In this document: piece by piece, positions 1 through 64,000 of the stretch
Layout of the letters: every line of letters begins with the position of its first letter
Position numbering within the stretch: position 1 is the first letter of the stretch
Assembly: GCA_023250195.1 (NCBI GenBank)
Contig: JAHFBF010000001.1
Location: 498,422 to 562,421, forward strand
DNA length: 64,000 nucleotides
Direction: 5' to 3'
Origin: Candidatus Melainabacteria bacterium
Lineage (GTDB): Bacteria; Cyanobacteriota; Vampirovibrionia; 2-02-FULL-35-15
The notes under the pieces: model-generated
Seen by the model: the letters and a program-made list of their open reading frames with translations, nothing else
Told to the model about the DNA's origin: nothing
Database searches by the model: none
Translations under genes and position numbers: made by a program

Positions 1-624
1 ATGAAATTGAACCGCAAGTAAGTTATCTTTTTTTATTATTGCTGTAAACCTTTCAGTGTCGTATTCTGTTTCCGCACAAATGATATTTTTATCCTCCGGG
101 ACTACATAATATGAGTGAACGAAATAATACTTATTCGTGTCATTGCGAGGAAGGCATAAGCCTGACGAAGCAATCTCATAATGTGAAACGGTTTGAGATC
201 CTTCGCTTTGCTCAGGATGACATTTTGTGGTTTGTGTACCACAAAATGTCACATCATTCCACCCAATATGTGGAACTTTTCTTGCTTTTTTAAACTTAAC
301 TACTTTCCCTTTAAATATTCCTAATCCCTTTTCTTCTGGATTTTCTTCACTATCTTCAAATAAAACCTGCATACCTACACATATTCCTAAAAATGGTTTT
401 GAATTTTTTGCTGATTTTATAATTATTTCCTGCAGGTTGTTCTTTTTAACTGCAGACATTACTGCACCAAATGCCCCTACACCGGGGAATATAACTGCAT
501 CTGATTTTTCTATTACTCCAATATCCTTTGTGATTTCAACATCTGCACCAATATATTTAAATGCTTTGTAAACACTGTGAAGATTACCGGAATCTGCATC
601 AATTAAAGATATATGTTTTTTCAT
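1..624 (-). CDS. hisH: Imidazole glycerol phosphate synthase glutaminase subunit HisH (3' end runs off window)
   Basis: My translation of the minus strand from ATG at 622-624 gives MKKHISLIDADSGNLHSV...FPGVGAFG...PFLGICVGMQVLFE...VPHIGWN...YFVHSYYV...LAVQFH. These are class-I GATase/HisH motifs. The frame stays open to position 1. It is absent from the ORF track because no stop lies in the window. Confidence 0.85.
   Translation of the reverse strand, partial: MKKHISLIDADSGNLHSVYKAFKYIGADVEITKDIGVIEKSDAVIFPGVGAFGAVMSAVKKNNLQEIIIKSAKNSKPFLGICVGMQVLFEDSEENPEEKGLGIFKGKVVKFKKARKVPHIGWNDVTFCGTQTTKCHPEQSEGSQTVSHYEIASSGLCLPRNDTNKYYFVHSYYVVPEDKNIICAETEYDTERFTAIIKKDNLLAVQFH
139..221. repeat. Palindromic MITE-like element (GTCATTGCGAGG family) inside the hisH coding frame
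   Basis: GTCATTGCGAGGAAG...ACGAAGCAATCTCA / TGAGATCCTTCGC...CTCAGGATGAC nested inverted repeats. Same architecture as the copies at 10501, 56613 and 59756. Confidence 0.8.
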
Positions 625-658
625 TTTGTTGAGGCAGGTTTTAAACCTGCCTTTACGA

Positions 659-3175
659 TCATTTCACAACGATGTTTACTATTTTGTCAGGTACGACCAC
701 TACCTTGACAAGCTCCTTCCCATCTATTCGTGCTTTTACTTTTTCCAGACTCAGTGCAATTTTCTCAAGCTCTTTTTGAGACTGTCCTTTCTTTGTAGTT
801 AAAACATCTATCTTTTTCCCGCCCATCTGAATAACAAGTTCTATCTCATCTGTAACCAATGCCTGCTTATCGTATTCAGGCCACTTCTGCTGGTGGATAG
901 AATAAGGACCACCAAGTTTACCCCAGAGCTCTTCAGTAATATGAGGTGCTAATGGTGCTAAAAGCTTTAATAAATTTGTAAAAGAAAAACTCAGTATTGT
1001 ACTTTCTAAATCACTGTAAGATTTTTTATCTAAAATAAATTTATACATTGCATTTACAAGCTCTGTCATTCGCGCAATTGCAGTATTAAAAATATATTTC
1101 TCGGATGAAATATCTTCTGATACAGATTTAATAGTGTAATTTGCAATTCTATATATCTCATGTAGAGGCATCGCGCGCAACGCCTCTACATTGACAAATT
1201 CTTCGTAAATTTTTAATCCTGCATTTTCTTTTAGATTAAAAAATAGCCTCCAGATTCTTTCAATAAATCTATACTGCCCTATTGCACCCTGTGTAGACCA
1301 TTCAATCTCCTGCTCAGGCGGTGCTGCAAACAGAATAAATAATCTTGCCGCATCAGCACCATACTCATCAAAAAAATCTGTAGTGCCTACTACATTTCCT
1401 TTTGACTTTGACATCTTTGTAATTTTTTTTTCTTTTGGGCTGAACATTGTTACCATTCCCTGACTAAGAAGGTTTGTAAAAGGCTCATCAAAATTCAAGA
1501 GTCCAAAATCCCTGAAAGCTTTCGTAAAAAACCTTGAGTACAGAAGATGCAGTATGGCATGCTCTACTCCACCCACATATTGATCTACAGGCAGCCAGTA
1601 ATTTACTTTTTCTTTGTCAAAAGCTGCTTTATCGTTTCCAGCATCAGCATAACGAAGATAGTAATAACTTGAACAGATAAAAGTATCCATTGTATCTGTT
1701 TCACGTCTGGCTTCTCCACTGCATTTAGGACATTTTACACTAAGCCACTCCTTGGCTCGTAACAAAGGAGAACCTCCACTTCCTGTAAACTCAATTCCAG
1801 CTTCAGGAAGCATTACAGGCAAATTCTTTTCATCAACCGGAATTACACCACACTTATCACAATAAACTATTGGAATAGGACAACCCCAGTATCTTTGCCT
1901 GCTTATTAACCAGTCACGCAGACGATAAGTAGTTTTTGTTCTGCAAAAACCTTTTTTATTTCCATACTCAATGATTTTTTTCTTTCCATCGTCACTTTGC
2001 AATCCATTAAAAATATCTGAATTAATTATTAAACCAGGTTCAATATAAGCATTCGACAGCTCTCTTGCCAGTCCATCCGGTGAAATTACCTGTTTAATTT
2101 CCAGGTTGACTTTTTTAGCAAATTCAAAATCCCTACTATCATGTGCCGGCACACCCATTACAGCACCGGTACCATATTCAAGAAGCGTATAATCACTTAT
2201 CCATATTGGTATTTTTTGGTTATTAAATGGATTTACTGCATAGCTTCCAAGCAGTACTCCGGTTTTTTCTTTGTTTTCAGAAAGTCTTTCAATTTCACTT
2301 AAAAGACCAGCTTGTTTTATGTATGCCTGAACTTTTTCTTTGTTTTCACTTGTTGTAAGCTCGGATACAAATGGATGCTCCGGTGCTAAAACAAGAAACG
2401 TAACACCATAAATTGTATCGGGTCTTGTTGTATAAACAGGAATTTTAATATTTGATTTTTCAAAAACACTAAAATTAATTTCAGCACCTTCAGATTTGCC
2501 AATCCAGTTTTTCTGCATTCGCTTTACTCTTTCAGGCCATCCCTCTAATTTTTGAAGATCATTTAACAACTCTTCCGCGTACTGAGTAATCTTTAAAAAC
2601 CACTGACACATCATCTTACGCTCTACAAGAGTGTCATCATGCCTCCAGCATTTCCCATCTTCCACCTGTTCATTTGCTAAAACAGTCTGGCATTTTGGAC
2701 ACCAATTTACCGGTGCATCTTTTTGATAGGCAAGTTCATGTTTGTAAAATTGAAGAAATAACCATTGCGTCCATTTATAATAATCAGGACTACACGAAAC
2801 AACTTCTCTATCCCAGTCATAACTGGTCCCCATTCTCTTTAACTGTTTATTTTTCATGTGATCAATATTTTTTTTAGTCCATTCATATGGTGGTACTTTT
2901 CTTTCAATAGCAGCATTTTCAGCAGGAAGTCCAAAAGCATCAAAACCCATTGGATTTAGTACATTAAATCCAAGCATTCTTTTATGTCTGGATATTACAT
3001 CACTAATGGTATAAACCCTCATGTGACCCATATGGAGATCACCACTGGGATAAGGGAACATTACTAAGGAGTAATACTTGGATTTTTTATCAAAATCAAT
3101 GGCTTTATGAAGAGAGGTTTTTTCCCATTCTTCCTGCCATTTATATTCAATTTCTTTAGGTTTGTAGTCAGTCAT
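659..3175 (-). CDS. leuS: Leucyl-tRNA synthetase
   Basis: HMGH ([11 protein letters not shown]) and KMSKS (KMSKSKGN) class-I signatures with LeuS-type editing domain length. The maximal ORF reaches 3202, but [14 protein letters not shown] at 3175 matches the usual LeuS N-terminus. Confidence 0.96.
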
Positions 3176-3370
3176 ATAAGTTTTAATTATATTATGGAAC
3201 AAAACTATCAGGGTTGACTCTCATTTACTTGGAATGATTATATAGGTGAATTAATCGTGCTCCTACAATTGTTTTGCATAAGAGACAAAAGGGGAATAGT
3301 ATTAGCAAAGGGACATTAGTAGATAGCCCTAAAAACAAATCAATTTTAAAGATATAATACAAAAAGAGAT

Positions 3371-4030
3371 ATGAATCAAAGAAAAATAATCTTCAACTCT
3401 TTTATTTTCTGTATAAGCTTAATTATTTTTTACAGCTTCATCTACAGTGTATATGCCAACGAAGGAACTGAATCTTCCAGCGTAAAGATTGAAAGACACT
3501 TTGTTTTTGATACATTACCTTTAAACCTTGAAGAAATCACTTCTGCTGCAGGCCGAATATTTACCGGCATTTGTACCAATGTAGAAGAAATTGAAAATGA
3601 TCCGGAATCAAAACTGCCGGTAACTAAATATACATTTAAAATTACTGAAGCAATAAAAGGGCTACAGGGAAAAGAAGAAGTAACCTTTAAACAATGGAAG
3701 CCTACCACAAAAGATGCCAGTTACAAGGCAGGGGAAAAATATATTTTATTTTTATATCCTGACAGTGAAAGAGGATTAACAAGTCCAGTAGGATTCTTAC
3801 AGGGACAATTTGAAATTGAAAAGAAAGGACTTATAAGAAGAAGTGAAGTTGTTAGAAATAAATCCAGTAATAGAGGATTAAACAGAAATCTAAGAACACA
3901 AAAGAAAGTAGTTATTAATGAAGATAAGTACATAAATGATTATGTTGAAAGTTGTTCTGAACTTGGAATACCAATGAGATATCAAGAGTTTGTTAAAGCA
4001 GTGAGGTACTTAGAAAAAAGAGGAAAATGA
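3371..4030 (+). CDS. Secreted or membrane-anchored hypothetical protein, translationally coupled to the downstream metalloprotease
   Basis: N-terminal hydrophobic signal/anchor (IIFNSFIFCISLIIFYSFIYSVYA). The stop overlaps the next start (ATGA at 4027-4030). No recognisable catalytic motif. Confidence 0.6.
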   Translation: MNQRKIIFNSFIFCISLIIFYSFIYSVYANEGTESSSVKIERHFVFDTLPLNLEEITSAAGRIFTGICTNVEEIENDPESKLPVTKYTFKITEAIKGLQGKEEVTFKQWKPTTKDASYKAGEKYILFLYPDSERGLTSPVGFLQGQFEIEKKGLIRRSEVVRNKSSNRGLNRNLRTQKKVVINEDKYINDYVESCSELGIPMRYQEFVKAVRYLEKRGK

Positions 4031-5982
4031 AAAAGCTTTATCTATTTTTAGTCTTAGCTTTCTTTATAATAAGCTCTTTAAGTGCTTATGCAGGCGGCCC
4101 TTTAGTTGTAAAGAATGGAATGGCTATAACTTATGGCTCAAGGCCTCTTCTTTACAGGTTTGATCTGGGAACTCTCGGAATGCTTAGCAATGTCGAGGCA
4201 AGAGAGCTTTTTGAAGATCTGTTTTCAGATTGGAAAGCAGTCCCTACAGCATTAGATACTTTTAAACGTGATACTCCTGATTCTCTGGAATTTGATGTGA
4301 CTGCAAGCAATTTTGACTCGATTTTAAATTCAAATAGTCTTCTGGGATATACCCCTGTAGTTTTTGATACTGATGGTTCAGTATTAAATGCTTTCCTCGG
4401 GAATGGTGCAGCAAATTCTGTTCTTGGTTTATCCGGTCCCATCACTGTAAGCTCTGGTCCGCTGGCAAATCAGATTGCTGAATCACAGGCTGTTTTTAAC
4501 GGAAAGTTTATAGACGGTATTAATACTTCTACTAATCCTGAATCTACCACTGATTCTTTCAGGGGTACTATAATTCACGAGTTTGGACACGGGAGAGGGT
4601 TGGATCATTCACAGATAAATGTAGAAGCCATTAAACCAGGCTCAAGTCAGCAGCTTAGAGACACCGTTCCATTAATGTTTCCAGTTGCTGTAAATGACTT
4701 ATTTATAATTAGAAGAGATGATGCTTCTGCAATTTCTTCACTCTATCCAAATCAAAGTACAATAAGTGGTTTTGGAACTATAGAAGGAAAGCTCTTTAGA
4801 CAGGATGGAACAACACCAGTTCTAGGTGCAAATGTAATTGCAAGAAATATAAGTGATCCTACTCTAGAAGCAGTTTCATGTGTATCTGATTTTCTAATAG
4901 AGGGAAATGGTTTTTATAAGCTTTTTACAATTCCACCAGGACAATACACCATTGAAATAGAACCTGTTGATCTTTCATTTACCGGTGGTTCCGGAGTAGG
5001 ACCATATACTGCAAGCAAGACGGATAGATCATTCCAAAACCCTGTGACAAAAGGGTTTTACACAGGTCCAAATAAACCAATAACCTCAGATAAAACTCAG
5101 GCACTAATTGTTAACATAACTGCCGGACAGACAATAAAAGATGTAAATATTATTGCATCACAAACGACCTCTTCATCAAGTACCTCAAGCAGCGGTTCCG
5201 TTGAAATAAATGAAGTTGAACCAAATAATTCAGTTGGTGAATCTCAAATAATTACCCTGCCTATTACAATCTCCGGAAATATTGCAAAAGGAGATCCAGG
5301 AGAATTAGGATTAAATTCAGATGATGGTGAAATGATTATAATAAGTGATCTCTTTCAATTTACCCTCACACAGTCTGATTCAATAAATGCATTACTTACC
5401 TTTCCCGACGGTTCAAGTGATAGCGATCTTGATCTGATTTTATTCAGCTCAACTGGAGCAGAAATAATAGATGCCTCAAGTCAGACTGGAAAAACCGATG
5501 AATTGATCAGCTCTCCACTTCAAGCAGGTACTTATATTTTAGGAGTGGGTGCATTCTCAGGTTCTGCACCATATAAACTTTCAGTAACTAACTCAGGCAG
5601 TACACCACCATCTATAGCCCTCTTAGGTCCTTCCAGTATAGTTCTTAGCGATCTGGGAATGAACAACTTTAAAATTATAGTTGATGCTTCTAACTTCAAG
5701 TCTAAAGCTAACTGTAAAGTTAAAAAATCCAATGGCCAGCTTGTAAAAAACGAGGTTAAATCATTTCTACTGGACTCAGTTAGAACCAGTAAAAATATTA
5801 AATTTAAAGTCCCGCTTGCTAAAGCTATTGATTTTATAAATAACCAGACAGAAGAAACCGTTACAATATCTGTAATCTGTTCAAATGGAGCAAGTGACGA
5901 AATTGATGTTCTACTAACACCAAAAACTCAAGCAAGAGTAAAGAATCAAAAAGCCCGGCATATTTTAAGGATCAGGCAATAG
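4027..5982 (+). CDS. Secreted zinc metalloprotease (metzincin-type HExxHxxGxxH) with a pre-peptidase C-terminal (PPC)-like domain and an extra C-terminal domain
   Basis: Signal peptide (LVLAFFIISSLSAYA). HEFGHGRGLDH zinc motif. Ser/Thr linker SQTTSSSSTSSSGS. PPC-like segment EVEPNNSVGESQ...DLDLILFSSTG...GTYILGV. Confidence 0.8.
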   Translation: MKKLYLFLVLAFFIISSLSAYAGGPLVVKNGMAITYGSRPLLYRFDLGTLGMLSNVEARELFEDLFSDWKAVPTALDTFKRDTPDSLEFDVTASNFDSILNSNSLLGYTPVVFDTDGSVLNAFLGNGAANSVLGLSGPITVSSGPLANQIAESQAVFNGKFIDGINTSTNPESTTDSFRGTIIHEFGHGRGLDHSQINVEAIKPGSSQQLRDTVPLMFPVAVNDLFIIRRDDASAISSLYPNQSTISGFGTIEGKLFRQDGTTPVLGANVIARNISDPTLEAVSCVSDFLIEGNGFYKLFTIPPGQYTIEIEPVDLSFTGGSGVGPYTASKTDRSFQNPVTKGFYTGPNKPITSDKTQALIVNITAGQTIKDVNIIASQTTSSSSTSSSGSVEINEVEPNNSVGESQIITLPITISGNIAKGDPGELGLNSDDGEMIIISDLFQFTLTQSDSINALLTFPDGSSDSDLDLILFSSTGAEIIDASSQTGKTDELISSPLQAGTYILGVGAFSGSAPYKLSVTNSGSTPPSIALLGPSSIVLSDLGMNNFKIIVDASNFKSKANCKVKKSNGQLVKNEVKSFLLDSVRTSKNIKFKVPLAKAIDFINNQTEETVTISVICSNGASDEIDVLLTPKTQARVKNQKARHILRIRQ

Positions 5983-6089
5983 GAGAACGTGAGTTCTGAC
6001 AAAATCCGATTTATAAGTCACGTAATAAGACTCAATGTGTAATTACTCAGCTACTGTAATGATTTATCAATATAAAGTTAGCAAGGAAA

Positions 6090-6204
6090 GATTTTGCCGA
6101 GTAAATCGACAAAATCTGTATAATGCTACAAATGGCATACCAGAAGCACTATGCAAAGCCCGACAAGCGAAGAATGAGCAAGGAGGGCGGTAAGTATTAC
6201 CTCA
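6090..6204 (+). promoter_or_regulatory. Conserved hairpin + TATAAT + ~75-nt leader module upstream of the M16 peptidase (copy A; copy B precedes valS)
   Basis: Hairpin GATTTTGCCGA-GTAAA-TCGACAAAATC (6090-6116) and TATAAT (6119-6124). The leader TACAAATGGCATACC...GCAAAGCCCGACAAGCGAAGAATGAGCAAGGAGGGCGGTAAG is near-identical to the reverse complement of 62742-62820. Confidence 0.5.
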
Positions 6205-7497
6205 ATGTCAACTTCTCCCAAAAACAAACAACCAAAAAAAATACTACTTGATAACGGACTCACAATAGTAGCTGAAGAAATTCCTACTGCTCTATCGTGT
6301 ACACTAAGCATCTGGGTTAATGCCGGTTCAATAGATGAAGATGTAAGTAATAACGGTATTTCACACTTTATTGAACATATTCTATTTAAAGGTACAAAGA
6401 CAAGATCAGCTCTTGATATTGCCGAACAAAGTGAAAATGTCGGAGCAAATTTAAACGCGTTTACAGATAGAGAACACACCTGTTACCATACCAGAATTTT
6501 AAGTGAACATGTTTCTGTAGCTCTTGAGTTATTTTTAGACATGTTGCTTAATCCAAAATTAAATGAAAATGACTTTGAGCTTGAACGGCAGGTGATTCTT
6601 GAAGAAGTTAAAATGTATGAAGATACCCCCGAGGATCTGGCTCAGGATTTTCTTTATGAAATCATCTGGAAAGACCACCCACTTGGCAAGCCAATTACAG
6701 GAACAATAAAATCAATTGCAAGTTTAAAAAAAGAGCTTGTAATGAAATATTTAAATAGTTTATATACTCCAGACAATATAGTTATTTCAGTAGCAGGGAA
6801 ATTTAATCTGGATGAAATCATAAAACAAACAGAAAAATTTACCTCACATGTTAAAAGACAAAAGAAAAAAGATGAGCCACCTCCTTTAATAATTACTCCT
6901 GACATTTTTATCAAAGCAAAAGAAATAGAACAATCCCATTTATGTTTTGCTACTAAAGGAGTTTCAGTATTTGAGGAAGACCGGTATGTTTTAGCTGTAA
7001 TTGACATTGCTGTTGGTGGAGGAATGAGTTCAAGATTATTTCAGGAAATACGAGAAAAAAGAGGATTAGCTTATTCTGTTTCATCTAATTACCAAACAAA
7101 TCGGCTTGGAGGACTATTTAGTGTATATGCTGCTACTACAAATAAAGATTCAAGTTTAGTTACTGACCTAATTTTAAAAGAATTAAAAGCTATTAAAAAG
7201 AACGGCTTAAAGCCTGACGAATTGGAAAGATCAAAAATGCAGCTTAAAACCAGTCTTTTTCTAGAACTTGAATCAACCCAGATTAGAGCATTTAGAAATG
7301 CATTATATTTACTTTACTATAATAAATTTTTTACAATTGATGAAATAAATGATTCAGTCCAATCTATTACAAATGAGAGAGTTATTAAGCTTGCAAATGA
7401 ATTATTTGATTCACAATATTTTGCACTTACTTTACTTGCACCAAAAAGTGGATTACCAAACAGGCAGCAATTAGAAGATGTAATTAAAAAATATTAA
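6205..7497 (+). CDS. M16 family (pitrilysin-like) zinc peptidase
   Basis: Inverted zinc motif HxxEH (GISHFIEHILFKGT), ~430 aa two-domain M16 architecture, LNAFTDREHTCY. Confidence 0.9.
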   Translation: MSTSPKNKQPKKILLDNGLTIVAEEIPTALSCTLSIWVNAGSIDEDVSNNGISHFIEHILFKGTKTRSALDIAEQSENVGANLNAFTDREHTCYHTRILSEHVSVALELFLDMLLNPKLNENDFELERQVILEEVKMYEDTPEDLAQDFLYEIIWKDHPLGKPITGTIKSIASLKKELVMKYLNSLYTPDNIVISVAGKFNLDEIIKQTEKFTSHVKRQKKKDEPPPLIITPDIFIKAKEIEQSHLCFATKGVSVFEEDRYVLAVIDIAVGGGMSSRLFQEIREKRGLAYSVSSNYQTNRLGGLFSVYAATTNKDSSLVTDLILKELKAIKKNGLKPDELERSKMQLKTSLFLELESTQIRAFRNALYLLYYNKFFTIDEINDSVQSITNERVIKLANELFDSQYFALTLLAPKSGLPNRQQLEDVIKKY

Positions 7498-8237
7498 TAA
7501 TGAAGAGTTTTCACTTTCCTGTGGGCAGTCTCTTCAAAACCATCATCCAAAGCAACTTCTGGCATATTTAGTCCTTTTCTTTCTAAAGCAAGCCTTATTA
7601 ATTTATCTGCCAAATGTGGATTTTTGGGTAAAAGCGATCCATGAAGATAGGTTCCAAAAACGTTCTTATATCTGGCACCCTCAAAACCATCTTCCCCATT
7701 ATTTCCACCACCACGAATTACTTTTGCAAAGGGCTTAATAGAATTTCCTAAAAAAGTCTTTCCGCTGTGATTCTCAAAACCTACAATTAAAGACGGGTGC
7801 CCCCCCTCTTTACGTTCGATTTCTTCACATAATACATTTCCTATCATTCTTTTATTTCCAGCAACAGTATAAAGATCCAGAGCCTCAATACCAGGTATTT
7901 CTGCTCCTTCGCCTGCTTTGTAATACTTACCAAGTAATTGATAGCCCCCGCATACAGCTAAAAATACAACTTCATTTTCAATTAAATTAACAAGTTCTTT
8001 CTTTTTTATCTGAAGATCATTTGATACTAAAACTTGTTGTTGGTCCTGTCCACCTCCAATAAAAAAAATATCGAAATCTTTTCCCTGTAAATTTTCACCA
8101 GGACCTATTGTTGTCACATTTAAATTAATTCCCCTGGACTTGCATCTAAAAGACAAAGTTAATACATTCCCTTTATCACCATAAATGTTTAGAAGTTTTG
8201 GGTAAAGATATGCAAGTTCTAAGGTTAGTGGTGACAT
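7494..8237 (-). CDS. gatD: CobB/CobQ-like type-1 glutamine amidotransferase (GatD-like, partner of MurT in lipid II amidation)
   Basis: LYPKLLNIYGDKGN start, nucleophile region FLAVCGGYQLLG, C-terminal GTYLHGSLLPKNPHLAD. No murT is visible in the window. Confidence 0.75.
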   Translation of the reverse strand: MSPLTLELAYLYPKLLNIYGDKGNVLTLSFRCKSRGINLNVTTIGPGENLQGKDFDIFFIGGGQDQQQVLVSNDLQIKKKELVNLIENEVVFLAVCGGYQLLGKYYKAGEGAEIPGIEALDLYTVAGNKRMIGNVLCEEIERKEGGHPSLIVGFENHSGKTFLGNSIKPFAKVIRGGGNNGEDGFEGARYKNVFGTYLHGSLLPKNPHLADKLIRLALERKGLNMPEVALDDGFEETAHRKVKTLHY

Positions 8238-8360
8238 ATAGATAAATAATACAAGGAATGTCCTCTATGCGCTAACTAAAGACTGGTCAACCAGAGAATG
8301 ACATTATCCAATTTCTGACATACTTGTTATATAATTAATTAAAAAAAGAGGTGATTGACA

Positions 8361-8582
8361 ATGTCAGATGCAGTAAAGAAAACCATTAAATTATACAAAG
8401 ACAGCAAAAAAAAGCTTGGTGATTTTACAAAGTGGTCAGATAAGCAGGTAGTATCCATTAGAGATAAAATGAGAAAAATAGCTAAAAAAAATCGTGGGAA
8501 ATGGACGCTTGAGTTTTATGAATCACTGCAGTTAATTAATAAAGAGAGTTTAAAGAGAAAACTAACTCAGAAAACAGCTTAG
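8361..8582 (+). CDS. Small basic hypothetical protein
   Basis: ATG at 8361 preceded by AGAGGTG. Lys-rich 73-aa ORF with no recognised motif. Confidence 0.4.
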   Translation: MSDAVKKTIKLYKDSKKKLGDFTKWSDKQVVSIRDKMRKIAKKNRGKWTLEFYESLQLINKESLKRKLTQKTA

Positions 8583-8632
8583 ATGTGCAGAGCGGTTATT
8601 AGGAAAAGGGAATAAATCGTTTTAATATTTAA

Positions 8633-8720
8633 AGGATTTGTCCGGTTCATCCGGCAAATCCGATCCAACGAAAGGGATTGACCGAAGGAAAGTTCAGCTT
8701 GTCTGAACTTATATAAAAAA
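8633..8720 (+). promoter_or_regulatory. Two-hairpin 5' element, copy 1, ending exactly at the ATG of the 8721 ORF
   Basis: GGATTTG-T-CCGG/TTCAT/CCGG-CAAATCC hairpin, then GTTCAG/CTTGT/CTGAAC hairpin, then TTATATAAAAAAATG. Confidence 0.65.
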
Positions 8721-8927
8721 ATGACATCAAGACGAAAATTTATGGGTTCAGATATCGATCTGGTTTTAAAGGGCGAGTTGGAAATAGATAAGTTCTGTGC
8801 CACAAGAAACGTCAGTCCACGAACTGCTTATATCTGGTGCTTAGAACGTGCCACCACCGAAGAACAACGTGAAAAAGTCAAACGTTGGATGAAGGAATAT
8901 TTTGATAAGGGTGTTGGGTTAATCTAG
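8721..8927 (+). CDS. Small hypothetical protein with a possible helix-turn-helix
   Basis: 68-aa ORF beginning right after element copy 1. The segment FCATRNVSPRTAYIWCLERA looks like a short HTH. Weak assignment. Confidence 0.45.
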   Translation: MTSRRKFMGSDIDLVLKGELEIDKFCATRNVSPRTAYIWCLERATTEEQREKVKRWMKEYFDKGVGLI

Positions 8928-8988
8928 TACAACTTAAGGAAGCTATTCAAACACAGATCTACAGACCTTAGAACGTATTTTCAAATAT

Positions 8989-9075
8989 AGGATTTGTCCA
9001 ATTTACTTGGCAAATCCGATCAATCACAGATACTGACCAATGGAAGCCTCAGCTTGTCTGAGGCATTATAAAAAA
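8989..9075 (+). promoter_or_regulatory. Two-hairpin 5' element, copy 2
   Basis: GGATTTG-T-CCAA/TTTAC/TTGG-CAAATCC and GCCTCAG/CTTGT/CTGAGGC. Both stems keep pairing through compensatory changes relative to copy 1. Ends ATTATAAAAAAATG. Confidence 0.65.
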
Positions 9076-9114
9076 ATGAAGGAATATTTTGATAAGGGTG
9101 TTGGGTTAATGTAG
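9076..9114 (+). pseudogene. 12-codon remnant duplicating the 3' end of the 8721-8927 ORF
   Basis: ATGAAGGAATATTTTGATAAGGGTGTTGGGTTAATGTAG is nearly identical to 8889-8927 (MKEYFDKGVGLI*). Confidence 0.55.
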
Positions 9115-9138
9115 TAGTGTATTGCAATACACCACTAC
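9111..9138. terminator. Perfect-arm hairpin between convergent genes (possible bidirectional terminator)
   Basis: GTAGTAGTGTATTG/CAATACACCACTAC, a 14-bp stem with one mismatch, between the + strand remnant and the stop of the minus-strand 9135 gene. No clear U-tract. Confidence 0.35.
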
Positions 9139-9572
9139 TGATAAGAACCAATGTTACTTATTTGCCAGGTTTTTTCACAGACTACAGGACCATTTGGACA
9201 ATCACACCCTTGTGGTTCATCACTACTTTCAAAGCATCTTGCTATTCTTCCATTAGCACAATGAGGCTTGCCATCCTGACATTGTGCTAATGCCAGACAA
9301 TTAAGTTCAACATTATGGACTTCAAGAAACTTATTGTCTTTCCCAACACACTTAGGCTCTTCTCCATCACATGAAGGAATATATTGTTCAGAATCATTTA
9401 TATCTGATAAACAAACTGCCTTTTCTTCATCATTTTCACAGGTTACTTCATTGTGTTCATCACAATGAGGCGGCATTGAATATTCAAGTCCCTGCATATA
9501 AGCAAAAGACGGATTGGAAGATAATAAAAATCCAATAAATAAAGCCAAAGATAGACTGATAAACCTGCCCAT
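9135..9572 (-). CDS. Secreted cysteine-rich acidic protein, function unknown
   Basis: Signal peptide MGRFISLSLALFIGFLLSSNPSFA. About 16 Cys in roughly 120 mature residues. Confidence 0.6.
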   Translation of the reverse strand: MGRFISLSLALFIGFLLSSNPSFAYMQGLEYSMPPHCDEHNEVTCENDEEKAVCLSDINDSEQYIPSCDGEEPKCVGKDNKFLEVHNVELNCLALAQCQDGKPHCANGRIARCFESSDEPQGCDCPNGPVVCEKTWQISNIGSYQ

Positions 9573-9624
9573 AGTGTTATCAATTCCTCTAACAAAAAAA
9601 GAAATCTTACGAATTCACAAGTAT

Positions 9625-9710
9625 AGACTTTGTCCGATTTCCTCAGCAAAGCCAATCAATCATAAGATCTCTATAAAAAAGTCCAAGCTTGTCCTGGACT
9701 ATATAAAAAA
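9625..9710 (+). repeat. Two-hairpin element, copy 3 (divergent, not followed by an ORF)
   Basis: GACTTTG...CAAAGCC (the A->C change is paired with T->G) and GTCCA-AG/CTTGT/C-C-TGGAC, then TATATAAAAAAGG. The middle section differs from copies 1, 2 and 4. Confidence 0.5.
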
Positions 9711-9753
9711 GGTATCGAACTTTTATACTAAACCTTTAAAAAAGTCTTAATGG

Positions 9754-10479
9754 CTAACCCGTTATTTCAGTTTGTTTTTTAATAATTTCCAGGATTCCAT
9801 TATAAGCAAGCTCAACCATTTGATTAACGACACTTTGGCTAAAGGGCTTCCCTTCAGCAGTCATCTGAAGCTCAATAATCTGTCCTGATTTATTCATAAC
9901 TACATTACAGTCAACCTCTGCTTTTGAATCTTCATTATATGAAAGATCAAGTAAAAGCTCACCATTTACAATACCAACACTAACTGCACTAACCGGTTCT
10001 ATAAGAGGGATTTTTGTAATGAGTTTTTTCTCTTTCAATTTAGAAAGTGCTTTATAAACAGCTACAAATCCTCCACATATACTTGCAACTCTTGTAGAAG
10101 CATCTGCATTTATTACATCTGCATCAATAGAAATTGTTCTTGGTCCAAGTTCGTTTAAATTAAATGCAGCCCTCAGACTTCTTCCAATAAGTCTTTGAAT
10201 CTCACTTGTTCTTCCTGAAGGTTTCCCTTTTGTAACTTCTCTCTGGTTGCGTGGTCTTGTAGAACCCGGTAATAATGAGTATTCTGCAGTAAGCCAGCCT
10301 TTGCCTGTCCCTTCCAGAAAATGAGGCACCTTTTCCTCAATCATTGCAGTAACCAGAACTTTTGTCTGACCAAGTTCAACTAAAACTGACCCATCTGCAT
10401 TTGGTGTAAAATCCGGCTTAAAAATCAGCGGTCTCAGTTCATTATTTTTTCTATTATCTGTCCTTGACATATCAAACAT
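9754..10479 (-). CDS. rph: Ribonuclease PH
   Basis: RTDNRKNNELRP...ADGSVLVELGQTKVL...GRTSEIQRLIGRSLR...DCNVVM are typical RNase PH motifs. 241 aa. Confidence 0.95.
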   Translation of the reverse strand: MFDMSRTDNRKNNELRPLIFKPDFTPNADGSVLVELGQTKVLVTAMIEEKVPHFLEGTGKGWLTAEYSLLPGSTRPRNQREVTKGKPSGRTSEIQRLIGRSLRAAFNLNELGPRTISIDADVINADASTRVASICGGFVAVYKALSKLKEKKLITKIPLIEPVSAVSVGIVNGELLLDLSYNEDSKAEVDCNVVMNKSGQIIELQMTAEGKPFSQSVVNQMVELAYNGILEIIKKQTEITG

Positions 10480-10500
10480 TTATTTTAGCAGTAGAGAGAT

Positions 10501-10595
10501 GTCATTGCGAGCATCATAGGTGCGAAGCAGCCTCAAACTGTTTGCGTAAATTCGATCGAGATTGCCACGCCTTACTTTGTTCGGCTCGCAATGAC
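10501..10595. repeat. Palindromic MITE-like element (GTCATTGCGAG family), intergenic
   Basis: Perfect 12-bp termini GTCATTGCGAGC ... GCTCGCAATGAC, with inner GCGAAGCAGCCTC / GAGATTGCCACGC arms. Confidence 0.8.
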
Positions 10596-11026
10596 AATAC
10601 CTGACAAAAATATTCTAACCGTCAGAAATTTATTGTTCTACGATCAAATCGAGGTTCAGTCCTAAAAAATTATTAGGAAGCTTAACTGTTTGATAACTAT
10701 AGAGTTCTATATTATGGGTATAAGACTCGTAGGGGAGGCCCGGAGTTACCGACATCAGATTCAAAAAGGATAATCGGGAATTACAAAGAGGTAAAAGCCA
10801 TGATTTATAATCCAATATTCGAAGAAGAAAAAGAAAAGAAGCTTCAATTTAAGCAGCTTAAAAAAGAAATTAAAAAACGTGCTCATAAAGAAAGTATGAA
10901 ACAGACAATAGATCGCGTATATAACCTGCTTCAAAAGAAGCCAATACTAACCATTGCAGCATTATTTCATCCTATAACTAACTGGTTTAAATTCTCCAAC
11001 GAGAAAGAGCATATAGTAGAAAAGAC

Positions 11027-14000
11027 CTAGGCTGCCATACTACCATTCAGCACAGCATCATCATGCGACCATGAGTCACCATCTGTTTCTTTAGCAAAAG
11101 TAACACCACTGTTTAAAGTTAATTGACTATTTGCATTTGGATCTGAATAGAGTTGCTGGTTTTTCCTTAAAATACTTCTTCCTAAAATATTCGTATTTGG
11201 AACTTCTTCTTCAGAAGCACCATAAAAATATTGCCCGGTAAATATATCGAACGTTGATGCAACATATTTATTCTCTAATCCAAATAGTGGAATGACTGCA
11301 TAACCTACACCGGCTAAAAGCTGATTTAATCCTGCTTTTAAAGGATTGTACATTCTATCTTTTCCGTCAATTCCTCTGAATATTCTTGGTAAGCCATCAG
11401 GGTTATTCATAACTTCTTTTGCATTAGCAATAATTCCAACTGCTGGAATTATATTTGCAAGAGCAATTGCCCAGCTGCCAACTTTATTAAATCCACCCTC
11501 AGCAACCTCACCAAACTTCTCTACCCTGCCAAATAACCCTGCAGTAATTGCACTGATACCACTCAATGCACCAACTAATGTCATTAAGTGTCCGGGACTT
11601 GGAACGTTTGATGAATACTGACCTGATTTTTCAGACATACGTTTGTCAACGCTAAAAACTAATCTTGGATCTTTGCAGATATCTTTAATCATAAGGATAG
11701 GAGCACTAACAGCACTTACAAGATTTCCAGCTATTTCTCCTAAAAGTGGGCTAAGCTTGCTTTCCTTCATATCTTCTTTTACATCTGAAATAAGTTTTGT
11801 ACTAAGTTTGGTAGCACTTCTAACAAATGGTCTTGGATCGACAAATTCATCTTGTTTTGCCGTACCTTCAAGCTCTTTCTTTGTATGGCTGTTTACCTTT
11901 TGCTGCATTAGAGCTCTTTGTTGTCCTCTACCAAGGAACAATACAAAGTTTCCAAAGCCTAAACCCATATGCTTAACGCCATTTGGAAGAAATGAAGAAA
12001 CAATATTTATAATTTCACCAAAAGTAATGTTATATGCCTTATGTACATTTAGTACACCTCTTAATGCACCACCACATGCTGAAACAGCTCTTACACCATT
12101 TGATAACCAGTACCCAACGTTATATAACTTCTCCCCACCAGCAGAACTCAGTAACCTGATACCGCCGCCAAGAGCCATAATTCCACCGGAGTATTTTAGT
12201 AATCCATTAAACAAAACTGGAAGATTTTTAATAAAGGATTTTCCAAAAAGACTTTTTACTTTTGTTGGCTGGAGAAATAATTTGTGTTCAGTCTGATAAT
12301 CTTTAAGTTTTTCCAGGTTTGCATATCTTATTTCTTCATTTTTAGAGTTTAAGTAAACATATTCTCCATGATTGCTGAGATATACTTCTACTTTCTTTAA
12401 ATTTTTCAGGTCTTCTTCAGTGCATGTAAATACTTTTGGTTTTGAGCCATCAAGCCTGTCAATAACAAACTGCCCATTTGCTGACTTACTTCTATAAACA
12501 GCAAAATTTCCCTTTGCATCTTTACCCCGCCATTCTCTAAATGTTTCAAACTTTGGAGCTTCCTGAGGAAGGAGTAATCCTTCTTTTTCAGCTATTATTG
12601 CCCATTCATATTTTTTAACCAGTACAGTCTGTTCATTTGAGAGTTGCTGTCCACTACATTGAAGCTGATTTAGTCTTTTTGCTTCAGCAAATTTTGTCCA
12701 GTCAAACTCAATATTTTCTCCCGCAAGCAGACCAAAAATCTCTGCTCTTCTTCTAACATAGGCTTCAGGACAAATATTTCTAATTATTTTGTCCTGATAT
12801 TGTAATCTTATCTCTTCTAATAGCTGATTCTGATTAAATTTTTCTTTCTGACCATTACTGTCAAGCTTATAAATTTTGTCACCTGTAGCATCATCAAACC
12901 CTATAACTTTATAGAAGCCTTTACTTTCTGCATCTACACTTTCTAATCCACAGATTCCAAAAGCTTTAACAGATTTATTAAAGATATCCTTATAATGTAC
13001 AAACTCTTTAAGATCATTTGACAGATATCCTCTTCTTTGTTTAATAATTTCCTTATAAATATCTACATCCTGATCCAGGTTGAAAACTATACTTGCCGAA
13101 CCACCTCTCTCAAGAGAGGCAGCCATCATACATACATCAGATTTACTGTCACCAGCCACATGCAAAAATGAATTATCTCCTAGAACCACATCAAAATCAG
13201 GCACACCTAAATGCTTTTCTCTTGCAGGCTGTACTTCTATATAATATTGTCCTTCAGGATCTAGTTTGCTTTTCTTAATAACCAAATTTAAAATTGAACC
13301 GTAAAAGTATGAATTATCATATGCAATATTATTATTTATACTGAAAATTTCATTTGGGTAAAAACAGCTATAATTATTCTCCAGCCAGATTTTAAGCTCA
13401 TTTTCAACCTGTATAAGGACTCCTTCTTTCTGACTCCTATCCTCTATTTTTCCTCCAAATTTTTGTTTAAGCTCTTTACTTATTGCATCAAGATCATAGA
13501 GTGGACATTTATTTTCATCTGGCAAAAAACTTTCAACAATATCAGGCAGAGTTCTTATAGAACTTTTTAAAGATCTAAATTCTTCTTTCAAAAAATTTCT
13601 ATAACCATCAATGCCTTTACTAAATTCGGTTGTTGATTTATTTATAAATTCCTCTGAGAACTTCAGGTTTCTGCTATCGGAACAATCAAACAAATTCCCA
13701 CCTGACTCCATCTTCATGTTTTTTAGCTGTTCCCGGGAGAAACGCTGCGCTATATACTTGCACATACGCCATTCTAAATAGCCTTTTGTCCCTTCTGTTA
13801 CAAATTTTTCTATTCCTTCATTTTTAAAGTTTGTAATATCCATATGCAAACCATTTCCATTAAATGATTTCATATTAAGCTGAGCAACTTTCTGCCTTAC
13901 ATCAGGTCTACTTGCAAGCTGCTCAAATATATTAGAAATTTTTCCTACTGCATCCTTCACAGGTGTTCCATGATTATCGTAAAAGTGAACAGTAGGAGCA

Positions 14001-15517
14001 ATTAAAACTCCCTGTGTAATTTTATTGAAAAATTCCTGCGGCTTTTGAGAAAGTAATTCGTAGTCATCAACAACCTGCTGGTTTAATTTTCCCTTTTCTT
14101 CTTCAGATAAATTTCCATCATTTCTAATTCTTTCTTTAATCTCATCAACACTGGTATCACATCCTATTAACCTTACACATTCATATGCTTTTTCTCTTGC
14201 TTGTAAAAGCTCTTCTGAAGATGCATTTACAGCCTTTAATCTATCAACTTCTCTCCAGAGTTCCTTCCCGTCATCAATACCACAAATCCTCTTCCCATCT
14301 ACTGTTTCCCCTTCTTTTAATGCCTTACTAAAATTCTTCCAGGCTTGCTCTTCACTAACACCTGTCGCTCTATTATCCACATGCCTCTTTTTAAAATCAA
14401 CTATTTGTAAGTAGTTAGGAAGATATGTTTCTCCTAAAATTTTATGCGTGTCTAAAAGGTACTTAGGAACACTCTTCGCCTCAAATACAGAAAATCCTTC
14501 TTTATTTACCAGATGAATATATTCCTGCAGAAATGTTCTCTCTTGACCTTCTTTCTTCCCTTCCGGACCTTCCAGAAATTCAAACAACTCAGCTTCTCTA
14601 AGTAATTTTGATGAAAAGAAAGTAGGTTCATATGGTTTGTGAATTACACTGCTGTTTAAAGCAATTACTGTAGCTGTTTTCGCCCCTGATAACTGATCTT
14701 CTATTGACAGACCAAAACGTTCCTGAAGTGGTCCATGTAAAATACCGGTAGTCACATACCGATCTAATCCTTCTGGAACTAACTGGATAAGTGTAGGAAA
14801 TGGTCCTCGTGCAGTATTAATCCACTCAGATACCCCAAGTTTTCCTCCAAGGGATGAAATCTGCCTACCCCATGACATTCCTTCCATACTCTGAACAAGC
14901 CATGTATCAGATGGATCCCAGTTTTTATTAACCCATGTATTATCCAGGTCATCGATACTTATTGCTTTACCGGATCCTGTTTCTATACTTTTTAGAACAT
15001 AGTTTGACCACCAGTTAACAGCACAATTATGATAATAAAGCTGTTCAAGAGTATTACCAGAAAGAGATGCAAGCATTCCTGACATTTGAACACCAGTATT
15101 TTCATTTAGTCCTTCCCAGGGGTTTTTACCCTGAGCAATGTTACTTCTGGCAAGCTTCATTACCTCGTTTGATTTCTCATATAGGTATAAAGCTCTGGCT
15201 TTTTTTAAATCTTCGTCTCCTGAAATATTTTGTGTTTGTACTTTTAAATCGTTGTATAAATTTACGTATGGAGTATTATCTATTGCCGATGTACCAAATA
15301 AAACTCCAAAAAATGAAACAGCAGAATCAAATAAATTTCTTACAGTGTCTGAAAATCCCTTTGTTGGCTTAGGACTTGACTGTGAGCTGGTATTGGCTTG
15401 AGAAGAAGCTTGAGCAGCTGAAGGCACATATCTACCCTGCAAATCTTCTACCCTTTCTTGAGAAATAGGAATTTGACGAATTCGTTGAGGCCCTACTGGT
15501 AATGGATTTACTGCCAA
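11027..15517 (-). CDS. Giant orphan protein (1496 aa) with a low-complexity N-terminus and a glycine-rich hydrophobic C-terminal region
   Basis: Uninterrupted 4.5-kb ORF with no signal peptide. N-terminal AAQASSQANTSSQSSPKPTK. The C-terminal ~400 aa hold repeated Gly/Ala/Ser-rich hydrophobic helices (GGIMALGGGIRLL, LMTLVGALSGISAITAGLFG, VGSWAIALANIIPAVGIIANA, LLAGVGYAVIPLFGL). I recognise no catalytic family. Confidence 0.85.
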   Translation of the reverse strand: MAVNPLPVGPQRIRQIPISQERVEDLQGRYVPSAAQASSQANTSSQSSPKPTKGFSDTVRNLFDSAVSFFGVLFGTSAIDNTPYVNLYNDLKVQTQNISGDEDLKKARALYLYEKSNEVMKLARSNIAQGKNPWEGLNENTGVQMSGMLASLSGNTLEQLYYHNCAVNWWSNYVLKSIETGSGKAISIDDLDNTWVNKNWDPSDTWLVQSMEGMSWGRQISSLGGKLGVSEWINTARGPFPTLIQLVPEGLDRYVTTGILHGPLQERFGLSIEDQLSGAKTATVIALNSSVIHKPYEPTFFSSKLLREAELFEFLEGPEGKKEGQERTFLQEYIHLVNKEGFSVFEAKSVPKYLLDTHKILGETYLPNYLQIVDFKKRHVDNRATGVSEEQAWKNFSKALKEGETVDGKRICGIDDGKELWREVDRLKAVNASSEELLQAREKAYECVRLIGCDTSVDEIKERIRNDGNLSEEEKGKLNQQVVDDYELLSQKPQEFFNKITQGVLIAPTVHFYDNHGTPVKDAVGKISNIFEQLASRPDVRQKVAQLNMKSFNGNGLHMDITNFKNEGIEKFVTEGTKGYLEWRMCKYIAQRFSREQLKNMKMESGGNLFDCSDSRNLKFSEEFINKSTTEFSKGIDGYRNFLKEEFRSLKSSIRTLPDIVESFLPDENKCPLYDLDAISKELKQKFGGKIEDRSQKEGVLIQVENELKIWLENNYSCFYPNEIFSINNNIAYDNSYFYGSILNLVIKKSKLDPEGQYYIEVQPAREKHLGVPDFDVVLGDNSFLHVAGDSKSDVCMMAASLERGGSASIVFNLDQDVDIYKEIIKQRRGYLSNDLKEFVHYKDIFNKSVKAFGICGLESVDAESKGFYKVIGFDDATGDKIYKLDSNGQKEKFNQNQLLEEIRLQYQDKIIRNICPEAYVRRRAEIFGLLAGENIEFDWTKFAEAKRLNQLQCSGQQLSNEQTVLVKKYEWAIIAEKEGLLLPQEAPKFETFREWRGKDAKGNFAVYRSKSANGQFVIDRLDGSKPKVFTCTEEDLKNLKKVEVYLSNHGEYVYLNSKNEEIRYANLEKLKDYQTEHKLFLQPTKVKSLFGKSFIKNLPVLFNGLLKYSGGIMALGGGIRLLSSAGGEKLYNVGYWLSNGVRAVSACGGALRGVLNVHKAYNITFGEIINIVSSFLPNGVKHMGLGFGNFVLFLGRGQQRALMQQKVNSHTKKELEGTAKQDEFVDPRPFVRSATKLSTKLISDVKEDMKESKLSPLLGEIAGNLVSAVSAPILMIKDICKDPRLVFSVDKRMSEKSGQYSSNVPSPGHLMTLVGALSGISAITAGLFGRVEKFGEVAEGGFNKVGSWAIALANIIPAVGIIANAKEVMNNPDGLPRIFRGIDGKDRMYNPLKAGLNQLLAGVGYAVIPLFGLENKYVASTFDIFTGQYFYGASEEEVPNTNILGRSILRKNQQLYSDPNANSQLTLNSGVTFAKETDGDSWSHDDAVLNGSMAA

Positions 15518-15855
15518 GTCTTATTCTCCTTTGAATAGTCTTGTTTGTTTTATCTATAATGCAAAATGGCTTCTTAAATTAAGGATTGAAAATAATTCGT
15601 AAAACTATATTTATTTTCAAAGCAAATGAATTGTAACACTGGAATTATCACTAATTCATACAATCTTCATACTAACTTTAGATTTGTAGTTCACATTTTT
15701 ATAACGCGAAATAACTGCTATACCAAAGGTTAATAAAAAACTTCACTATTTTTATGCAAACTCCTTACCACATTCAGGTTTGCGTATAGCAAACCTTCAC
15801 TTAGACAGCAATTAAGTGCATTCGAAATAGATTAAGAGCCTTAACCAAAGCTTTC

Positions 15856-16845
15856 TTAACCTTTAAACTTCTTTAAAAATAATTCTGCTGTCAGAATATC
15901 AAAAAGCGCAATACCTAAATTAAACACAAGTATTTTTTTTGGCATATTTTTTCTTTTATATTTTCTTGAAACAACTTCTCCGATTTCTTTGTTTATTTTT
16001 GGACTTATATTTGGAAAATAATGTCTCAATTTACTTTTTAATTCGTATTGTGAAATATCATCTGTATAAATCTCATCTAAATGTTTATAAAGACTGGGTT
16101 CTATTCTAGTCCCATATTCAAGTGGCAAAATCAAAACATCATCTTTTAAATCTTTCTCAAAAATATATGGCGTGATTTTAGGTGGAAACGTCGTGGCAGA
16201 TAGGATTATGTCAGCATTTTTCACTACTTCATGAAAATCCTTTAAAATAATAAACTTTTCTTTTGGATATTTTTTTAAAAATCCTGCTAATTCTTTTTCA
16301 TCATGATTATATAAAACAATTTGAGGATTTTTAAAGATTGATTTGAATGCCAGTACATGCACATAAGCCTGTAATCCAAGTCCAAACATTCCAATGGTTA
16401 GGTGCTTTTTTCTTGGTGCTAAATATTTTGCACAGACAGCACTTACACCTGCTGTACGAATAGCTGTAATCCAGTTTCCTTTTAAGATAGCAATCGGCAG
16501 TCCATTTTCAGGCTCATTTAAAATTACAAGATTATTTAAGTATGATAATCCCTTTTTTAGATTGCTTTTATATGCACTCTGCCATTTTATTCCAAAAATT
16601 TCCAACTGACTCGCTGACTCTTTCTCTCTGCCTACTGATTTCTGCTCTCTGAATACTGAAACAGGCATTGACTCTGCAAAAGCCCCTTCAATATTCAGCT
16701 TTGGACCCATCTTTGGAGGAAGATTAATCAACCCAAGTCCTTTTTTTCTAAATCCTTCTTCAACTACTTTAATTACATCTTTAATTTTAAGAACATTTTT
16801 TATTTTCTCATCATCTAAAACAATTTTTATTTTTTGGTTTTGCAT
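15856..16845 (-). CDS. Ornithine cyclodeaminase / mu-crystallin family NAD-dependent enzyme
   Basis: ITAIRTAGVSAVCAKYLA followed by Rossmann GMFGLGLQA, with family-typical length (329 aa). Confidence 0.75.
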   Translation of the reverse strand: MQNQKIKIVLDDEKIKNVLKIKDVIKVVEEGFRKKGLGLINLPPKMGPKLNIEGAFAESMPVSVFREQKSVGREKESASQLEIFGIKWQSAYKSNLKKGLSYLNNLVILNEPENGLPIAILKGNWITAIRTAGVSAVCAKYLAPRKKHLTIGMFGLGLQAYVHVLAFKSIFKNPQIVLYNHDEKELAGFLKKYPKEKFIILKDFHEVVKNADIILSATTFPPKITPYIFEKDLKDDVLILPLEYGTRIEPSLYKHLDEIYTDDISQYELKSKLRHYFPNISPKINKEIGEVVSRKYKRKNMPKKILVFNLGIALFDILTAELFLKKFKG

Positions 16846-16949
16846 AATTTTTTCTTACGCTTCATCGCTGCTACGCAGACGACTCGCTATTTGGCTATCT
16901 CATCTTACGACACTCAGGATTGTCGTTTTCAGACAATCCTTCGCTTAAT

Positions 16950-18260
16950 CTAAATTATTCCTTCTCCTCCTCCACTAAATCCCGGATACGCTTCCATTCC
17001 ATGTTCTGCTATGTCCAAGCCATCCACTTCTGCTCTTTGGGAAACGCGTACACCAATTGTATATTTTAAAATTAACCACACAACCATTGAAACAACTAAT
17101 GTCCATAAAATTACACAACCAACACCAATGAATTGAGAAATTAATTGTTCTATTCCTCCACCAAAAAACAATCCTGGCTTTGGATATGAAACATTTGGAT
17201 AATCATATTGAATAGGAGCACTAAATAAACCAAGTGCAATTGCACCCCAGATGCCCCCTATACCATGAACTGATATTGCTCCTACAGGATCATCAATATG
17301 AAAAATACTGTCCATAATTAAAATAGAAATTACCACCAGGCATCCGGCAATAAATCCAATAATATTTGATGAAATTAAACTTACATAGGCACAGGATGCC
17401 GTACTGGCAACAAGCCCACCAAGAAGTCCATTTATAACCATTGAAAGATCCGGTTTTTTTAATAACATATAAGAAACAAATAAAGCTCCAAGTCCTCCCA
17501 TAATTGCACTGGCATTTGTACAAAGTGCAATGTGAGAATTAAGTTCTGAAGAAAAACCAAAAGTACAACCCAGATTAAACCCAAACCAGCCAAGCCACAA
17601 AATAAAACCCCCTAAAGTAATCATTGGAATTGAATGTCCTAAAATTGCATTTGGGGAAAGATCCTTATTATATTTTCCTACCCGCGGACCAAGAATTATT
17701 ACCCCGGCAAGCGCTGCCATACCACCAACCGTATGAACCATTAAAGAACCGGCGAAATCCCTTACACCCATCTCATATAAAAAACCTCTTCCCAAAATCC
17801 AGTGCCCTATAACAGGATAAATAAAACATGAAAGAAAAAAAGTGAAAATCAAAAACGAAACAAACTTAATCCTTTCTGCAACTGCCCCTGAAACAATTGT
17901 GGCAGTAGTCCCGGCAAATACTACCTGAAAGAAAAAAATAGCCTGCAGTGGAAGTCTAAAATTATCAAGAGGGAAATAAGATGATTTCTCTCCTAATAAA
18001 AATAAATTTTTAAAACTCGGAATGATGCATTCCACGGAAAACATAAGCGCAAAACCAAGAGACCAAAAAGCCAGCGTCGAAATAAAAAAAACAATAAGAT
18101 TTTTGGAGAGCATACTTACTGCATTTTTTGTTCTGCAAAATCCGGTTTCAAGCATTGCAAAGCCACTGTTCATAAAGAAAACAAGCAACCCCATAATTAA
18201 TATCCAGGCTGTATCAAGGGCTGTTTTTAGATTTTGAATATCGTTCATTTGTTGAAGCAA
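16950..18260 (-). CDS. amtB: Ammonium transporter
   Basis: About 11 TM helices with Amt/MEP motifs (FAGTTATIVSGAVAERIKF, DFAGSLMVHTVGG, DPVGAISVHGIGGIWG). Confidence 0.95.
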   Translation of the reverse strand: MLQQMNDIQNLKTALDTAWILIMGLLVFFMNSGFAMLETGFCRTKNAVSMLSKNLIVFFISTLAFWSLGFALMFSVECIIPSFKNLFLLGEKSSYFPLDNFRLPLQAIFFFQVVFAGTTATIVSGAVAERIKFVSFLIFTFFLSCFIYPVIGHWILGRGFLYEMGVRDFAGSLMVHTVGGMAALAGVIILGPRVGKYNKDLSPNAILGHSIPMITLGGFILWLGWFGFNLGCTFGFSSELNSHIALCTNASAIMGGLGALFVSYMLLKKPDLSMVINGLLGGLVASTASCAYVSLISSNIIGFIAGCLVVISILIMDSIFHIDDPVGAISVHGIGGIWGAIALGLFSAPIQYDYPNVSYPKPGLFFGGGIEQLISQFIGVGCVILWTLVVSMVVWLILKYTIGVRVSQRAEVDGLDIAEHGMEAYPGFSGGGEGII

Positions 18261-18274
18261 TTCATGAATTGCCT

Positions 18275-18622
18275 TTACTTCTTTCCAAGCGCTGCAACAC
18301 CTATTTCATTTGTTCTTATACGAATAGCCTGCTCTACATTTAACACAAATATCTTTCCGTCGCCAAGTTCATTCGTTCTTGCTGCCTCAGTTATTATGTT
18401 TATAACCTTATCCAGATCATCATCATCTACAACAACTTTTATTTCTACCTTATCAAGAAGATCAATTTTATATTCACTTCCTCTATAACGCTCTACAATT
18501 CCTTTCTGGCTACCGCGTCCTTTTACAGCAATGACTGTTATTCCACTGAACCCACCTTCATTTAGTGCATCTTTAATCGCAGCCAGCCTGTTTGGTCTGA
18601 CTATTGCTATGATCATTTTCAT
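18275..18622 (-). CDS. glnB: Nitrogen regulatory protein P-II
   Basis: MKMIIAIVRPNRL...GITVIAVKGRGSQKG...YRGSEY (T-loop)...GDGKIFV. 115 aa, directly upstream of amtB. Confidence 0.95.
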   Translation of the reverse strand: MKMIIAIVRPNRLAAIKDALNEGGFSGITVIAVKGRGSQKGIVERYRGSEYKIDLLDKVEIKVVVDDDDLDKVINIITEAARTNELGDGKIFVLNVEQAIRIRTNEIGVAALGKK

Positions 18623-18639
18623 AATTTATTTACTCCAAT

Positions 18640-20538
18640 TTAATAAGTATAATTAGTTAATTTTACTCCTGAGCGATCTAGATAATCAAGCTCTATCTCT
18701 TCATGCTCACTCCATCCTTTAGAAGAAAGCAAAATATTCAACACCCCTTTACTCGAATCCAGAAAAACAATATCCGATTTAAAATCATTATCTATATCTG
18801 CAGAAAATATTTGTCCGGATAAATTGCTGTCTATTTGAATTTCAGGATTTAAGTTGTTTAAACTACTAGAATAAAATTTAAATTTTTTCTCAAGTAAATT
18901 AATAAAGCCTGGATCGGCAATAGTATCACCATCAAAATCTCCGGTTATTGGTACTAAGCTGTTTTTCGATATTATGTCTCCCAAGTTAATCTCTATTTCT
19001 TTAGAATCAGAAGATCGTTTTATAACAAACATATTCCTTTCAGGATCATAAATTGCAAAGTCATCTATATTATCACCATCATAATCACCAATTTGCGGTA
19101 TTCCTTTAGAGGTAACTTGCTTACTAAGGCTAATCAAATTAATGTTTTCTGGAGAAGATTTACCTAAAAAGCGAATATAGAATGTTTTAGATTTAGGTCT
19201 ATAAACTCCTATATCAGTAATATTATCACTATTGAAATTACCGATAAATGGCTTATCACACTCAAGACCAATAGGCAAAGCAAACTTCAGCCCTAATCTA
19301 CTTGAATCACACTTAAATACATTTGTATCTTTTGTCCACAAACAACAATCATTAACATAATCCCCATCAAAATCAGAAACAAAAGGAAAAGCATTATAGC
19401 TATTGTCCCATTTAAAATATTTTAACTTCTTATCATTTAAATTTTTGCTTATAAAACCACTTTTATTATAAAGCCATAAGACCAACTCATTCCCATAACC
19501 AACTACTGAACCTTTATTTAACTTATTTGTTAGAAGAAATTTCTGCAGAATAAAATTATTAACAGGAAAAGAATTGGTAATTTCAGAAAAGTGAAAAACC
19601 TTTTTCTTAAAAGAATCCTCCTTCAAATCAAAAGTTATAAGAACTTTTGAAGAGGCGTTCCAAAAAGCCAACTCACTTGCACCATCTCCATAATAATCAG
19701 CTTGCAAAGGAATAAAACTATCTTTACCAAGTTCTTTTTGGATCTTAGCTGTAATTTTCGGAGAAATTGGTCTTTGAAGTGTTGTAAGTATGACTTTTAT
19801 GGAATTGTCTTTAAAATTCCATACACACAAATCAGCTTTCCCGTCTCCATCATAATCAGAAGGTATTGGCAGAAATGAACTATCTCCAAGTTGCATTTCA
19901 TTAATTCTATTTTCTCTGGATAATTTAATGGTCCAAATGCCATTGTTTAAATTGTAAACAGCAAAATCACTTATTCCATCACCATCATAGTCCTTAACCA
20001 CAGGAATGTTTATGCCATTTCCAAGCTTAAAATTTATAACTCCTTTAGTTGAACTTAAAATTCCTTGAAAGGTATTAGTTTTTGATCTGTAAGTAACAAA
20101 GTCAAATTTGGTATCACCATCAAAATCTCCTACAATTGGTAAATCTCCAGCCTGCCCAAATTTAAAGTTAAAAACATTCTGCTTGGTCTTTATAATCCAC
20201 TCACCTTGACCTCTATAAATTCCATAGTCTAAAAAACTATCGTCATCAAAATATCCTACAAATGGGAAATCATTAATATCTCCAAAAGTAGACTTTAAAT
20301 AGTTGTTATTTTTAAAAGAGAGAGTTTCAAAAAAACAAGGTTCTAAAAATTTATTAAGCTTGGACATCGATGAAGTATTCCAAAAAATCAGGTCTGACCT
20401 TTTATCATCATCAATATCAAATGAATTATTGAGTTTATAGCTGGGCGAATTCACTGAAAGCAAACTGCTTTTATCATTGAAGCAGCCAAATAAAAAAAGA
20501 CTAAAGAAACAAAATAAAAAAAAGTTTTGAATCTTCAT
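18640..20538 (-). CDS. FG-GAP/VCBS repeat beta-propeller protein, exported (possible lipoprotein)
   Basis: Signal peptide ending LFLFGC. Many repeats of the Ca-binding-like motif D[YF]DGD[GT]xxD (DFDGDTKFD, DYDGDGISD, DYDGDGKAD, DFDGDYVND, DYDGDNIDD, DFDGDTIAD). Confidence 0.85.
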   Translation of the reverse strand: MKIQNFFLFCFFSLFLFGCFNDKSSLLSVNSPSYKLNNSFDIDDDKRSDLIFWNTSSMSKLNKFLEPCFFETLSFKNNNYLKSTFGDINDFPFVGYFDDDSFLDYGIYRGQGEWIIKTKQNVFNFKFGQAGDLPIVGDFDGDTKFDFVTYRSKTNTFQGILSSTKGVINFKLGNGINIPVVKDYDGDGISDFAVYNLNNGIWTIKLSRENRINEMQLGDSSFLPIPSDYDGDGKADLCVWNFKDNSIKVILTTLQRPISPKITAKIQKELGKDSFIPLQADYYGDGASELAFWNASSKVLITFDLKEDSFKKKVFHFSEITNSFPVNNFILQKFLLTNKLNKGSVVGYGNELVLWLYNKSGFISKNLNDKKLKYFKWDNSYNAFPFVSDFDGDYVNDCCLWTKDTNVFKCDSSRLGLKFALPIGLECDKPFIGNFNSDNITDIGVYRPKSKTFYIRFLGKSSPENINLISLSKQVTSKGIPQIGDYDGDNIDDFAIYDPERNMFVIKRSSDSKEIEINLGDIISKNSLVPITGDFDGDTIADPGFINLLEKKFKFYSSSLNNLNPEIQIDSNLSGQIFSADIDNDFKSDIVFLDSSKGVLNILLSSKGWSEHEEIELDYLDRSGVKLTNYTY

Positions 20539-20541
20539 ATT

Positions 20542-21516
20542 CTATTCATTTCTCTGTAATACTGAAATTGCAGAAACACAGTTACCCGGAACATTCCATT
20601 GATAGGAAAAAAGTTCCTGTTTTTTAAAGTTTAAAACATTCCATTTCTTTACACCTGGATCCCATGTAATAAGCTCAGGAATGCCATCTCCATCTATATC
20701 ACCTGAAGCTGGTATATCATTAACACCACCAAACTTTATTTCATTCTGGCTTCCATCTTTTGCATATTTAAAATACCATGTCTGATTAGATTTTCTCCAT
20801 AAAACAAGATCACATTTACCGTCACCATCATAATCATTAGGAACAATTATGTCCCATTCTTTGCCATGCTGGATGTGTTCAGTTTGATTGAAATTAAAAC
20901 TTGTGGTTGATTTAACTATATGCCAGACCCCATCATCAGGTCTCCAAACAATAAGATCTGATTTGCCATCTCCATCATAATCACCCGTAAAAGCAGAGTC
21001 CTGATATGAACCTTCATAAATTATCTTTGGAACTTTTCCTCCAGCCTCGCTGATATTGCTTAAATACCATCCACCTGCATTTGGCCTCCAAATACCTACA
21101 TCATAGCTTTTATCACCATCTATGTTACTTGGAATAGGCAAATCTCCTATACTCCCAACAAACATTTTCTTTGGGACTCCAACTCCACTTGTTAAATATA
21201 GAACCCACTCTCCGGAATCAGGCTGAAAAAATGTAAAATCTGTTTTTCCATCACCATCATAATCAGCAAAAACGGGTTGATAGGAAAGATTATTATCAAA
21301 AAATTGTTTCTCATAAAACTTACGATCTGAGGTTAATTGAAAATATAATTTGTTTGAATTTGAATCCCATACAGCTAAATCAGTTAATTTATCACCATCA
21401 AAATCACAACTGTAATATGACAGTGATGCAAATACTACTAACTTATCTTTCGTAAAATCAGTTAACCACATAGGAATAACAAACAAAAGCATACTCAGTA
21501 TGGCTGGGATCTTCAT
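20542..21516 (-). CDS. FG-GAP/VCBS repeat protein, exported
   Basis: N-terminal hydrophobic segment. Motifs DFDGDKLTD, DYDGDGKTD, DYDGDGKSD, DYDGDGKCD and DIDGDGIPE, each followed by W-containing strands. Confidence 0.85.
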   Translation of the reverse strand: MKIPAILSMLLFVIPMWLTDFTKDKLVVFASLSYYSCDFDGDKLTDLAVWDSNSNKLYFQLTSDRKFYEKQFFDNNLSYQPVFADYDGDGKTDFTFFQPDSGEWVLYLTSGVGVPKKMFVGSIGDLPIPSNIDGDKSYDVGIWRPNAGGWYLSNISEAGGKVPKIIYEGSYQDSAFTGDYDGDGKSDLIVWRPDDGVWHIVKSTTSFNFNQTEHIQHGKEWDIIVPNDYDGDGKCDLVLWRKSNQTWYFKYAKDGSQNEIKFGGVNDIPASGDIDGDGIPELITWDPGVKKWNVLNFKKQELFSYQWNVPGNCVSAISVLQRNE

Positions 21517-23348
21517 GGCACTAAAACCTCCACAGGAGAGGTATCTTTTGCAGGAATTTCCTGTTCTTTTTTAACAGCTGGAGGCTTCTTTCCCTGGAAA
21601 AAACTTGACAGCAAAAGAAGATATACAGCTAAAGCAGCAATACTAATATAAGCAGCCGCCTTTCTCACAGGAGTATGTTCAAATTTAATTTTTATTTGAT
21701 GTTTACCCGGCGGCACACGGAACATAATTAGACCAATCTTTGGTTCCATATTAACTTGAGTTTGGTTTTCATCAATATATACATTCCAACCGGGAAAATA
21801 AAAATTTCTTAGACTGATAAAATGTTCTCCCTGAGAAAAAACCTGAAACTCTCTTTCATGTGAAAGCCACTTTAAAAGAGTTATATCACAGGAAGGATCT
21901 GAAGAATTAATTGTTGGAGAAAAATCACGTCTAAAGTCAATTTGTTTCCAGTTTGGATTATTTGTTAAGTTGGGTCTGTATTCTTCATTTGGCCATAAAA
22001 CGTATAATCCGGCTTTCATAAGACTTTGTTCCGGTACCCATCTCCATTTATACATATTAATAAAATCAACATAAGCCAACCCTGCAAAAAGAAATGCAAT
22101 TGAAGCAAAAATGAACTTATACCCTGATAAATTAATTTTCTCTTTAGCAAGACAACCAACCAGATCAAAAGTGTAAACCATAATTACAGCACCAAATGGA
22201 ACAATAAACGTTGTAAACCTCCACGGGAATTGAATTGTCTGCATTGGTTTAATCATATGCCAAATAAAAAGAGATATTGGCGTCATCATTAAAAATGAAA
22301 TTACAAACATTGAAATTGCAATGTTGACTCTAAATGGTTCCTGAAAATATTGTTTAATCTTTCCTGTATTTAAGGACAAAACAACAATGCAAATTAGTAC
22401 TGCCAAGCCAAAGAGAGCATTACTCATTTCATAATATCTGTGATCAAAGATTGCCCAGGCAAAACCATCATCTCTATGTCTATCTAAATAAGTGTATAAA
22501 AAGTTTTTTGAAAAATCCCAGAGAGGCCCCTGTGTTAAAACTTCATCAGTATGAACAAATTTCTTTTCCAGGCATGCAGGAAATAAATAAAATCCGGCAA
22601 GAGAAGCACCCATTGCAAAGCTCAGAAGAATATTTTTTACAAACTTTTTTGTTCTGTGGAAATATAAATTAAACAAACAATAAGGGACAGCAAGCAGAGT
22701 GAAAACAAATGCAGTCGCCAAATGTGTCAAAGCTATTGCAGCATAACCAACCGAAATAATTAAAAATGATTTAAAATCAAAATCTTTATTTTTATCAAAT
22801 ATATCAATTCCATAATAAGTCAAAAATACAAATGCAACCGCCAGAGTACTGGTAGGCCAATTAGTGTTATAGATAAATATATGAATTGCCGGGGAAAAAA
22901 CCACAAATGCCATTGCAATTGAAGTTGAAAAGGCAGAGCCATGCCTTCTTAAATATAAATAACCAAACACAGAACAAAGAATCATTGGAATAACAAAAGT
23001 CCATTTAATGGCAAGGACTATATTCCTTAAAATCAAATCAAGTAAAATAAAAATATAATAAACAAGCGGAGCATAATAATTAAATATTGGAAGACCGGCA
23101 CCATTTACATCAGCATCAATCCATCTTGGCAGCCATTGCCCCTGCCAGAAGCATCTTTTAAAGTTATATGCATGTTCAATATGAATATGCCAGTCAGCAT
23201 GACTCGGAATCCCCTTACCAAAAATAATCGGAGCTGCTGAAAGAATCGTTAAAAGAGCAACAAAAAATATTCTTTCACTTCTTGATCCCAAGAAATGATA
23301 TGCTGAGCCTTTCTCCTCAGGTTTTTCTTGTATCTCATCAGCTTCCAA
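21513..23348 (-). CDS. Polytopic membrane protein, GT-C-like (YfhO / PTPS-related membrane glycosyltransferase type)
   Basis: At least 12 predicted TM helices. N-terminal loop HADWHIHIEHAYNF...WLPRWIDADVNGAGLPIFNYYAPLVYY. C-terminal soluble module FYFPGWNVYIDENQ...VPPGKHQIKIKF is typical of the YfhO/PTPS-related family. Confidence 0.7.
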   Translation of the reverse strand: MEADEIQEKPEEKGSAYHFLGSRSERIFFVALLTILSAAPIIFGKGIPSHADWHIHIEHAYNFKRCFWQGQWLPRWIDADVNGAGLPIFNYYAPLVYYIFILLDLILRNIVLAIKWTFVIPMILCSVFGYLYLRRHGSAFSTSIAMAFVVFSPAIHIFIYNTNWPTSTLAVAFVFLTYYGIDIFDKNKDFDFKSFLIISVGYAAIALTHLATAFVFTLLAVPYCLFNLYFHRTKKFVKNILLSFAMGASLAGFYLFPACLEKKFVHTDEVLTQGPLWDFSKNFLYTYLDRHRDDGFAWAIFDHRYYEMSNALFGLAVLICIVVLSLNTGKIKQYFQEPFRVNIAISMFVISFLMMTPISLFIWHMIKPMQTIQFPWRFTTFIVPFGAVIMVYTFDLVGCLAKEKINLSGYKFIFASIAFLFAGLAYVDFINMYKWRWVPEQSLMKAGLYVLWPNEEYRPNLTNNPNWKQIDFRRDFSPTINSSDPSCDITLLKWLSHEREFQVFSQGEHFISLRNFYFPGWNVYIDENQTQVNMEPKIGLIMFRVPPGKHQIKIKFEHTPVRKAAAYISIAALAVYLLLLSSFFQGKKPPAVKKEQEIPAKDTSPVEVLVP

Positions 23349-23355
23349 TTTTTTA

Positions 23356-24135
23356 CTACCCCTTTATTCCTGAATCTGTAATATTATACTTATAAAGAAA
23401 CCGTATTTTTAAAACCTCAACTAGCATTTTTACAGAATCTCTAAAAATATTAACCTTTGAGCCCTCAATATGATACCAGTTTATAGGGACTTCTTTAATC
23501 TTGTAACCAAATTTTTTTAAAAGAAACAGATATTCAATATCAAAGGAGAATCCAAAGCATTTTTGATTTTCTGCTAATTTTTTAGCAGCATCCATTCTAA
23601 ATAATTTAAAGCCGCACTGGGTATCTTTCAGAGAAGCAAGACCTAAAATGCTTAAAACTAAATGAAAGACTCTTCCTGTAAGTCTCCTTGTAAATGACAT
23701 GGAAACTTTTGTATCTTTGTCTTTTATTACCCTTGATCCAATTGCAGCATCGTAATCAGATTTTATAGCCTCTAGCAATTTTTGTACTTCATTAATTGGT
23801 GCAGCACCATCTGCATCTGTATATAAAACAATTGAATTTGAAGCCTTTAAAAACCCCAGGTTTACTGCATAACCTTTCCCCCTATTAGGCATATAACCAG
23901 TTAATTGAAAACATTTTTTATTTTTGCTTTCATTTTGAATCCAGCCATTTACCACCCCTGACGTATTGTCAGTACTTCCATCATTTACAATTATTACTTG
24001 GAATAAATCCGGCTTGGAAATTTTACTTATATAACTATCGATATCATTTAAGGCTTTTGTAATTCTGCTTGATTCATTAAATGCAGGAATAATAATAGTA
24101 ATGGAGCTGCTTAATTTATGATTCAAATTTCTCAC
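23356..24135 (-). CDS. GT2 polyprenyl-phosphate glycosyltransferase (DPM1/Alg5/CsbB-like)
   Basis: IIIPAFNES...IVNDGSTDNT...YTDADGA...QCGFKLF. Short (259 aa) soluble GT-A. Confidence 0.85.
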   Translation of the reverse strand: MRNLNHKLSSSITIIIPAFNESSRITKALNDIDSYISKISKPDLFQVIIVNDGSTDNTSGVVNGWIQNESKNKKCFQLTGYMPNRGKGYAVNLGFLKASNSIVLYTDADGAAPINEVQKLLEAIKSDYDAAIGSRVIKDKDTKVSMSFTRRLTGRVFHLVLSILGLASLKDTQCGFKLFRMDAAKKLAENQKCFGFSFDIEYLFLLKKFGYKIKEVPINWYHIEGSKVNIFRDSVKMLVEVLKIRFLYKYNITDSGIKG

Positions 24136-25707
24136 CTAGCTCTTTCCTGGTTTGTCATTAGAAACAATCTTAGAACCAAGAAAAACTTCTTTATATGCAT
24201 ATTGATCACTTGATTGAAGAACTCCACAAACTTCAGTCTCAGGATTGTAAAATATTAAATCTGCCATAAAATCCAGATCTAAATCACCTGCTAATGGAAT
24301 ACCTTCAATTCTATTGTCTAATATATTGTTAACTGGTAACCCAAGATTTGATGAAAAGTAATTAAGTATCATAGAGGAAAAATCTATTCCGCCAAAATCA
24401 CATTTACCATCTCCGTCAAAATCAGCAATCAACGGTTCTCCCCCAAAATCATTATTCAAGAAGGCTTCAGTCATCGTACTAGACAATAAAACTTTTAATG
24501 ACTTTCTGTCTGCACCTAAAGTAAAAGAATCATTAACAAAATCACCATCAAAATCACACTTTAAATTGTCTGATTTGTTTGCCAAGCTTGACGTTACAAA
24601 GCTTTTAAGATACTCAAGTGACCCGCTCAAAGGATTTCTTAATAAAAACTTTCTCAGCAAATAATATTCAACAGGTAAAGAGTTGGAAGATATACTTACT
24701 TTATAGTTTTCATAATTTATATCATTCCCGACAATATTAAACACATGGAGTAATTTGTTCTCATTTTCCCAAAAAGTAATTTCAGATTTGCCATCACCAT
24801 TGTAATCTGAAGAAACCGGGAAGCATTTAATTCCTTTAAGCCTTGCTTCTACTTCAGAACATAGTTTTTCTGAGAGTTTTTTGCTAAACTTCGAAAAATT
24901 TATCTTACAATTATTATTTCTATAATTCCATACTGCTAAATCAGCTTTTCCATCACCATCATAATCACTTGGTATTGGCAAATAATCAGATCCACCAAGA
25001 TTAAAATCTCTCGTTAAACCATCTTTGGAAGATCTTACTATCCATATACCACCTATTTGTCTGTAAGAAGAAAGATCAGCCCATCCATCTCCGTCATAAT
25101 CCATTGGCACAGGAATATCACCCGTTATACCCAAATGAATTTCAAGAAGCTTATTTCCATTAGACAGGTAACCATAAAACCCACTATTTCTTGGTCTGTA
25201 AATAACAAAATCACATTTTTTATCACCGTCATAATCACTAGGAACAGGTAAATCTCCTGATTCCCCAAATCTATGCCCAAAACCAACCATAGATAATCCA
25301 TCAATTAAATACCATTCATTCCCATCCCGAAGAAATTTATAAACCCCATAGTCAGAATTACCGTCACCATTAAAATCTCCATAAATAGGGATATTTCCAA
25401 CTTCTCCTACTTGTGAAATCTGATAGTTTATATTTTGTGGACTAATCGCCTCAAAGAAACAACTTTTAGGTAGCTTATTTTTATCTCCAAATAAATTAGA
25501 AAAGTTCCAAACTATGAAGTCAGATTTACCATCACCATTTATATCTATTAAACTATTGATCTTGTTGCTTAGTTTATTGTCCCCAATAGATAACAAAGGA
25601 GACTGAGAACAACCATTTTGAAGAAAAACAAAAATCAAAAATATTGAGCAAAATATTCCAATCCTATATTTACTACTTATTTTTAACTTTTTAAAACAAA
25701 TAACCAT
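24136..25707 (-). CDS. FG-GAP/VCBS repeat protein, exported (possible lipoprotein)
   Basis: Signal peptide followed by Cys (FLQNGCSQ). Motifs DINGDGKSD, DFNGDGNSD, DYDGDKKCD, DYDGDGWAD, DYDGDGKAD, DYNGDGKSE, DFDGDGKCD. Confidence 0.85.
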   Translation of the reverse strand: MVICFKKLKISSKYRIGIFCSIFLIFVFLQNGCSQSPLLSIGDNKLSNKINSLIDINGDGKSDFIVWNFSNLFGDKNKLPKSCFFEAISPQNINYQISQVGEVGNIPIYGDFNGDGNSDYGVYKFLRDGNEWYLIDGLSMVGFGHRFGESGDLPVPSDYDGDKKCDFVIYRPRNSGFYGYLSNGNKLLEIHLGITGDIPVPMDYDGDGWADLSSYRQIGGIWIVRSSKDGLTRDFNLGGSDYLPIPSDYDGDGKADLAVWNYRNNNCKINFSKFSKKLSEKLCSEVEARLKGIKCFPVSSDYNGDGKSEITFWENENKLLHVFNIVGNDINYENYKVSISSNSLPVEYYLLRKFLLRNPLSGSLEYLKSFVTSSLANKSDNLKCDFDGDFVNDSFTLGADRKSLKVLLSSTMTEAFLNNDFGGEPLIADFDGDGKCDFGGIDFSSMILNYFSSNLGLPVNNILDNRIEGIPLAGDLDLDFMADLIFYNPETEVCGVLQSSDQYAYKEVFLGSKIVSNDKPGKS

Positions 25708-25867
25708 ATAGTATTAACTACATAAAGACTAAAAATATACAATAGGAGAACATCGTTAGTAACATCAAACATTCTAACGTAAAAATTAAAACAGGAGTTT
25801 ACTCATCTTTATAAAAAGACTTTTGTAATAATGGACAGTCAAGTATTTAGTTTCGGAGGATTTTAAT

Positions 25868-28800
25868 ATGTTGCAAATCATATTTGCACTGCTTATTTGT
25901 TTTACTTTAGGTTTCTTCCTTTGGTTTACTGGTCAAGTAATTATCAAACAACTTAAGGTGTATGAAGAAAATAAAATGCTTAATTTTTTATTAAGCATTT
26001 CTATAGGAATTTCTCTATATTTAATCACAACAAATTTATTTGGTTGTATTTTAAAAGATTTTAATATTGGGGGGATAACTTCAACAATATTAATCTCAGC
26101 AATTTTGATTTGGAAAAGAAATGATCTAAAAGAAGTTTGTATGAATTTAAAAAAATATACAAACAAGGATAACTTATTGATCTTTTTCAAAGGAAGTACT
26201 GATAAATATTTTTGGATTTTACTTGCAACCATCAATTTAATATATGGATTAACTGCCTTCACCTCTACAAAGCTAGATCACTCTGGACAGGGAAACACAC
26301 ATATATTCAATATTAATCAGTTAATTAATAATATTTACCCTCCAAAACTTTCATCATTACCAAATATTGATCTTAAATATCACTATGGTGCAGATATTCT
26401 TTCAGCACTAATTTCCAAATTAAGCAGGGTCCATCCGGAGATTTCTCTTGATCTTCTTACAATTTTATTCTTAAATCTCAGTTTTTTAACAATCTATTCT
26501 TTGTCAGTTAAATTTTTAAATACCAACCGAGTAAACAAATATTTAATCCCATTCATAGCTTTCCTCGGATGGGGACCTGTAACATCTTTATTCAAAAAAA
26601 ATTCAGTTGATGAAGTAATCCCAGGAAAACTCTTGGAAAAAATACAATATTTAACCCAATCAAGACTTTTAGATTCAGCAAACTGGTCAGGAACAGTGTT
26701 TCATTGGTTTTTTTCACCCTCAATCGGCTTTGGCACATTCTTCTTTTTGATAGCTCTATATTTAATTTATAGATTTATTGAAAAACCAGAACAAAGTATA
26801 GGTTTCATTTGTCTTTTAGGGATTTTTCTAAGTAGCTTTGTAATTATTGACTTTTCAAAGTTAATAATATTACTTGGCGGAACAATTACTTATATTGCTC
26901 TAACTTATAATCCAATTCCTTTAGATGATTCAAAAAACAAAATAACAACTTTTGAAAGCAAAGTCTTTTTAAGAAATTTCGGCATTATTCTCCTCATAGT
27001 ATTTATTTTCGGGTTTATTCATGGTAATTATTTAATATTAAATAATGTTTATGTTTCACTTTTTGAGTTTTATAAATTTGGCAAATCAAATATTGACAAC
27101 AAATTCAGTCCCTTATCCTGCAACACTATTCTTTTAGCTGTTTTTATATTCGGCTTTTATAAGGCTTACAAAGAGAAGCAAAATTGGGTAAGGTTTTTAA
27201 TCCCTTATTTTGCATTTACTATGATTATTCCTTATTTCATAACAATACCTAATGCTGGTTCTGGAAGAATCTTTATGGCAGGGAACATTCTTGGCGCTTT
27301 TTCTTTTCCACTCGTTATTGATTTCATAAAAAACAGACTTAAAATTACAGATAAAAAATTAACCATATTTTACATCTTTGTTTTTACCATCTTTGTTTTT
27401 AGTACCATAATGTTTTTCTTTTTTGGCGATAAAGATAAGCCTAATTTTACTTATAATGGACAAACTTTAAAATATACAGGGATCCAGCAGCTTCAAATGA
27501 CTGCAGTTGCTGATAATTCTGAAAAAATCCCATTTTCAGCATATTTAAAATCCAAGGGCTCAAGAAATCAAAAAATTCTAATAGAGCGAGAGTATGCTCA
27601 AAATATTTCAAACTATTCAGGATTAGGAACTTTTGTACCATCACAAAATATTGTTGACGACATTATAAAAAAGACTTTCACTGAAAATCTTGAATCTGGC
27701 TATACGAAGTCTTTTTCTCTTGATAAAAAATTCTTTGTTGACAATAAAATTAATTGGATTTATTTAACTCCTAAAATGTTTAGATTTTTCTTACCACCTC
27801 AAGCAAAAATGAGACTTCTAAATGTCTATTTAAATAAGGGTGTGATTTCTACTCAATCTAACAAAAAATCCCCGGGAGAGTTAATAGAATTACTTCAAAT
27901 TAATCCTTCTTCTCTTTCTGAAGGTTGTTGGGGTAAAACTGTCAACAATCAAGATTCTACATATATTAAACAAATTGCTGATTGTCCGTATTTTGGTATT
28001 TATAACGCAATGTCAAATGACTTTGACGGAGACAAGATATCCGATATTGCATTTTATGATCAGTTAGGCAAAAAATGGCACATAGTCTATGGTAAGAATC
28101 AAGAAGAATCTGAAATAGATCTTGCAAGTAATCTATTATCAAATTTTACTGCCTCTGATTTATTCATACCAATCCCTTCAGATTATGACGGAGATGGAAA
28201 AACCGACATAGCACTTTTTAATAAATCCTTATCAACTTGGAATGTACTGTATTCATCAAATTCTATGGTGGATAATAAGAGAGGATGCATAGGAACAGAT
28301 GAAATCGTTTTGCCATGTGACCTTGATGGTGATTCAAAGACAGATATTTCATGTTATGGATTTGATAGCAATAATTGGCCTGCTCTATTAAGCAGCTCTA
28401 ACTGGGGTTATAAAAGTCTGAGCCCAAATGATAAGCCAACTTTATTAGATATAAACATTACTTCAGATATAGATGGAGATAAAAAATCTGACTATATTTC
28501 TTTTAACCCTGTACAAGCAACTTTCTATATATATCTATCAACTAAAAATTATAATCCTCCTGCAATAATTAAATCTGGTGAAATAACATCTAGAGTAATA
28601 ATAGAAGACTTTGATGGAGATAAAAATTTCGATATTTCTACATGGACACCAGAAACAGGTAATTGGGAAATAATCCTTGCAAAAGACATCCTGGCTAACT
28701 ATAGACCTGATAATAGTATTCAACTTGTAGGCTGTGGAATTACAAACACTATAAATCCAGATCTTAATCCCCTAAAGTGTTCCAGTTATACCGTTATGAT

Positions 28801-28975
28801 TGGTAGTAATTCTGATATCCCTATGCCAGGAGATTACAATGGCGATGGTAAAGCAGAAATCGCGATTTATCATCCTGATAAGGCAGAGCTTGAAATTGTT
28901 TATGGTCAAAACAATAAGAAAATTGATCTCTCGAAATATAGAGGACTAATTCCTGCAAGCTTTATTGGAATCTAA
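25868..28975 (+). CDS. Fusion protein: N-terminal polytopic (GT-C-like) membrane domain + C-terminal FG-GAP/VCBS propeller
   Basis: The first ~520 aa are multi-TM (about 13 hydrophobic helices). The C-terminal ~330 aa carry DFDGDKISD, DYDGDGKTD, DLDGDSKTD, DIDGDKKSD, DFDGDKNFD and DYNGDGKAE. Confidence 0.8.
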   Translation: MLQIIFALLICFTLGFFLWFTGQVIIKQLKVYEENKMLNFLLSISIGISLYLITTNLFGCILKDFNIGGITSTILISAILIWKRNDLKEVCMNLKKYTNKDNLLIFFKGSTDKYFWILLATINLIYGLTAFTSTKLDHSGQGNTHIFNINQLINNIYPPKLSSLPNIDLKYHYGADILSALISKLSRVHPEISLDLLTILFLNLSFLTIYSLSVKFLNTNRVNKYLIPFIAFLGWGPVTSLFKKNSVDEVIPGKLLEKIQYLTQSRLLDSANWSGTVFHWFFSPSIGFGTFFFLIALYLIYRFIEKPEQSIGFICLLGIFLSSFVIIDFSKLIILLGGTITYIALTYNPIPLDDSKNKITTFESKVFLRNFGIILLIVFIFGFIHGNYLILNNVYVSLFEFYKFGKSNIDNKFSPLSCNTILLAVFIFGFYKAYKEKQNWVRFLIPYFAFTMIIPYFITIPNAGSGRIFMAGNILGAFSFPLVIDFIKNRLKITDKKLTIFYIFVFTIFVFSTIMFFFFGDKDKPNFTYNGQTLKYTGIQQLQMTAVADNSEKIPFSAYLKSKGSRNQKILIEREYAQNISNYSGLGTFVPSQNIVDDIIKKTFTENLESGYTKSFSLDKKFFVDNKINWIYLTPKMFRFFLPPQAKMRLLNVYLNKGVISTQSNKKSPGELIELLQINPSSLSEGCWGKTVNNQDSTYIKQIADCPYFGIYNAMSNDFDGDKISDIAFYDQLGKKWHIVYGKNQEESEIDLASNLLSNFTASDLFIPIPSDYDGDGKTDIALFNKSLSTWNVLYSSNSMVDNKRGCIGTDEIVLPCDLDGDSKTDISCYGFDSNNWPALLSSSNWGYKSLSPNDKPTLLDINITSDIDGDKKSDYISFNPVQATFYIYLSTKNYNPPAIIKSGEITSRVIIEDFDGDKNFDISTWTPETGNWEIILAKDILANYRPDNSIQLVGCGITNTINPDLNPLKCSSYTVMIGSNSDIPMPGDYNGDGKAEIAIYHPDKAELEIVYGQNNKKIDLSKYRGLIPASFIGI

Positions 28976-28982
28976 TTATCAA

Positions 28983-30668
28983 ATGCAAGAAAAAAGTGTT
29001 ATTCTAAACTTAGTAGTTTCTTACATTAAAAAATATGGTCTTATTTCAGCTATTTTCCTTTTAGCACCATATTATGTTTTAACTCCACTATTCAAATTCC
29101 AAACATGGCATAGTGCTCATGACTCAACTGGAACTATAGTAGCTGCTTGGAGTATAGTAAAAACTCTTCGAGAAGATTTACATTTCCCGGTTGTATGGTT
29201 TCCTGACGACTTTGTTTTTAATGGCAGTCCATTTTGGGGATTTTATCAACCGCTTTCATATTTAATCGTTTATATAATGTCTCTTATCACTTCAAACTTT
29301 GATAAAAATTATATTTTTTCTGCACTTAAAGCCGCTGTATATTTATCATTTTTAATCTCTGAATTAGGAATGTTCCTATTAATAAGAACAATACTTAAAC
29401 AATCTTCAATTAAAAATATTATAGGAGTGTTTGGAGGACTGTTATATCTTTTGTCCCCTTACAGATTTATTGATCTATATTCCCGTAGTGCATATTCGGA
29501 ATTATGGGTATTCGCCTGGATACCTTTTTATTTTCTAGGATTTTATCAATTACTTTTTCATAAAGAGCCAAAAGCTTCAATACTAATTTCACTTTCAGTC
29601 ATTTTTCTATTTGCAAGTCACTTTATGCCATCTTTGTTTTTTGTAATATTTATGAACTTGGGATTCCTTATTTTTTTAATCTTAAAAAGAAATTTATTTG
29701 CCTTTATAAATGAGAATCCTAAACTTATTCTTTACTGGGCAGTTTCTCATTTCATTGGATTCCTTTTCTCCTGTTTTTATCTCATACCTGCAATGCTTAA
29801 TATAAAGTATGTAGTCGGTGACATTACTGGTTTTGAAAGAATAAATTTAGCTCATGTACTAGAACATGTAAGTTGGTGTTTTGGCATGTTGGATTTAACT
29901 AACTTTAATGGTCCATGGCAAGTGGGTCAAATTTTTTTATTGGGTGTAATTGCTTTCAATTTTTACCTTTTAAGTAACAAAAATCAAAAATTTAGAGAGC
30001 TGTTGGTTTTTTTAAATATCTTAATAATGATTAATTTTTTATTTTTAATGAGCAAGACTTTATGGGGTATTTTACCTAAACCATTGTACGCACTACAATT
30101 TTCTTGGCGCTTGTTTTTAGTTTACTCATTTATTGCTTCTCTTATAATTTCATTATTCGTATATGAGATAAAACTGAAAGTTCATTTTCTAATCATACTT
30201 CTTGCAATGCATTTTTACACAGGTTATCGCTTTCTCTATTATGGACAAGGTGATGTAGTAGCTCAATATTTTAATGTTGAGTCTTGGATAAATGACATTT
30301 ACAAAAAAAGCTTCGTAACTAGCATAGGTGGAATAGCTTACTCGTTATTACCAAAGACTCATTCACCAACTTTATTTAATTATGTAAATCAAACTCAGTT
30401 AGGAAATAATGAAAAATACTCAAACACATCTCTTTTAGATTTAAAGCCTGGAGTTAATATCAATTATTTCAATCGTAAAGGGAATACTTACAAATATGAG
30501 TTTCTAAGTGAAAGACCCTTTTTTATTATTTTTAAACAGTATTTTTATCCTTCATGGAAATTATATATTGATTCAAAGGAGTCTAAAAATATTTATCTTA
30601 CCAATTATGGTTTTATAGGATTTGAGGTTGCTCAAGGCAGGCATTCTGTCACAATAAAAACTAACTGA
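28983..30668 (+). CDS. Polytopic membrane protein, GT-C-like (YfhO/PTPS-related type), paralog of 21513-23348
   Basis: WHSAHDSTG...FPVVWFPDDFVFNGSPFWGFYQPLSYL loop, many TM helices, and a C-terminal YFYPSWKLYIDSKE...VAQGRHSVTIK module. ATG at 28983 is preferred over the TTG at 28965. Confidence 0.7.
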   Translation: MQEKSVILNLVVSYIKKYGLISAIFLLAPYYVLTPLFKFQTWHSAHDSTGTIVAAWSIVKTLREDLHFPVVWFPDDFVFNGSPFWGFYQPLSYLIVYIMSLITSNFDKNYIFSALKAAVYLSFLISELGMFLLIRTILKQSSIKNIIGVFGGLLYLLSPYRFIDLYSRSAYSELWVFAWIPFYFLGFYQLLFHKEPKASILISLSVIFLFASHFMPSLFFVIFMNLGFLIFLILKRNLFAFINENPKLILYWAVSHFIGFLFSCFYLIPAMLNIKYVVGDITGFERINLAHVLEHVSWCFGMLDLTNFNGPWQVGQIFLLGVIAFNFYLLSNKNQKFRELLVFLNILIMINFLFLMSKTLWGILPKPLYALQFSWRLFLVYSFIASLIISLFVYEIKLKVHFLIILLAMHFYTGYRFLYYGQGDVVAQYFNVESWINDIYKKSFVTSIGGIAYSLLPKTHSPTLFNYVNQTQLGNNEKYSNTSLLDLKPGVNINYFNRKGNTYKYEFLSERPFFIIFKQYFYPSWKLYIDSKESKNIYLTNYGFIGFEVAQGRHSVTIKTN

Positions 30669-30681
30669 CATAATTAATAAT

Positions 30682-31668
30682 ATGACTCAAAGTTACTCAA
30701 AAGAATCTGTTAAGCCTTCAATTAAATTAGAAACTGTTAGTTGTTGCTTATGTAACTCTACAGAATCCAGCATTATTTCTGAAGGTACAGACTATGAATA
30801 TGAAAGTATTCCCGGAACATTTACTTTCCACAAGTGCAAGAAATGTAATCATTTATATTTAAATCCAAGACCAACCTTATCTTCCGCATCATTGTTATAT
30901 CCTGAAGATTATAAATATCCTCCAATTCCAGAACCTAAAAATAATTTGTTAGGTAAAGTTCATTTCCTAACTAAAATTATAAATAAGATAACGTTAAACA
31001 GAATTGGAAAAATTTTAAACTCGGTTCCAAATAATGGAACTGTCTTGGAAGTTGGGTTTGGAGAAGGAGAAACACTGGCACTTATTAAAAAAGCCAGAAA
31101 AGATTGCTGTGTAATAGGAGTTGATATTAAAATTGATAATAAAGTTAAAGCTTTTTTAGAGAAACAAGGCATTACAGCCAAAGAGAGCCCTTTTGAAGAT
31201 TTTGTTTCTCATCCAGATACTATTGATTTAATAATAATGACTCAAGTAATAGAACATTTCTGGAATTTACAGGATTGTATAAAGAAAGTCAGGGAAATAC
31301 TTAAGCCGGGAGGAATAGTAGTTGTAGCAACTCCCAATGGAGCTGGTTATGATAGAAAGTTATGGGCTGATGGGTGCTGGGGAGGATTTTATTGGCCTAG
31401 GCATTTGAATATTTTTACACCAGAATCACTAACAAAATTATTCAACGATAACAAACTGGAAAAAGTAAAAATTCAATTCCTCCTTTCTCCAGTTGGCTGG
31501 GGACAATCAATTCGCAATAAACTAAAAAGTAATGGGCATAAAAATCTTGCAAAAATAATTAATCCATTTAGCCCTGTACTTCTTTCAATTTTCACCATAA
31601 TGGAAATTTGTGCATTAATTCTTGGCTTACAGACTTCCAACATGCAAGCAATATTTCAAAAAAAATAA
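30682..31668 (+). CDS. Class I SAM-dependent methyltransferase with an N-terminal Cys4 zinc ribbon and a C-terminal hydrophobic tail
   Basis: CCLCNS...HKCKKCNH, then SAM motif I VLEVGFGEGE, then VVATPN. The C-terminal LLSIFTIMEICALILGL is hydrophobic. Confidence 0.8.
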   Translation: MTQSYSKESVKPSIKLETVSCCLCNSTESSIISEGTDYEYESIPGTFTFHKCKKCNHLYLNPRPTLSSASLLYPEDYKYPPIPEPKNNLLGKVHFLTKIINKITLNRIGKILNSVPNNGTVLEVGFGEGETLALIKKARKDCCVIGVDIKIDNKVKAFLEKQGITAKESPFEDFVSHPDTIDLIIMTQVIEHFWNLQDCIKKVREILKPGGIVVVATPNGAGYDRKLWADGCWGGFYWPRHLNIFTPESLTKLFNDNKLEKVKIQFLLSPVGWGQSIRNKLKSNGHKNLAKIINPFSPVLLSIFTIMEICALILGLQTSNMQAIFQKK

Positions 31669-31689
31669 CATTACTTACTGAACTCAGCT

Positions 31690-33042
31690 TTACGATACAG
31701 CAAAACAACTTTCTACTTCTATCGTAAATAAAAGATAAATTTGCACAATAATCCCAACAAACATAGCTTTAATCAATATATTGGATAAAATAGATTTTTG
31801 CTCTATAGAATTAATATACAAAACAGCCCAGCAAACCCATGTCCAGCAAATATAACGATATTCCATATTACGATGTGGAAGTGTAGGAAAAATCGGAATA
31901 GATACTATCTGGAAGAGATGAATAATAAGAAGCATTAAAAATGAAAGTTTTGAGATATTCGATTTAAAAGCAAATTTTAAAGCGATTAAATAAGCAATCA
32001 AATGGGTAAAAAATATAATCCAAGTAAACATAACATTTGGAACATTAAATAAATACTCACCAATTACAGAAGTAACAAATGAAACTGAGAAATAATCATA
32101 TCTCTTGGTTGATGGATGAACTGTGTACCACCAGGGATGTAGCCAGGGCTCATCCCATTCATGAGTATAATCAACTTTATTTATTTGCCAACTAGGAATT
32201 CTAAGTACTAGACCAACAAGATTTTTTACTTGTACTACATCAAATTTTGTAGTATCCATCTCCCCATTAAAACTAGTTGATAGTAATCTTCCTGTATTTT
32301 TATAATTGTGAAAATATAAATAAGGTGATAAGAGAACTAAAGAAAGAATCAGTATACTTATAATTCGAGTTTGAACAAGATTAGGCAGTTTTAATTTTAG
32401 TAAATTTTTTAGACAAATTAAAGCAACCGCAGCAATTGGAAATAAAACTGTATACTTTGTATAAAGCCCTAGAGTAGACACACTAAGTAAGGCAAGAGCT
32501 AAAGAGTTATTCCATTTGGTATACAGTCTGTAACTGAGCACTACAATGGCTGTAGATAATAAAGTTGTTAAAGAATCATTTGAATAAGTGCTAAAAACAA
32601 AAATAAATTTTGGCGTAGTACAAATAAACATTAATACCAGTGCTTGTAGTATTTGATTCTGAGACACTTGAGAAAGAATCCATGCAATAATTAACAACTC
32701 TATTAATCCATATAGTACTGATACGCCCCTGCCATAGTTAACATGCGTTATTTTATCTTTCTCTACTTCTGACTTTAAATCAGGTACATCAATAAAACTA
32801 TTAATTAAATAGTAAAGTGGGGGTTGCCAGGTTTCATATCCAGCGTATGGGTGTGGCAACTTATTCATTTGTGCAATATATCTCGTATATTCAAAATGAG
32901 CTCCCATATCATGAGCTCTACAATAATGTGGAGTACGTAAACAATAACCAGTTATAACCAAAAGCCAAAGGAGTATAACTGGTATCAGAAATTTGTTTTT
33001 AAAAAGATTATTGAAGAAATTTGTCATTTGAAAAAATAACAT
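31690..33042 (-). CDS. Polytopic membrane protein, GT-C-like (PMT/ArnT-type)
   Basis: About 11 TM helices. The first loop AHDMGAHFEYTRYI...YETWQPPLYYL resembles the Asp-containing loop and PPLYY motif of the GT39/GT83 families. Confidence 0.65.
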   Translation of the reverse strand: MLFFQMTNFFNNLFKNKFLIPVILLWLLVITGYCLRTPHYCRAHDMGAHFEYTRYIAQMNKLPHPYAGYETWQPPLYYLINSFIDVPDLKSEVEKDKITHVNYGRGVSVLYGLIELLIIAWILSQVSQNQILQALVLMFICTTPKFIFVFSTYSNDSLTTLLSTAIVVLSYRLYTKWNNSLALALLSVSTLGLYTKYTVLFPIAAVALICLKNLLKLKLPNLVQTRIISILILSLVLLSPYLYFHNYKNTGRLLSTSFNGEMDTTKFDVVQVKNLVGLVLRIPSWQINKVDYTHEWDEPWLHPWWYTVHPSTKRYDYFSVSFVTSVIGEYLFNVPNVMFTWIIFFTHLIAYLIALKFAFKSNISKLSFLMLLIIHLFQIVSIPIFPTLPHRNMEYRYICWTWVCWAVLYINSIEQKSILSNILIKAMFVGIIVQIYLLFTIEVESCFAVS

Positions 33043-33147
33043 TTACATCACAAAAATTATAGCTTAGGCACCTGTTCTTTTACTAAGAATAAGCCAACCT
33101 GTTATAAACTTATCAGTGATAAAAATAATTAACCTGGATTTATAATA

Positions 33148-34029
33148 ATGAAAAAAAAGATTTCCTCCGAATGCTGGCTCTGTAATTCAAAAGAATTGGA
33201 AATTGCAAAACTTTCTAATTTAGATGAAACAAAGCAGGAAAGCTCATTTGTAATCAGTGGAAGAGACTACGGAATTACAGGAGAAATGCATCACTGTCAA
33301 AATTGTGATTTTTTGCAGTGGTCTGATATGAACGATGTTTTGCCTTTTTATGAAAATACAATGGAAGATCCTACATATGAATCACTGCGCAAAGGACGGT
33401 CACTGCAAGCAAGAAAAGTTGTAGAAAAAATAATTAAATACAAAAAACAAGGGAAGTTATTAGATGTTGGTGCAGGGAGTGGCATACTTGTTGAACAAGC
33501 TATCAAAACAGGATATAAAGCTGAAGGAATTGAGCCATCCAGATGGTTTCAAGAAAAAGCAACTGAATTAGGGCTTCCTGTTTATTTAGGAAGTCTCCCT
33601 CATTCCAACCTTAGAGGTCCTTATGAAATAGTCACTCTTATTGATGTAATAGAACATGTTTCCAATCCTATTGAACTACTACTAGAAATAAAAAAAATAA
33701 CTACTACAAACAGTATCATTGTAATAATTACACCAGATCGTGGTTCAATACCAGCAAAGCTTCTTGGCTGGAAATGGTGGAATTACAAACCTGGTCACAT
33801 TGGTTACTTTAATAATAAAACTATAGAATTTGCCACTCAAAAAGCAGGCTTAAAGCAGATAAAATTATGTTATAGACCAGCGTTATATTACCCATTAGGA
33901 TTTATCGCAGAAAGAGTAAAATTATACCTGCCAAAATTTTTGCAATTCCCTATACCACAGTTTTTTCAAAATCTGATCCTGCCACTTGATTTGAAAGATT
34001 CATTAATGGGAATATATACTCTTAAATAA
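33148..34029 (+). CDS. Class I SAM-dependent methyltransferase with an N-terminal zinc ribbon
   Basis: CWLCNS...HHCQNCDF, then LLDVGAGSGIL (motif I), then LIDVIEHV. Confidence 0.8.
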   Translation: MKKKISSECWLCNSKELEIAKLSNLDETKQESSFVISGRDYGITGEMHHCQNCDFLQWSDMNDVLPFYENTMEDPTYESLRKGRSLQARKVVEKIIKYKKQGKLLDVGAGSGILVEQAIKTGYKAEGIEPSRWFQEKATELGLPVYLGSLPHSNLRGPYEIVTLIDVIEHVSNPIELLLEIKKITTTNSIIVIITPDRGSIPAKLLGWKWWNYKPGHIGYFNNKTIEFATQKAGLKQIKLCYRPALYYPLGFIAERVKLYLPKFLQFPIPQFFQNLILPLDLKDSLMGIYTLK

Positions 34030-34058
34030 ATCTTACTTTAATTATTTGTACGACCAGG

Positions 34059-34778
34059 TTAAATGTTTTTCAAGAAAAATTTGTATTCAATTATATAAAA
34101 GAGTGCAATAAAAAAATCTTTCCAGCTTCCACCTTTTTTTCCTTCTTCAAAAGAACGTCCACTATAACTTATAGGAACTTCTTTAATTTTCACACCCCTT
34201 TTTAACAGCTTATTTGTAACTTCAGAGCAAAACTCAAATCCACGACACTTTAAATTTAGACTTTTTATAAGTTCCGATTTAAAAGCTTTATATGCTGTAA
34301 ACTGGTCTGTTATTTTTATTCCATACAGAATACTTATTAAAACATTGAGCACTGTACTTCCCATTTTATTTAAGAATTTCATTTTCTTTATAGAACCAAT
34401 AAATCGTGATCCATACACTACATCAGCTTCACCCGCTAATATAGGCGCAATAATACTACTATAATCTTTTGGATCATATTCAAGATCACCATCTTGTATG
34501 ATTACGATATCTCCCTTGGCTTTTTTAATTCCCATACGAACAGCAGTTCCTTTACCACAATTTAAAATCAAATCATGTATTGTAATTTTATCTGCAAATT
34601 CTTTAAGAATTTCAGCTGTATGATCTATAGAACCATCATCTATAACTATTATTTCTTTTTTAACTCCTTCCGGTAAAGGAGCTGCAATTATTCGTTCTAA
34701 TATCTGCTTGAGGTGCATTCCCTCGTTATAAACAGGCATTATAACTGACAATAAAGTATTATTTTTGTTTTCTGGCAT
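34059..34778 (-). CDS. GT2 polyprenyl-phosphate glycosyltransferase (DPM1-like)
   Basis: LSVIMPVYNEG...VIDDGSIDHT...IQDGDLEYDP...YGSRF. 239 aa. Confidence 0.85.
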   Translation of the reverse strand: MPENKNNTLLSVIMPVYNEGMHLKQILERIIAAPLPEGVKKEIIVIDDGSIDHTAEILKEFADKITIHDLILNCGKGTAVRMGIKKAKGDIVIIQDGDLEYDPKDYSSIIAPILAGEADVVYGSRFIGSIKKMKFLNKMGSTVLNVLISILYGIKITDQFTAYKAFKSELIKSLNLKCRGFEFCSEVTNKLLKRGVKIKEVPISYSGRSFEEGKKGGSWKDFFIALFYIIEYKFFLKNI

Positions 34779-35032
34779 TAATTTTTGTCAAAAGTCTTTA
34801 ATATACTCCTAAATATTCAAAGTACTATTATATTAAAACTTTAGACTCAAATTGAATACAAACTTTAGTCAATTGTCACCTTTTTATATTAATTACATTT
34901 TCTCTATCTTAATAGAAGAACAAACTGAAAAATTGGGGAACCATTTATAATCGAAATGATAAAAAATTGCAATGATACAATTGCCTTATAAATGAATAAC
35001 AAAATTATTAGTGTACAAACTTATCTAGAAAT

Positions 35033-36634
35033 ATGAATAATATGATTTATGTGCTTGGTTCAGGTCCTGCAGGAGTTTCCTGTGCTTACTCTTTAGTTCA
35101 GCAAGGGTTAGAAGTAACAATGTTAGATAGTGGCATAGAACTTGAATCAGGTAAAAAAAGAATTCTAGAAACACTTAGCAATAGTAACCCTGAAGATTGG
35201 AATAAAAATCTTTTAGATAAAATAAAGAACAATCCCGGAGTAACTAGTAGTGGGCTTGATGAAAAGTGGTCTTATGGATCCGATTTCCCATATCGTGATG
35301 TAGACAAATACATTCCAATGGAAACCAACAATGTTGTTATCAGGCAAAGCTTAGCAAAGGGCGGCTTAAGCAATGTTTGGGGCGCTGCTGTATTGCCTTA
35401 TATTGATAATGATATTGTAGATTGGCCTATTTCAATTAGCGATCTAACTTCACACTATGAAGCTGTTTTTTCTTTTATGAACCTAGCTGCTGTATCTGAT
35501 GACCTTGAATCAATATTTCCTTTATATAGTAAAAATTACTCCGCGCTCAACCAATCCAGACAAGCAATGCTTTTCAAAAAAGACCTTGAATCAAACAAAA
35601 GTAAATTAAAAGCCAATGGTTTTATTTTTGGCAACTCAAGGCTTGCAGTGCAAGCAACTCCCTTCAAAAAAAAACCAGGATGTGTTTATTGTGGCTTATG
35701 TTTATATGGTTGTCCTTATGGACTAATCTACAATTCGTCAGATACATTAAATGAATTGCTTTACAAAGAAAATTTTCATTATATAAATAATGTCATTGTT
35801 GAAAGATTAAAAGAATCAAATGGCATAGTAAGTATTTCTGGGAAATCAAGAATAAGTGGTGAGAAATTAGATTTTAGTGGTTCAAGGGTTTATTTGGCTT
35901 GTGGCACAGTTTCTTCTACTAAGATATTACTCGAATCTATGGAGGCTTACGAACAAGAAGTTAAAATGAAGGATAGTCAATTGTTTTTAGTTCCAATGAT
36001 CCGGTACAAAAAAGCTCCAGATACTACTAGTGAGAACTTATATACATTACCCCAGCTATTCATTGAATTATTTGACCAAAATATTACAAGAAAAACTATT
36101 AATCTTCAGATATATACCTACAACGATCTTTACTTAAACATAATTAAAAACAGTTTCATTGGTCTGACTTATCCTCTTTTCAAACCATTGATCAATGAAT
36201 TCTTAGATCGATTAATAATAACTATGGGGTTTTTACACTCAGATGACTCATCAACAATTTTATTGAAATTAAAAAAACCTAGAAATAATGCATCGAGTAC
36301 TCTAGCCTTTAAATCACAAATTAACAAAAATACAAAGAGAATTTTTAAGCAGGTGCTTAAAAAAATTTCTCAGAATAGAAGTATGTTTAAGGCAATACCT
36401 GTCTCCATCGCTTCAAAAATAAAAATGCCGGGTCAGGGCTATCATATAGGAGGAACCTTTCCAATGAAAAGAAAACCTTCAAGTTTTGAAACTGACGTTT
36501 TAGGTCGTCCTTGCGGCTTTAATAGAGTCCATGTTGTAGATTCTGCTGTTTTCCCAAGTGTTCCTGCAACTACAACTACTTTAACGATAATGGCTAATGC
36601 ACATAGAATAGCTTCCGCATTCCACGAATTATAA
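35033..36634 (+). CDS. FAD-dependent GMC-type oxidoreductase with an internal CxxCGxCxxGCP motif (paralog 1)
   Basis: N-terminal dinucleotide fold VLGSGPAGVSCA...EVTMLDSG. CVYCGLCLYGCP at 35681-35716. GMC-like C-terminus VHVVDSAVFPSVPATTTTLTIMANAHRIA. Confidence 0.7.
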   Translation: MNNMIYVLGSGPAGVSCAYSLVQQGLEVTMLDSGIELESGKKRILETLSNSNPEDWNKNLLDKIKNNPGVTSSGLDEKWSYGSDFPYRDVDKYIPMETNNVVIRQSLAKGGLSNVWGAAVLPYIDNDIVDWPISISDLTSHYEAVFSFMNLAAVSDDLESIFPLYSKNYSALNQSRQAMLFKKDLESNKSKLKANGFIFGNSRLAVQATPFKKKPGCVYCGLCLYGCPYGLIYNSSDTLNELLYKENFHYINNVIVERLKESNGIVSISGKSRISGEKLDFSGSRVYLACGTVSSTKILLESMEAYEQEVKMKDSQLFLVPMIRYKKAPDTTSENLYTLPQLFIELFDQNITRKTINLQIYTYNDLYLNIIKNSFIGLTYPLFKPLINEFLDRLIITMGFLHSDDSSTILLKLKKPRNNASSTLAFKSQINKNTKRIFKQVLKKISQNRSMFKAIPVSIASKIKMPGQGYHIGGTFPMKRKPSSFETDVLGRPCGFNRVHVVDSAVFPSVPATTTTLTIMANAHRIASAFHEL

Positions 36635-36673
36635 ATTACAGACAAAATAATATATTAGTTTTTCTAACCAATT

Positions 36674-38203
36674 TCAGCGATGAAACCATTTAGACAATAC
36701 CATTGATAATGGTTTGAACCACGATTCAATTTTTTCATATTCTTGCAGATTATGACCTCGTAGCTCATCATAATATCCCGTAATTGAAAAACTAATTCCA
36801 AAAAGTATACTACAAATTGCTGTTACAATCGAAAAGTATTTTAAAAACATTCTATATTTAGAATTTAGATCTAATACTGAATCAAAATAAAACCAGATTA
36901 TACAAGAACCTAAAATTAGTAATGTAGCAAAATCTGCAACATATCTCATCGTTGCACCGAATAACAGAGAAACTATAATTATCGATGAAACTGCTGTCAG
37001 CATTAAGATTGAGAACTCATAAATCGGGAAAATTATTTTATGTAAATTCTTGGAGCCTAAGCTAATTCGTTTAAAATAAAAAAGTGCTCCAATGATAATT
37101 AACAGAGTAAATGGAATGCCAGTAAAGACGCCAACAACCTTTTCAAGCCTGTAAGGAGCAGGAACTGGAATTGGAAATTCTGGTGGAGTTGGTAAAGAAG
37201 GATTAGAGTGAAATAAATATACAGAAGATGGGAATAAATGGAAATATGGGAAATGTATATTTATAGTGGGCTTTTGCATTAAATAAAAATAAAGACCTGG
37301 ACCAATTCTTCTAAAATCTAATTTCTTTGCATGCCTATAGTCTTCAGCAGCAAGTTGATAAGAAGAACCAAACTCAAATGGATTATCAAAGCGGGAGTAA
37401 TTATATGCAACTATTAGAACTAAGCATAGTGCAAATGGTGTTAATAAAGCTAAACAAGTTTTAATTCTTGCTTTTAAGCCTGCTTTTTGTTGAATTGATT
37501 TTAGATAAACTAACAATACAATAGTTCCAACAACTATAGCTCCAACAACTATAAAGTGTGGACGAGCACCTGAAGCTAATCCTAAAAATAGACTTCCTAA
37601 TATAATTAGACTTATAGAGAGATTTGAGTTAGAAAAAGCTCTGGAAAAAAGATACAAAGCACCTGTTAGAAAAAATAACCCACATGAAATAGCTACATCA
37701 TATACTGCAATAAAACGTAATAAGAAAGGTGCAACATTTGCAAAACCCAATACTACAATACTAAGAAGAATCTTCCATTCTTTGACCTCTTGAAAGTATT
37801 TTCTTTGTAAAAACAATAGAAAAGCTACAGACCATAAAAATCCTCCAAAGCTAAAAAAGAATATTGCAAAGCCATCAGGCATGTTATTTCCTGTAATAAG
37901 TTTGTATGGTAGTAGCAACGTTAGTACAGGAGTAATACCAAAATATAGATAATATTTACCTTTATACAGCGAGGCATCATGAAGTCTATAAGGGCCATTT
38001 TGATTTGGATCATAAGGATCACTTAGTGCTAGTAGTTGTGGGCTAGGTTCAATAAGTAGATGAGGCTTACCTGCAAGGAAAGCATCAGTGAGCAAAGCAT
38101 AATAAGAAGGATGATTTACATACAGTTGAAAATCACCTCTCCCAACAGTAGCTGTCCAAACATAAAACATTAAAATTATTAGTAAGCAAAGTTTAAGTTT
38201 CAT
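36674..38203 (-). CDS. Polytopic membrane protein, probable GT-C-like glycosyltransferase
   Basis: About 12 TM helices. The first extracytoplasmic loop is LSDPYDPNQNGPYRLHDASLYKGKYYLYFGITP. No soluble domain, and the family assignment is uncertain. Confidence 0.55.
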   Translation of the reverse strand: MKLKLCLLIILMFYVWTATVGRGDFQLYVNHPSYYALLTDAFLAGKPHLLIEPSPQLLALSDPYDPNQNGPYRLHDASLYKGKYYLYFGITPVLTLLLPYKLITGNNMPDGFAIFFFSFGGFLWSVAFLLFLQRKYFQEVKEWKILLSIVVLGFANVAPFLLRFIAVYDVAISCGLFFLTGALYLFSRAFSNSNLSISLIILGSLFLGLASGARPHFIVVGAIVVGTIVLLVYLKSIQQKAGLKARIKTCLALLTPFALCLVLIVAYNYSRFDNPFEFGSSYQLAAEDYRHAKKLDFRRIGPGLYFYLMQKPTINIHFPYFHLFPSSVYLFHSNPSLPTPPEFPIPVPAPYRLEKVVGVFTGIPFTLLIIIGALFYFKRISLGSKNLHKIIFPIYEFSILMLTAVSSIIIVSLLFGATMRYVADFATLLILGSCIIWFYFDSVLDLNSKYRMFLKYFSIVTAICSILFGISFSITGYYDELRGHNLQEYEKIESWFKPLSMVLSKWFHR

Positions 38204-38207
38204 AAAC

Positions 38208-39164
38208 TCATTTTTTAGCTACAACTTCTTTATTTAACATTTCTCTAATAGATCTTTTCACAGCTTCTTTTGAGTTATATTTTGATTTCCATCCAAGTTT
38301 GTGAATTTTTTCTAAGTTAAACCTTACAATTGGTACATCACCTTTCCAACCTCTTTTACCACCAGTATATTCAAATATTACATTTTCTAAATTCATTTCT
38401 TTAATTACTATGCTTGCTATTTCATTAACTGTAATATAGTCATCTGTTGCAACATTATAAATATTTACTATCTCATTTGTTTTTTTCGCTACAAACAGGA
38501 TTGCATCAATAACATCATTAACATGAATATATGATTTACTTTGAGTACCATCGCCAAGTATGGTTAGCTGTTTGGGCTCTTTTTTTAATTTGTTTATAAA
38601 ATCAAATCCTACTCCATGTGTTTGATTCTTTCCTATTACATTTGCAAAACGAAAAATCCATGATTGCATATCAAACATATTACAAAAAGCACTAATTATA
38701 GCTTCAGAACCCAGCTTGCAGGCTCCATACATAGAAGATGGCATTAGAGGTCCAAAGTCTTCAGGTGTTTCAGTTAAACCTACATCACCATATACACCGC
38801 TGCCAGAAGAATATACAATTTTCTTTATTCTATTTAATCTCATCGCTTCAAGTAAATTATATGTAGCAATTATACTTAAACGCAGATCCAGATCTGTCTC
38901 AATCATTGCTTTTGAAATATCTGGATTTGCAGCAAAATGAAAAATAAAATTATGGTCTTTAATTGATTCTTTTATAAGAGAGAGATCTAACAAATCACCT
39001 TTTATTAATTTAAATCTTTTATTATTTAAATATTTCTCTATATATGACAGTTTCCCTGAACAGAAGTTATCAAATACTGTAACCTCGTTAATATCATCTT
39101 CAAGCAGTTTATCTACTATTGTTGAACCAATAAAACCTGCTCCACCTGTAATAAGATATCTCAT
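38208..39164 (-). CDS. NAD-dependent sugar epimerase/dehydratase (extended SDR)
   Basis: ITGGAGFIGS Rossmann motif and YGACK catalytic YxxxK. 318 aa. Confidence 0.85.
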   Translation of the reverse strand: MRYLITGGAGFIGSTIVDKLLEDDINEVTVFDNFCSGKLSYIEKYLNNKRFKLIKGDLLDLSLIKESIKDHNFIFHFAANPDISKAMIETDLDLRLSIIATYNLLEAMRLNRIKKIVYSSGSGVYGDVGLTETPEDFGPLMPSSMYGACKLGSEAIISAFCNMFDMQSWIFRFANVIGKNQTHGVGFDFINKLKKEPKQLTILGDGTQSKSYIHVNDVIDAILFVAKKTNEIVNIYNVATDDYITVNEIASIVIKEMNLENVIFEYTGGKRGWKGDVPIVRFNLEKIHKLGWKSKYNSKEAVKRSIREMLNKEVVAKK

Positions 39165-39165
39165 A

Positions 39166-39777
39166 TTATTTTACAACACAGCTAAATAAATTTAGTCCAA
39201 ATTTATGATACTCCATACGAATTTTACTAGGCTTAAATCCTGCTTTTACTAATAAAGGCCACAAATCTTTTTTATCATAATACATCTTATGATCATCCAT
39301 TTCTTCTTTAGGGCTTAGTCCAAACCTAAAAGCTGAAATCTCAAGAAAGTACTTCCCTAACCATGTTGGCACATTAATAATTAATACTCCATCTTCTTTT
39401 AAAAGTTGGTAAGAGTCTTTCAAAGCAGCCAAAGGATTATCAAAGTGTTCTAAAACAGAGTTCATTAAAATTAAATTGAATGCATTTGGCACAGTTTTTT
39501 TTAATGCTGATTCAACAGATTCTTCAATGAAATTTAGATTTTCAATTTTTTTTAATCTGTCTGAAATTGAAACATCAATACCCGTACCACTTTCTATATA
39601 CGGAATAAGTGAGAAAAGAAGCCTAGCATCATATCCACATCCAATATCAAGACAAAAAATTGGCTTTTTAATTTGATTTATTATAGCTTTAATTTTTATC
39701 AATGATAAATAACCACCAAGCTTGTCTACAATGCTTAATTTATGTTCTTCTCCATATGATTTTTTTCTATTTGTCAT
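39166..39777 (-). CDS. Class I SAM-dependent methyltransferase
   Basis: CLDIGCGYD (motif I), LILMNSVLEHF, GVLIINVP. Confidence 0.8.
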   Translation of the reverse strand: MTNRKKSYGEEHKLSIVDKLGGYLSLIKIKAIINQIKKPIFCLDIGCGYDARLLFSLIPYIESGTGIDVSISDRLKKIENLNFIEESVESALKKTVPNAFNLILMNSVLEHFDNPLAALKDSYQLLKEDGVLIINVPTWLGKYFLEISAFRFGLSPKEEMDDHKMYYDKKDLWPLLVKAGFKPSKIRMEYHKFGLNLFSCVVK

Positions 39778-40958
39778 TAAGTTTTATCCTCATTAATTTT
39801 TCTAGTTTTACTCATTGAGAATGATTGATAGACTAAATTAAAAAGAAATATTTGGATTCCACAAATTATTAAGAACAGTCCAAAAATAACATACCATGGA
39901 ATAATAGTTAATTTATAACTTTGCATACACCATTTAATGACTAAGGTTGAACATAGTATGAGTCCAAATAACAAAGATAGTAGGCTTAATATCATTCCAT
40001 TTGTATATGTAAAATAATTATATAAAAGATTTATTCCCTTATTTTTGATGTATCTATTTAGATCAGAAAATAATCTCACCAGAACACCCATTTGGGCAGC
40101 TGAAAGCCCTAATACAGAAAATGTAAGTCCAAGTAACATAAAATTAGTACTAAATGTAATTGCTCCTAATGTAATTGGTCCACCAATCTGCATGAAAATA
40201 AGAAAAAGACCTAACATTAAGAATAATAATCCTGGTTTAATTATCATTTGATCAGGTACATGCAACAACATAACTTTTAAATTTATCCATCCGGCGTACC
40301 AAGGAGAAAACCATCCTAATCTTAAATGATGACTTTTGCGTCCTTCTCTATCTTTATAAAAATTAATTGGGACTTCAGTACATTTAAGTTTAAGTAAACT
40401 TGCTTTAACTACCATTTCAGAAGCATATTCCCAGGATGAACTTTTAAGATCAATTTTTTTTAATGCATCATATGTCATTGCCCTTAAACCACAATGAATA
40501 TCAGAATAACTTGTACCTAAAAGAGAATTTAATATCTGTGTAGTTAAAGGGTTACCAAAATATCTGTGCAGAGCCGGCATAGCACCTTCTTCTATAAAAC
40601 CTTTCATCCTTGTCCCCATAACATATTCATATCCTTCATCCAGTTTACTTATAAATTTATTTATTTCTCTAAAATCATATGTACAATCTGCATCTCCCAT
40701 AACAATATATTTCCCTTTTATATGAGGAATCGAGTCAATATAAGCCTGCCCTAATCCATGTTTCGGCACATCAATGACTCTTGCACCCAGACTAGAAGCA
40801 ATTTGTGGAGTATTGTCAGCAGAACTATCCATGATAATTACTTCTCCAGAAGCTTCTGCAATTGACAACCCTTCAATTGCATTCTTAACCGTTTCAGCAA
40901 TTGTTTTTTCTTCATTAAGAGCTGGTATTACTATACTTACTTTTACGTTATTATTCAT
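39777..40958 (-). CDS. GT2 glycosyltransferase with a C-terminal multi-TM domain (ArnC/GtrB-like, extended)
   Basis: VSIVIPALNEE...IMDSSADNT...GDADCTYD...HCGLR, followed by about 4-5 TM helices. Confidence 0.85.
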   Translation of the reverse strand: MNNNVKVSIVIPALNEEKTIAETVKNAIEGLSIAEASGEVIIMDSSADNTPQIASSLGARVIDVPKHGLGQAYIDSIPHIKGKYIVMGDADCTYDFREINKFISKLDEGYEYVMGTRMKGFIEEGAMPALHRYFGNPLTTQILNSLLGTSYSDIHCGLRAMTYDALKKIDLKSSSWEYASEMVVKASLLKLKCTEVPINFYKDREGRKSHHLRLGWFSPWYAGWINLKVMLLHVPDQMIIKPGLLFLMLGLFLIFMQIGGPITLGAITFSTNFMLLGLTFSVLGLSAAQMGVLVRLFSDLNRYIKNKGINLLYNYFTYTNGMILSLLSLLFGLILCSTLVIKWCMQSYKLTIIPWYVIFGLFLIICGIQIFLFNLVYQSFSMSKTRKINEDKT

Positions 40959-40966
40959 TTTTGATA

Positions 40967-41623
40967 CTAAGCAATCTTTTTAAATCTCCCAATAAGAAAC
41001 AAGGGGATTCCCCATGGCAATCGATATATTTTTTCACAGATCATGTCTTTTGGAATTTCATTAAAAACATCATATATATTCCTTACATGACCTTCTCCAC
41101 TGGTATTTGTTATCCTCCTTGCAAATTTATATAGAAAATTTTCTGTTGGTCCTGAAATTATCCAAACCCCCTTATTAGGAGTAACAGAATTAAATAACTC
41201 ATAGACTTCTGGCAGATCTATTACATGCTCTAGTACATCCAAAGCCACAATAACATCAAAATTAGATTTGATTTTACTTTCATTTATATTTTTTACCACT
41301 TCTACTGAAGTAAGATTTAATTCTTTTTTCATAAGCCTGGTTATTTCAGGATCTAGATCTAGAGCAACTACTTTATCGTAATGACTTGCTAAATAGGGTA
41401 ACATCGCACCAAGTCCTGCTCCAAAGTCTAAAGCTGTCCTGCCATGTATACCTGATAAAAGCTTTTGTGCAGTCTCAACACGGCTCCAGCCTAAATATGA
41501 AGCTGGTGGAAATTTATTATAGTAGACAGGAAAGGCGGTTTCTTCTAATCTTTTTCTACCAAAGGTAGATACGAGTAAATCCTCAACATTTTGAAATTTA
41601 TTTTTGTAGTCTTTGAAATTCAT
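40967..41623 (-). CDS. Class I SAM-dependent methyltransferase
   Basis: ALDFGAGLGAM (motif I), VVALDLD, IVALDVLEHV. Confidence 0.75.
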   Translation of the reverse strand: MNFKDYKNKFQNVEDLLVSTFGRKRLEETAFPVYYNKFPPASYLGWSRVETAQKLLSGIHGRTALDFGAGLGAMLPYLASHYDKVVALDLDPEITRLMKKELNLTSVEVVKNINESKIKSNFDVIVALDVLEHVIDLPEVYELFNSVTPNKGVWIISGPTENFLYKFARRITNTSGEGHVRNIYDVFNEIPKDMICEKIYRLPWGIPLFLIGRFKKIA

Positions 41624-41626
41624 ATG

Positions 41627-42463
41627 TCAATAATCGACTCTTCTTAACTTACCACTATCTTGTTTCATTTTGAAACTTGTTTTTTGTATCTTATCTATTT
41701 CATCCACATGCAATAACTTGCCAGACAGTTTTTTTGAATCTTCACTTAATAAATAAGAAGCTGCTTTTTCATGTTTAATGTTCGATGTTCCACCACTAGC
41801 CTGAATCATTTTTAATTCATCAAGGTTTTTCTTATTCTTTATTTTAATAGACTTTTGCATAGCTTCTTTTGTCATTTCTGTCCATGTAGCTCCTGGAGCC
41901 AAAGCAAACACTTGAACATTTTTACCTTTTAATTCTTCTGCAAGTGTTTCAGTCAACCTTAAAATAGCAGTTTTACTACATGAATAGGCACTAAATAATG
42001 GTCTTGCATAAGCAGCACCTCCACCAGAAAGATTTATAATCCTTCCGGATTTTTGTTTTAACATATAAGGAATTACTAAGTGGGATATATAAAAAACTCC
42101 CAGCAGGTTTATTTGAATTGTTTTTTCCCACTCTTTTACATTATTCTGCCAGAGTCTACCAACTGGACCTTGAATTGCTGCGTTATTTACAAGCAAATCA
42201 ATTCTTTTAAAACTTTCAATTGTTTTTTTAACTAAGGATTTACACTGTTTATAACTTGCTACATTAACTTTAAGTGCTAAACACTTAACTCCATATGATT
42301 CAATTTCCCTTTTTGCTTTTTTAACCTCAAGTAAATTTCTTGAACAAATTACAATGTTAAATCCTTTTTTAGCTAATATATTGGCGATTCTAAAACCAAT
42401 CCCCTTGGAACCACCTGTAACAATTGCAGTTTTTAGATTTGTTTTTTTTAGTCCGTTTGACAA
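41627..42463 (-). CDS. Short-chain dehydrogenase/reductase (classical SDR)
   Basis: AIVTGGSKGIGFRIA, NNAAI, YSCSKTA (YxxxK). Confidence 0.85.
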   Translation of the reverse strand: MSNGLKKTNLKTAIVTGGSKGIGFRIANILAKKGFNIVICSRNLLEVKKAKREIESYGVKCLALKVNVASYKQCKSLVKKTIESFKRIDLLVNNAAIQGPVGRLWQNNVKEWEKTIQINLLGVFYISHLVIPYMLKQKSGRIINLSGGGAAYARPLFSAYSCSKTAILRLTETLAEELKGKNVQVFALAPGATWTEMTKEAMQKSIKIKNKKNLDELKMIQASGGTSNIKHEKAASYLLSEDSKKLSGKLLHVDEIDKIQKTSFKMKQDSGKLRRVDY

Positions 42464-42466
42464 GGT

Positions 42467-43525
42467 TTACTTCTTACCACTTAGGGCTAACTTTAATTCT
42501 CTTTGAAGAGATTGTCTTCTGTTAAAAATGTTCATCATTACTTTTGATCCATCAAAATCAAATTTGAATCTCATTCTTCTTAACCCAGCATCAGCCATTG
42601 TACGGGTTAAATCAGACTGATATACCTTAGGACAGTAAAAAAGCATAAAGCCCCCTCCACCAGCTCCAAGAATCTTGCCTCCCAAAGCACCATTAGCAAT
42701 TCCAAGCTCATAGAGATCATCTATAGAAGAATTAGAAATCTTATTAGAGAGTTTTTTCTTTGTTCTCCAGTGTACATCCATAAGTTTTCCAAAATCATCC
42801 AAATTTCCTTTTGTAATTGCATCTACTGTTTTATAACCAATTTCTTTTATAGAATGAAGGCTGTCAACAACTATTTTATGTGTACTTGATTTTTTATCCT
42901 CTGCTGCTTTGCTCTGCTCTTTTAAAATTTCAGCAGTTGATCTTGTGGTATGCGTATAATAAACCAATAACGAGCTCTCTAACTCATCAATTACATCTTC
43001 AGAAATATCAGGTCTTTCAACCTTTACCTGTCCATCTCTGTCAATATTCAAAATAGTAAAACCACCAAAAGAAGCATTATACTGATCTTGTTTCCCAACC
43101 GGGTGTTTAAGTACATTCATTTCAATAAAACAAGCTTCCTCCGCTAACTCTTGTCTTGAAACATTTGCATTCTTATAACAATGGAGTCCATTTAAAAGCC
43201 CTACTAAATAACACCCTGAAGAACCAAGTCCTGTACCAGACGGGATATCCGCCATAGATTGGATTTCAATTGAGTCTTGTATCTTCATCAACTTTAAAGC
43301 TTCACGAGCTAAATCATGTTGAATTTCATCTACTTTAGAAACTTCTTCATACTTTGAATATTTAATCCTTATCAAGTCATCAACAATTGGAGTATTTAAA
43401 TTTATGTACATGTACTTGTCTATGGTTACTGAAAATACAAAACCACCAAAATCACTGTAATAAGAAGGCAAATCTGTACCTCCTCCTCCAAGAGTTATTC
43501 TAAAAGGCGTTCTAGTTATAATCAT
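42467..43525 (-). CDS. hddA: GHMP-family sugar kinase, D-glycero-D-manno-heptose 7-phosphate kinase-like
   Basis: MIITRTPFRITLGGGGTDLPSYY start and the GHMP ATP motif IPSGTGLGSSG. The sugar specificity is inferred from context. Confidence 0.75.
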   Translation of the reverse strand: MIITRTPFRITLGGGGTDLPSYYSDFGGFVFSVTIDKYMYINLNTPIVDDLIRIKYSKYEEVSKVDEIQHDLAREALKLMKIQDSIEIQSMADIPSGTGLGSSGCYLVGLLNGLHCYKNANVSRQELAEEACFIEMNVLKHPVGKQDQYNASFGGFTILNIDRDGQVKVERPDISEDVIDELESSLLVYYTHTTRSTAEILKEQSKAAEDKKSSTHKIVVDSLHSIKEIGYKTVDAITKGNLDDFGKLMDVHWRTKKKLSNKISNSSIDDLYELGIANGALGGKILGAGGGGFMLFYCPKVYQSDLTRTMADAGLRRMRFKFDFDGSKVMMNIFNRRQSLQRELKLALSGKK

Positions 43526-44246
43526 TTTTACCTCTCTTTTGCAAAACTTCTTCAGCTGTACTTAGTGCATCTTTTGTATCTATTGCCAGGACAAAACTAT
43601 CTGTTAAGTATCCTTTTAATTTATACCCATTTTTAAGTAGTTTAGGAAAAATGTCTTTCCCAAAATCAGAAGGCGGTTTATCTGGTATCATATCAAGAAT
43701 TTTATGCTCCAAAACATAAATTCCGGCATTTACATACCCCTTTATTCCATTTCCTTTACTTTTCCCTTCTATAAAAGAATTTAAATTATTATCCTTATCC
43801 ATTTCAATCACACCACCGGCGATTCCTGAATTTAATGATTTTTCAGGATCAAATAAAGCTATAGTTGCGATTAGTTTAGTACCATTATGAAAATCCAGCA
43901 TTTGATTTAAATTTATATCAGTATAATTATCCCCATAAATAACAAAAAACTGATCCTTTTTTAAGAAATTACCAACCTCTTTATTTTTAAGAGCACCACT
44001 TGTACCAAGTAATTCACTTTCAAATGAATACTGGATTTTTACATTCCATTTACTACCATCTCCACAATAATCTTTAATAACATCCCATTTATAGTGAAGA
44101 GTTATACAAACATCCTCAATACCATGTTTTTTCAGAAGTAAAATATTATGCTCTAAAACTGGTTTTCCATTAATCTTATACATTGGCTTTGGAATATCAA
44201 GCCCAAGTCTTGAACCTAATCCAGCTGCAAGAATAATAGCTTTCAT
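43512..44246 (-). CDS. hddC: Sugar-1-phosphate nucleotidyltransferase, heptose-1-phosphate guanylyltransferase-like
   Basis: MKAIILAAGLGSRL...KPM signature of the NTP-transferase family. Overlaps the hddA-like kinase gene. Specificity inferred from context. Confidence 0.7.
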   Translation of the reverse strand: MKAIILAAGLGSRLGLDIPKPMYKINGKPVLEHNILLLKKHGIEDVCITLHYKWDVIKDYCGDGSKWNVKIQYSFESELLGTSGALKNKEVGNFLKKDQFFVIYGDNYTDINLNQMLDFHNGTKLIATIALFDPEKSLNSGIAGGVIEMDKDNNLNSFIEGKSKGNGIKGYVNAGIYVLEHKILDMIPDKPPSDFGKDIFPKLLKNGYKLKGYLTDSFVLAIDTKDALSTAEEVLQKRGKNDYN

Positions 44247-45373
44247 TTTTTTACCAGGTTAGTGGCTTTTCTAAGCACATTTTGTTTTTTCATTACTTCT
44301 TCAATTTCCTGATATCTGTCTTTTAAATCAGGTTGTTCATAAACCCATTTTATATAATCTCGGAATATATCTTCTAACGAGTGTTCATTTTTCCAACTAA
44401 GTTTTTTAAGTTTCTCACTTATAGAAACTGTATGCCTGGTATCACCATATCGATAGTAACCCGGAATTAGCGGCTCAATCTTTTTGTTTAAAACACTAAT
44501 TAAAATTTTCGTGTATTCTAAAAGATCTGTCCCTTTTTCACCACCTACATTAAAAGCTTCATAGTCAGCTTGAGAACTCTCAAATGCAAGAACATTCGCT
44601 CTTGCTACATCAAGGACATGAACATAATCTCTAAGTTGCTTTCCATCTTCATAAATAACCGGCGGTTTATTATTTATAAGCCTAAGAGTAAATATTCTAC
44701 AAACACCAGAATATGCATTAAAGAATGAATTTCTTGGACCCTGAACAATAGAATACCTCATCGAAACAGTTGGAATTGAATATCTTTTACCCAACTTGAC
44801 TGCTAATCTTTCCAATGCTTCTTTTGATATCCCATAAGCTGTAAAAGGATTGGTTACTGCTTCATCTATCAGAACAGACTTCATATACTCTTTACATCCA
44901 GCAACAGGACAATATATTTCCCAATCAGAACTTTCTAATTGTTTGATAATTCTACTGTCAGGATATTGAACGCCATGAGTTTTGCAATTATATTTTCCTT
45001 CACCATAAATTGACTGAGAGGAAGCTAAAACGATTTTCTTTATATCCAATTTTTTTTCAACTATAATTTCAAATATAAGTGCCGTACTAAAAGTATTCAC
45101 CCTGATAAAATTGCTAAAGTCAGTCATATAATCCTGGTAAGCAGCTAAATGAAATATTCCTTCAACACCTTCCATTGCTTTTTCTAAAACTGCCTTATCA
45201 GATACATCTCCCTGGATAAACTCTACTTCAGAAGATAAATATTTAGGTTTTCCATAAGGGTGGACTCTTGGTTGGAGCAAATCCAAGACTTTAACTTTGT
45301 ATCCTTTTTTAAGCAAAAGATCTACAGTATGAGATCCTATAAACCCTGCGCCACCTGTAACTAATACTTTCAT
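44243..45373 (-). CDS. NAD-dependent nucleotide-sugar epimerase/dehydratase (extended SDR)
   Basis: VLVTGGAGFIGSH and YGISK. ATG at 45373 (MKVLVTGG) is preferred, because the longer TTG start at 45394 lies inside the upstream hairpin element. Confidence 0.85.
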   Translation of the reverse strand: MKVLVTGGAGFIGSHTVDLLLKKGYKVKVLDLLQPRVHPYGKPKYLSSEVEFIQGDVSDKAVLEKAMEGVEGIFHLAAYQDYMTDFSNFIRVNTFSTALIFEIIVEKKLDIKKIVLASSQSIYGEGKYNCKTHGVQYPDSRIIKQLESSDWEIYCPVAGCKEYMKSVLIDEAVTNPFTAYGISKEALERLAVKLGKRYSIPTVSMRYSIVQGPRNSFFNAYSGVCRIFTLRLINNKPPVIYEDGKQLRDYVHVLDVARANVLAFESSQADYEAFNVGGEKGTDLLEYTKILISVLNKKIEPLIPGYYRYGDTRHTVSISEKLKKLSWKNEHSLEDIFRDYIKWVYEQPDLKDRYQEIEEVMKKQNVLRKATNLVKK

Positions 45374-45460
45374 CTTTTTTATAGGTTCAGACAAGCTGAA
45401 CCTTCCTTCTGTTATTTCCTTTCGCAGGATCGGATTTGCCGGATAAACCGGACAAATCCT
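45374..45460 (-). promoter_or_regulatory. Two-hairpin 5' element, copy 4, ending at the ATG of the epimerase/dehydratase gene
   Basis: The reverse complement reads AGGATTTGTCCGGTTTATCCGGCAAATCCGATCCTGCGAAAGG...GGTTCAGCTTGTCTGAACCTATAAAAAAGATG. Very close to copy 1. Confidence 0.65.
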
Positions 45461-45545
45461 ATAGTTGAGATTCGATATGTCATAGTGTTTGTTATTCTAA
45501 AGTATTATATACTGTTTTGAATAATAAGAAAAGAATCTAAGAAAT

Positions 45546-46541
45546 ATGAAAAATAATGTTTTGATTATAGGTGCTGGCAAAATAGGATCAATCAGAGCTA
45601 AAGTTGCTAAAAAGTTATCATCAAAGTCCAATTTATATATTTTTGACACTGACTTAGACAAAGCAAAAGTTCTTGCACAGGAAGTAAATGGAAAAATCGT
45701 TTACTCACTCAATGAAGGACTAAAAAATAAAAATATTCAGATAGTTATCGTTTCTGTTATTAATAAGAATACAAAAGATGTCTGCATCTCTGCTTTAAGA
45801 AACAAAAAGCATGTGCTTTGCGAAAAACCTATGGGAACTGGCTTTAAAGAAGCTCTTCAAATTTATAAAGCAGTAGAAAAATTTAAAGTGAAATTTAAAT
45901 GTGGTTTTAACCATCGTTATCACCCGGCAATACAAGAGGCTTACAAACTATGCTCACAAAAAAAAATTGGTAAAATTCTATATGTAAAAGGATCTTATGG
46001 GCATGGAGGCAGAAAAGGTTATGACAAAGAATGGCGTGCTAAAAAGTCTTTAAGTGGTGGTGGTGAATTATTAGATCAAGGCTCTCATTTATTGGATCTT
46101 TGTCATTGGTTCTTTAAATTTGAAAAAATCAAAGACGTTTATTGTATTGCAAAAACAATGTTTTGGAACATGGAGGTTGATGACAATGCGTTTGTACTTA
46201 TTGAAACGAAATCTGGTAAAGTAGCACAAATTCATGCTACCTGGACACAATGGAAAAATCTTTTTAGATTTGAAATCTATGGTACAAAAGGAGCAATAGA
46301 AATTAATGGCCTTGGGAAATCCTATGGAAGAGAAACATTAAAACTTTTTATAAGGAAAAATCCGGGACAGCCGCCACAAATTATTGAAAAGTCATTTACA
46401 GGTCGTGATAAATCATGGGAGCTTGAGTGGCTGGATTTTATAAATAATATAAACTCAAATATTACCTACAAGAGACTAATGTCAAATCATAAAGAATCTC
46501 TAGAAGTAATGAGAACAATTACCAAATTATATAGTCAATAA
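45546..46541 (+). CDS. Gfo/Idh/MocA family NAD(P)-dependent oxidoreductase
   Basis: VLIIGAGKIGS Rossmann motif, the conserved CEKP motif (VLCEKPMG), and C-terminal alpha/beta domain length. Confidence 0.85.
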   Translation: MKNNVLIIGAGKIGSIRAKVAKKLSSKSNLYIFDTDLDKAKVLAQEVNGKIVYSLNEGLKNKNIQIVIVSVINKNTKDVCISALRNKKHVLCEKPMGTGFKEALQIYKAVEKFKVKFKCGFNHRYHPAIQEAYKLCSQKKIGKILYVKGSYGHGGRKGYDKEWRAKKSLSGGGELLDQGSHLLDLCHWFFKFEKIKDVYCIAKTMFWNMEVDDNAFVLIETKSGKVAQIHATWTQWKNLFRFEIYGTKGAIEINGLGKSYGRETLKLFIRKNPGQPPQIIEKSFTGRDKSWELEWLDFINNINSNITYKRLMSNHKESLEVMRTITKLYSQ

Positions 46542-46547
46542 ACACAT

Positions 46548-47264
46548 ATGCATTACCTTTCGATTGTAATACCCGCTTATAATGAAGAAAAAAAAATTGC
46601 AAAGGATATAACAGCTGCGTATAAATATTTTAAAGAATATTCAATTGATGGAGAAGTAATAATTATAGATGATGGCAGCACTGATCAAACTTATAATATT
46701 GCTTCAGGTTTTTCAAAACAGTTCCCATCCTTAAAAGTAATTACCTACAATAAAAATAGAGGGAAAGGCTATGCAACGAAAACCGGCATATTAGGTGCAA
46801 CAGGCGAATATATTTTACTTGCTGATTCCGGATTATGCGTACCTTTTAAATGTGCAACCATAGGTTTAGAGCTCTTAAAACCTGGAGTTGATATTGCTAT
46901 AGGCTCAAGAAAAACATCTGATGAAAGAGTTAAGATCTTAGTTAAGCAGCCATTCTATAGAAGATTTGGCTCACAAATATTTAAACTTTTAATTCAGCTG
47001 TTTAAAGTTATTCCAAAAGGTATTGATGATTCTCAATGCGGTTTTAAGTTGTTTAAAAAAGAAGCAGCTCATAACATTTTTAAAAAAATGTTTACTAATA
47101 AATTTATGTGGGATATTGAAATGTTAAGAAGGGCAAAAAACGAGAATTATACAATAGTGGTTTTTCCAGTAGAATGGTCCAATGACTCAGATACTAGATT
47201 TAATCCATTTATTGGTTCTTTTGAAAACTTATTTCAGGTAATAAACATAATTCTTAGAACATAG
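46548..47264 (+). CDS. GT2 polyprenyl-phosphate glycosyltransferase (DPM1/Alg5-like)
   Basis: LSIVIPAYNEE...IIDDGSTDQT...LADSGLC...QCGFKLF. 238 aa. Confidence 0.85.
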   Translation: MHYLSIVIPAYNEEKKIAKDITAAYKYFKEYSIDGEVIIIDDGSTDQTYNIASGFSKQFPSLKVITYNKNRGKGYATKTGILGATGEYILLADSGLCVPFKCATIGLELLKPGVDIAIGSRKTSDERVKILVKQPFYRRFGSQIFKLLIQLFKVIPKGIDDSQCGFKLFKKEAAHNIFKKMFTNKFMWDIEMLRRAKNENYTIVVFPVEWSNDSDTRFNPFIGSFENLFQVINIILRT

Positions 47265-47306
47265 TATTCTTGGGGTATATTAAAAGTATTGAAAGAGGTA
47301 AAACTC

Positions 47307-47924
47307 ATGAACTACATAAAAACATATCTGGAACAAACTTCAAAAATTGCACTTATGCTTGATCAGGACAAAATTCTTCAGGCAGTTAACCTCTTAAAAA
47401 CTGTCAGGCAGGACAAAGGCAGGCTTTTCTTTCTTGGCGTAGGCGGCAGTGCAGGAAATGCTTCACATGCAGTTAATGATTTTAGAAAAATCGCTGGAAT
47501 CGAATCTTATGCTCCTACTGACAATGTTTCAGAACTTACCGCTAGAGTTAATGATGATGGATGGGATTCCGTTTTTTCCAGCTGGTTAAAGGTCAGCAAT
47601 CTAAACTCAAAAGATGTTTTAGTCATTTTTTCAGTCGGCGGCGGAAGTATAGAAAAGAACATAAGCACAAATCTGGTTAAAGCTCTAAATCATGCAAAAA
47701 CAGTAGGAGCAAAAACCCTAGGTATAGTCAGCAGAAATGGCGGTTATACAAAAGAGGTTGCTGACTGCTGCATATTAATTCCCACACTAAGCCCGGAAAC
47801 AGTAACACCACATGCAGAAGAATTCCAGGCAATCGTATGGCACTTATTGGTTTCACATCCTGAAATTCAAAAAAATCAGATGAAGTGGGAAAGCACAGCC
47901 CAAACAGCCACAAGCAAAAAATAA
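47307..47924 (+). CDS. gmhA: SIS-domain sedoheptulose 7-phosphate isomerase
   Basis: GRLFFLGVGGSAGNASHAVNDF SIS motif. ATG at 47307 is preceded by AGAGG. Adjacent to gmhB. Confidence 0.75.
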   Translation: MNYIKTYLEQTSKIALMLDQDKILQAVNLLKTVRQDKGRLFFLGVGGSAGNASHAVNDFRKIAGIESYAPTDNVSELTARVNDDGWDSVFSSWLKVSNLNSKDVLVIFSVGGGSIEKNISTNLVKALNHAKTVGAKTLGIVSRNGGYTKEVADCCILIPTLSPETVTPHAEEFQAIVWHLLVSHPEIQKNQMKWESTAQTATSKK

Positions 47925-48496
47925 TGGATAAAGCAATCTTTTTGGATCGTGATGGTGTTATAAATTATCCGGTTTTAAATCCAAAAACAAATGAGTACGA
48001 AGCCCCTGCAAATAAAGACGACTTTAAATTATTTCCTGGAGTAATGGAAGCTCTAAAAGAGTTACAAAAGTCAGATTACAAACTATTCCTGGTTTCAAAT
48101 CAACCTGATTATGCAAAAGGGAAAACCGCTCTTGAGAACCTTCATCTGGTTCATAATAAAATGGATTCTATATTAAAAGAAAATAACATTGTTTTTACAG
48201 AATATTATTATTGCTATCATCATCCTAAAGGAATCATTCCTGAGTATTCATTTGAATGTAAGTGCAGAAAACCTGGGAATTTATTCTTAACTCAGGCACA
48301 AATAAAATACAAACTGGATTTTTTAAAATCCTGGATGGTTGGTGACAGTGATGTAGATATCTTTTGTGGTCAGTCAGCCGGTGTAAGAACAATATTGGTC
48401 AAAACAAAGGAATCTGCCCATAGAATAGGGGAAAGTACCCCTGAGCATATAGTTAACAATTTACAAGAAGCTGTTGAAGTGATAAAAAGGGAGTAA
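47924..48496 (+). CDS. gmhB: HAD-IIIA D,D-heptose 1,7-bisphosphate phosphatase
   Basis: AIFLDRDGVIN (DxDxT-type motif I), VSNQ, zinc-site Cys pattern CYHHP...CKCRKP, GDSDVD. Start at the TAATG overlap with gmhA. Confidence 0.85.
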   Translation: MDKAIFLDRDGVINYPVLNPKTNEYEAPANKDDFKLFPGVMEALKELQKSDYKLFLVSNQPDYAKGKTALENLHLVHNKMDSILKENNIVFTEYYYCYHHPKGIIPEYSFECKCRKPGNLFLTQAQIKYKLDFLKSWMVGDSDVDIFCGQSAGVRTILVKTKESAHRIGESTPEHIVNNLQEAVEVIKRE

Positions 48497-48513
48497 GTAT
48501 AAAGGAGATATTT

Positions 48514-49257
48514 ATGTTAAATATAAAAGATCTAAAAATTAAAATCTTTGCAGATGGAGCTGATATTAAAGCAATGGTTGAGGCCTATAAGCAGGGAATC
48601 GTAAAAGGCTTTACAACAAATCCTACTTTAATGAAAAAAAATGGACTTACAGACTATGAATCTTTTGCAAAAGAAGTCTTAAAGAATATTTCTGACAGAC
48701 CAATTTCATTTGAAGTTTTTTCAGATGAGTTTAATGAAATGGAATTACAGGCAAAAGAGATAGCTTCCTGGGGAAAAAATATAAACGTAAAAATTCCTAT
48801 TACAAACACTAAAGGACAATCCTCAATCCCACTTATTAAAAAGCTTTCAAGCGATGAATTATCACTTAACATCACAGCAATTTTAACTGTAGAACAAGTT
48901 AAAGAAGTACAAAAGGTTTTAAATCCCAATACTTATAATATTGTTTCTGTCTTTGCTGGAAGAATTGCAGACACAGGTAGAGATCCAATGCCTTGCATGA
49001 TTGAATGTGCAAAAATATTAAAACCTCTGCCAAATACAGATCTTCTATGGGCAAGCTCAAGAGAGCTTTTGAATATATTTCAAGCGGAGCAAACCGGCTG
49101 TCAAATTATTACTGTAACACCTGATATTTTAAAAAAATTGTCCGGCGTAGGAAAAGATCTTACTGAACTTTCACTTGATACAGTAAAAATGTTTTACAAT
49201 GACGCTTGTCAAGCTGGATTTAAAATCAACACAGACAAAGTAGGAAGCAAAAAATAA
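48514..49257 (+). CDS. tal: Transaldolase / fructose-6-phosphate aldolase family (short form)
   Basis: FADGADI...GFTTNPTL...NVKIPIT...VFAGRIADTG are family motifs. Confidence 0.8.
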   Translation: MLNIKDLKIKIFADGADIKAMVEAYKQGIVKGFTTNPTLMKKNGLTDYESFAKEVLKNISDRPISFEVFSDEFNEMELQAKEIASWGKNINVKIPITNTKGQSSIPLIKKLSSDELSLNITAILTVEQVKEVQKVLNPNTYNIVSVFAGRIADTGRDPMPCMIECAKILKPLPNTDLLWASSRELLNIFQAEQTGCQIITVTPDILKKLSGVGKDLTELSLDTVKMFYNDACQAGFKINTDKVGSKK

Positions 49258-49270
49258 CTTTTAAAGCATT

Positions 49271-50827
49271 ATGATTTATGTAGTCGGTTCAGGACCTGCA
49301 GGTATATCTTGTGCTCATGCACTCTTGTGCAAAGGACTTGAAGTTACTATGCTGGATTCAGGTATAGAACTTGAGAGTGAGCGTGCAAAGATTCTAGAGA
49401 AATTTGTTAACTCTAAACCAGAAAGTTGGGACTTAGATTCAATTCATACAATTAAAGGAAATACTGTTGCGAGTACCAGCGGTAGTTTTTTTAAAGGTGT
49501 TTATGGCTCTGATTTTCCGTACAGAGAAGTAACTGCATACATCCCTCATGAAGCCAAGAACGTTCAACCAAGAATCTCCCTGGCAAAAGGCGGATTAAGC
49601 AATATATGGGGTGCTGCTGTTCTGCCATATATTGATGAAGATCTTGCCGATTGGCCTTTATCAGTAAAAGAGCTTACTTCTCATTATGAATCTGTGCTTT
49701 CATTTATGGATCTTGCTGCTGTTAATGATGACCTGGTTAATAAATTTCCTCTCTACAGCAAAACTTATAAGCCTTTAAATCCTTCTAATCAGACTATAGA
49801 TCTAATGAAAGATCTTGAATCAAGTAAAAGTATTTTAAACTCCAAAGGTTTTTTATTTGGTCATTCACGTCTTGCTGTAAATTCTAATTGCGTTTACTGT
49901 GGACTTTGTCATTATGGCTGTCCTATAGGTGCTATTTATAATTCTTCCAGCACATTAGAAGAACTTAAAAAAAACAAAAGCTTTCATTATATAAAAGATG
50001 TAATTGTACAAAAGGTTTCAGAGTTAAATAATAAAGTCAATATATCAGCAATTACAAGAACAAAAAATGAACCTATTACCTTTACAGGCGAAAGAGTCTA
50101 TTTAGCCTGTGGAGTAATCTCAACAACAAAAATTTTACTTGAATCACTTGAAGCTTATGATAAAGAGTTAACAATAAAAGACAGTCAGTGGTTTTTAATT
50201 CCTTTAATCAGATACAAAAAGTCCCCTGGTATTGTAAATGAAAATTTATACACACTGTCACAATTGTTTGTTGAATTATTCGATTTAAACTTAAGTAAGA
50301 ATACTATTAATCTTCAGCTCTATATGTACAATGATCTTTTTCTAAATGCAATAAAAAATATTTTAGGTTTCACGTATCCCTTATTTAAATTTCCTGTTAA
50401 CGAACTATTGGATAGACTTATGTTGATTATGGGTTACTTACATTCTGATTCCTCTTCTGCTTTTTCCGTAAAACTTGAAAAGAACACTTCTAAGCTCATA
50501 ATGGAAGCAAAAATCAATAAGAACGTAAACAAAACTATAAATGGTGTCTACAAAAAGATATTTGAGAATAGAAACTTATTTAAAGCAATTCCAATACCAG
50601 GTATTACAAAGATTCCAAACCCTGGCTATGGTTCACATTCAGGTGGTAGTTTTCCTATGAGATTAAAGCCAAAAGATTTTGAGACAGATTCTTTAGGAAG
50701 ACCTTCTGGGTTTTTCAAGGTCCACGTTGTTGATTCCACAGTTTTTCCAAGCATTCCTGCTACTACCATTACATTAACTGTTATGGCAAACGCTTATAGG
50801 ATAGGTTCTGCATATAATGAAATATGA
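49271..50827 (+). CDS. FAD-dependent GMC-type oxidoreductase with an internal CxxCGxCxxGCP motif (paralog 2)
   Basis: Colinear with 35033-36634 at well over half identical residues by eye. VVGSGPAGISCA; CVYCGLCHYGCP at 49888-49923; VHVVDSTVFPSIPATTITLTVMANAYRIG. Confidence 0.7.
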   Translation: MIYVVGSGPAGISCAHALLCKGLEVTMLDSGIELESERAKILEKFVNSKPESWDLDSIHTIKGNTVASTSGSFFKGVYGSDFPYREVTAYIPHEAKNVQPRISLAKGGLSNIWGAAVLPYIDEDLADWPLSVKELTSHYESVLSFMDLAAVNDDLVNKFPLYSKTYKPLNPSNQTIDLMKDLESSKSILNSKGFLFGHSRLAVNSNCVYCGLCHYGCPIGAIYNSSSTLEELKKNKSFHYIKDVIVQKVSELNNKVNISAITRTKNEPITFTGERVYLACGVISTTKILLESLEAYDKELTIKDSQWFLIPLIRYKKSPGIVNENLYTLSQLFVELFDLNLSKNTINLQLYMYNDLFLNAIKNILGFTYPLFKFPVNELLDRLMLIMGYLHSDSSSAFSVKLEKNTSKLIMEAKINKNVNKTINGVYKKIFENRNLFKAIPIPGITKIPNPGYGSHSGGSFPMRLKPKDFETDSLGRPSGFFKVHVVDSTVFPSIPATTITLTVMANAYRIGSAYNEI

Positions 50828-50854
50828 GAATGGGTTTATCATTATAATAGAATC

Positions 50855-51739
50855 ATGAATCAAGAAGAAAAAAAATGCATTATCTCCGGTACAGGTGGCT
50901 TTGTCGGTTCACACATTAAAAACTTTTTTCTTCAAAATGGTTGGAAAGTTTATGAATTAAAACACTCTATTCAAAACGGAAATACAAGCAACAAATATTT
51001 AATACCTTTCTCCTTAGAGGGTAAAATTGACAGTAAAATCTTTCAGAATATAGAAATTCTTATTCACTGTGCTTATGATTTCAAGCAAAGCAATTGGGAA
51101 GATATTTTTAATGTCAATGTTAATGGCAGTATAAATCTCCTTAAAGCAGCAAAATCAGCAGGTGTACAAAAAATTATTTTTATATCTACAATTGCTGCAT
51201 TTGAAAACTGTAAATCCATGTATGGAAGAGCAAAGCTTGAAATTGAAAAAGAGGCTTTAAAATTAGGAGTTACTGTTATCCGACCAGGACTTATTTACAG
51301 CCAAAATGCAGGTGGAATGTTCGGTGCACTAAATAAAGTAATTTCACTTCTTCCGATAATTCCAGTTATAGGAAGCGGAAATAATGTAATGTTTTTAATT
51401 CATATAGATGATTTATGTAAGCTGGTATATAAGCTTTCTACAGGTGAAATTAAAAGTCCCTCAAGTCCAATAATAGCTGCATATGAAAAAGGTAAAACCT
51501 TCAGAAATATTTTAGATATTTTATTAAGCTCCAAAAGCAAAAAAGCATTTTACATGTCTATTCCATATAATTTAGTACTTGCAATGCTAAAAGTACTTGA
51601 AGGTTTAGGATTAAGAATTCGCTTTAGAAGTGACAACCTTATAAGTATGATGAATTATGACCCAAACCCGCATTTTGATCTTGAGGTATCAAAAAGTATT
51701 CAGCTCAGAGATTTTAATATTCAAAGCCTAAATTCCTAA
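50855..51739 (+). CDS. NAD-dependent epimerase/dehydratase family protein (SDR)
   Basis: ISGTGGFVGSH Rossmann motif and YGRAK (YxxxK). 294 aa. Confidence 0.8.
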   Translation: MNQEEKKCIISGTGGFVGSHIKNFFLQNGWKVYELKHSIQNGNTSNKYLIPFSLEGKIDSKIFQNIEILIHCAYDFKQSNWEDIFNVNVNGSINLLKAAKSAGVQKIIFISTIAAFENCKSMYGRAKLEIEKEALKLGVTVIRPGLIYSQNAGGMFGALNKVISLLPIIPVIGSGNNVMFLIHIDDLCKLVYKLSTGEIKSPSSPIIAAYEKGKTFRNILDILLSSKSKKAFYMSIPYNLVLAMLKVLEGLGLRIRFRSDNLISMMNYDPNPHFDLEVSKSIQLRDFNIQSLNS

Positions 51740-51768
51740 GTCAATACTTACAAATATGATGGGGGTGT

Positions 51769-51878
51769 AAATTTTTCGAGGATAGTTGTCATTCCCGCGA
51801 AAGCGGGAATCCAGAAAAGTAACGATTTCGATAATTTACTGGATTCCTGGTCAAGCCAGGAATGACATCCTCGAATTT
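51769..51878. mobile_element. Non-autonomous palindromic element (GTCATTCCCGCGAAAGCGGGAATCC type) with terminal inverted repeats and flanking direct repeat
   Basis: TIRs AAATTTTTCGAGGAT / ATCCTCGAATTT. Core GTCATTCCCGCGAAAGCGGGAATCCAG ... CTGGATTCCTGGTCAAGCCAGGAATGAC. Flanks CTTACAAATATGAT (51747-51760) and CTTACAAAcccaaaTATGAT (51879-51898). No coding capacity. Confidence 0.6.
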
Positions 51879-52016
51879 CTTACAAACCCAAATATGATAT
51901 ATTATATTTTCTGGGCTTGGAAGTAAACGCAGATAAGCGAAAAGCGTTGCGAAGAGCAATACTTTGAGTGCCGGGAGGAAGAGAAAACATTTAAGCCTAA
52001 ATGTTTTCAAAAATAA

Positions 52017-53357
52017 ATGAATATAACAGTTATCGGTCTTGGTTACGTAGGATTAGTTACTGCAGCATGTTTAGCTGAACTTGGACATGAAGTCTTAGGA
52101 ATTGATATTGACCTTGAGAAAATCAAACTCCTGAAAGATGGACAGATGCCAATTTATGAACCTGGCTTAAGAGAACTTGTTTCAAAAAATGAATCGGAAG
52201 GCAGATTAATTTTTACAAATGCTTTTAGTTCTGAAGTTGATAAATCTGATCTTATCTTTTTAGCAGTTGGTACTCCATCAAAAGAAAATGGCGTTCCTGA
52301 TGTAAGTGCAATTTACAAAGCAATTGATTCATTGATTCCATTTATCAAGAAATATAAAATCTTTATTGTAAAATCTACCGTTCCAGTTGGCACAAACTTT
52401 GAAATAAAAAAATATTTACAATCTAAGTTAAATTCTGAATTTGAAGTTGTTTCAAATCCTGAGTTTTTAAAAGAGGGGGCCGCTGTCCAGGATTTCATGA
52501 AACCAGACAGAATTGTAGTTGGCACAGATAATATAAAAGCTTCTGAAATAATGAAAGAGCTTTATTCTCACTTTACAAGAAACGGTCACCCAATATTGAT
52601 CATGGATTTAGTATCAGCTGAAACAGTAAAATATGCAAGCAACTTAATGCTGGCTTTGAAAGTCTCATTTATAAACGAACTCGCTCTGCTCTGCGATTCA
52701 ATAGGAGCAGATATAAGGAGAGTAAGAGAAGGGGTAATAAGTGATCCGCGTATAGGTTCCAATTTTTTATATCCTTCAATTGGGTTTGGCGGCTCATGCC
52801 TGCCAAAAGATGTTCAGGCAGTTGCTCATCTATGTAAAGAAAAATCTATAAATCTTTTAATACCTGAAGCTGTTCTTTATGCAAATGAAAATCAATCAAG
52901 CTGGTTTATAAATAAAATAGCAGGCTGGTTTAAAAGTGGATTAAAAAACAAAACTCTTGCTGTATGGGGCACCAGCTTCAAGGCCGGTACAGATGACATT
53001 AGAGAATCTCCAGCAATAAGGATAATTGAAGGCTTAGCAAAGTTATGTACCAGGCTAAAATTATATGATCCTATTGCCTTAAAAAATACAAAAAAACACT
53101 TCGAAGATTTTCAATTTAAAGACAAAATTGAATATGCAAAAAATGAAATAGATTCAATTAACGGAGCAGATGGGCTTGTAGTCTGTACAGAATGGCTTCA
53201 GTTTAGAAGTCCAAACTTTGAAAAACTTTCATCCTCTTTGAAGGACAAAGTAATTTTCGATGGCAGAAATTTATATGATCCTGAAAAATTAAAGTTATAT
53301 GGACTAAGTCATGTTGGTGTGGGAATCCCTGCTAATAAGGTAAAAGCCGGGGTTTGA
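52017..53357 (+). CDS. ugd: UDP-glucose 6-dehydrogenase
   Basis: MNITVIGLGYVGLVTAACLA, catalytic GFGGSCLPKD, and C-terminal UDP-binding domain (GTSFKAGTDDIRESP). Confidence 0.93.
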   Translation: MNITVIGLGYVGLVTAACLAELGHEVLGIDIDLEKIKLLKDGQMPIYEPGLRELVSKNESEGRLIFTNAFSSEVDKSDLIFLAVGTPSKENGVPDVSAIYKAIDSLIPFIKKYKIFIVKSTVPVGTNFEIKKYLQSKLNSEFEVVSNPEFLKEGAAVQDFMKPDRIVVGTDNIKASEIMKELYSHFTRNGHPILIMDLVSAETVKYASNLMLALKVSFINELALLCDSIGADIRRVREGVISDPRIGSNFLYPSIGFGGSCLPKDVQAVAHLCKEKSINLLIPEAVLYANENQSSWFINKIAGWFKSGLKNKTLAVWGTSFKAGTDDIRESPAIRIIEGLAKLCTRLKLYDPIALKNTKKHFEDFQFKDKIEYAKNEIDSINGADGLVVCTEWLQFRSPNFEKLSSSLKDKVIFDGRNLYDPEKLKLYGLSHVGVGIPANKVKAGV

Positions 53358-53417
53358 CCTGTCATTGCTTCAGGTCTTTGACCCTTGGCAACGATATTCT
53401 GTTGTACAATACTAGCC

Positions 53418-54080
53418 ATGAACCACACCGCACGTACAACATTTCATGATGAGTTGGTTAAACTTCAATTACTTGTTTTGGATCTCGGACAAAAAGTTAA
53501 AGCAAACGGTGAACTCCTGCTTCAATTTCTACAAAACAAAGAAATGGTTAATGCCCTCTTCTTGCAAATCAAGGAAAAAGATAAAGAAATTGATAATGCC
53601 AGGTGGCAGGTACATGATTTTGGAGATCAGTTAATTGTCCTACAACAGCCTGTAGCAAAGGATTTCAGGCAAATAATAACTTCTATCCAAATTACTGATA
53701 ATTTAGAAAGAATTGGAGATCATTTTAAGAAGACTGCTCGTTTACTTGAAAAAGTTTCTTTAGGTGAAAATGAAATTCCTGAAGAAATTATTGAAATGGC
53801 AAAATCAGGATTAAAAATGCTCTCTGAATCAATTACTGCATATTCAGAAATCTTTGAAGGAAAGATTAACAAGATTGCTCTTCTTGATGAACCTGTAGAT
53901 CTTCTTTACAAACAAACTATTAAAAAAATTGTTCTGCTTATTAAAAAAGCCCCTGAAGAACAAATTGATAGCTTATCGAAACTGCTCTTCGTAGCTCAAA
54001 GTTTTGAAAGAGCTGCAGACCATGCTGCAAAAATAGGACAGCTTGTAAACTATGCAATTACAGGCGAAAGAAAGAAATAG
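53418..54080 (+). CDS. phoU: Phosphate signalling regulator PhoU
   Basis: Two PhoU repeats: PVAKDFRQIITSIQITDNLERIGDH and FVAQSFERAADHAAKIG. ATG at 53418 is preferred over the upstream TTG. Confidence 0.85.
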   Translation: MNHTARTTFHDELVKLQLLVLDLGQKVKANGELLLQFLQNKEMVNALFLQIKEKDKEIDNARWQVHDFGDQLIVLQQPVAKDFRQIITSIQITDNLERIGDHFKKTARLLEKVSLGENEIPEEIIEMAKSGLKMLSESITAYSEIFEGKINKIALLDEPVDLLYKQTIKKIVLLIKKAPEEQIDSLSKLLFVAQSFERAADHAAKIGQLVNYAITGERKK

Positions 54081-54084
54081 TAAA

Positions 54085-54543
54085 CTAGCGACTTGCTAAA
54101 ATCTTTTTTACTTCTTTAACCGGATGCTTTAAAACCTTACTTGTATCAAATTTGTGAATTATTCTATGTATTAAGAAATAGGTTGAAAACTTTCTGTTTG
54201 GATTAAAAAATTGATCACATAAAAAGTGGGCTAATAATGAAAGTGTAACTCCTACTCGCCATGGGGTTAGTGAAGGATCCATTGTCAGAAAAAAATATAA
54301 AAGCATAAGCTCATAAGAATGTAGTGGCACATATAATTTCCCACTTACTTTCTCATGATGAGCAGCATTAACTTTTTTCCAATCCCATTTTTTACCATGT
54401 GCATAGAGGTAATCAATAATATGATCAAGATCAATTAAAGTCCCTACTAAAAAGCTTGCAATGGCCGGTCCAAGTTCACCATAACTACCATATATGAACA
54501 TTCCTATTACAGCAGATACTGCTATGTGTCCTGAGGTTCTCAT
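54085..54543 (-). CDS. Membrane-bound metal-dependent hydrolase (YdjM/DUF457-like)
   Basis: A small protein with about 4 TM helices, conserved His residues and the DLDH motif (GTLIDLDHIIDY). Confidence 0.6.
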   Translation of the reverse strand: MRTSGHIAVSAVIGMFIYGSYGELGPAIASFLVGTLIDLDHIIDYLYAHGKKWDWKKVNAAHHEKVSGKLYVPLHSYELMLLYFFLTMDPSLTPWRVGVTLSLLAHFLCDQFFNPNRKFSTYFLIHRIIHKFDTSKVLKHPVKEVKKILASR

Positions 54544-54691
54544 TTTATATCGCTCCGTGTTTTCAAGAAAACACTCCGCTCTTAGCAGACTATCCCTTCC
54601 ACCCGACTAGATTTGCTTTGTTAAATTCATACCCATCACACTTAAATTAGAAACCAAATATGTTAAATTCTTATTAAGAAGGAAGTAAAAA

Positions 54692-55159
54692 ATGCCAATT
54701 GGACATGGATACGATATACACAAGCTTGTTCCTGGAAGAAAATTAATTCTTGGAGGTGTAGAGATTCCTTACAATAAAGGTTTGCTTGGACATACAGATG
54801 CAGATGTTCTTGTTCATGCAATTATTGATGCCCTTTTAGGAGCTGCTGGACTTGGAGATATAGGGAAACACTTCCCGGATAATGATCCAAAATGGAAAGA
54901 TGCCAATAGTTTAGATTTATTAGAGTTGGCTTACCAATCTTTTAAAAACCAAAGCCATAAAATCATAAATATTGATTCTACAATTGTTGCAGAAGAGCCA
55001 AAGATTTCTCCATACATCAGTAATATGAAAGAAGTTCTTTCCCGTGCCATGGAAATAAAAGAAAATCAAATAAATATAAAAGCAAAAACAAACGAAGGTC
55101 TTGATTCAATCGGACAAAAAAATGCAATCTGTGCCTGGGCTGTAGCCTTAATTGATTAA
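54692..55159 (+). CDS. ispF: 2-C-methyl-D-erythritol 2,4-cyclodiphosphate synthase
   Basis: IGHGYDIHKL...GHTDADVLVHAIIDALLGA...GDIGKHFP are canonical IspF motifs. Confidence 0.95.
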   Translation: MPIGHGYDIHKLVPGRKLILGGVEIPYNKGLLGHTDADVLVHAIIDALLGAAGLGDIGKHFPDNDPKWKDANSLDLLELAYQSFKNQSHKIINIDSTIVAEEPKISPYISNMKEVLSRAMEIKENQINIKAKTNEGLDSIGQKNAICAWAVALID

Positions 55160-55333
55160 CAATAAATCGAAGAAGAATTCAACTCAACATAATAATTTCC
55201 GACAAAGAATCTACTAAATATTTACAATGATATCCCTATTATTTACAAAAAGGTTTTGCTAACCCTAAATCATAATATTTACAGTGAGCATAATATTTTT
55301 AAGTCGTAAATTGAATCTAAAGGAGTTTTTAAA

Positions 55334-56212
55334 ATGAGAAAAATAAATATTGTTGTTGCTTTATTAATTATGTTAACTGTAAGTTTTAATCTTATAAGTC
55401 TGAGAGTCTTAAGCCAGACATCATCAGATTCAGTTTTAGATACTTATACAATTTCATTAACAAATAAAGATGGGAAAACAAGTCTTAATAGTCCTACAAC
55501 TGCATTAAACATAACAGTTTTACCAGGTGGACAAAACGTCGCAGGAATTGAAAGCAGTGTCTCGCTTAAAGCTACTGGTGTAATAACTGTACTAACAAAT
55601 GTAGATGCTACAAAAAATCTAATTACAGTTGTGTGGAGTGGTGGGATTTCAGATGGAAAAGCAACTGTAACAGGTATGCTTAAACAAGGCACTACAATTG
55701 CTCCTGATTTTACAGTCGTTAAAGTAGAAAAAGACGGTGGAGCTAATATTACAAATGATTTAAATATAACTGTAAATCTTAGTTCTTCTACAACAGGATC
55801 ATCATCTAGCAGCTCCGGCGGTACTACAACCTCAAGCAGCTCCGGCGGTACTACAGCCTCAAGCAGCTCCGGTGGATCTATAAATCCAAGTATTACCTTA
55901 ACTGTACCTGAAGAATTTGTAGTAAAGAAGACAGGTTTCAACACTTTTAAAGTCAAAGTAATCGGAACAAACTTTACTTCTACATCAAAATGCACAATTG
56001 AGGTTTCTGACGATACCCTACTAAGGGTAAGACCTTTAAAGTTTTTATTAAACAAAAGCAGAAATACAAAAACACTTTTAGCCAGAGTTCCGACTTTAGC
56101 AGCAAAAGATTTAATTAACAATGAGGCATCTGACATTGTTACTGTAGATGTATCATGTACAAATGATGCAAGTGATTCACAAGATATAATACTTTCATCT
56201 GGCAGTCCGTAG
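55334..56212 (+). CDS. Secreted protein with a Ser/Gly/Thr-rich repeat linker and a C-terminal domain shared with the 4027-5982 metalloprotease
   Basis: Signal peptide MRKINIVVALLIMLTVSFNLISL. SSSSSGGTTTSSSSGGTTASSSSGGS linker. The C-terminal ~100 aa align without gaps to the protease C-terminus. Chosen over the antisense ORF 55444-56136. Confidence 0.65.
   Translation: MRKINIVVALLIMLTVSFNLISLRVLSQTSSDSVLDTYTISLTNKDGKTSLNSPTTALNITVLPGGQNVAGIESSVSLKATGVITVLTNVDATKNLITVVWSGGISDGKATVTGMLKQGTTIAPDFTVVKVEKDGGANITNDLNITVNLSSSTTGSSSSSSGGTTTSSSSGGTTASSSSGGSINPSITLTVPEEFVVKKTGFNTFKVKVIGTNFTSTSKCTIEVSDDTLLRVRPLKFLLNKSRNTKTLLARVPTLAAKDLINNEASDIVTVDVSCTNDASDSQDIILSSGSP
55805..55876 (+). repeat. 27-nt in-frame tandem repeat (~2.7 copies) encoding SSSSGGTT(T/A)
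   Basis: TC(T/A)AGCAGCTCCGGCGGTACTACA(A/G)CC is repeated head to tail. Confidence 0.8.
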
Positions 56213-56216
56213 TTTA

Positions 56217-57917
56217 TTACTCTATCTGCTTTGCACCTAAAAGTTCGCTAACTGCATTTGTAAAATCATCGCTTGAACGTGCAGTATGAATATTAGCTTT
56301 TAGTTCAACCTTAGCCTCAGGTAATTTACTGGTTTCAACAAACAATTCGCGCTTTGTTTGCCTTGGAACCACTTTAAATCTGATTAATTTTGGATCAAGC
56401 CCAGAAGCTATGTTCACAGCTTTTAAAATCATTTCTTTTTTCTTGGCATCCTGATCTAATCTTGGTAAGAACATATCTTTTGATAACCCTACTTCAACAA
56501 TTTCTTTTGTTAATTGCAGTAAATAACTTTCAGACTGGGCAAGTAGAGTTTTTGTAGGATTGCTTTCAATAAGACCAACTATTCTTTGCCATAATATATC
56601 TAAATCTGAGTTGTCATTGCGAGGAGGCTCTGAAAGAGCCGACGAAACAATCTCCTTACTCTCGTGTAAAGATTGTGAGATTGCTTCGTCGCTCACCGCC
56701 ACGCCTTCGGCTCGCGGCTTCGGCTCCTCGCAATGACGTGCAGCCTTAGGTTGCTCTTTTATATTTTCTCCAACTCTTCCTGTCTCAAGTTTTTCAATTC
56801 TTATCTTAAGTTCAGAAACAGATACTAAAAAATCTTCATCAAGCATACTCATAATATCAGCCATAAACTGCAACTCCTGACTAAGAGCAAAACGTAATTT
56901 AGACTGTGTATCATGAAGTCTGTCTATAATTTTAAGTATATGTTCCTGACTAACTTTATCCAATATATTTAAATCACCTGACAATTCAAGTTTAAGTTTG
57001 TTTTTATAGCCAGGATCAATTTTTGCTTTTGCAAGATCAATTATCAATTCGAGCAGATCCTTGAACAATTCACTTATATCCTTCCCGCTCTTTATCAGCT
57101 CTTCCGCTAAATCAATAGATTCCTTTCTGTTAAAACTTAACACCGATTCAATTAGTTTAAATAAGCTTGTTCTATGTACAATTCCAAACAATTCAAAGAC
57201 TTCACTTGAAGAAATTGGTTTGTTTTCTACTTGTAGAACACTAATTTGATCCAGAAGAGAGACTGCATCCCGTAAACAGCCATTTGATCTTTTTGCAATA
57301 AAACTAATTACAGTTTCATCAATATTTATTTTTTCTTTATTTGTAATTTCCTTCACTCTTTTTTCAAGTTTTTCCTGGGAAATCGGCTTAAAATCTAATT
57401 TCTGGCATCTGCTTATAATAGTTGGTATTATTTTATATTCCTCTGTAGTAGCCAGAATAAATATTACATTTTTCGGTGGTTCTTCCAGAGTTTTTAAAAG
57501 AGCATTAAATGCATGATCAGTCAGCATATGGACTTCATCAATTATATAAATCTTAAAGCGCGATCCATATGTGCCAAGATTAACTCTGTTAATTAAATCT
57601 TCAGCATCTTCTACTTTTCTGTGACTTGCTGCATCTATTTCTATAACATCCAGAGAATTGCCATTAGTTATAGACTGGCAGCTCACACATTGTCCACATG
57701 GTTCCACAGTAATCCCTGATTCACAATTTAAAGACTTTGCAAGTATTCTTGCAGTAGAAGTTTTTCCGGTACCACGCGGACCACAAAAAAGATAAGCATG
57801 AACAATTTTATTATAAGCAATTGCATTTGAAAGCGTTCTAGTAACTACATCCTGACCTACAAGCTCAGAGAGTTTTTGAGGACGATATTTTAAGTATAGT
57901 GGCTGGTATTGTTTCAT
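56217..57917 (-). CDS. dnaX: DNA polymerase III subunit gamma/tau
   Basis: YRPQKLSELVGQ, Walker A GPRGTGKTS, zinc module CESGITVEPCGQCVSC, DEVHML, SRCQ. ATG at 57917 (MKQYQPLYLKYRPQ) is preferred over the GTG at 57935. Confidence 0.95.
   Translation of the reverse strand: MKQYQPLYLKYRPQKLSELVGQDVVTRTLSNAIAYNKIVHAYLFCGPRGTGKTSTARILAKSLNCESGITVEPCGQCVSCQSITNGNSLDVIEIDAASHRKVEDAEDLINRVNLGTYGSRFKIYIIDEVHMLTDHAFNALLKTLEEPPKNVIFILATTEEYKIIPTIISRCQKLDFKPISQEKLEKRVKEITNKEKINIDETVISFIAKRSNGCLRDAVSLLDQISVLQVENKPISSSEVFELFGIVHRTSLFKLIESVLSFNRKESIDLAEELIKSGKDISELFKDLLELIIDLAKAKIDPGYKNKLKLELSGDLNILDKVSQEHILKIIDRLHDTQSKLRFALSQELQFMADIMSMLDEDFLVSVSELKIRIEKLETGRVGENIKEQPKAARHCEEPKPRAEGVAVSDEAISQSLHESKEIVSSALSEPPRNDNSDLDILWQRIVGLIESNPTKTLLAQSESYLLQLTKEIVEVGLSKDMFLPRLDQDAKKKEMILKAVNIASGLDPKLIRFKVVPRQTKRELFVETSKLPEAKVELKANIHTARSSDDFTNAVSELLGAKQIE
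56613..56737. repeat. Palindromic MITE-like element (GTCATTGCGAGG family) inside the dnaX coding frame
   Basis: GTCATTGCGAGGAGGC...CGACGAAACAATCTC // GAGATTGCTTCGTCG...GGCTCCTCGCAATGAC. It is translated as RHCEEPKPRAEGVAVSDEAISQSLHESKEIVSSALSEPPRNDN. Confidence 0.8.
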
Positions 57918-57951
57918 GGTTGCCAATGTAGGCACGTAGCATGCTACGTAC

Positions 57952-58554
57952 CTACACTATTACCTCTATCCCGTTAAATTTATTCATAGCTTCCCCCACA
58001 TCTTTTGTAACTATCGTTTCAAGCGCTGATATAGAAAGCTCTGTAACTTTTTTTACCAGATTTTCTTCTTCTTTTGCAAACTTTTTTAGCACATAATCTG
58101 CTCTTATATCACCACCCGGATCAGGACCCACCCCTATTCTCAGTCTGGTAAATTCCTGCTCCCCTCCAAGCATTTGAATTATTGATTCTACACCATGATG
58201 ACCACCTGCACCACTATTAAAATTAATCCTGACTTTTCCAAGATTTAATGCAACATCATCATGTACTACAATTAAATTTTTTGGTTCAATCTTGAACCAG
58301 TTTAATAATTTTACTACTGCATCTCCAGAATGGTTCATAAAAGTTGTAGGCCATGCCAGTATAATCTCATAAGTCTTGCTTTCAATTTCAATTTTTTCTT
58401 TCCCATACCAGGAGGATTGTTTTTTTTCTTCTTTTCCTAAAATCTTATATTTCTCTCCAAAAGCATCCAGTACGGCAAATCCCACATTATGGCGAGTGTT
58501 CTCATATTCATTGCCAGGATTTCCTAAAGCTACAATTATCTTTTTGGCTGCCAT
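57952..58554 (-). CDS. pth: Peptidyl-tRNA hydrolase
   Basis: IVALGNPGNEYENTRHNVGF, HDD, GGHHG(V)ESI motifs. Confidence 0.95.
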   Translation of the reverse strand: MAAKKIIVALGNPGNEYENTRHNVGFAVLDAFGEKYKILGKEEKKQSSWYGKEKIEIESKTYEIILAWPTTFMNHSGDAVVKLLNWFKIEPKNLIVVHDDVALNLGKVRINFNSGAGGHHGVESIIQMLGGEQEFTRLRIGVGPDPGGDIRADYVLKKFAKEEENLVKKVTELSISALETIVTKDVGEAMNKFNGIEVIV

Positions 58555-58559
58555 ACTTC

Positions 58560-59747
58560 TTAATTCCTAACACTGGGCGCGATAAATTGCGCCCCTACAG
58601 GTGATTCCACAATATTTCTTCTGACAGCATTATCAATATCCAGGATTTCTTCTAACGATTTAGGTTTAGTCGGTGTATGTTCTTCTAAAGCCTTTGAAAT
58701 AATTTTTGCAATATCTATAAACAAAATCTTTTCTTTTAAAAATAAATCTACAGCTACTTCATTTGCAGCATTTAAAACTATTGGATAACTTTCTCCTTTT
58801 TCTGCTACATCATAAGCCAATTTTAGACATGGAAATCTTTCAAAATCAGGTTTTTCAAATTCAAGTTTTCCGACAGACAATAAATCACAGAACAAATTAA
58901 AAGGCAGTTCTTTTCTCTCTGGATAAAAAAGTGAGTACTGGATAGGAAGTTTCATATCAGTAGCACCAAGCTGTGCAATTATATTCCCATCTACAAATTC
59001 AACTGCACTATGCATAATACTCTGCGGATGAATAAATACATCTATCTTATTTACTGACACATCAAATAATGTCATTGCTTCAATAATTTCAAGTCCTTTA
59101 TTCATTAAGGTTGCAGAGTCAACCGTAATCTTCTGTCCCATTACCCATGTAGGGTGTTTTAGTGCCTGTTCTTTTGTAGCTGCTTGAATCCGGGATTTGC
59201 TCCAGCTTCTAAAAGGACCACCTGATGCAGTTAAAATTATTCTTTTTATTTTTTCTTTCGGTGAATCATTTATACACTGGTGAATTGCTACATGCTCACT
59301 GTCAAGAGGAATAACTTCACCTCTGTTTTTTACTAAAAGATCTTTAATTAAACTCCCTGCAATAACCAATGTTTCTTTATTTGCAAATGCAACTCTTTTT
59401 CCGTGACTCAGTGCAGAAATAGTGGGTTTTAATCCCATTGAACCTACAAGACTGTTTACTACAATGTCACATGAACACGATGAAATAAACTCAAGACCTA
59501 TATCACCCCAGAATATTTCTATTACCGGGTTTTTTAAAATCGATTTTAATTCCTGTGCTAAAAAAGCATCTTTAACTGAAACAAATCGGGGATTATGTTC
59601 TTTTATCTGCTCAGCAAGAAGTGGAGCATTTTTACCTGCCGCTAAACCAACAACTTCAAAATCATCTTTAAATGCTGATAAAACATCCAGCGTTTGTCTT
59701 CCTATTGAACCGGTGGAGCCAAGTACAGTAACCTTTTTACGTTTCAA
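58560..59747 (-). CDS. dxr: 1-deoxy-D-xylulose 5-phosphate reductoisomerase
   Basis: VTVLGSTGSIGRQTLDV, LANKE(T)LV, DSEH(V)AI, HP(T)W(V)MG, NAANE motifs. Apparent TTG start. Confidence 0.95.
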   Translation of the reverse strand: MKRKKVTVLGSTGSIGRQTLDVLSAFKDDFEVVGLAAGKNAPLLAEQIKEHNPRFVSVKDAFLAQELKSILKNPVIEIFWGDIGLEFISSCSCDIVVNSLVGSMGLKPTISALSHGKRVAFANKETLVIAGSLIKDLLVKNRGEVIPLDSEHVAIHQCINDSPKEKIKRIILTASGGPFRSWSKSRIQAATKEQALKHPTWVMGQKITVDSATLMNKGLEIIEAMTLFDVSVNKIDVFIHPQSIMHSAVEFVDGNIIAQLGATDMKLPIQYSLFYPERKELPFNLFCDLLSVGKLEFEKPDFERFPCLKLAYDVAEKGESYPIVLNAANEVAVDLFLKEKILFIDIAKIISKALEEHTPTKPKSLEEILDIDNAVRRNIVESPVGAQFIAPSVRN

Positions 59748-59755
59748 CGCAACAC

Positions 59756-59848
59756 GTCATTGCGAGGGCTTCAGCCCGAAGCAATCTCCCTAACTTATTC
59801 ACGTTTGTGAGATTGTTTCGTCGGGACTTTGTCCCTCCTTGCAATGAC
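59756..59848. repeat. Palindromic MITE-like element (GTCATTGCGAGG family), intergenic between valS and dxr
   Basis: GTCATTGCGAGGGCTTCAGCCCGAAGCAATCTC ... GAGATTGTTTCGTCGGGACTTTGTCCCTCCTTGCAATGAC. It ends 9 nt upstream of the dxr start codon. Confidence 0.8.
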
Positions 59849-59885
59849 GTGAATTCATTATTATTGTTTTTCGACCACATATATT

Positions 59886-62741
59886 TTACTTTAATAATTC
59901 TATCTGCTCATCGATAGTTTTTATCTGATTCTCTAATTCATTAACTCTTGTCTTAACTTCATCTATTTTATCCTGAGCAGCGTTATTAATAAAGTTTGCA
60001 TTGTTAAGCTTTGTTTTTTGATTTTTCATTTCTTTTTCAAAGGAATCTTTCTTTTTATTTAAACTGCTTAACATATTGTCAAGATTATCATCCTTTGATA
60101 GCACAATTAACCCTCGCGTACCTTTAACTTTAGAATTTCCATTACTCACATTTATATCAGGATTTAATACCTCAAGTGGTGTCTCTGGAACCCAAAAAAT
60201 TAATGACGGTTTTGTAAGTTCTAATTTTTCTAAAACAACAACTTTACTTTTTGTTTGGCTCTCAATATAAATTTTTAGTGCCTCAATGACTCCCTTTGCA
60301 AGTCTACTTCCAGGCAGTAAGTTAACTGTTATTTCATTTGACCAAGGCAGATTAGCTTCTTGTCTTTTATTTCTAATCACTGTATTGATCTCTTTAATAA
60401 ATGAATAAGATTGTGCATAACTTGTAAATTCCCCTACAGACAAGTTACTGCTGTTTGGGTATTTTGCTTGTGATATAAACTTAATTTTATCCAATGCTGA
60501 TTTAGGTAATCGTTGCCATATTTCTTCAGTTATAAAAGGCATTATAGGCTGAAAAGCTCTGATTAATCCTTCGAGAACATAAAACAATATTGCCTGAGTA
60601 TTTTCTTTTATTTCAGGAATATTTAACTGTTCTTTTGCATCTTCCACATACCCATCACAAAACTGAAACCAGATAAATCTAAATAATCTCTGCGTTACAA
60701 ATGAATAATTGTGATTCTTGAAATATTCATTAATATTTGACAACATCCAGCAATATTCATGAAGTATCCATTTGTCTGGAATTGTAAGTTTGTTTTGATC
60801 AAGTCTTTCGAGAATTTGTTCAAAGTCAAGATTTGCTTCAAATGTTTTATTCTCTAATTTTTCTATTACAAATCTGTTTACATTCCAGATTTTATTTGCA
60901 AATCTTTTTCCCTTTTCAAGAATATCAGATTCCCACTTCCCATCTTTATCTTTTCTCCCCGGGAAACGCACATCCTGATTACCTGTTACACCTACGCTAA
61001 AATACCAGAATCTATTTGCATCTGCTCCATATTTTTCTATCATCTCAAGCGGATCAATTGCATTTCCTTTTGATTTTGACATTCGCTTTCCATCAGGAGT
61101 TTGAATAACAGGATGAATTAAAACTTCTTTAAATGGAACATCCTTTTTAAATTCTAAGCTCATAAAAACCATTCGTGAAACCCAAAGATTTATTATTTCT
61201 CTAGCTGTTGCTAAAACGGTTGTTGGATAAAAATCTTTTACAAGGTTAGCATCATCTCTACATTCTAAGGTTGCAAATGGCCAAAGAGCTGAACTAAACC
61301 ATGTATCTAGGACATCAGGGTCTTGAACTAACTCTGGAGAACTGCATTTATCACATTTTGCAGGAATAGTTTCTTTAATAGGTCCATAATACTCTCTTCT
61401 TTCGAGTTGAACTACACCATGAGAATTACACTTTTTACAATGCCAAGCTGGGATTTGATGCCCCCACCAGAGTTGCCTGCTTATACACCAGTCTTTGATA
61501 TTTCTTAGCCAATTTTTATAATGCTCAGCATATCTATCTGGAATAAATTTTACGCGTCCGTCTTCAACTGCCTCAATTGCAGATATTGAAAGTGAATGCT
61601 TTTTATCATTCATTTTTACATACCACTGCTCTGAAAGATATGGCTCTATGACCGTTCCACAGCGATCGTGTTTACTACATGCCTGATCATATTCAATCAC
61701 TTGTTTTAATAAGCCAAGCTCTTCAAGTTTTTGAACAGTAAGTTCTCTTGCTTTAAAGCGATCAAGATCTTGAATATCTGACGGTATTCCAATATTTTCT
61801 TTATCTATAATCTTTCCATTTGGCGACATGATTTCAGGATATGTACCTAATTCTTTATGTCTTTCAAAGATTTCATAATCCACCAGATCATGTGCTGGTG
61901 TAACCTTTAGACAGCCTGTTCCAAAATCAAGCTCTATTGCTTCATCACCAATAATTGGGATTTGCTTATTGATGAAAGGTAGAAAAACTTTTGTACCAAT
62001 TAATTTTTTATATCTGCCGTCATTTGGATTTACTGCCACTGCAATATCTCCAAACATTGTCTCAGGACGTGTTGTAGCTACTGTAAGGCCACCTTTTGAA
62101 AAATCTTTTAAGTCAAAGGGATATAAGATGTGAAAAAGCTTTCCTTTAATTTGCTCGGTTTCAACTTCCAGATCGCTGATGCTAGTTAAACACTTTGGAC
62201 ACCAGTTAACAATTCTTTTTCCACGATAGATTAAATCTTTTTTATAAAGATCTATAAAACCTTTTTTAACTGCAAATGAATAGTTATCCTCCATTGTAAA
62301 AACAAGATGATCATAATCAAGCATGCAACCAAGTTTTTTCATCTGGTTGATAATTTCATTTCCATGTTTTTCTTTCCAAACCCAGACACGCTTTAAAAAT
62401 TCTTCTCTTCCTAAATCTTCTTTTCTTTTCTTCTCATTTTTTGAAATCTCTCTTTCCACCAAAACTTGAGTAGCAATTCCAGCATGGTCTGTACCACCCT
62501 GCCAGAGAACATTTTTACCGTTCATTTTGTTATATCTGATTAAAACATCCTGAATAGTATCTCCAAATGCATGCCCCATATGAAGACTGCCCGTTACATT
62601 CGGTGGAGGAAGTGCAATTGAAAAGTTATTGTCCTTGTTAATAGGATCAGGTCTTGATGCAAAAAGCTTTTCATCCAGCCATATTTTCAGCCACTTTTCT
62701 TCAACTTCTTTTGGATTATATGTTTTAGACAATTCTGTCAT
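59886..62741 (-). CDS. valS: Valyl-tRNA synthetase
   Basis: PPPNVTGSLHMGHAF (HIGH), KMSKSKGN (KMSKS), and a C-terminal coiled coil. 951 aa. Confidence 0.97.
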   Translation of the reverse strand: MTELSKTYNPKEVEEKWLKIWLDEKLFASRPDPINKDNNFSIALPPPNVTGSLHMGHAFGDTIQDVLIRYNKMNGKNVLWQGGTDHAGIATQVLVEREISKNEKKRKEDLGREEFLKRVWVWKEKHGNEIINQMKKLGCMLDYDHLVFTMEDNYSFAVKKGFIDLYKKDLIYRGKRIVNWCPKCLTSISDLEVETEQIKGKLFHILYPFDLKDFSKGGLTVATTRPETMFGDIAVAVNPNDGRYKKLIGTKVFLPFINKQIPIIGDEAIELDFGTGCLKVTPAHDLVDYEIFERHKELGTYPEIMSPNGKIIDKENIGIPSDIQDLDRFKARELTVQKLEELGLLKQVIEYDQACSKHDRCGTVIEPYLSEQWYVKMNDKKHSLSISAIEAVEDGRVKFIPDRYAEHYKNWLRNIKDWCISRQLWWGHQIPAWHCKKCNSHGVVQLERREYYGPIKETIPAKCDKCSSPELVQDPDVLDTWFSSALWPFATLECRDDANLVKDFYPTTVLATAREIINLWVSRMVFMSLEFKKDVPFKEVLIHPVIQTPDGKRMSKSKGNAIDPLEMIEKYGADANRFWYFSVGVTGNQDVRFPGRKDKDGKWESDILEKGKRFANKIWNVNRFVIEKLENKTFEANLDFEQILERLDQNKLTIPDKWILHEYCWMLSNINEYFKNHNYSFVTQRLFRFIWFQFCDGYVEDAKEQLNIPEIKENTQAILFYVLEGLIRAFQPIMPFITEEIWQRLPKSALDKIKFISQAKYPNSSNLSVGEFTSYAQSYSFIKEINTVIRNKRQEANLPWSNEITVNLLPGSRLAKGVIEALKIYIESQTKSKVVVLEKLELTKPSLIFWVPETPLEVLNPDINVSNGNSKVKGTRGLIVLSKDDNLDNMLSSLNKKKDSFEKEMKNQKTKLNNANFINNAAQDKIDEVKTRVNELENQIKTIDEQIELLK

Positions 62742-62862
62742 ATCGTTTCTACCTACCGCCTTCCTTGCTCATTCTTCGCTTGTCAGGCTTTGCAATGTAC
62801 TCACGGTCTGCCACTTGTAATATTATACAAATTTTGATCTGCCTTCGGCAGATCAAAATTTT
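62742..62862 (-). promoter_or_regulatory. Conserved hairpin + TATAAT + leader module upstream of valS (copy B)
   Basis: The reverse complement reads AATTTTGATCTGCCGAAGGCAGATCAAAATT-TG-TATAAT-ATTACAAGTGGCAGACC...GCAAAGCCTGACAAGCGAAGAATGAGCAAGGAAGGCGGTAGG...ATG. It matches 6090-6204. Confidence 0.5.
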
Positions 62863-63000
62863 ACCGTATGAATAGTCTACCCGGAAATGTTATATAAGCT
62901 AAGCAGTAACAATTTAATCTTAACTACTCTTTTTATTGAGAATGGAGTACTTGCAAATACAAAAAAACTATGGTGAAATTAAATACTAAATTATATTCAA

Positions 63001-63621
63001 ATGATAATCACAAGAGCACAATCAGCCGGCATAAGAGAATTTGTACACTACCTCGGAGGAAATCCTGAATTAGTAGAAGAAGCGGTGGAAGACCTGGGGA
63101 GTCCAGAAATTATAGGTCGCGCGCCGGGTCCAACTATATGCTATCTTTCTCCACAAGAACAAAGAGCACTTACCATAATCCAAAGCAACTTAACTGGACC
63201 TGACTGCAGTATGCCTGTAACACAAGCCTGTAAAGTACTTGAAGAAGTGGTTTGCAGAGATATGGGACCTGAAGAACTAGCAAAATATTTACAAAACCTA
63301 GATCAATCTTTTGCTAGAAATTATGTTCCATTCAAGAAGGTTCTGCTTTCCAGTATCAGAAATAATCTTGCCCCTGTATTTGTTACATTTTTTGGATTGT
63401 TTTTTACTTCTTTATTTGCATTTACACAACACAAAGGCAATGAAGCAAATGAAAGACCAAGTTTTCATAAGCCTTATCCAGGAACTCAAGTTAAACCACC
63501 TTCCAATACATATCCCTTTTTTAGCGACCCTAATCTAACCCAGTATCCAGAACTAAGAGATTACAGGCCAGATACTCATGTATCTAGTCAAGAAAAGTTT
63601 CCAGACAAAAAGAAAAAATAA
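63001..63621 (+). CDS. Hypothetical protein with one predicted TM helix and a Pro-rich C-terminal tail
   Basis: 206-aa ORF. Hydrophobic segment LAPVFVTFFGLFFTSLFAF. No recognised motif. Confidence 0.4.
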   Translation: MIITRAQSAGIREFVHYLGGNPELVEEAVEDLGSPEIIGRAPGPTICYLSPQEQRALTIIQSNLTGPDCSMPVTQACKVLEEVVCRDMGPEELAKYLQNLDQSFARNYVPFKKVLLSSIRNNLAPVFVTFFGLFFTSLFAFTQHKGNEANERPSFHKPYPGTQVKPPSNTYPFFSDPNLTQYPELRDYRPDTHVSSQEKFPDKKKK

Positions 63622-63673
63622 AATACCTCTATTTTGTTCAATATGATAATATTTTTCTTGCTGAGGAAAAGAA

Positions 63674-64000
63674 ATGCCGGAAGATAAAGATCCAATAATA
63701 GTTTTAATGACTGCAAAAGATATTACAGAAGCAGAAAAAATTGCAGGTGAGCTTGTTAAAGATGGTTTAGCTGCATGCATAAACATAGTAAATAAAGTCC
63801 GCTCTATTTACCGCTGGCAGGGTGAAATTTGCAGGGATACTGAAGCTCTTTGTATCATAAAAACAGTTAAGGGAAACTTTGAAGCTTTAAAAGATAAAAT
63901 CAAGTCTCTTCATAGCTATACTACACCAGAAATTATTGGTTTGCCTATAGAAGTCACCTCTGAAAAATATCTAAAATGGCTCGTTAAAGAAACTAAAGCT
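63674..64000 (+). CDS. cutA: Divalent-cation tolerance protein CutA (3' end runs off window)
   Basis: My translation from ATG 63674 is MPEDKDPIIVLMTAKDITEAEKIAGELVKDGLAACINIVNKVRSIYRWQGEICRDTEALCIIKT...HSYTTPEIIGLPIEVTSEKYLKWL. This is the CutA1 pattern (AAC.NI, S.Y.W.G, KT, H.Y..PEI, YL.W). Confidence 0.85.
   Translation, partial: MPEDKDPIIVLMTAKDITEAEKIAGELVKDGLAACINIVNKVRSIYRWQGEICRDTEALCIIKTVKGNFEALKDKIKSLHSYTTPEIIGLPIEVTSEKYLKWLVKETKA

Follow-up and report, generated by a model that had tools for sequence, protein, structure and literature searches.

Recurrent in-frame insertion of palindromic REP units in one loop of hisH in Melainabacteria

Introduction

How does a dispersed palindromic repeat come to lie within the reading frame of a conserved biosynthetic enzyme, and what becomes of the enzyme that carries it? 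The question is raised by the hisH gene at the left end of the window, the 64,000-nt stretch of contig JAHFBF010000001.1 analyzed here, which belongs to a member of the Melainabacteria, the non-photosynthetic sister group of cyanobacteria. In-frame palindromic repeats within genes are already known from Rickettsia and other bacteria, and the Rickettsia palindromic elements (RPEs) were reportedly described by Ogata et al. in Science 290:347 (2000) and Genome Res 12:808 (2002). RPEs are summarized in PMC10969869, and the superfamily of CGTC-tagged REPs, defined by Di Nocera, De Gregorio and Rocco (2013, BMC Genomics 14:522; PMC3733652), includes members that were equated with RPE-4 and RPE-6, the CGTC-1 family being the one equated with RPE-6.

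The hisH Gene and Its Product

The gene occupies positions 1 to 624 on the minus strand and is identified by its translation as hisH, encoding the glutamine amidotransferase subunit of imidazole glycerol phosphate synthase. It starts at the ATG at 624; codons 1-208 of 227 fall in the window and the remainder beyond its left end. The product of the window gene matches the NCBIfam HisH model TIGR01855 (E 3.5e-56), and the full-length protein (P0001, 227 aa) and the locus L083 are identical to it. No other his genes adjoin hisH at this locus. The translation from the ATG at 624 contains the peptide PHIGWNDVTFCGTQTTKCHPEQSEGSQTVSHYEIASSGLCLPRNDTNKYYFVHSY exactly as quoted in the preliminary description of this DNA, and no stop interrupts the frame across positions 139-221 (GTCATTGCGAGG...CTCAGGATGAC), where a repeat had been recognized.

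Judged from its sequence, the window hisH looks functional, and the insert-bearing allele is probably active. As had been proposed, the catalytic motifs are intact: Cys82, His208 and Glu210 are present in P0001 and their columns are invariant in an alignment of 43 orthologs. Purifying selection acts on the gene, with dN/dS = 0.10 against an ortholog that lacks the insert (L081), a ratio that sums the whole divergence at a high dS (0.87) and in which a very recent loss of function would not show. In the AlphaFold model the HisH core is confident (pLDDT ~90) and compares with solved HisH structures at TM-scores of 0.81-0.86 (normalized to target), these structures aligning with residues 5-130 and 164-208 of the window protein; the top Foldseek matches of the model are all HisH. 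The insert itself has pLDDT <50, and native residues 116-125 are likewise of low confidence.

These results bear on whether the insert-bearing hisH is inactive or a young pseudogene, histidine being supplied by another hisH copy or by the environment. A 36-residue insertion in place of a tight NG turn near interface residues, in a gene that stands apart from other his genes, could suggest as much, but besides the full-length open frame, the intact triad and the low dN/dS, an identical 227-aa HisH is encoded on five contigs from at least four samples (the window genome occurs in ERZ27280021, ERZ27280116, ERZ27296333 and ERZ27301951), and dozens of related lineages carry an intact hisH with an insert. 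We regard loss of function as very unlikely.

An Insertion in a Tight Turn

The segment is an insertion, because close orthologs lack it. The closest empty Melainabacteria ortholog (P0012/L081), whose flanks are 85% identical, reads GWNDV-NGE-KYYFVHSY, and only two to seven residues occupy the site in 34 of 92 close orthologs, so that the alignment proposed in the preliminary description yielded an insertion and no native segment of equivalent length. At the codon level, the segment absent from L081 spans positions 136 to 249 (minus strand): 114 nt are extra here and 6 nt (Gly-Glu codons) are missing here, a net gain of 108 nt or 36 codons. This replaces the earlier estimate of 83 bp and 28 codons; likewise, 42 residues separate GWN from YYFVHSY, not the 28 codons previously placed between the GWN and YFVHSY blocks. 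A native HisH sequence, or an assembly artifact, that merely resembles a repeat is scarcely conceivable here, since nothing beyond the truncation of the gene by the window edge favors it, whereas empty orthologs exist, solved HisH structures have three to seven residues at this position, the ends agree exactly with the repeat termini, and independent assemblies give the identical sequence. The repeat insertion in hisH is thus real and well supported.

The insertion point lies in the tight beta-turn that joins the GWND and KYYFVHSY strands, about four residues ahead of Tyr167, which aligns to Tyr138, mutated in the constitutively active HisH variant 2wjz. We take Tyr167 to be the active-site plug. 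On the other side, four residues before the insertion point, Trp122 aligns to Trp123 of Thermotoga maritima HisH, which makes the hinge contact with HisF Arg249 (PMC12828452). The earlier description of a tolerated peptide insertion in a surface loop therefore stands in part: the gene is intact and the insert is predicted to be disordered and is probably exposed, but a harmless surface loop is not self-evident because Trp122 and Tyr167 are each about four residues away.

Anatomy of the Insert

The insert is a heterodimer of two REP units in inverted arrangement, with their tags outward, accompanied by a secondary hairpin. The first, A-type unit (positions 139 to 177, plus strand), recognized by its sequence and by an architecture common to 153 arms from 88 elements, consists of a (T)GTC tag, an ATTGC...GCAAT outer stem, the variable inner hairpin GGCATAAGCC and a CTC tail, and encodes EIASSGLCLPRND on the coding strand. 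A 17-nt spacer (178 to 194) encodes part of QTVSHY and contains the motif GTTTCACAT, which the L087 copy also has in its spacer, in the opposite orientation. The second, B-type unit (195 to 221, minus strand) reads (T)GTC-ATCCT-GA-GC-AAA-GC-GA-AGGAT-CTC and encodes CHPEQSEGS; its architecture is that of the A unit with a compensatory outer stem, ATCCT/AGGAT, and L086 and L088 have complete B dimers at this hisH site. The DNA fold further shows a side hairpin at 215 to 251, a perfect 14-bp stem (TGACATTTTGTGGT / ACCACAAAATGTCA) with a 6-nt loop that encodes TFCGTQTTK. It results from a 21-nt inverted duplication where the B unit meets hisH, is absent from the B alleles of L086 and L088, and is common to P0003 and P0006 at the protein level. 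The region has a strong single-strand DNA fold (z-score -4.9).

The 83 bp had been described as one palindromic element, a view that had to be revised: the outer ends are not self-complementary, one being of A type (GTCATTGCGAGG) and the other of B type (GTCATCCTGAGC). The B end was not found again in the 74 kb of this genome examined. A reading as a chimera of one palindrome was dropped, since each arm folds alone, as befits a heterodimer of two intact units.

The Repeat Family in the Window and Beyond

The 11-mer GTCATTGCGAG occurs six times in the window against 0.03 expected, too often for the family to be due to chance, and complete intergenic copies bear out the earlier claim that the family also lies between genes. 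An A-type dimer at 10501 to 10595, recognized by sequence and DNA fold, adjoins ORF 9754-10479, which we take, by its translation only, to be RNase PH-like. Another, at 59756 to 59848, folds into a long hairpin that bears two side hairpins (fold z-score -7.4), and the genes on either side are presumably dxr and valS, by their translations only. A third A-type dimer lies in frame within dnaX (56217-57935) at 56613 to 56737 on the minus strand, where it encodes HCEEPKPRAEGVAVSDEAISQSLHESKEIVSSALSEPPRND at about residues 400-441; the NCBIfam PRK05563 match (residues 9-542) spans this insert, and the DNA fold of the copy has a z-score of -5.9.

The sequence at 51787 to 51867, between genes, is an inverted dimer of two canonical CGTC-type units. 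The first (51788-51813) reads TGTC-ATTCCCGC-GAAA-GCGGGAAT-CCA and the second TGTC-ATTCCTGG-CTTGA-CCAGGAAT-CCA; the first would translate as VIPAKAGI, a peptide listed for CGTC-1 units of R. conorii (PMC3733652 supplement). The leuS gene of the window contains one GTAG-type palindrome, which belongs to a separate family.

A metagenome scan gave at least 120 repeat stretches on contigs of 31-69% GC, with in-frame copies in genes for a class I LysRS, a methyltransferase, a PFL-like enzyme and a DAO/Pyr_redox protein. The base before GTCAT, at 168 ends of 85 distinct A elements, is C in 88 (52%), T in 68 (40%), A in six and G in six, and is T or C in the window copies. Among 149 tails after GCAAT, 60 are CTC (40%), 54 CCA (36%) and 13 CCC; within the window, the tail is CTC in A and B units and CCA in the canonical units at 51787-51867. 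In minimum-free-energy folds of 123 distinct arms, the ATTGC/GCAAT stem closes in 98 and encloses a variable inner stem, and all complete copies are inverted dimers with tags outward.

Paired A or B elements were absent from ~1.2 Mb of loci from other phyla, including ~25 oxygenic cyanobacterial loci. No Rfam family matched the entire window at gathering thresholds, nor did any match two of the copies at E up to 10, and a full-text literature search with the DNA ends and typical peptides gave nothing relevant. A profile search with the insert peptides, queries too short for this purpose, retrieved 10 small hypothetical ORFs only among 5.8 billion proteins and was uninformative on host genes. 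The repeat type with ATTGCGAG ends, of which no description was found in the literature searched, appears from these data to be very widespread. No direct repeat was present in the 8-nt flanks of ~85 metagenome copies and the window copies, and it is because no target-site duplication was found that the mobility of these repeats, which we infer, rests on their distribution.

Recurrence at One Loop

Repeats have entered this hisH site more than once. Across the 92 close orthologs the loop measures 2-65 aa and about 60% carry something there; nearly all internal length variation is confined to it, and the flanking segments do not vary in length in 86 of 87 and in 89 of 89 orthologs. Several different palindromic inserts, which resemble one another neither in sequence nor in length (8-65 aa) nor in reading frame, occupy the loop (an example of a junction peptide in an insert-bearing HisH is CHPEQSEGSQTVSHYEIASSGLCLPR), and on the ortholog tree the filled alleles are interspersed with empty ones. 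Single units are found in P0003 and P0006, which carry the B unit alone with the side hairpin, and in P0021; decayed remnants and deletions are common at the loop, as these three exemplify. P0011 (filled) and P0033 (empty) are identical in the flank before the loop and differ by two residues near the C-terminus, but they are not a clean insertion pair, the flanking codons being different (VNSS...TSCQ versus AGGKK). In a HisH genome scan with the peptide pattern AVQFHPEK, the close relative L001 is among the matches listed.

The frame is open in all 58 insert-bearing orthologs, which would be needless if the segment were spliced out, and no positive evidence was obtained for removal in the manner of an intron or intein. 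A native palindrome just upstream of the site, ATTCCAC-N7-GTGGAAT (codons IPH..GWN), is present in L081, the window gene and L086; it was considered as a target and judged an insufficient explanation, being weak or absent in L085, L087 and L088.

The same loop might have been co-opted and kept by selection, either because it modulates the HisH-HisF complex and its allosteric activation or because the hairpins affect mRNA stability or translation rate. The concentration of length variation in a loop that most orthologs have filled, the two interface residues flanking the site and the strong single-strand fold would agree with this, but the inserts share neither sequence, length nor frame, the insert is predicted to be disordered, remnants and deletions are frequent, near-identical backgrounds can hold either a filled or an empty allele, and the same repeats also lie in unrelated genes and between genes. 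Such a role is judged improbable.

A further alternative concerns how the heterodimer arose: homologous recombination of two hisH alleles, the left part coming from a B dimer and the right part from an A dimer, instead of stepwise insertion of units. The right arm is identical at 37 of 39 nt to the A allele of L085 while synonymous sites in the flank differ by 44%; a GTG-derived codon lies on both sides (GTG left, ACG right), as expected if A inserts before GTG and B after; and P0011/P0033 suggest cassette-like exchange of the loop. Against this, the nearest relative does not switch across the insert when N- and C-terminal flank identities are compared (a comparison that does not discriminate), the arms may be similar only because they follow the repeat consensus, different units are also paired as heterodimers elsewhere in the window (51787-51867), and single units stand alone in P0003, P0006 and P0021. 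A hybrid origin is therefore a possibility that deserves some weight, although stepwise insertion is favored.

Relation to Known Repeats

The A and B units probably belong to the CGTC/TGTC-tagged REP superfamily, and since that superfamily includes RPE-4 and RPE-6, the parallel with RPEs drawn in the preliminary description is stronger than was proposed, being probably one of kinship and not only of analogy. Shared features are a (C/T)GTC tag at one end of the unit, a stem that opens with A-T and T-A pairs (ATTGC...GCAAT in A, ATCCT...AGGAT in B), a 3-nt tail of CCA (the consensus) or CTC, a prevalence of inverted dimers with tags outward (compare SFLRKQES...DSRFRRND in R. conorii RC0378), a spread across phyla, in-frame intragenic copies of 20-30 aa in housekeeping genes including those for tRNA synthetase and DNA replication/repair, and the VIPAKAGI peptide that the window unit 51788-51813 would share with R. 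conorii CGTC-1. CGTC-tagged REPs have no transposase alongside (PMC3733652).

In contrast, neither A (ATTGC-GA-[variable hairpin]-GAA-GCAAT) nor B is among the four described families, which have an 8-9 bp stem and a 4-5 nt loop; in A/B units a 5-bp outer stem is followed by a G/A-rich internal loop (GA/GAA) and a variable inner stem-loop, with an overall length of 20-66 nt. At its smallest (22 nt) the unit matches CGTC-3/-4 in overall size, with an inner part that is not complementary. The A/B peptides (VIARSEATKQS, CHPE...) are missing from the R. conorii intragenic table of PMC3733652, and Melainabacteria are not among the phyla listed there. A and B would thus be additional families or variants of the CGTC superfamily.

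Like RPEs, of which RPE-4 and RPE-6 are themselves CGTC-type units, the present repeats are short palindromes in frame within unrelated, apparently functional housekeeping genes, probably translated as additional peptide segments that would be compatible with the fold. They differ in host, Rickettsia being obligate intracellular whereas the host here belongs to a different phylum and is free-living or environmental; in unit sequence, A/B being in none of the Rickettsia RPE families; and in their widely varying peptides, the classic RPE-1 being ~150 bp with a conserved peptide. Different repeat types recurring at one orthologous site were not found described in the RPE literature searched. REPINs and GTAG REPs, mobilized by RAYT tyrosine transposases (PMC3733652, PMC3184786), similarly pair two inverted units in a hairpin of ~90-120 nt, are non-autonomous, leave no target-site duplication and form single-strand hairpins, but the tag here is (C/T)GTC and not GTAG. 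Bacterial MITEs in genes, such as ERIC, Correia, Nezha and Coxiella QMITE1 (PMC10969869, PMC5896051), are also small, non-coding and dispersed, with terminal inverted repeats and occasional in-frame fusion to host ORFs; unlike them, the ~85 copies here lack target-site duplications and are built of modular stem-loop units, not of IS ends. To our knowledge, neither a parent insertion sequence with matching ends nor a mobilizing enzyme for CGTC-type REPs is known.

Discussion

The hisH insert is best explained as tolerated selfish REP DNA, translated as a disordered loop and filtered by selection, an account that we consider quite probable. Small non-coding palindromic CGTC/TGTC-tagged REPs, moved by a presumed mobilizing enzyme, would have entered hisH, giving a B unit, a 17-nt spacer and an A unit in inverted order, with a 21-nt inverted duplication at the B junction. 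Because the insert's total length is divisible by three and no stop occurs in the frame used, the segment would be transcribed and translated with hisH in vivo, adding about 36 mostly polar residues, as a disordered and presumably neutral loop, to a glutaminase subunit that is intact in other respects. In an essential gene, selection would leave only those insertions that keep the frame, contain no stop and fall in a permissive loop.

As to the order of events, the B unit may have come first, as P0003 and P0006 have it too, together with the side hairpin, and carry B alone; the A unit would then have been added beside it, or lost in P0003/P0006. A resident repeat probably favors further insertion, exchange with other copies and deletional decay, which would explain the many different inserts in the same loop across the clade.

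A bolder extension, which we regard as doubtful, is that CGTC-type and even GTAG-type units land preferentially in the hisH loop, and that the added loop may also tune glutaminase coupling in some lineages. If so, the filled, empty, hybrid and remnant alleles would record how transposase-less repeats move, for example by insertion beside an existing hairpin or by template switching there, and the tuning loop would sit between the HisF-hinge Trp and the active-site-plug Tyr.

In-frame repeats as such are not new, but here one enzyme loop has been hit repeatedly in related species, and protein-coding palindromic repeats, best known from Rickettsia, are extended to Melainabacteria. In practical terms, inserts of this kind make predicted proteins longer, give rise to spurious small ORFs and can lead annotation and alignment astray. 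The hisH loop offers an allele series in close relatives, comprising empty, single-unit, homodimer, heterodimer and decayed remnant states, which is material for working out how CGTC-type repeats insert and decay and can show how far a conserved enzyme tolerates insertion beside a protein-protein interface.

An intact hisH gene with an in-frame insertion

The hisH gene is encoded on the minus strand with its ATG at 624 and continues past the left end of the sequence window; the product matches the NCBIfam model TIGR01855 HisH (E 3.5e-56). Bases 139-221 read GTCATTGCGAGG...CTCAGGATGAC, and the HisH translation quoted in the preliminary description was exact, with a stop-free frame across the 208 visible codons. 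Identical hisH DNA is contained in longer public contigs (L083, L084), and the complete protein, P0001, has 227 aa and the C-terminal end ...QFHPEKSGNAGLEFLNNFIKNF.

This segment is an insertion and not native sequence. The solved HisH structures 1ka9, 1gpw and 1kxj align with the window protein over its residues 5-130 and 164-208, and have only 3-7 residues between the aligned blocks, vs 33 in the window protein. Orthologs were taken as the 103 closest proteins from a collection of 5.8 billion (three of them, all those with a source name, are labeled Candidatus Melainabacteria); both anchor motifs were located in 92, and in 34 of these the loop position is only 2-7 residues long. The ortholog with flanks nearest to the window HisH (P0012, 85%) has an empty loop and reads TGG AAT GAT GTG AAT GGA GAA AAA TAT TAT at the site, where the window has TGG AAT GAT GTG ACA TTT TGT ... 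CGC AAT GAC ACG AAT AAG TAT TAT. A native segment of equivalent length, which was looked for in the orthologs, is contradicted by such empty alleles; the in-frame insertion initially proposed is upheld, although its size has to be corrected from 28 codons to a net gain of 36 (108 bp) relative to P0012.

Pseudogene decay was also checked and is unlikely. The catalytic residues Cys82, His208 and Glu210 are retained in P0001, as had been claimed, in columns that are invariant in a 43-sequence alignment, and comparison with the empty ortholog P0012 gave a dN/dS of 0.10 (dS 0.87). The identical 227-aa protein recurs on five contigs that represent at least four samples, which excludes an assembly artefact as the origin of the insert. 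An AlphaFold2 model built with the ortholog alignment had pLDDT values of ~90 for residues 1-110, ~80 for residues 170-227 and <50 for residues 116-169, and TM-scores (normalised to target) of 0.81-0.86 against solved HisH structures.

Its position calls for caution. By the alignments to solved structures, the insert begins four residues after Trp122, aligned to Trp123 of Thermotoga maritima HisH, the hinge contact with HisF Arg249 (PMC12828452), and ends about four residues before Tyr167, aligned to Tyr138, which is mutated together with one other residue in the constitutively active HisH variant 2wjz. In empty orthologs a tight N-G turn joins two strands at this site, and the added loop would be directed into solvent.

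Architecture and history of the hisH insert

The 83 bp do belong to a repeat family but are a heterodimer and not one palindrome, as they had been described: the outer ends are not complementary and remain unpaired with each other, and each unit alone folds as a complete stem-loop. On the coding strand a B unit (GTC-ATCCT-GA-GC-AAA-GC-GA-AGGAT-CTC) runs from 221 down to 195 and is separated by a 17-nt spacer from an A unit of opposite orientation (GAG-ATTGC-...-GCAAT-GAC; 177 down to 139). In the 74 kb of genome sequence examined, the B end has no other occurrence. The B unit is preceded by an inverted duplication of 21 nt (GGT ACA CAA ACC ACA AAA TGT), which generates a perfect 14-bp hairpin at 215-251 and contributes to the peptide TFCGTQTTK.

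The pure B alleles of loci L086 and L088 lack this duplication, orthologs P0003 and P0006 have the hairpin and the B unit without the A unit, and the P0021 loop holds an apparent remnant of a lone A unit. In the simplest history the B unit would have come first, and the A unit would then have joined beside it or been lost in P0003 and P0006. Alternatively, the hybrid could well have arisen by recombination of a B allele with an A allele: the right arm of the window insert is identical in 37 of 39 nt to that of the A allele of locus L085. A comparison of flank identities, which does not discriminate between these histories, showed no switch of nearest relative across the insert.

Identity of the repeat family

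The 11-mer GTCATTGCGAG occurs six times in the window vs 0.03 expected from shuffles, and the reported intergenic occurrence was confirmed by complete copies at 10501-10595 and 59756-59848. A scan of JGI metagenome contigs with the pattern GTCATTGCGAG-N65-95-CTCGCAATGAC recovered at least 120 stretches, on contigs of 31 to 69% GC. In A-type copies, variable parts intervene between four conserved blocks, in the order GTCATTGCGAG, a variable hairpin, CGAAGCAATC, a variable spacer, GATTGCTTCG, a second variable hairpin and CTCGCAATGAC. At 168 ends, GTCAT is preceded by C (52%) or T (40%) in most cases, and GCAAT is followed by CTC (40%) or CCA (36%). Of 123 distinct arms, 98 form a closed ATTGC/GCAAT stem in their minimum-free-energy fold, around an inner stem that varies in sequence with pairing preserved. 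No target-site duplication was found in the 8-nt flanks of about 85 metagenome A-type copies or around the copies in the window.

The family matches the CGTC-tagged REP superfamily as defined by Di Nocera et al. (2013, PMC3733652). Members of that superfamily have a CGTC (often TGTC) tag, a stem beginning with A-T and T-A pairs and a 3-nt tail near CCA, occur mostly as inverted dimers in several phyla without a dedicated transposase, and include intragenic copies that add 20-30 aa in frame. The parallel with Rickettsia palindromic elements (RPEs) thus holds and probably reflects kinship, the same study having identified RPE-6 and RPE-4 of R. conorii with CGTC-1 and CGTC-4. The dimer in R. conorii RC0378 encodes SFLRKQESSKNLKNKSFIIFLDSRFRRND (PMC3733652) and ends in ...RND like the copies described here, because the AATGAC end is common to both. 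The window also has a canonical intergenic CGTC-type inverted dimer at 51787-51867, both units with TGTC tag and CCA tail. Its first unit, TGTC-ATTCCCGC-GAAA-GCGGGAAT-CCA, would translate as VIPAKAGI, a peptide listed for R. conorii CGTC-1 units (PMC3733652); the second is ATTCCTGG-CTTGA-CCAGGAAT, and the pairing of two different units makes this another heterodimer.

The A and B units themselves fall outside the four described CGTC families: their peptides are missing from the published table of intragenic copies (PMC3733652), and their stem geometry is different. Rfam held no family matching the repeats, and a full-text search for their sequences found nothing.

L108 (3969-5020) contains a tandem array of 121-nt period in which eight A-type dimers alternate with a second hairpin of 33 nt (CCCGTGGTAATAGTCGACGGCTTTTGCCACGCC), so that the A element is also capable of tandem amplification. 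In the high-GC contigs L094, L132 and L143, the small variable hairpin of some A-type arms is replaced by a nested repeat, GGAGCCTGTCATCGGGCG(C/G)GCATTC(A/G)C(C/G)CGACCCG(T/G)TGGC, and repeats are thus inserted within repeats.

One loop, many inserts

Length variation in HisH is concentrated at this loop: 86 of 87 orthologs have 111-113 aa between the N-terminal GxGN motif and GWN, 89 of 89 have 40 aa between YFVHS and QFHPE, and the loop between GWN and YFVHS ranges from 2 to 65 aa in the 92-ortholog set. Among the sequences that fill it are A dimers (VIARSEATKQS...EIASSGLRLPRND), B dimers read in either of two frames (CHPERSEGS...APQDD or CHPELKVKDL...SLRMT), a third variant in L001 (LTARSDSDEAV...ARND), GTAG-type palindromes (IPVGALHATPLQ), one double-length insert and many short remnants. 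L001, from a Rifle groundwater Melainabacteria MAG, has two same-orientation A-type heads (10669 and 10707) directly after the hisH stop, additional to the diverged dimer within its HisH loop.

Filled and empty alleles are interleaved in a masked-protein HisH tree. P0011 (filled; L087, 3001-3663) and P0033 (empty), from different samples, are identical over the 123 pre-loop residues and have two differences in the C-terminal region. Their loops are VNSS-[A dimer]-TSCQ and AGGKK, respectively, and the difference is therefore a recent presence/absence polymorphism and not a simple, clean insertion. Structural tolerance, allele exchange between relatives, and repeats landing on or replacing resident repeats could all contribute to the preference for this loop; a native palindrome just upstream does not suffice as an explanation, since its presence is inconsistent among alleles.

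Copies in other genes and other repeats in the window

In-frame placement is a general trait of this repeat family. Two of the five dimers in the window lie in frame within genes, hisH and dnaX. The complete A-type dimer at 56613-56737 in dnaX (minus strand, 56217-57935) encodes approximately residues 400-441 (HCEEPKPRAEGVAVSDEAISQSLHESKEIVSSALSEPPRND) of DNA polymerase III gamma/tau. It lies beyond the conserved N-terminal portion, where the dnaX_nterm profile stops at residue 364, and the NCBIfam PRK05563 match spans the insert. Four metagenome copies are in frame in host genes confirmed by Pfam, spurious-looking long ORFs across copies in high-GC contigs having been excluded from the count: a class I lysyl-tRNA synthetase that also has a B3/4 domain (L165), a SAM methyltransferase in which the copy interrupts the domain (L163), a PFL-like enzyme (L127) and a DAO/Pyr_redox protein (L121). 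In the last, an 821-codon open frame, an A-type dimer (1688-1780) lies between a DAO plus BFD-like [2Fe-2S] half and a Pyr_redox_2 half, and read-through across the repeat may have joined two adjacent genes.

The leuS gene (659-3202, minus strand) has a GTAG-type palindrome at 1162-1189 (GTAGAGGCATCGCGCGCAACGCCTCTAC), read in frame as a 10-residue peptide of a type also found in the HisH loop of other species. LeuS orthologs are equal in length at this site (L088, VEALHATPLQ; L087, VEMHGHTSLR; L086, DKLEDPVLK), hence the palindrome occupies the stretch and does not lengthen it. Another dispersed family, which includes GGATTTGTCCGG...CCGGCAAATCC hairpins, is represented by three partial copies in direct orientation at 8613-9116 and by an inverted one of 89 nt (88% complementary) near 45375-45463, in the region 45359-45468. 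Several large adjacent ORFs at 18640-25707 (minus strand) are filled with repeats of ~135-290-nt periods (families D1-D5) that have a common ...CCATCACCATCATAATCA... core, and probably encode repeat-domain surface proteins.

Significance

The observation and interpretation made in the preliminary description stand, refined in insert size, heterodimer nature and family identity. In-frame translated palindromic repeats are already established from Rickettsia RPEs and intragenic REPs (PMC3733652; reviewed in PMC10969869), and the hisH case is therefore an instance of a known phenomenon. What goes beyond the routine is a very widespread ATTGCGAG-type unit, apparently without a published description, the clustering of many different inserts within a single loop of one enzyme throughout a clade, and the position of that loop, which adjoins interface residues.

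Follow-up and report, generated by a model that had tools for sequence, protein, structure and literature searches.

The 64-kb window, by which we mean the whole stretch of DNA analysed here, carries four copies (c1 to c4) of an element built around two hairpins, P1 and P3, and all four of the copies claimed in a first-pass annotation of this DNA were located. The core pattern of the element, TTTGTCC-N10-GCAAA, occurs four times in the window against 0.6 expected, and 0 of 100 shuffles gave four occurrences. Copy c1 lies on the + strand. Its hairpin P1 (8634..8661), which has 11 bp with a bulged U and reads GGAUUUG-U-CCGG / UUCAU / CCGG-CAAAUCC, is preceded by a conserved 5' flank block (8615..8633), recognized from a position-specific conservation profile of 104 copies. 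A purine-rich linker (8662..8689), with GAUC, UUGAC, and GGAAG motifs that are conserved in the alignment, leads to hairpin P3 (8690..8710), which has 8 bp and a near-invariant pentaloop, CUUGU, at 8698-8702. The A-rich tail AUAUAAAAAA (8711-8720; 8711..8723 with the start codon), which is unpaired in the minimum-energy fold, then runs into the ATG at 8721. The first hairpin had been annotated before and does exist, but GGATTTG begins one base later than had been given, at 8634, 8990, and 9626. The ATG at 8721 opens an ORF of 68 aa (8721-8927). This ATG abuts the tail of c1, but public gene calls for the locus give 61 aa, and judging from this length the start actually used may be the second ATG, at codon 8.

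The next copy, c2 (8971..9078, + strand, 97.7 bits), is full and comprises the 5' block (8971-8989), P1 (8990-9017), the linker (9018-9045), P3 (9046-9064), the tail (9065-9075), and an ATG at 9076. This ATG opens a mere 12-codon remnant (9076-9114), which duplicates the final 38 nt of ORF 8721-8927 (8889-8927). According to gene tables alone, the spacing of the genes at this locus is 20 nt in a near-identical strain, compared with 207 nt here, so that the 187-nt unit carrying c2 appears to be absent from that strain. Copy c3 (9607..9710, + strand; P1 9626-9653, P3 9680-9700, tail 9701-9710) is degenerate and has the lowest score of the four (75.1 bits); a + strand gene does not follow it. Copy c4 is again full and lies on the - strand (45371..45478, 104.1 bits, fold z -4.0), with the 5' block at 45478-45460, P1 at 45459-45432, the linker at 45431-45404, P3 at 45403-45383, the tail at 45382-45374, and the ATG at 45373. 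It is followed directly by a gene for a 376-aa NAD-dependent epimerase/dehydratase (Pfam PF01370, E = 4e-42), the first in a same-strand run of ORFs reaching 36674, and the divergent neighbor at 45546 encodes a GFO/IDH/MocA oxidoreductase.

Searches of Melainabacteria/Caenarcanales genomes and metagenomes yielded 132 matches to the element, 113 of them distinct, and its density is about one copy per 15-50 kb. As some 19 nt upstream of P1 are conserved too (consensus AACGnWYTWRCAAWTAWA), the unit spans about 110 nt. The element is a 90-110-base two-hairpin module that has not been described previously and has so far been seen only in a groundwater group of Melainabacteria. Rfam 15 gave zero gathering-level matches in the entire window; at E <= 10, the segment 8560-9760 gave 7 weak hits, of which 0 overlapped any copy of the element, and a related leader in locus L014 had no match either. 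This agrees with the earlier impression that the element belongs to none of the known riboswitch or leader families. Our literature search returned nothing on the element sequence, nor did it turn up a paper dealing with RNA motifs in Melainabacteria. There were 0 matches among viral contigs, and a phage origin was rejected on this basis. The only tandem arrays consisted of whole 90-nt units (L001), with none of the repeat-spacer arrays of a CRISPR, and the GTTRRRY or RYYYAAC cores of integron attC sites were absent from the consensus.

The two hairpins are very strongly supported by covariation. In an alignment of 105 distinct copies, which was made without fitting to the structure, P1 was 99% paired with double changes at 10 of its 11 pairs, and P3 was 93.8% paired with double changes at all 8 (18 of 19 pairs for both helices). 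Overall, 88.9% of the cells were paired and 21 pairs showed double changes. None of 500 shuffles matched the observed pairing values, and slid controls reached 19-51%. Mutual information picked out two helices only, P1 and P3. The covariation that had originally been claimed from four copies is thus upheld on the larger set, and simple repeat decay, against which the first-pass annotation had argued, does not describe the element. The compensatory changes claimed for c3 stand in part: GACTTTG/CAAAGCC contains one compensated pair, but also one A-C mismatch. The inner P1 stem of this copy is disrupted, and there is an A-C mismatch within P3. Across genomes from different sites, the unpaired nucleotides and the outer P1 stem are more than 90% invariant and the stems of P3 vary freely. 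Recognition in trans by some factor, most likely a protein, is suggested by the invariance of the loops, the linker motifs, and the stem of P1.

Folded as RNA on the strands given above, c1, c2, and c4 had free energies of -28.9, -24.3, and -30.9 kcal/mol (z -3.2, -2.2, and -4.0, respectively), with predicted folds as described and the AUG region unpaired. Copy c3 folded poorly on the + strand (-14.4 kcal/mol, z -0.8) and well on the - strand (-27.0 kcal/mol, z -2.9). A third helix in the linker, sought in the registers GAUC/GAUU and GAUCAR/YUGAYC, was 61-64% paired with hardly any double changes, and the folding energy of the linker barely beat that of shuffles (-3.45 vs -2.42 kcal/mol). For pseudoknots between the P1 loop and the tail or between the P3 loop and the linker, mutual information was silent, as it was for everything beyond P1 and P3. 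Which strand is the structured one was indicated by several features. G-U pairs outnumbered A-C mismatches by 21 to 11, a weak asymmetry for which the counts became too small to be decisive when split by genomic context. Tandem G-A/A-G pairs, which fit the sense strand only, are found in the P3 of about 13 copies. Among copies between co-directional genes, 25 folded better on the sense strand and 8 on the reverse strand; for copies antisense to both neighbors, these numbers were 2 and 7.

The positional bias toward start codons noted in the first-pass annotation proved to be strong in the family as a whole, with the ATG of an ORF lying at -9 to +30 nt from the A-rich end in 59 of 113 copies (mode -3 to +1). 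The commonest layout consists of the stop codon of a co-directional gene, about 30 nt, the element, and then the ATG. Of the downstream neighbors, 74 were co-directional and 27 convergent, and upstream neighbors were divergent in 34 of 97; inside co-directional gene runs, 81% of the copies were co-oriented with the run. The possibility that the ATG is a component of the repeat itself was rejected, because its frequency after copies without an ORF equals the background (32% vs 34%). No common functional theme was found among the downstream genes: the 59 proteins hit 102 Pfam families, none of which occurred in more than 3 of them.

Start codons are not the only neighbors. Four or five copies abut the 5' ends of tRNAs, with sense tRNAs starting at 0 +/- 2 nt, and the tRNA-Gln genes led by the element are orthologous in two genomes. 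The element also adjoins non-coding leaders. As it abuts both tRNA 5' ends and such leaders, translation cannot be all that it serves. Some 45% of the copies, including some of the top-scoring ones, have no adjacent ORF; these lie at 3'-UTR-like or convergent sites and border on terminators or on the 3' ends of genes for tRNA, 23S rRNA, or RNase P RNA.

Our best reading, in which we place somewhat less than even confidence, is that the element is a modular putative RNA leader or intercistronic RNA, which would be co-transcribed, would insulate and stabilize the transcript, and would keep the start site A-rich and unpaired. Of the three roles offered originally, a portable leader acting on translation initiation or stability fits best, as the starts that follow the element are predicted to be more open: the unpaired probability from -15 to +12 was 0.60 for element-led starts vs 0.48 for other starts on the same contigs (p = 7e-10). 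Part of this difference stems from the A-richness of the tail alone. SD-like 4-mers were present in just 35% of the other genes. Element-led genes with an ATG at least 10 nt past the tail have a GGAG or AAGGA of their own, and those abutting the tail have neither.

Comparison of orthologous genes points to selection on the element. It is retained at orthologous genes with 42-82% protein identity, and in 5 of 6 orthologous pairs it is conserved at least as well as the flanking coding sequence (for example, 0.97 vs ~0.70, 0.76 vs 0.70, and 0.74 vs 0.57), with compensatory stem changes within the pairs. One pair carries differing subfamilies, and here the identity of the elements is 0.58 vs 0.75 for the coding sequence.

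In the proposed mechanism, the element would act post-transcriptionally as a generic "start-of-cistron" module, transcribed from the sense strand within the precursor of the following mRNA cistron, tRNA, or non-coding leader; we infer its strand, its ends, and any processing. From 5' to 3', this RNA would consist of the flank of about 19 nt, P1, a linker of about 30 nt (GAUC ... UUGAC ... GGAAG), P3 with its CUUGU loop, and the predicted unpaired A-rich tail (UAUAAAAAA) leading into the AUG. The two closed hairpins may lock the leader, so that upstream sequence is kept from pairing with the initiation region, and may separate the cistron from the preceding one. Protection against exonucleases and the marking of a processing site within the A/U-rich tail are further possible roles of the hairpins. 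The tail itself could serve as an open, SD-independent ribosome landing site in a lineage in which about one-third of the genes have an SD. New copies would arise by duplication or conversion within genomes.

Several observations sit uneasily with this leader reading. A pure start-site role cannot account for the copies without an ORF, and copies that front tRNAs need no ribosome landing site. Replication or gene conversion would explain the one-genome subfamily, the tandem arrays, the differences in presence and absence, and the subfamily-swapped orthologous pair as well as function does.

The Melainabacteria, which form the sister group of the cyanobacteria, are non-photosynthetic and uncultured, and to our knowledge almost nothing is known about their gene expression. 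An element present at a share of cistron starts and at some tRNAs, with a shape that is under selection across groundwater genomes from several sites, would be a major unrecorded feature of their transcript architecture. If it insulates, stabilizes, or opens initiation regions, it shows how translation can be organized inside the operons of an SD-poor lineage, and the synthetic 5'-UTR insulators of bioengineering would have an equivalent in nature.

A different possibility, which on balance we regard as unlikely, is that the element is selfish: a non-autonomous repeat, mobile or duplicative, of the REP/REPIN, MITE, or bcr1 kind. Its hairpins would then be kept for a transposase- or recombinase-like enzyme, possibly as single-stranded DNA, and its placement would reflect tolerated insertion sites or a preference for A/T tracts, not a service to the host. 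Such an origin is suggested by a subfamily of at least 11 copies on the large Ga0209515 contigs, which have GCCCGAGCUUGUCGAGGGC as their common P3 sequence, also share a linker of their own, and precede unrelated genes; this GAGGGC subfamily is confined to the contigs of one genome. Copies stand in tandem in L001 (four) and L100 (two), and the family further includes head-to-head pairs (L045, L099), P1 and P3 modules found apart from each other, and hairpins with flipped loops (P3 of L102; window position 6089). At three syntenic sites (L011, L033, L128), relatives carry the element where the window is without it, and near-identical strains may differ in its presence as well. Finally, the 3' end always meets an A-run; at some copies this run is A-rich sequence leading up to an ATG, and at the others it complements the T-run of a terminator or stable RNA. 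As presence and absence vary and one genome has a subfamily of its own, the family also resembles the dispersed repeats of the bcr1, Correia, and REP kind. Neither these repeat-family dynamics, nor the abutment of tRNAs, nor the ~45% of copies without an ORF had been foreseen in the earlier annotation.

The expected traces of transposition, however, were not detected. Terminal inverted repeats are absent: the ends read GGAUUUG... and ...CUGAAGCU-AUAAAA, and P1 and P3 are internal and unrelated in sequence. The longest word shared by the two flanks averaged 5.79 nt vs 5.71 +/- 0.10 nt after permutation, with 43 of 200 permutations as high, which gives no sign of a target-site duplication at a resolution that leaves duplications of 2-4 nt possible. 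A partner enzyme was not identified. Orthologous genes at 42-82% protein identity keep the element, conserved at or above the level of the coding sequence, and the stems differ copy by copy while the unpaired nucleotides stay the same, as expected of per-locus selection and not of recent copying. The very tight abutment of start codons (mode -3 to +1 nt) and the 81% co-orientation in co-directional runs likewise argue against a selfish repeat. Should the element nevertheless be mainly selfish, it would be a clear example of a structured repeat surviving only at gene starts. Whichever reading holds, the element deserves consideration as a new Rfam family and should help to correct the start-codon calls of these genomes.

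The closest precedent for such a repeat is bcr1 of the Bacillus cereus group, described in PMC3184786, which summarizes Okstad 2004, Klevan 2007, and Kristoffersen 2011. Like the element, bcr1 is a lineage-specific dispersed intergenic repeat (~100-155 nt) with two independent predicted RNA stem-loops, compensatory base-pair changes, and a distribution that differs between related strains (PMC3184786). In contrast, bcr1 has 5-bp direct repeats, is treated as mobile, and is known to be transcribed (PMC3184786), whereas our element is without a detectable target duplication and its transcription is predicted. What further sets the element apart from bcr1 is that over half of its copies abut a start codon and that its orthologous positions are kept between deeply diverged genomes. 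The Correia repeat-enclosed elements (CREE or NEMIS) of Neisseria are likewise small, gene-adjacent intergenic repeats, with a possible promoter at the end and hairpins in co-transcripts (PMC2649163), and their presence differs between related genomes, affecting neighboring genes (PMC2649163). CREE, however, are bounded by inverted repeats of 26 nt and have a TA duplication, an IHF site, and duplexes of RNase III length (PMC2649163), whereas the two hairpins of the element are short (11 and 8 bp) and unrelated, its ends carry no inverted repeats, and its polarity toward the downstream gene is fixed. 

P1 alone, 28 nt long with a bulge and found in both orientations, has the look of a REP. A REP consists of one palindrome of 20-40 nt, has a conserved GTAG and a RAYT transposase as its partner, and mostly lies after genes. 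P1 is preceded by TAWA and has no GTAG, and the element differs further in being composite, with a polarity, and coupled to start codons; no RAYT was found in a non-exhaustive search of 8-kb loci and the 64-kb window. Shared with the proteobacterial REP, BIME, and REPIN families are high-copy imperfect palindromes outside genes and within transcription units (PMC3184786, with general background), hairpins preserved during evolution, subfamilies within genomes, and arrays. BOX, ERIC, and SPRITE are also modular intergenic sequences that are transcribed with their neighbors, form stable RNA folds, and modulate expression (PMC3049150, with general background), but they differ in sequence and host, and none has been reported with the start codon as its regular end point.

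It is improbable, in our estimate, that the element is instead the RNA operator of a global post-transcriptional regulator, in which case a dedicated RNA-binding protein would act on all copies to control the stability or translation of about 100 transcripts. The factor could be a CsrA-like protein reading three GGA motifs or a reader of P1 and the CUUGU loop. The more than 90% invariance of the unpaired nucleotides and the outer P1 stem, set beside the variable P3 stems, would suit such a protein, as would the many copies with functionally mixed genes and the three recurrent GGA motifs (AWAGGAUUUG, RGGAUUG, AAGGAAG), which may resemble CsrA sites. However, the first of these GGA motifs is paired and conservation of the second is poor, a translational regulon would hardly be expected to include tRNA genes and 3'-UTR copies, and no candidate regulator protein was identified. 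A post-transcriptional network has also been proposed for the TAACTGA repeats of marine Beggiatoaceae, which are abundant, intergenic, and lineage-restricted like the element; unlike it, they are short direct heptamers without hairpins (PMC4679880).

We see a slim chance that the element is a self-propagating "start-of-cistron" RNA cassette: it would recruit or position ribosomes at internal start codons, initiation would be IRES-like and SD-free, P3 would replace the SD helix, a lineage-specific protein would read P1, and copying to A/T tracts, perhaps via RNA, would equip new genes. Stable hairpins a few nucleotides upstream of the AUG are known from phage T4 genes 38 and 25, and 5' stabilizer hairpins from Gram-positive mRNAs, where they shape initiation or protect the 5' end of the mRNA. 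In the element, GGAAG lies just 5' of P3, and the hairpin could similarly bring it to an SD-like distance of the AUG. Those hairpins, however, are single-gene features and not a repeated family, and the copies of the element before tRNAs do not fit the comparison. As SD-like usage is low (35%) in this lineage, bridging by P3 is not required, and a split Shine-Dalgarno in which P3 brings GGAAG beside the AUG is conceivable but unnecessary, and a misfit for the tRNA copies.

The first-pass annotation had also offered two DNA-level roles, neither of which was borne out. A promoter cassette for near-leaderless mRNAs was rejected on spacing: with most TATA-like hexamers just 0-4 nt short of the ATG, the tail is too near the start to be a -10 box. 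A DNA operator is unsupported, because both arms of both stems change together with complementarity kept, and a dimeric DNA-binding protein would not select for such co-changing complementary arms. A broader version, a boundary cassette for transcription units that acts through a promoter in the forward tail or as a bidirectional terminator-plus-promoter with a reverse TTGCCN-18-TATAAT, seems to us quite improbable. The reverse strand of P1 and its flank does resemble a sigma-70 promoter (TTGCCN-18-TWTAWT, with TATAAT as the commonest hexamer), and read this way it faces real genes at c3, c4, and several other loci; at c3, TTGCTG-18-TATACT faces ORF 9135-9572. In addition, -10-like hexamers are enriched 6-12 nt upstream of the ATG in element-free genes, and short-leader or leaderless mRNAs therefore probably exist in this lineage. 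In the forward direction, however, the distance of TATAnn to the ATG is in most cases 0-4 nt and that to the +1 position of tRNAs 0-6 nt, and the hexamer usually lacks T at position 6; under a strict -10 definition at any spacing, only 12 hexamers remained among 57 copies. Upstream of P1, there is no -35 or -10 box at a fixed position, and sigma-54 or Bacteroidetes-type readings of this block gave no fit by eye. On the reverse strand, the key A2 and T6 bases are present in 42-45% of the copies, a fraction that is the same whether or not the neighbor is divergent, and merely 34 of 97 upstream neighbors are; a reverse promoter was thus rejected as the main function. A promoter in either direction also leaves the compensatory covariation of two stems unexplained. 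An intrinsic terminator was not found on the sense strand, where GAUC follows P1 and UAUAAAAA follows P3; the definition fits the degenerate c3 only, and only on its opposite strand.

Very improbable is a riboswitch or ligand sensor, or an antitermination leader that modifies RNA polymerase like put RNA of phage HK022, whose architecture we take to resemble that of the two hairpins: although the 5' leader position, the conserved unpaired nucleotides between covarying stems, and the long same-strand run starting with the c4-led NAD-dependent epimerase/dehydratase gene would suit it, the genes downstream are functionally unrelated and share no pathway (59 proteins, 102 Pfam families), tRNA genes are served too, a multi-helix junction, a pseudoknot, and an Rfam match are lacking, many copies lie in 3' UTRs or just ahead of convergent genes, and a terminator or sequestered ribosome-binding site to serve as an expression platform is missing, as P3 is followed by an A-run instead of a U-run and the AUG is unpaired in the minimum-energy and centroid folds. 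The riboswitch version is thereby largely refuted.

Parts of the element also occur by themselves or in other guises. P3 and the tail alone are found directly 5' of the ATG at three loci (L081, L090, L095). On its - strand, c3 forms a hairpin (9700-9680) followed by UUUUUU, 43 nt past the stop codon of the gene for RNase PH. Under the preferred leader reading, the reverse strand could be co-opted as a promoter or terminator at c3 and at 6089-6124, and co-option of this kind is visible in the data in that the reverse strand is able to form either. The second of these sites has a lone P1-type hairpin in reverse orientation (6089..6117, - strand, 25.8 bits, E = 0.001), located upstream of a different structured leader, and the reversed P1 is followed on the + strand by an extended -10 sequence, TGTATAAT (6117-6124). 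This lone copy indicates that P1 is a separable module, which in its reverse reading is able to form part of a promoter.

The two-hairpin element is a real and strongly supported family of structured repeats that had previously gone uncatalogued. Its copies consist of a semi-conserved 5′ flank of 19 nt, a 28-nt hairpin (P1; GGAUUUG-U-CCNN/UUYAY/NNGG-CAAAUCC, 11 base pairs and one bulged U), a linker rich in purines that spans about 28 nt (GAUC...UUGAC...GGAAG), a second hairpin (P3; 8 bp with a CUUGU loop), and an A-rich tail at the 3′ end. Covariation of the stems, claimed in the first-pass annotation, was borne out by an alignment of 105 distinct copies, made with MAFFT without fitting to any structure: P1 was 99.0% paired, with double changes in 10 of 11 pairs, and P3 was 93.8% paired, with double changes in 8 of 8. 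None of 500 shuffles equaled these values, whatever the measure, and slid controls gave 19–51% pairing. Mutual information with average-product correction recovered the P1 and P3 helices and no others. A helix in the linker was tried in two registers, neither of which was supported. More than 90% invariant among the unpaired positions were GAUC after P1, GGAAG, the CUUGU loop, and the A at position −1.

A scan of 185,579 species, with one genome per species, found the strict two-hairpin pattern at 17 loci, every one of them in a MAG of Candidatus Melainabacteria or Caenarcanales; the MAGs came from several groundwater sites. In metagenomes, the P1-only pattern occurred at 120 or more loci; the viral contigs scanned gave no matches. 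A covariance model, as the annotation had proposed, was built from 24 copies and returned 132 matches (113 distinct) at a threshold of at least 63 bits. No Rfam family matched the element, in line with the first-pass annotation, which had not recognized it as a known riboswitch or leader family, and no published literature on it was found. Four copies lie in the 64-kb window, and unseeded extra copies occurred in the other loci at about 1 per 40–50 kb; extrapolated, this density suggests tens to more than 100 copies per genome.

All four annotated copies were present in the window (c1 at about 8634, c2 at about 8990, and c3 at about 9626 on the forward strand, and c4 at 45478–45371 on the reverse strand), with the GGATTTG start lying one base further on than reported; the core pattern was found 4 times, with 0.6 occurrences expected. 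The RNAs of c1, c2, and c4 were predicted to fold into exactly P1 and P3 (z-scores −3.2, −2.2, and −4.0, respectively), leaving the AUG region unpaired. For the degenerate c3, the predicted fold was poor in the native orientation (z −0.8) and good on the opposite strand (z −2.9). Beside c1–c3 lie small ORFs of 75 aa (8355–8582), 68 aa (8721–8927), and 145 aa (9135–9572; cysteine-rich and signal-peptide-like), none with a Pfam match, and nearby a 1496-aa ORF (11027–15517). A 38-nt direct duplication (8889–8927 and 9076–9114), in which the end of the 68-aa ORF is copied, flanks the 187-nt unit that contains c2. In the gene tables of two contigs with identical RNase PH, the 61-aa and 145-aa genes are spaced by 207 nt versus 20 nt, and judging from these tables alone, the unit seems to be present in one strain and absent from a near-identical one.

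All copies of the element were intergenic. The suggested bias toward start codons held: in 59 of the 113 distinct copies, the ATG of an ORF (60 aa or longer, or cut off by the contig end) lay −9 to +30 nt from the model end, with a mode of −3 to +1, typically some 6–16 nt past P3. As the ATG frequency after copies without an ORF was at background, the ATG is tied to genes rather than carried by the repeat. Sense tRNA genes began 0 ± 2 nt from the element at three loci (L059, L095, and L075), and also at L123 and after an array in L001. In this array (2652–3099), four tandem copies, adjoining without the 19-nt upstream block, run straight into tRNA-Ser(CGA). Other noncoding leaders followed the element at L027, L003, and L051. 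Of the downstream neighbors, 74 ran in the same direction as the element and 27 were convergent; of the upstream neighbors, 63 were co-directional and 34 divergent. Between co-directional genes, the most frequent layout was a stop codon, about 30 nt, the element, and the ATG. Where the next gene was convergent, the A-run adjoined either the terminator of that gene or the 3′ end of a stable RNA (tRNA, 23S rRNA, or RNase P RNA).

We infer that the element is best explained as an RNA module, co-transcribed in the sense orientation, that marks where a cistron or stable RNA begins. Its stems contained 21 G-U pairs versus 11 A-C mismatches, and P3 of about 13 copies contained tandem G-A/A-G pairs, whose complements on the opposite strand would be clashing pyrimidines. 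Between co-directional genes, the sense strand was the better folded in 25 of 33 decided cases; where the element was antisense to both neighbors, the reverse strand was (7 of 9). Predicted unpaired probability was 0.60 at element-led starts versus 0.48 at other starts on the same contigs (p = 7e-10). Among element-free genes of all loci and the window, only 35% of ATG starts had a Shine-Dalgarno-like 4-mer, and −10-like hexamers were enriched 6–12 nt before the ATG, so that many mRNAs of this lineage may have short leaders or none. GGAG or AAGGA occurred in the gap when the ATG lay at least 10 nt past the tail, and neither when it adjoined the tail; P3 and the tail can also stand before an ATG without P1. 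The predicted openness of the starts, low Shine-Dalgarno use, gap-dependent motifs, and P3-tail modules led us to propose that the hairpins insulate and stabilize the leader, as a barrier against exonucleases as well as against ribosomes or structure from upstream. The A-rich tail could be a landing or processing site, and a trans-acting factor might read the invariant nucleotides.

A selfish or duplicative repeat remains a serious rival, since the leader model gives no account of the 3′-UTR-like copies and explains those before tRNAs only loosely. Repeat-like features include at least 11 copies with a common unusual P3 and linker in one genome, different subfamilies in one orthologous pair, tandem arrays and head-to-head pairs, modules of P1 alone and P3 alone, and three syntenic comparisons in which a relative carries the element and the window lacks it. 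Orthologous genes of 42–82% protein identity, on the other hand, have kept the element with compensatory stem changes (e.g., GGAUUUG/CAAAUCC versus GGAUUCA/UGAAUCC; P3 stems also differ), and it is present at the tRNA-Gln genes of two genomes. Its conservation equaled or exceeded that of flanking coding sequence in 5 of 6 orthologous pairs (e.g., 0.97 versus about 0.70, 0.76 versus 0.70, and 0.74 versus 0.57). The two models do not exclude each other, as bcr1, Correia, and REP elements show (PMC3184786, PMC2649163). These bcr1, CREE, and REP-type elements are the closest in kind; the present element differs by its polarity, start-codon coupling, and deep orthologous retention.

On the reverse strand, P1 and its flank read as a sigma-70-like promoter, TTGCCN-18-TWTAWT. 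This reading was equally good beside co-directional and divergent genes, and is therefore not what the element mainly does. Some sites nevertheless appear to use it: c3, c4 (where it faces the gene at 45546), and 6089–6124, where P1 is reversed and precedes TGTATAAT (6117–6124), an extended −10 box. At c3, the reverse strand of 9619–9700 forms a hairpin resembling a terminator, with UUUUUU after it, 43 nt past the RNase PH stop, and then TTGCTG-18-TATACT upstream of the 145-aa ORF; the repeat copy seems to have been re-used here as terminator plus promoter.

The promoter cassette of the first-pass annotation was not borne out in the forward direction: the TATAnn hexamer lies mostly 0–4 nt from the ATG and 0–6 nt from the tRNA +1, and lacks T6, and no −10 box was found at a fixed place 5′ of P1. 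Its protein-binding DNA operator fell because the two arms of each stem vary together. A classical MITE (no terminal inverted repeats or target duplication) and a riboswitch (59 downstream proteins spanning 102 Pfam families, no expression platform) were likewise rejected.

Several other motifs were noted. A second conserved leader, with seven examples (6089–6204 on the forward strand, about 62742–62880 on the reverse strand, L008, L014, L027, L044, and L060), consists of a hairpin, TGTATAAT, and GCACUnUGCAAAGCC-N4-AAGCGAAGAAUGAGCRAGG-N-GGCGGU. Its GCCNN/NNGGC stem covaries, none of the seven matched Rfam, and the genes 3′ of it encode an M16 peptidase, a class I aminoacyl-tRNA synthetase (probably ValRS), and others, making it a candidate new cis-regulatory RNA. 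A G+C-rich element of about 95–125 nt with 12-nt inverted termini GTCATTGCGAGS (10501–10595, 56613–56737, and 59756–59848, with a single end at 139–150) resembles a MITE, and its terminus motif had nine matches versus 1.55 expected. A copy of this element occupies the RNase PH spacer in the window, where the relative L011 has the two-hairpin element instead. Before the dnaX-like gene, the spacer is filled by a near-perfect palindrome starting GTAG (TGTAGGCACGTAGCATGCTACGTACCTACA; 57927–57956), and the same spacer in the relative L128 (about 82% identical) holds a small extra gene and the two-hairpin element. Finally, some 140 nt of noncoding sequence preceding a 76-aa ORF (10660–10800) share about 75% identity with L011 760–900, and may be a further RNA motif or regulatory region.

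Follow-up and report, generated by a model that had tools for sequence, protein, structure and literature searches.

The locus considered here raises the question of what a block of glycosyltransferases, polytopic membrane proteins and β-propeller proteins, encoded side by side, contributes to its host, and on which side of the membrane. The window, a 64,000-nucleotide stretch of DNA, derives from an uncultured Melainabacterium, a non-photosynthetic relative of Cyanobacteria, whose clade takes in one 'Candidatus Caenarcanales' genome. Gene classes were assigned using ORF calls with Pfam and NCBIfam profile searches, and folds using AlphaFold2 models with Foldseek searches against the PDB; what was established in this way, by computation, is to which families and folds the proteins belong, how the genes are ordered and how far both are conserved among genomes that are all metagenome-assembled. 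Positions 18640-53357 (~35 kb) encode four DPMS/ArnC/GtrB-like GT2 enzymes and five polytopic proteins of the GT-C class, together with four FG-GAP propellers, four methyltransferases, two Fe-S flavoproteins, a GDP-heptose-type pathway and ugd. All gene classes and coordinates of the initial annotation were recovered, except that the mechanical ORF of a 567-aa membrane protein opens at TTG 28965 instead of 28983. The GT2 enzymes are as follows:

23356-24135 (−): short soluble GT2, 259 aa (PF00535, 87.7 bits)
34059-34778 (−): short GT2, 239 aa (PF00535, 101 bits)
39777-40958 (−): GT2 with four C-terminal transmembrane helices, 393 aa (PF00535)
46548-47264 (+): short GT2, 238 aa (PF00535, 90.9 bits)

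All four matched PF00535 at 82-101 bits and, consistent with their first description as short DPM1/CsbB/ArnC-like enzymes, the characterised enzymes closest to them belong to the polyprenyl-phosphate glycosyltransferases (PfDPMS, ArnC, GtrB, AglJ, Dol-P hexose transferase, PpgS and PgfS). The 259-aa protein, which in the core module is the candidate for synthesis of a polyprenyl-phosphate sugar, carries a DAD motif, with PfDPMS 5mlz (2e-13), GtrB sll0501 and ArnC as the best solved relatives and Dol-P hexose transferase, AglJ, PgfS and PpgS as the top NCBIfam matches. The 239-aa protein, scoring 127 bits with AglJ, 75 bits with ArnC and 72 bits with Dol-P hexose transferase in NCBIfam, is a further candidate polyprenyl-phosphate sugar synthase. 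The 393-aa protein displays the ArnC/type-III DPMS architecture, with four hydrophobic helices at 238-375, and matched ArnC 9bhc (E 1e-11 over residues 6-294) as well as PfDPMS; its orthologue in L085 (47% identity) contains PF26629 GT2_TM_C. Flipping of Dol-P-Man has been suggested as a role of the DPMS transmembrane domain (PMC12992685), and this candidate synthase may also flip its own product. The 238-aa protein, encoded directly upstream of heptose genes, has PgfS as its top NCBIfam match. Short soluble GT2 enzymes can also work on lipid-linked oligosaccharides, and none of the four reached an equivalog cutoff; the 238-aa protein, moreover, has DSG in place of the DxD found in the other three, which counts against loading of polyprenyl phosphate. 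The identity of the closest characterised relatives favours such loading, which we retain as the preferred reading.

The five polytopic proteins, previously noted for GT-C-like hallmarks, were assigned to the GT-C class and fall into four sequence-unrelated families:

21513-23348 (−): GT-C-class protein, PTPS_related, 611 aa (GT-C611; PF10131, 50.8 bits against a cutoff of 26.4)
28965-30668 (+): GT-C-class protein, 567 aa (PTPS_related, 25.3 bits, slightly below cutoff)
31690-33042 (−): GT-C-class protein of a PMT_2/ArnT-like family, 450 aa (assigned via family members)
36674-38203 (−): GT-C-fold protein, 509 aa (GT-C509; AlphaFold2 model and Foldseek)
25868-28975 (+): GT-C::FG-GAP fusion, 1035 aa (AlphaFold2 model, Foldseek, PF13517/PF01839)

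Two of these calls rest on PTPS_related, a member of the Pfam GT-C clan CL0111 (PMC7801869), one on a family with PMT_2 matches and two on AlphaFold fold matches; the 509-aa protein and the fusion were modelled, the other three being placed through the GT-C clan families PTPS_related and PMT_2. GT-C611 has ~12 hydrophobic segments and relatives of 55-66% identity, and the 567-aa protein is its distant paralogue (22% identity, E 8e-12), with orthologues at 45-50% in L082, L084 and L090. To our knowledge, three of the four families lack a characterised member. The 450-aa protein gave no Pfam match of its own in the profile search; PMT_2 was found in 11 of 17 members of its family (best 1.2e-10) and DUF2142 in five, and orthologues occur in L001, L080, L081 and L091. 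The same search matched no Pfam family to GT-C509 or to the N-terminal half of the fusion, and both models gave GT-C folds. For GT-C509 (pLDDT 92.4, pTM 0.93), the first 13 Foldseek matches are all GT-C enzymes (AglB 3.4e-5, ArnT 2.2e-4, ALG12, ALG3, Pmt4, AftB and DPY19 among them), at moderate TM-scores of 0.4-0.48 to the solved structures; its family is widespread, with 190 homologues, one of which (P0108) has an N-terminal GtrA domain. The acidic first-loop residue expected of such enzymes was found as an invariant Asp just past TM1 in four of the five proteins, namely D52 (HADWH) in GT-C611 and the 567-aa paralogue family, D45 in the 450-aa family, where H49 is also invariant in the first loop, and D76 in GT-C509, where D62 is nearly invariant (at least 90%). 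In the fusion the acidic residues E33, D176 and D195 are conserved.

The fusion comprises a GT-C-fold membrane part (~1-520), an alpha/beta middle (~520-700) and an FG-GAP propeller (~700-1035). Its model (pLDDT 84.5) has a whole-chain pTM of 0.82, suggesting that the domains hold a fixed mutual arrangement. Foldseek ranked solved GT-C enzymes first for the membrane part (PglB 5ogl at 8.8e-5, STT3, AglB and DPY19), with moderate TM-scores of 0.25-0.28 when normalised to the full-length fusion, and matched the propeller to ITFG2 and to 2bwm, the GlcNAc lectin of Psathyrella (PVL, FG-GAP-type), a likeness to a lectin that is generic among seven-bladed propellers. The fusion is retained, at ~1000-1045 aa, in essentially all full-length members of the family; of 35 full-length homologues, every named one is from Melainabacteria, and at E ≤ 1e-30 only 19 representatives were found among 1.84 billion proteins. 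The remaining propellers are encoded separately:

18640-20538 (−): FG-GAP propeller, predicted lipoprotein, 632 aa (PF13517, E 6.4e-9)
20542-21516 (−): FG-GAP propeller, 324 aa (FG-GAP324; PF13517, E 4e-23)
24136-25707 (−): FG-GAP propeller, predicted lipoprotein, 523 aa (PF13517 and PF01839)

The four propellers thus comprise one fused to a GT-C protein, another whose gene is coupled in translation to that of a GT-C protein, and two lipoproteins. FG-GAP324, with a hydrophobic N-terminal anchor or signal, is 52-70% identical across all relatives and shares 27% identity (E 2e-26) with the C-terminal half of the fusion. The GT-C611 gene lies upstream of it with a 1-4 nt overlap in five of five genomes, the separate genes keep the N-to-C order of the fusion, and FG-GAP324 is likely to be a partner subunit of GT-C611. 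The 632-aa protein has an N-terminus closing in a lipobox-like LFGC, six DxDGDxxxD motifs and orthologues of 43-47% identity in L082, L084 and L090; its 523-aa paralogue (35% identity) has a lipobox-like LQNGC signal and eight Ca-type motifs. The propellers had been proposed as substrates, scaffolds or glycan-binding partners. A search of the 632-aa sequence for a Ser/Thr-rich tract found none, and accessory carbohydrate-binding domains on GT-C enzymes, as well as auxiliary epimerases, have precedent (PMC11127046). We infer that the propellers more likely serve the GT-C enzymes as accessory parts that bind the acceptor than act as substrates; judged from the modelled fold, they are probably lectin-like.

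The sugar-nucleotide genes of the locus are:

38208-39164 (−): NAD-dependent sugar epimerase/dehydratase, 318 aa (PF01370, 151 bits)
41627-42463 (−): classical short-chain dehydrogenase/reductase (SDR), 278 aa (adh_short, 186 bits)
42467-43525 (−): HddA-like GHMP kinase, heptose-7-phosphate kinase type (NF049969, E 1.7e-52, under equivalog cutoff)
43512-44246 (−): HddC-like sugar-1-phosphate nucleotidyltransferase (NTP_transferase)
44243-45394 (−): NAD-dependent sugar epimerase/dehydratase, 383 aa (PF01370)
45546-46541 (+): Gfo/Idh/MocA sugar oxidoreductase, 331 aa (PF22725 and PF01408)
47289-47924 (+): GmhA-like sedoheptulose-7-phosphate isomerase, SIS domain (SIS_2; TIGR00441, E 5.5e-16, under cutoff)
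47885-48496 (+): GmhB-type heptose bisphosphate phosphatase, HAD-IIIA (NF006506, E 2.8e-37)
48514-49257 (+): transaldolase, source of sedoheptulose-7-phosphate (TIGR02134, 342.6 bits against a cutoff of 281.95)
52017-53357 (+): UDP-glucose 6-dehydrogenase, ugd (all three UDPG_MGDP_dh domains)

Ugd (TIGR03026, 438.9 bits) and the GmhB-type phosphatase (TIGR01656 and TIGR01662) scored above the cutoffs. The HddC-like protein (NF049965, E 6.6e-32; man1P guanylyltransferase, 2.3e-37), the 383-aa protein (GalE-, RmlB- and heptose-epimerase-like) and the 318-aa protein (RmlB- and GalE-like, equivalog cutoffs) matched below them. The HddA-like kinase is 75-86% identical in L001, L083 and L087, and the GmhA-like isomerase 88% in L087 and 52% in L085. 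L085 also holds orthologues of the oxidoreductase (37%), of the 318-aa protein (48%), adjoining a GT2/GT-C pair, and of the SDR (31%), adjoining the GT-C gene.

Further possible tailoring enzymes are:

30682-31668 (+): SAM methyltransferase, 328 aa (Methyltransf_23, E 2e-18), with a C-terminal hydrophobic segment at 292-316
33148-34029 (+): SAM methyltransferase, 293 aa (Methyltransf_23, E 9e-20)
39166-39777 (−): SAM methyltransferase, 203 aa (Methyltransf_23, E 7e-14)
40967-41623 (−): SAM methyltransferase, 218 aa (Methyltransf_23/11/12)
35033-36634 (+): GMC-like FAD flavoprotein with a CxxCxxCxxxCP Fe-S motif, 533 aa (weak GMC_oxred_N/C, FAD Rossmann fold)
49271-50827 (+): GMC-like FAD flavoprotein with the same motif, 518 aa (solved relatives)
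50855-51739 (+): NAD-dependent epimerase/reductase, 294 aa (PF01370)

The two flavoproteins are 60% identical; the nearest solved relatives of the 518-aa protein are FAD glucose dehydrogenase catalytic subunits (6a2u_B and 8hdd_A, 5e-6) and the fructose dehydrogenase large subunit. The 294-aa protein is a conserved partner of the 518-aa flavoprotein: its gene follows directly downstream of the flavoprotein gene in the host, L001 (58% identity) and L087 (70%).

Housekeeping genes border the block on both sides, with amt-glnK to its left and phoU, ispF, dnaX and pth to its right. Seven further Melainabacteria genomes carry these gene families at the corresponding chromosomal site, so that the grouping is not accidental. 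FG-GAP324, GT-C611 and the fusion are kept in all eight genomes and the remaining genes vary. Conservation as a unit, as first envisaged, therefore holds for this core at its common site but not for the 35 kb as a whole, which by gene content consists of several units: a lineage-specific left module of seven genes (order identical in three of the eight genomes), a heptose/GT2/GT-C module and variable genes in between. The set of heptose genes, 393-aa GT2, SDR, epimerase and GT-C509 was found again on a contig of 69.5% GC, where the GT-C protein has an N-terminal GtrA(-like) domain, and L086 contains a minimal, divergent GT2 plus GT-C509 pair.

Profile searches at E ≤ 0.01 found no ORF in the region for Wzx, Wzy, Wzz, an ABC exporter, the initiating phosphoglycosyltransferase (Bac_transf), Glycos_transf_4 or the GT-B family Glycos_transf_1, in line with the initial annotation. 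No flippase gene (GtrA, SMR or MATE) is present in the island, whose intergenic gaps are too small for one, and neither a priming enzyme nor an acceptor was identified in the locus. The proposal of a multi-module extracytoplasmic glycosylation machinery, rather than an O-antigen or capsule locus, was supported by the fold, machinery and conservation analyses, none of which refuted it.

We consider it moderately probable (about 60%) that the locus directs a lineage-specific cell-envelope glycosylation through a polyprenyl-monophosphate route at the periplasmic face. From the enzyme families we infer the donor chemistry and topology of such a pathway. Cytoplasmic enzymes would produce and tailor nucleotide sugars, including a GDP-D-glycero-alpha-D-manno-heptose-type donor (from the transaldolase-fed pathway), UDP-glucuronate (Ugd) and several epimerase/dehydratase products. 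Each of the four GT2 enzymes would then put one sugar on polyprenyl phosphate at the inner membrane face; before or after loading, the sugar may be modified by the methyltransferases and by the Fe-S flavoprotein acting with its 294-aa SDR partner. The lipid-linked sugars would be flipped, a step for which the locus offers a single candidate, the C-terminal domain of four helices in the 393-aa GT2, and the five GT-C enzymes would move the sugars at the periplasmic face onto an acceptor encoded outside the locus, served by the propellers as periplasmic accessory modules.

If this reading is true, surface sugars are added by an unusual route, in which single lipid-loaded sugars are used by five extracytoplasmic membrane enzymes, some of them joined to propellers. 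The initial annotation knew of no described system of this kind. This stands for the composition of the locus, the combination of its parts, but not for its working principle, which has already been described in three-component and multi-component transmembrane glycosylation, in mycobacterial LM/LAM and in Pgf.

Mechanical ORF calling gave 29 tightly packed ORFs within the island at 18640-53357, arranged in four main strand blocks that are broken by single alternating-strand genes at 31690-36634, with a GC content of 0.29-0.34 compared to 0.34-0.37 in the flanks. An ornithine-cyclodeaminase-like gene (OCD), amt and glnK form the left flank, and phoU, ispF, dnaX, pth and dxr the right flank. 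Every island ORF was scanned with Pfam and NCBIfam models, and each gene class listed in the initial annotation, which had been made from sequence alone and had read the island as an extracytoplasmic glycosylation machine, was recovered. Its coordinates also agreed, with the exception of the 567-aa ORF, which starts at the TTG at 28965 and not at 28983. The GT2 enzymes, predicted GT-C-class membrane proteins, FG-GAP propellers and flavoproteins are encoded as follows.

18640-20538, FG-GAP protein of 632 aa (FG-GAP632)
20542-21516, FG-GAP protein of 324 aa (FG-GAP324), same strand as FG-GAP632
21513-23348, putative GT-C of 611 aa (GT-C611), same strand
23356-24135, GT2 of 259 aa, same strand
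24136-25707, FG-GAP protein of 523 aa (FG-GAP523), same strand
25868-28975, fusion of 1035 aa, putative GT-C with a fourth propeller at residues ~700-1035, facing strand
28965-30668, putative GT-C of 567 aa (GT-C567), facing strand
31690-33042, putative GT-C of 450 aa
34059-34778, GT2 of 239 aa
35033-36634, GMC-like flavoprotein
36674-38203, putative GT-C of 509 aa
39777-40958, GT2 of 393 aa
46548-47264, GT2 of 238 aa
49271-50827, GMC-like flavoprotein

The Pfam and NCBIfam scans further identified a sugar-tailoring set of four NAD-dependent epimerase/dehydratase-type proteins, one classical SDR, one Gfo/Idh/MocA oxidoreductase and ugd, together with four methyltransferases of the class-I SAM type. 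No match to Wzx, Wzy, Wzz, an ABC exporter, an initiating phosphoglycosyltransferase or a GT-B enzyme was obtained at E <= 0.01 with either model set in the 29 island ORFs, bearing out the earlier observation that the parts of a conventional export and polymerisation pathway are missing. A mobile genomic island was rejected, given that no tRNA genes were found in the window and that the site is conserved. Promoter and terminator scans returned the same counts as in shuffled sequence, and operon boundaries are therefore not claimed.

Two genes of the MEP pathway, ispF (54692-55159, +) and dxr (58560-59747, -), lie just right of the island; this pathway feeds the synthesis of isoprenoids and hence of polyprenyl phosphate, and the placing may be coincidental. 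Between ispF and dnaX, a 292-aa ORF with no Pfam match (55334-56212, +) overlaps an opposite-strand 230-aa ORF (55444-56136, -). On the other side, 11027-15517 (-) encodes a 1496-aa ORF without a Pfam match, signal peptide or obvious repeats, which was considered as a glycoprotein substrate and set aside given the absence of a signal peptide and of a Ser/Thr-rich region. A large gene (1394-1608 aa, no Pfam match) is also found upstream of OCD at two homologous loci in other genomes (L080 and L084) and on the ENA contig, and is likened to the 1496-aa ORF by position alone.

All four GT2 enzymes match PF00535, and their closest curated families are Dol-P hexose transferase, AglJ, PpgS, PgfS and ArnC, all below equivalog cutoffs. 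The closest solved relatives of the 393- and 259-aa enzymes, the two searched, are Pyrococcus DPMS, ArnC and Synechocystis GtrB. The nearest relatives are thus polyprenyl-phosphate synthases, as the first description of these proteins as DPM1/CsbB/ArnC-like had it. Like DPM1, Ppm1 and PpgS, three of the four are short soluble proteins, of 238-259 aa. The motifs DAD, DGD and DAD are found in three enzymes and DSG in the 238-aa enzyme, which may differ in metal or nucleotide binding or be catalytically atypical. The 393-aa enzyme aligns with ArnC over residues 6-294 and has four C-terminal helices predicted from hydropathy; its orthologue in L085, a homologous locus on a high-GC contig, is 47% identical and carries Pfam GT2_TM_C (PF26629). 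In type-III DPMS the equivalent domain resembles GtrA and was proposed to flip the product (PMC12992685). No ORF matches PF04138, SMR or MATE models, and the intergenic gaps in the island leave no room for a gene of >90 aa; judged by its sequence, the four-helix domain is the only flippase candidate in the island.

A simple hydropathy scan called 10-14 hydrophobic segments, some of them overlapping, in each of the five membrane proteins, and several lines of evidence agree with their initial assignment to the GT-C class: PTPS_related matches for GT-C611 and, by paralogy, GT-C567, PMT_2 matches for the 450-aa family, and GT-C-fold models for the 509-aa protein and the fusion. GT-C611 scores above the threshold of PTPS_related (50.8 bits), PF10131, which belongs to the Pfam GT-C clan CL0111 (PMC7801869), and GT-C567, its paralogue (22% identity, E 8e-12), scores slightly below threshold at 25.3 bits. 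An alignment of eight orthologues drawn from the 611- and 567-aa groups shows an invariant D52 directly after the first TM helix, found as HADWH in one group and AHDS in the other. A single-sequence search of PDB sequences with the 611-aa protein gave chance matches only. The 450-aa protein itself has no Pfam match; 11 of 17 members of its family match PMT_2 (best 1.2e-10) and five match DUF2142, with D45 and H49 invariant in the first loop. No YfhO-family match was obtained for any of the membrane proteins with Pfam or NCBIfam models.

Structure models were made for two of the five, the 509-aa protein and the fusion, and both AlphaFold2 models are helix-rich, with top GT-C matches in Foldseek at a probability of 1.0. 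The 509-aa family, which no Pfam model matches, has 190 homologues, including one Solirubrobacterales-labelled and one Desulfobacterium-labelled protein. For the 509-aa model (pLDDT 92.4, pTM 0.93), GT-C enzymes take each of the first 13 places among the PDB matches (AglB, ArnT, ALG12, ALG3, Pmt4, Pmt1/2, AftB and DPY19), with moderate TM-scores of 0.4-0.48; AftD follows at ranks 15 and 17, below one Na+-pyrophosphatase match (probability 0.12), and transporter-type folds come thereafter with low probability. The long loop after TM1 contains an invariant D76 and a nearly invariant D62 (>=90%, that is, in at least 90%). Many members of this family reach 600-830 aa, and two in L084 (14783-21293) reach 1083-1090 aa; these longer members therefore have large extra C-terminal domains, which are possibly further acceptor-binding modules.

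In the whole-chain model of the fusion (pLDDT 84.5, pTM 0.82), the membrane part matches PglB, STT3, AglB and DPY19, and E33, D176 and D195 are invariant in the family; the sidedness of the loops in all five proteins is a prediction. Over the N-terminal ~520 residues, none of 22 members of its family has a Pfam match. Distant ~620-aa matches to this half likewise lack a Pfam family and resemble none of the other four membrane proteins, so no chain of sequence similarity leads from the fusion to a curated GT-C family. With PglB as the top fold match, an STT3-type oligosaccharyltransferase was considered and rejected, given the absence of an STT3 Pfam match in the 22 members, of a WWDYG-like motif in the consensus and of pyrophosphate-linked-oligosaccharide machinery. 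The 450- and 509-aa family profiles found nothing at E <= 1 against PDB sequences. Comparison of the fusion, 450-aa and 509-aa family alignments in hhalign gave no significant similarity, and the three are therefore treated as separate families. Judged by sequence, the island holds four unrelated families of predicted GT-C class, and it defines two GT-C-fold families outside Pfam, of which the 190-member one is widespread, with some homologues fused to GtrA.

The FG-GAP propellers each carry 6-8 DxDGDxxxD calcium-type motifs. FG-GAP632 and FG-GAP523 have lipobox-like export signals and FG-GAP324 an N-terminal hydrophobic anchor or signal. No Ser/Thr-rich tracts were found in these proteins, with Ser+Thr at most 20-30% per 30-residue window. 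In Foldseek, the fused propeller finds ITFG2 and, from Psathyrella velutina, a GlcNAc-binding lectin of the FG-GAP type, and the whole-chain pTM of the fusion suggests a fixed arrangement of its domains. As in the fusion, where the propeller comes after the GT-C, the FG-GAP324 gene follows the GT-C611 gene, and in all five genomes compared the two genes share an overlap of 1-4 nt. Characterised GT-C enzymes often have extracytoplasmic acceptor-binding domains, such as EmbC, AftD and the GT136 enzyme ORF12 (PMC11127046). Because of the fusion, the gene coupling, the lack of Ser/Thr tracts and this precedent, the propellers are probably accessory, acceptor-binding modules of the GT-C enzymes. 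Of the three roles first offered for them, namely substrate, scaffold or glycan-binding partner, that of a partner or accessory is hence favoured over that of a substrate. As a control, we used 78 loci of Acidobacteria and other phyla that an alignment-based genome scan had picked up through their FG-GAP motifs; none has GT-C genes beside its FG-GAP genes, and the association is therefore specific to the Melainabacteria clade. The link of GT-C and FG-GAP by fusion and coupling would provide a testable role for a very common and poorly understood bacterial repeat domain.

Only 19 of 1.84 billion cluster representatives are related to the fusion at E <= 1e-30, with lengths of 1000-1045 aa in nearly all cases, and the fusion is therefore stable. 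All named homologues are from Candidatus Melainabacteria, the non-photosynthetic sister group of Cyanobacteria, and a scan of 185,579 GTDB species representatives with the N-terminal domain returned five genomes, all Melainabacteria and one of them labelled Candidatus Caenarcanales. The locus was compared with that of seven other genomes (nzgw193; nzgw190 / ENA contig; Caenarcanales SW_12; GCA_016193285; a Logan assembly; RIFCSPHIGHO2_02_FULL_34_12; RIFCSPLOWO2_02_FULL_35_15), and in the window as in every one of these seven with a visible flank, its neighbours are the OCD(-amt-glnK) genes. All eight genomes contain FG-GAP324, GT-C611 and the fusion, and seven of them the 259-aa GT2. The left module consists of seven genes, FG-GAP632, FG-GAP324, GT-C611, the GT2 and FG-GAP523 on one strand with the fusion and GT-C567 facing them, in an order that is identical in the window, L084 and L090 (another homologous locus); the module is present in rearranged form in GCA_016193285. 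The 509- and 450-aa families, extra GT2s, methyltransferases, the flavoprotein-reductase pair and the heptose genes vary among genomes. The island had initially been treated as one block, and this holds for the core, kept at one site in eight genomes, but not for the rest of the gene content. Such a pattern of gene presence is like that of a surface-glycan locus with variable content and a fixed position, and the locus is a first view of envelope glycobiology in Melainabacteria.

RIFCSPLOWO2_02_FULL_35_15 is the only relative with a match of >80% identity. On its contig MFRN01000026.1 (loci L091 and L087), the right-hand genes are 62-88% identical to those of the window and OCD 71%, whereas the fusion is only 45% identical, indicating that the fusion evolves much faster than its neighbours. 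The 277-bp gap that separates ugd from the 294-aa epimerase gene in the window is filled on this contig by an additional gene, for a 511-aa FAD oxidoreductase.

The enzyme types for GDP-D-glycero-alpha-D-manno-heptose are all present, with GmhA, HddA, GmhB and HddC-like as best or near-best NCBIfam models. HddA, HddC and GmhA score below equivalog cutoffs and GmhB passes HAD-IIIA subfamily-domain cutoffs, and the transaldolase passes its equivalog cutoff. The nucleotide may be GDP or another. The two flavoproteins are 60% mutually identical, and both carry a ferredoxin-type CxxCxxCxxxCP motif at residues ~206-219. An assignment to the VAO type of DprE1 did not hold: they are GMC-like and most resemble the FAD glucose dehydrogenase and fructose dehydrogenase catalytic subunits, which contain an Fe-S cluster. 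GMC-like Fe-S flavoproteins are unusual among the enzymes of glycan loci. In the window and L087, one flavoprotein gene always lies between gmhA, gmhB and the transaldolase gene on its upstream side and, downstream, the gene for a 294-aa NAD-dependent reductase/epimerase; the flavoprotein/294-aa reductase pair is also adjacent in L001 (a further homologous locus). By analogy of function with DprE1/DprE2, the flavoproteins being no homologues of DprE1, it is reasonable to infer that the pair may epimerise a sugar by oxidation and then reduction.

A gene string homologous to window 36674-49257 was found in L085 (Logan SRR25547203 positions 1-17135, 69.5% GC), with 28-52% protein identity to the window. 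It runs gmhA, gmhB, transaldolase, epimerase, hddA, Gfo/Idh/MocA, methyltransferase, GT2 and hddC, and then a 509-family GT-C with an N-terminal GtrA, SDR, 318-aa-type epimerase, 393-aa-type GT2 and methyltransferase. L086, another homologous locus, contains a bare, divergently transcribed pair of a GT2 and a 509-family protein. Of all the contextual evidence, this points most strongly to joint action of the 509-aa family with a polyprenyl-phosphate synthase and a flippase of the GtrA type, and the gene context further suggests that the heptose pathway feeds a polyprenyl-phosphate/GT-C route. By homology, the heptose/GT2/GT-C module is common to lineages of very different base composition, and as a cross-phylum module it is a lead to a possible lipid-linked heptose donor.

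Three other explanations were weighed. The likeliest of them, if still doubtful, is a set of independent Gtr/Arn-type single-sugar decorations of lipid A/core, peptidoglycan or pili, with the FG-GAP genes as unrelated neighbours. The heptose/GT2/GT-C509 module standing alone on an unrelated high-GC contig, the bare pair in L086, the ArnT/PMT_2-like 450-aa protein and the presence of ugd, as in arn loci, would all fit such a set. However, the left module, with one GT2, three GT-Cs and four propellers in the same order in three genomes, is not a one-synthase/one-transferase unit, all modules occur together at one site in eight genomes, and FG-GAP proteins of other phyla lack GT-C neighbours. Protein O-glycosylation with the exported FG-GAP proteins as substrates appears unlikely. 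Its model is the pgf operon of S. mutans, which encodes the GT-A PgfS, the epimerase PgfE, the GT-Cs PgfM1 and PgfM2 and, within the cluster, the substrate adhesins Cnm, CnaB and CbpA (PMC12041528). For two GT2s the best NCBIfam matches include PgfS, and three FG-GAP proteins are predicted to be exported and always accompany GT-C genes. Against this, Pgf-type substrates have Ser/Thr-rich disordered regions that the FG-GAP proteins lack, no membrane protein matches YfhO, one propeller is covalently fused to a GT-C throughout the family, and the translational coupling of the FG-GAP324 and GT-C genes fits a subunit better than a substrate.

A conventional O-antigen, capsule or EPS locus, building an Und-PP repeat unit with divergent Wzx, Wzy and ligase and an initiator encoded elsewhere, is very improbable. 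The fixed site with variable content and slightly lower GC than the flanks is like that of O-antigen loci, nucleotide-sugar genes are many, and three membrane-protein families have no characterised members. Yet Polysacc_synt/MATE, Wzy_C, Wzz, ABC, Bac_transf and Glycos_transf_4 models gave no match at E <= 0.01, the 509-aa and fusion models match AglB, PglB, ArnT, ALG and Pmt with transporter folds only at a probability of <= 0.12, the 450-aa family matches PMT_2, and the GT2s are closest to polyprenyl-phosphate synthases with no GT-B enzyme beside them.

In the preferred reading, extracytoplasmic glycosylation by polyprenyl-phosphate synthases and GT-C enzymes, nucleotide sugars would be made and tailored in the cytoplasm, the four GT2s would load single sugars onto polyprenyl phosphate, the lipid-linked sugars would be translocated, and the five GT-C enzymes, helped by the propeller modules, would transfer them on the periplasmic face. 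That the conserved left module has three GT-Cs for a single synthase may point to one donor serving several linkages, as it does in mycobacterial mannan. The principle is already established for Gtr, Arn, CsbB/YfhO, Pgf, GT136 and LM/LAM. In its fullest form, which we hold tentatively at a probability of roughly 0.2, the island would encode a complete GT-C-only periplasmic glycan assembly line in a diderm outside Actinobacteria, LM/LAM-like, with propeller subunits, lipid-monophosphate heptose and flavoprotein/SDR re-tailoring. If so, three elements would be new: the use of FG-GAP propellers, fused to GT-C enzymes or translationally coupled with them, as dedicated subunits for acceptor holding or processivity; heptose from a polyprenyl-monophosphate donor; and the re-tailoring of a lipid-borne sugar by a GMC-type Fe-S flavoprotein with an SDR, which would parallel DprE1/DprE2 without homology to them. 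No paper on this combination of parts came up in literature searches, and in the searchable literature GT-C use at this scale without conventional machinery, the GT-C/FG-GAP partnership, the two non-Pfam GT-C-fold families and the heptose link are not described. Glycosylation by polyprenyl monophosphate and GT-C enzymes is usually seen as a single-sugar add-on, with mycobacteria and the eukaryotic ER as exceptions; four synthases and five GT-Cs of four unrelated families without conventional machinery suggest that extensive extracytoplasmic glycan building of this kind may be wider.

Among known systems, the three-component Gtr system (GtrA/GtrB/GtrC) of Shigella and Salmonella and the PPPRS/MATE/GT136 pentofuranose system of Citrobacter youngae likewise combine a polyprenyl-phosphate synthase with an extracytoplasmic GT-C. 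Three-component systems may include auxiliary epimerases that diversify the donor, and the GT136 GT-C ORF12 has a C-terminal carbohydrate-binding domain (PMC11127046). Unlike these, the island has five GT-Cs and four synthases instead of one each, FG-GAP propellers as accessory domains, no main-chain polysaccharide genes nearby and no separate GtrA, SMR or MATE flippase gene (in L085, GtrA is fused to the GT-C509 homologue), and by sequence its GT-C families are not GtrC, Glucos_trans_II or GT136. CsbB/GtcA/YfhO of teichoic acids and Pgf also pair a GT-A synthase with a GT-C (PMC8035078, PMC12041528), and Pgf has an epimerase and exported proteins within the cluster as well (PMC12041528), whereas the island lacks GtcA and a YfhO match, and its exported proteins are without Ser/Thr-rich regions, one being fused to the enzyme. 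The ArnC/ArnT modification of lipid A shares the ArnC-aligning 393-aa GT2, the PMT_2/ArnT-like 450-aa family and ugd; in contrast, the island has no ArnA formyltransferase, ArnB aminotransferase, ArnD or ArnE/F, and its GT2s score 43-75 bits against ArnC, far under the 529-bit equivalog cutoff.

In the mycobacterial LM/LAM and arabinogalactan pathways (Ppm1, PimE, MptA/B/C, DprE1/E2, Emb and Aft), several GT-Cs share polyprenyl-monophosphate donors and with them assemble a glycan at the outer membrane face, as proposed here for the periplasmic face. The GT-Cs EmbC and AftD carry carbohydrate-binding modules, to which the propellers would correspond, and a flavoprotein and an SDR epimerise the lipid-linked donor, for which the island has GMC-like flavoproteins with an Fe-S motif and not the VAO-type DprE1. 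The phylum is also different, no sequence relation to GT87, GT83, Emb or Aft was detected, and the island has no UbiA-type phosphoribosyltransferase. With the GDP-heptose pathway of Campylobacter capsules and Aneurinibacillus S-layer glycans, the island shares the four enzyme types and adds a transaldolase. In those systems heptose is, as far as is known, added by cytoplasmic Leloir transferases, and we know of no description of a lipid-monophosphate heptose donor. In the island and L085, by contrast, the pathway is embedded among polyprenyl-phosphate-type GT2/GT-C genes, a gene context that would imply such a donor.
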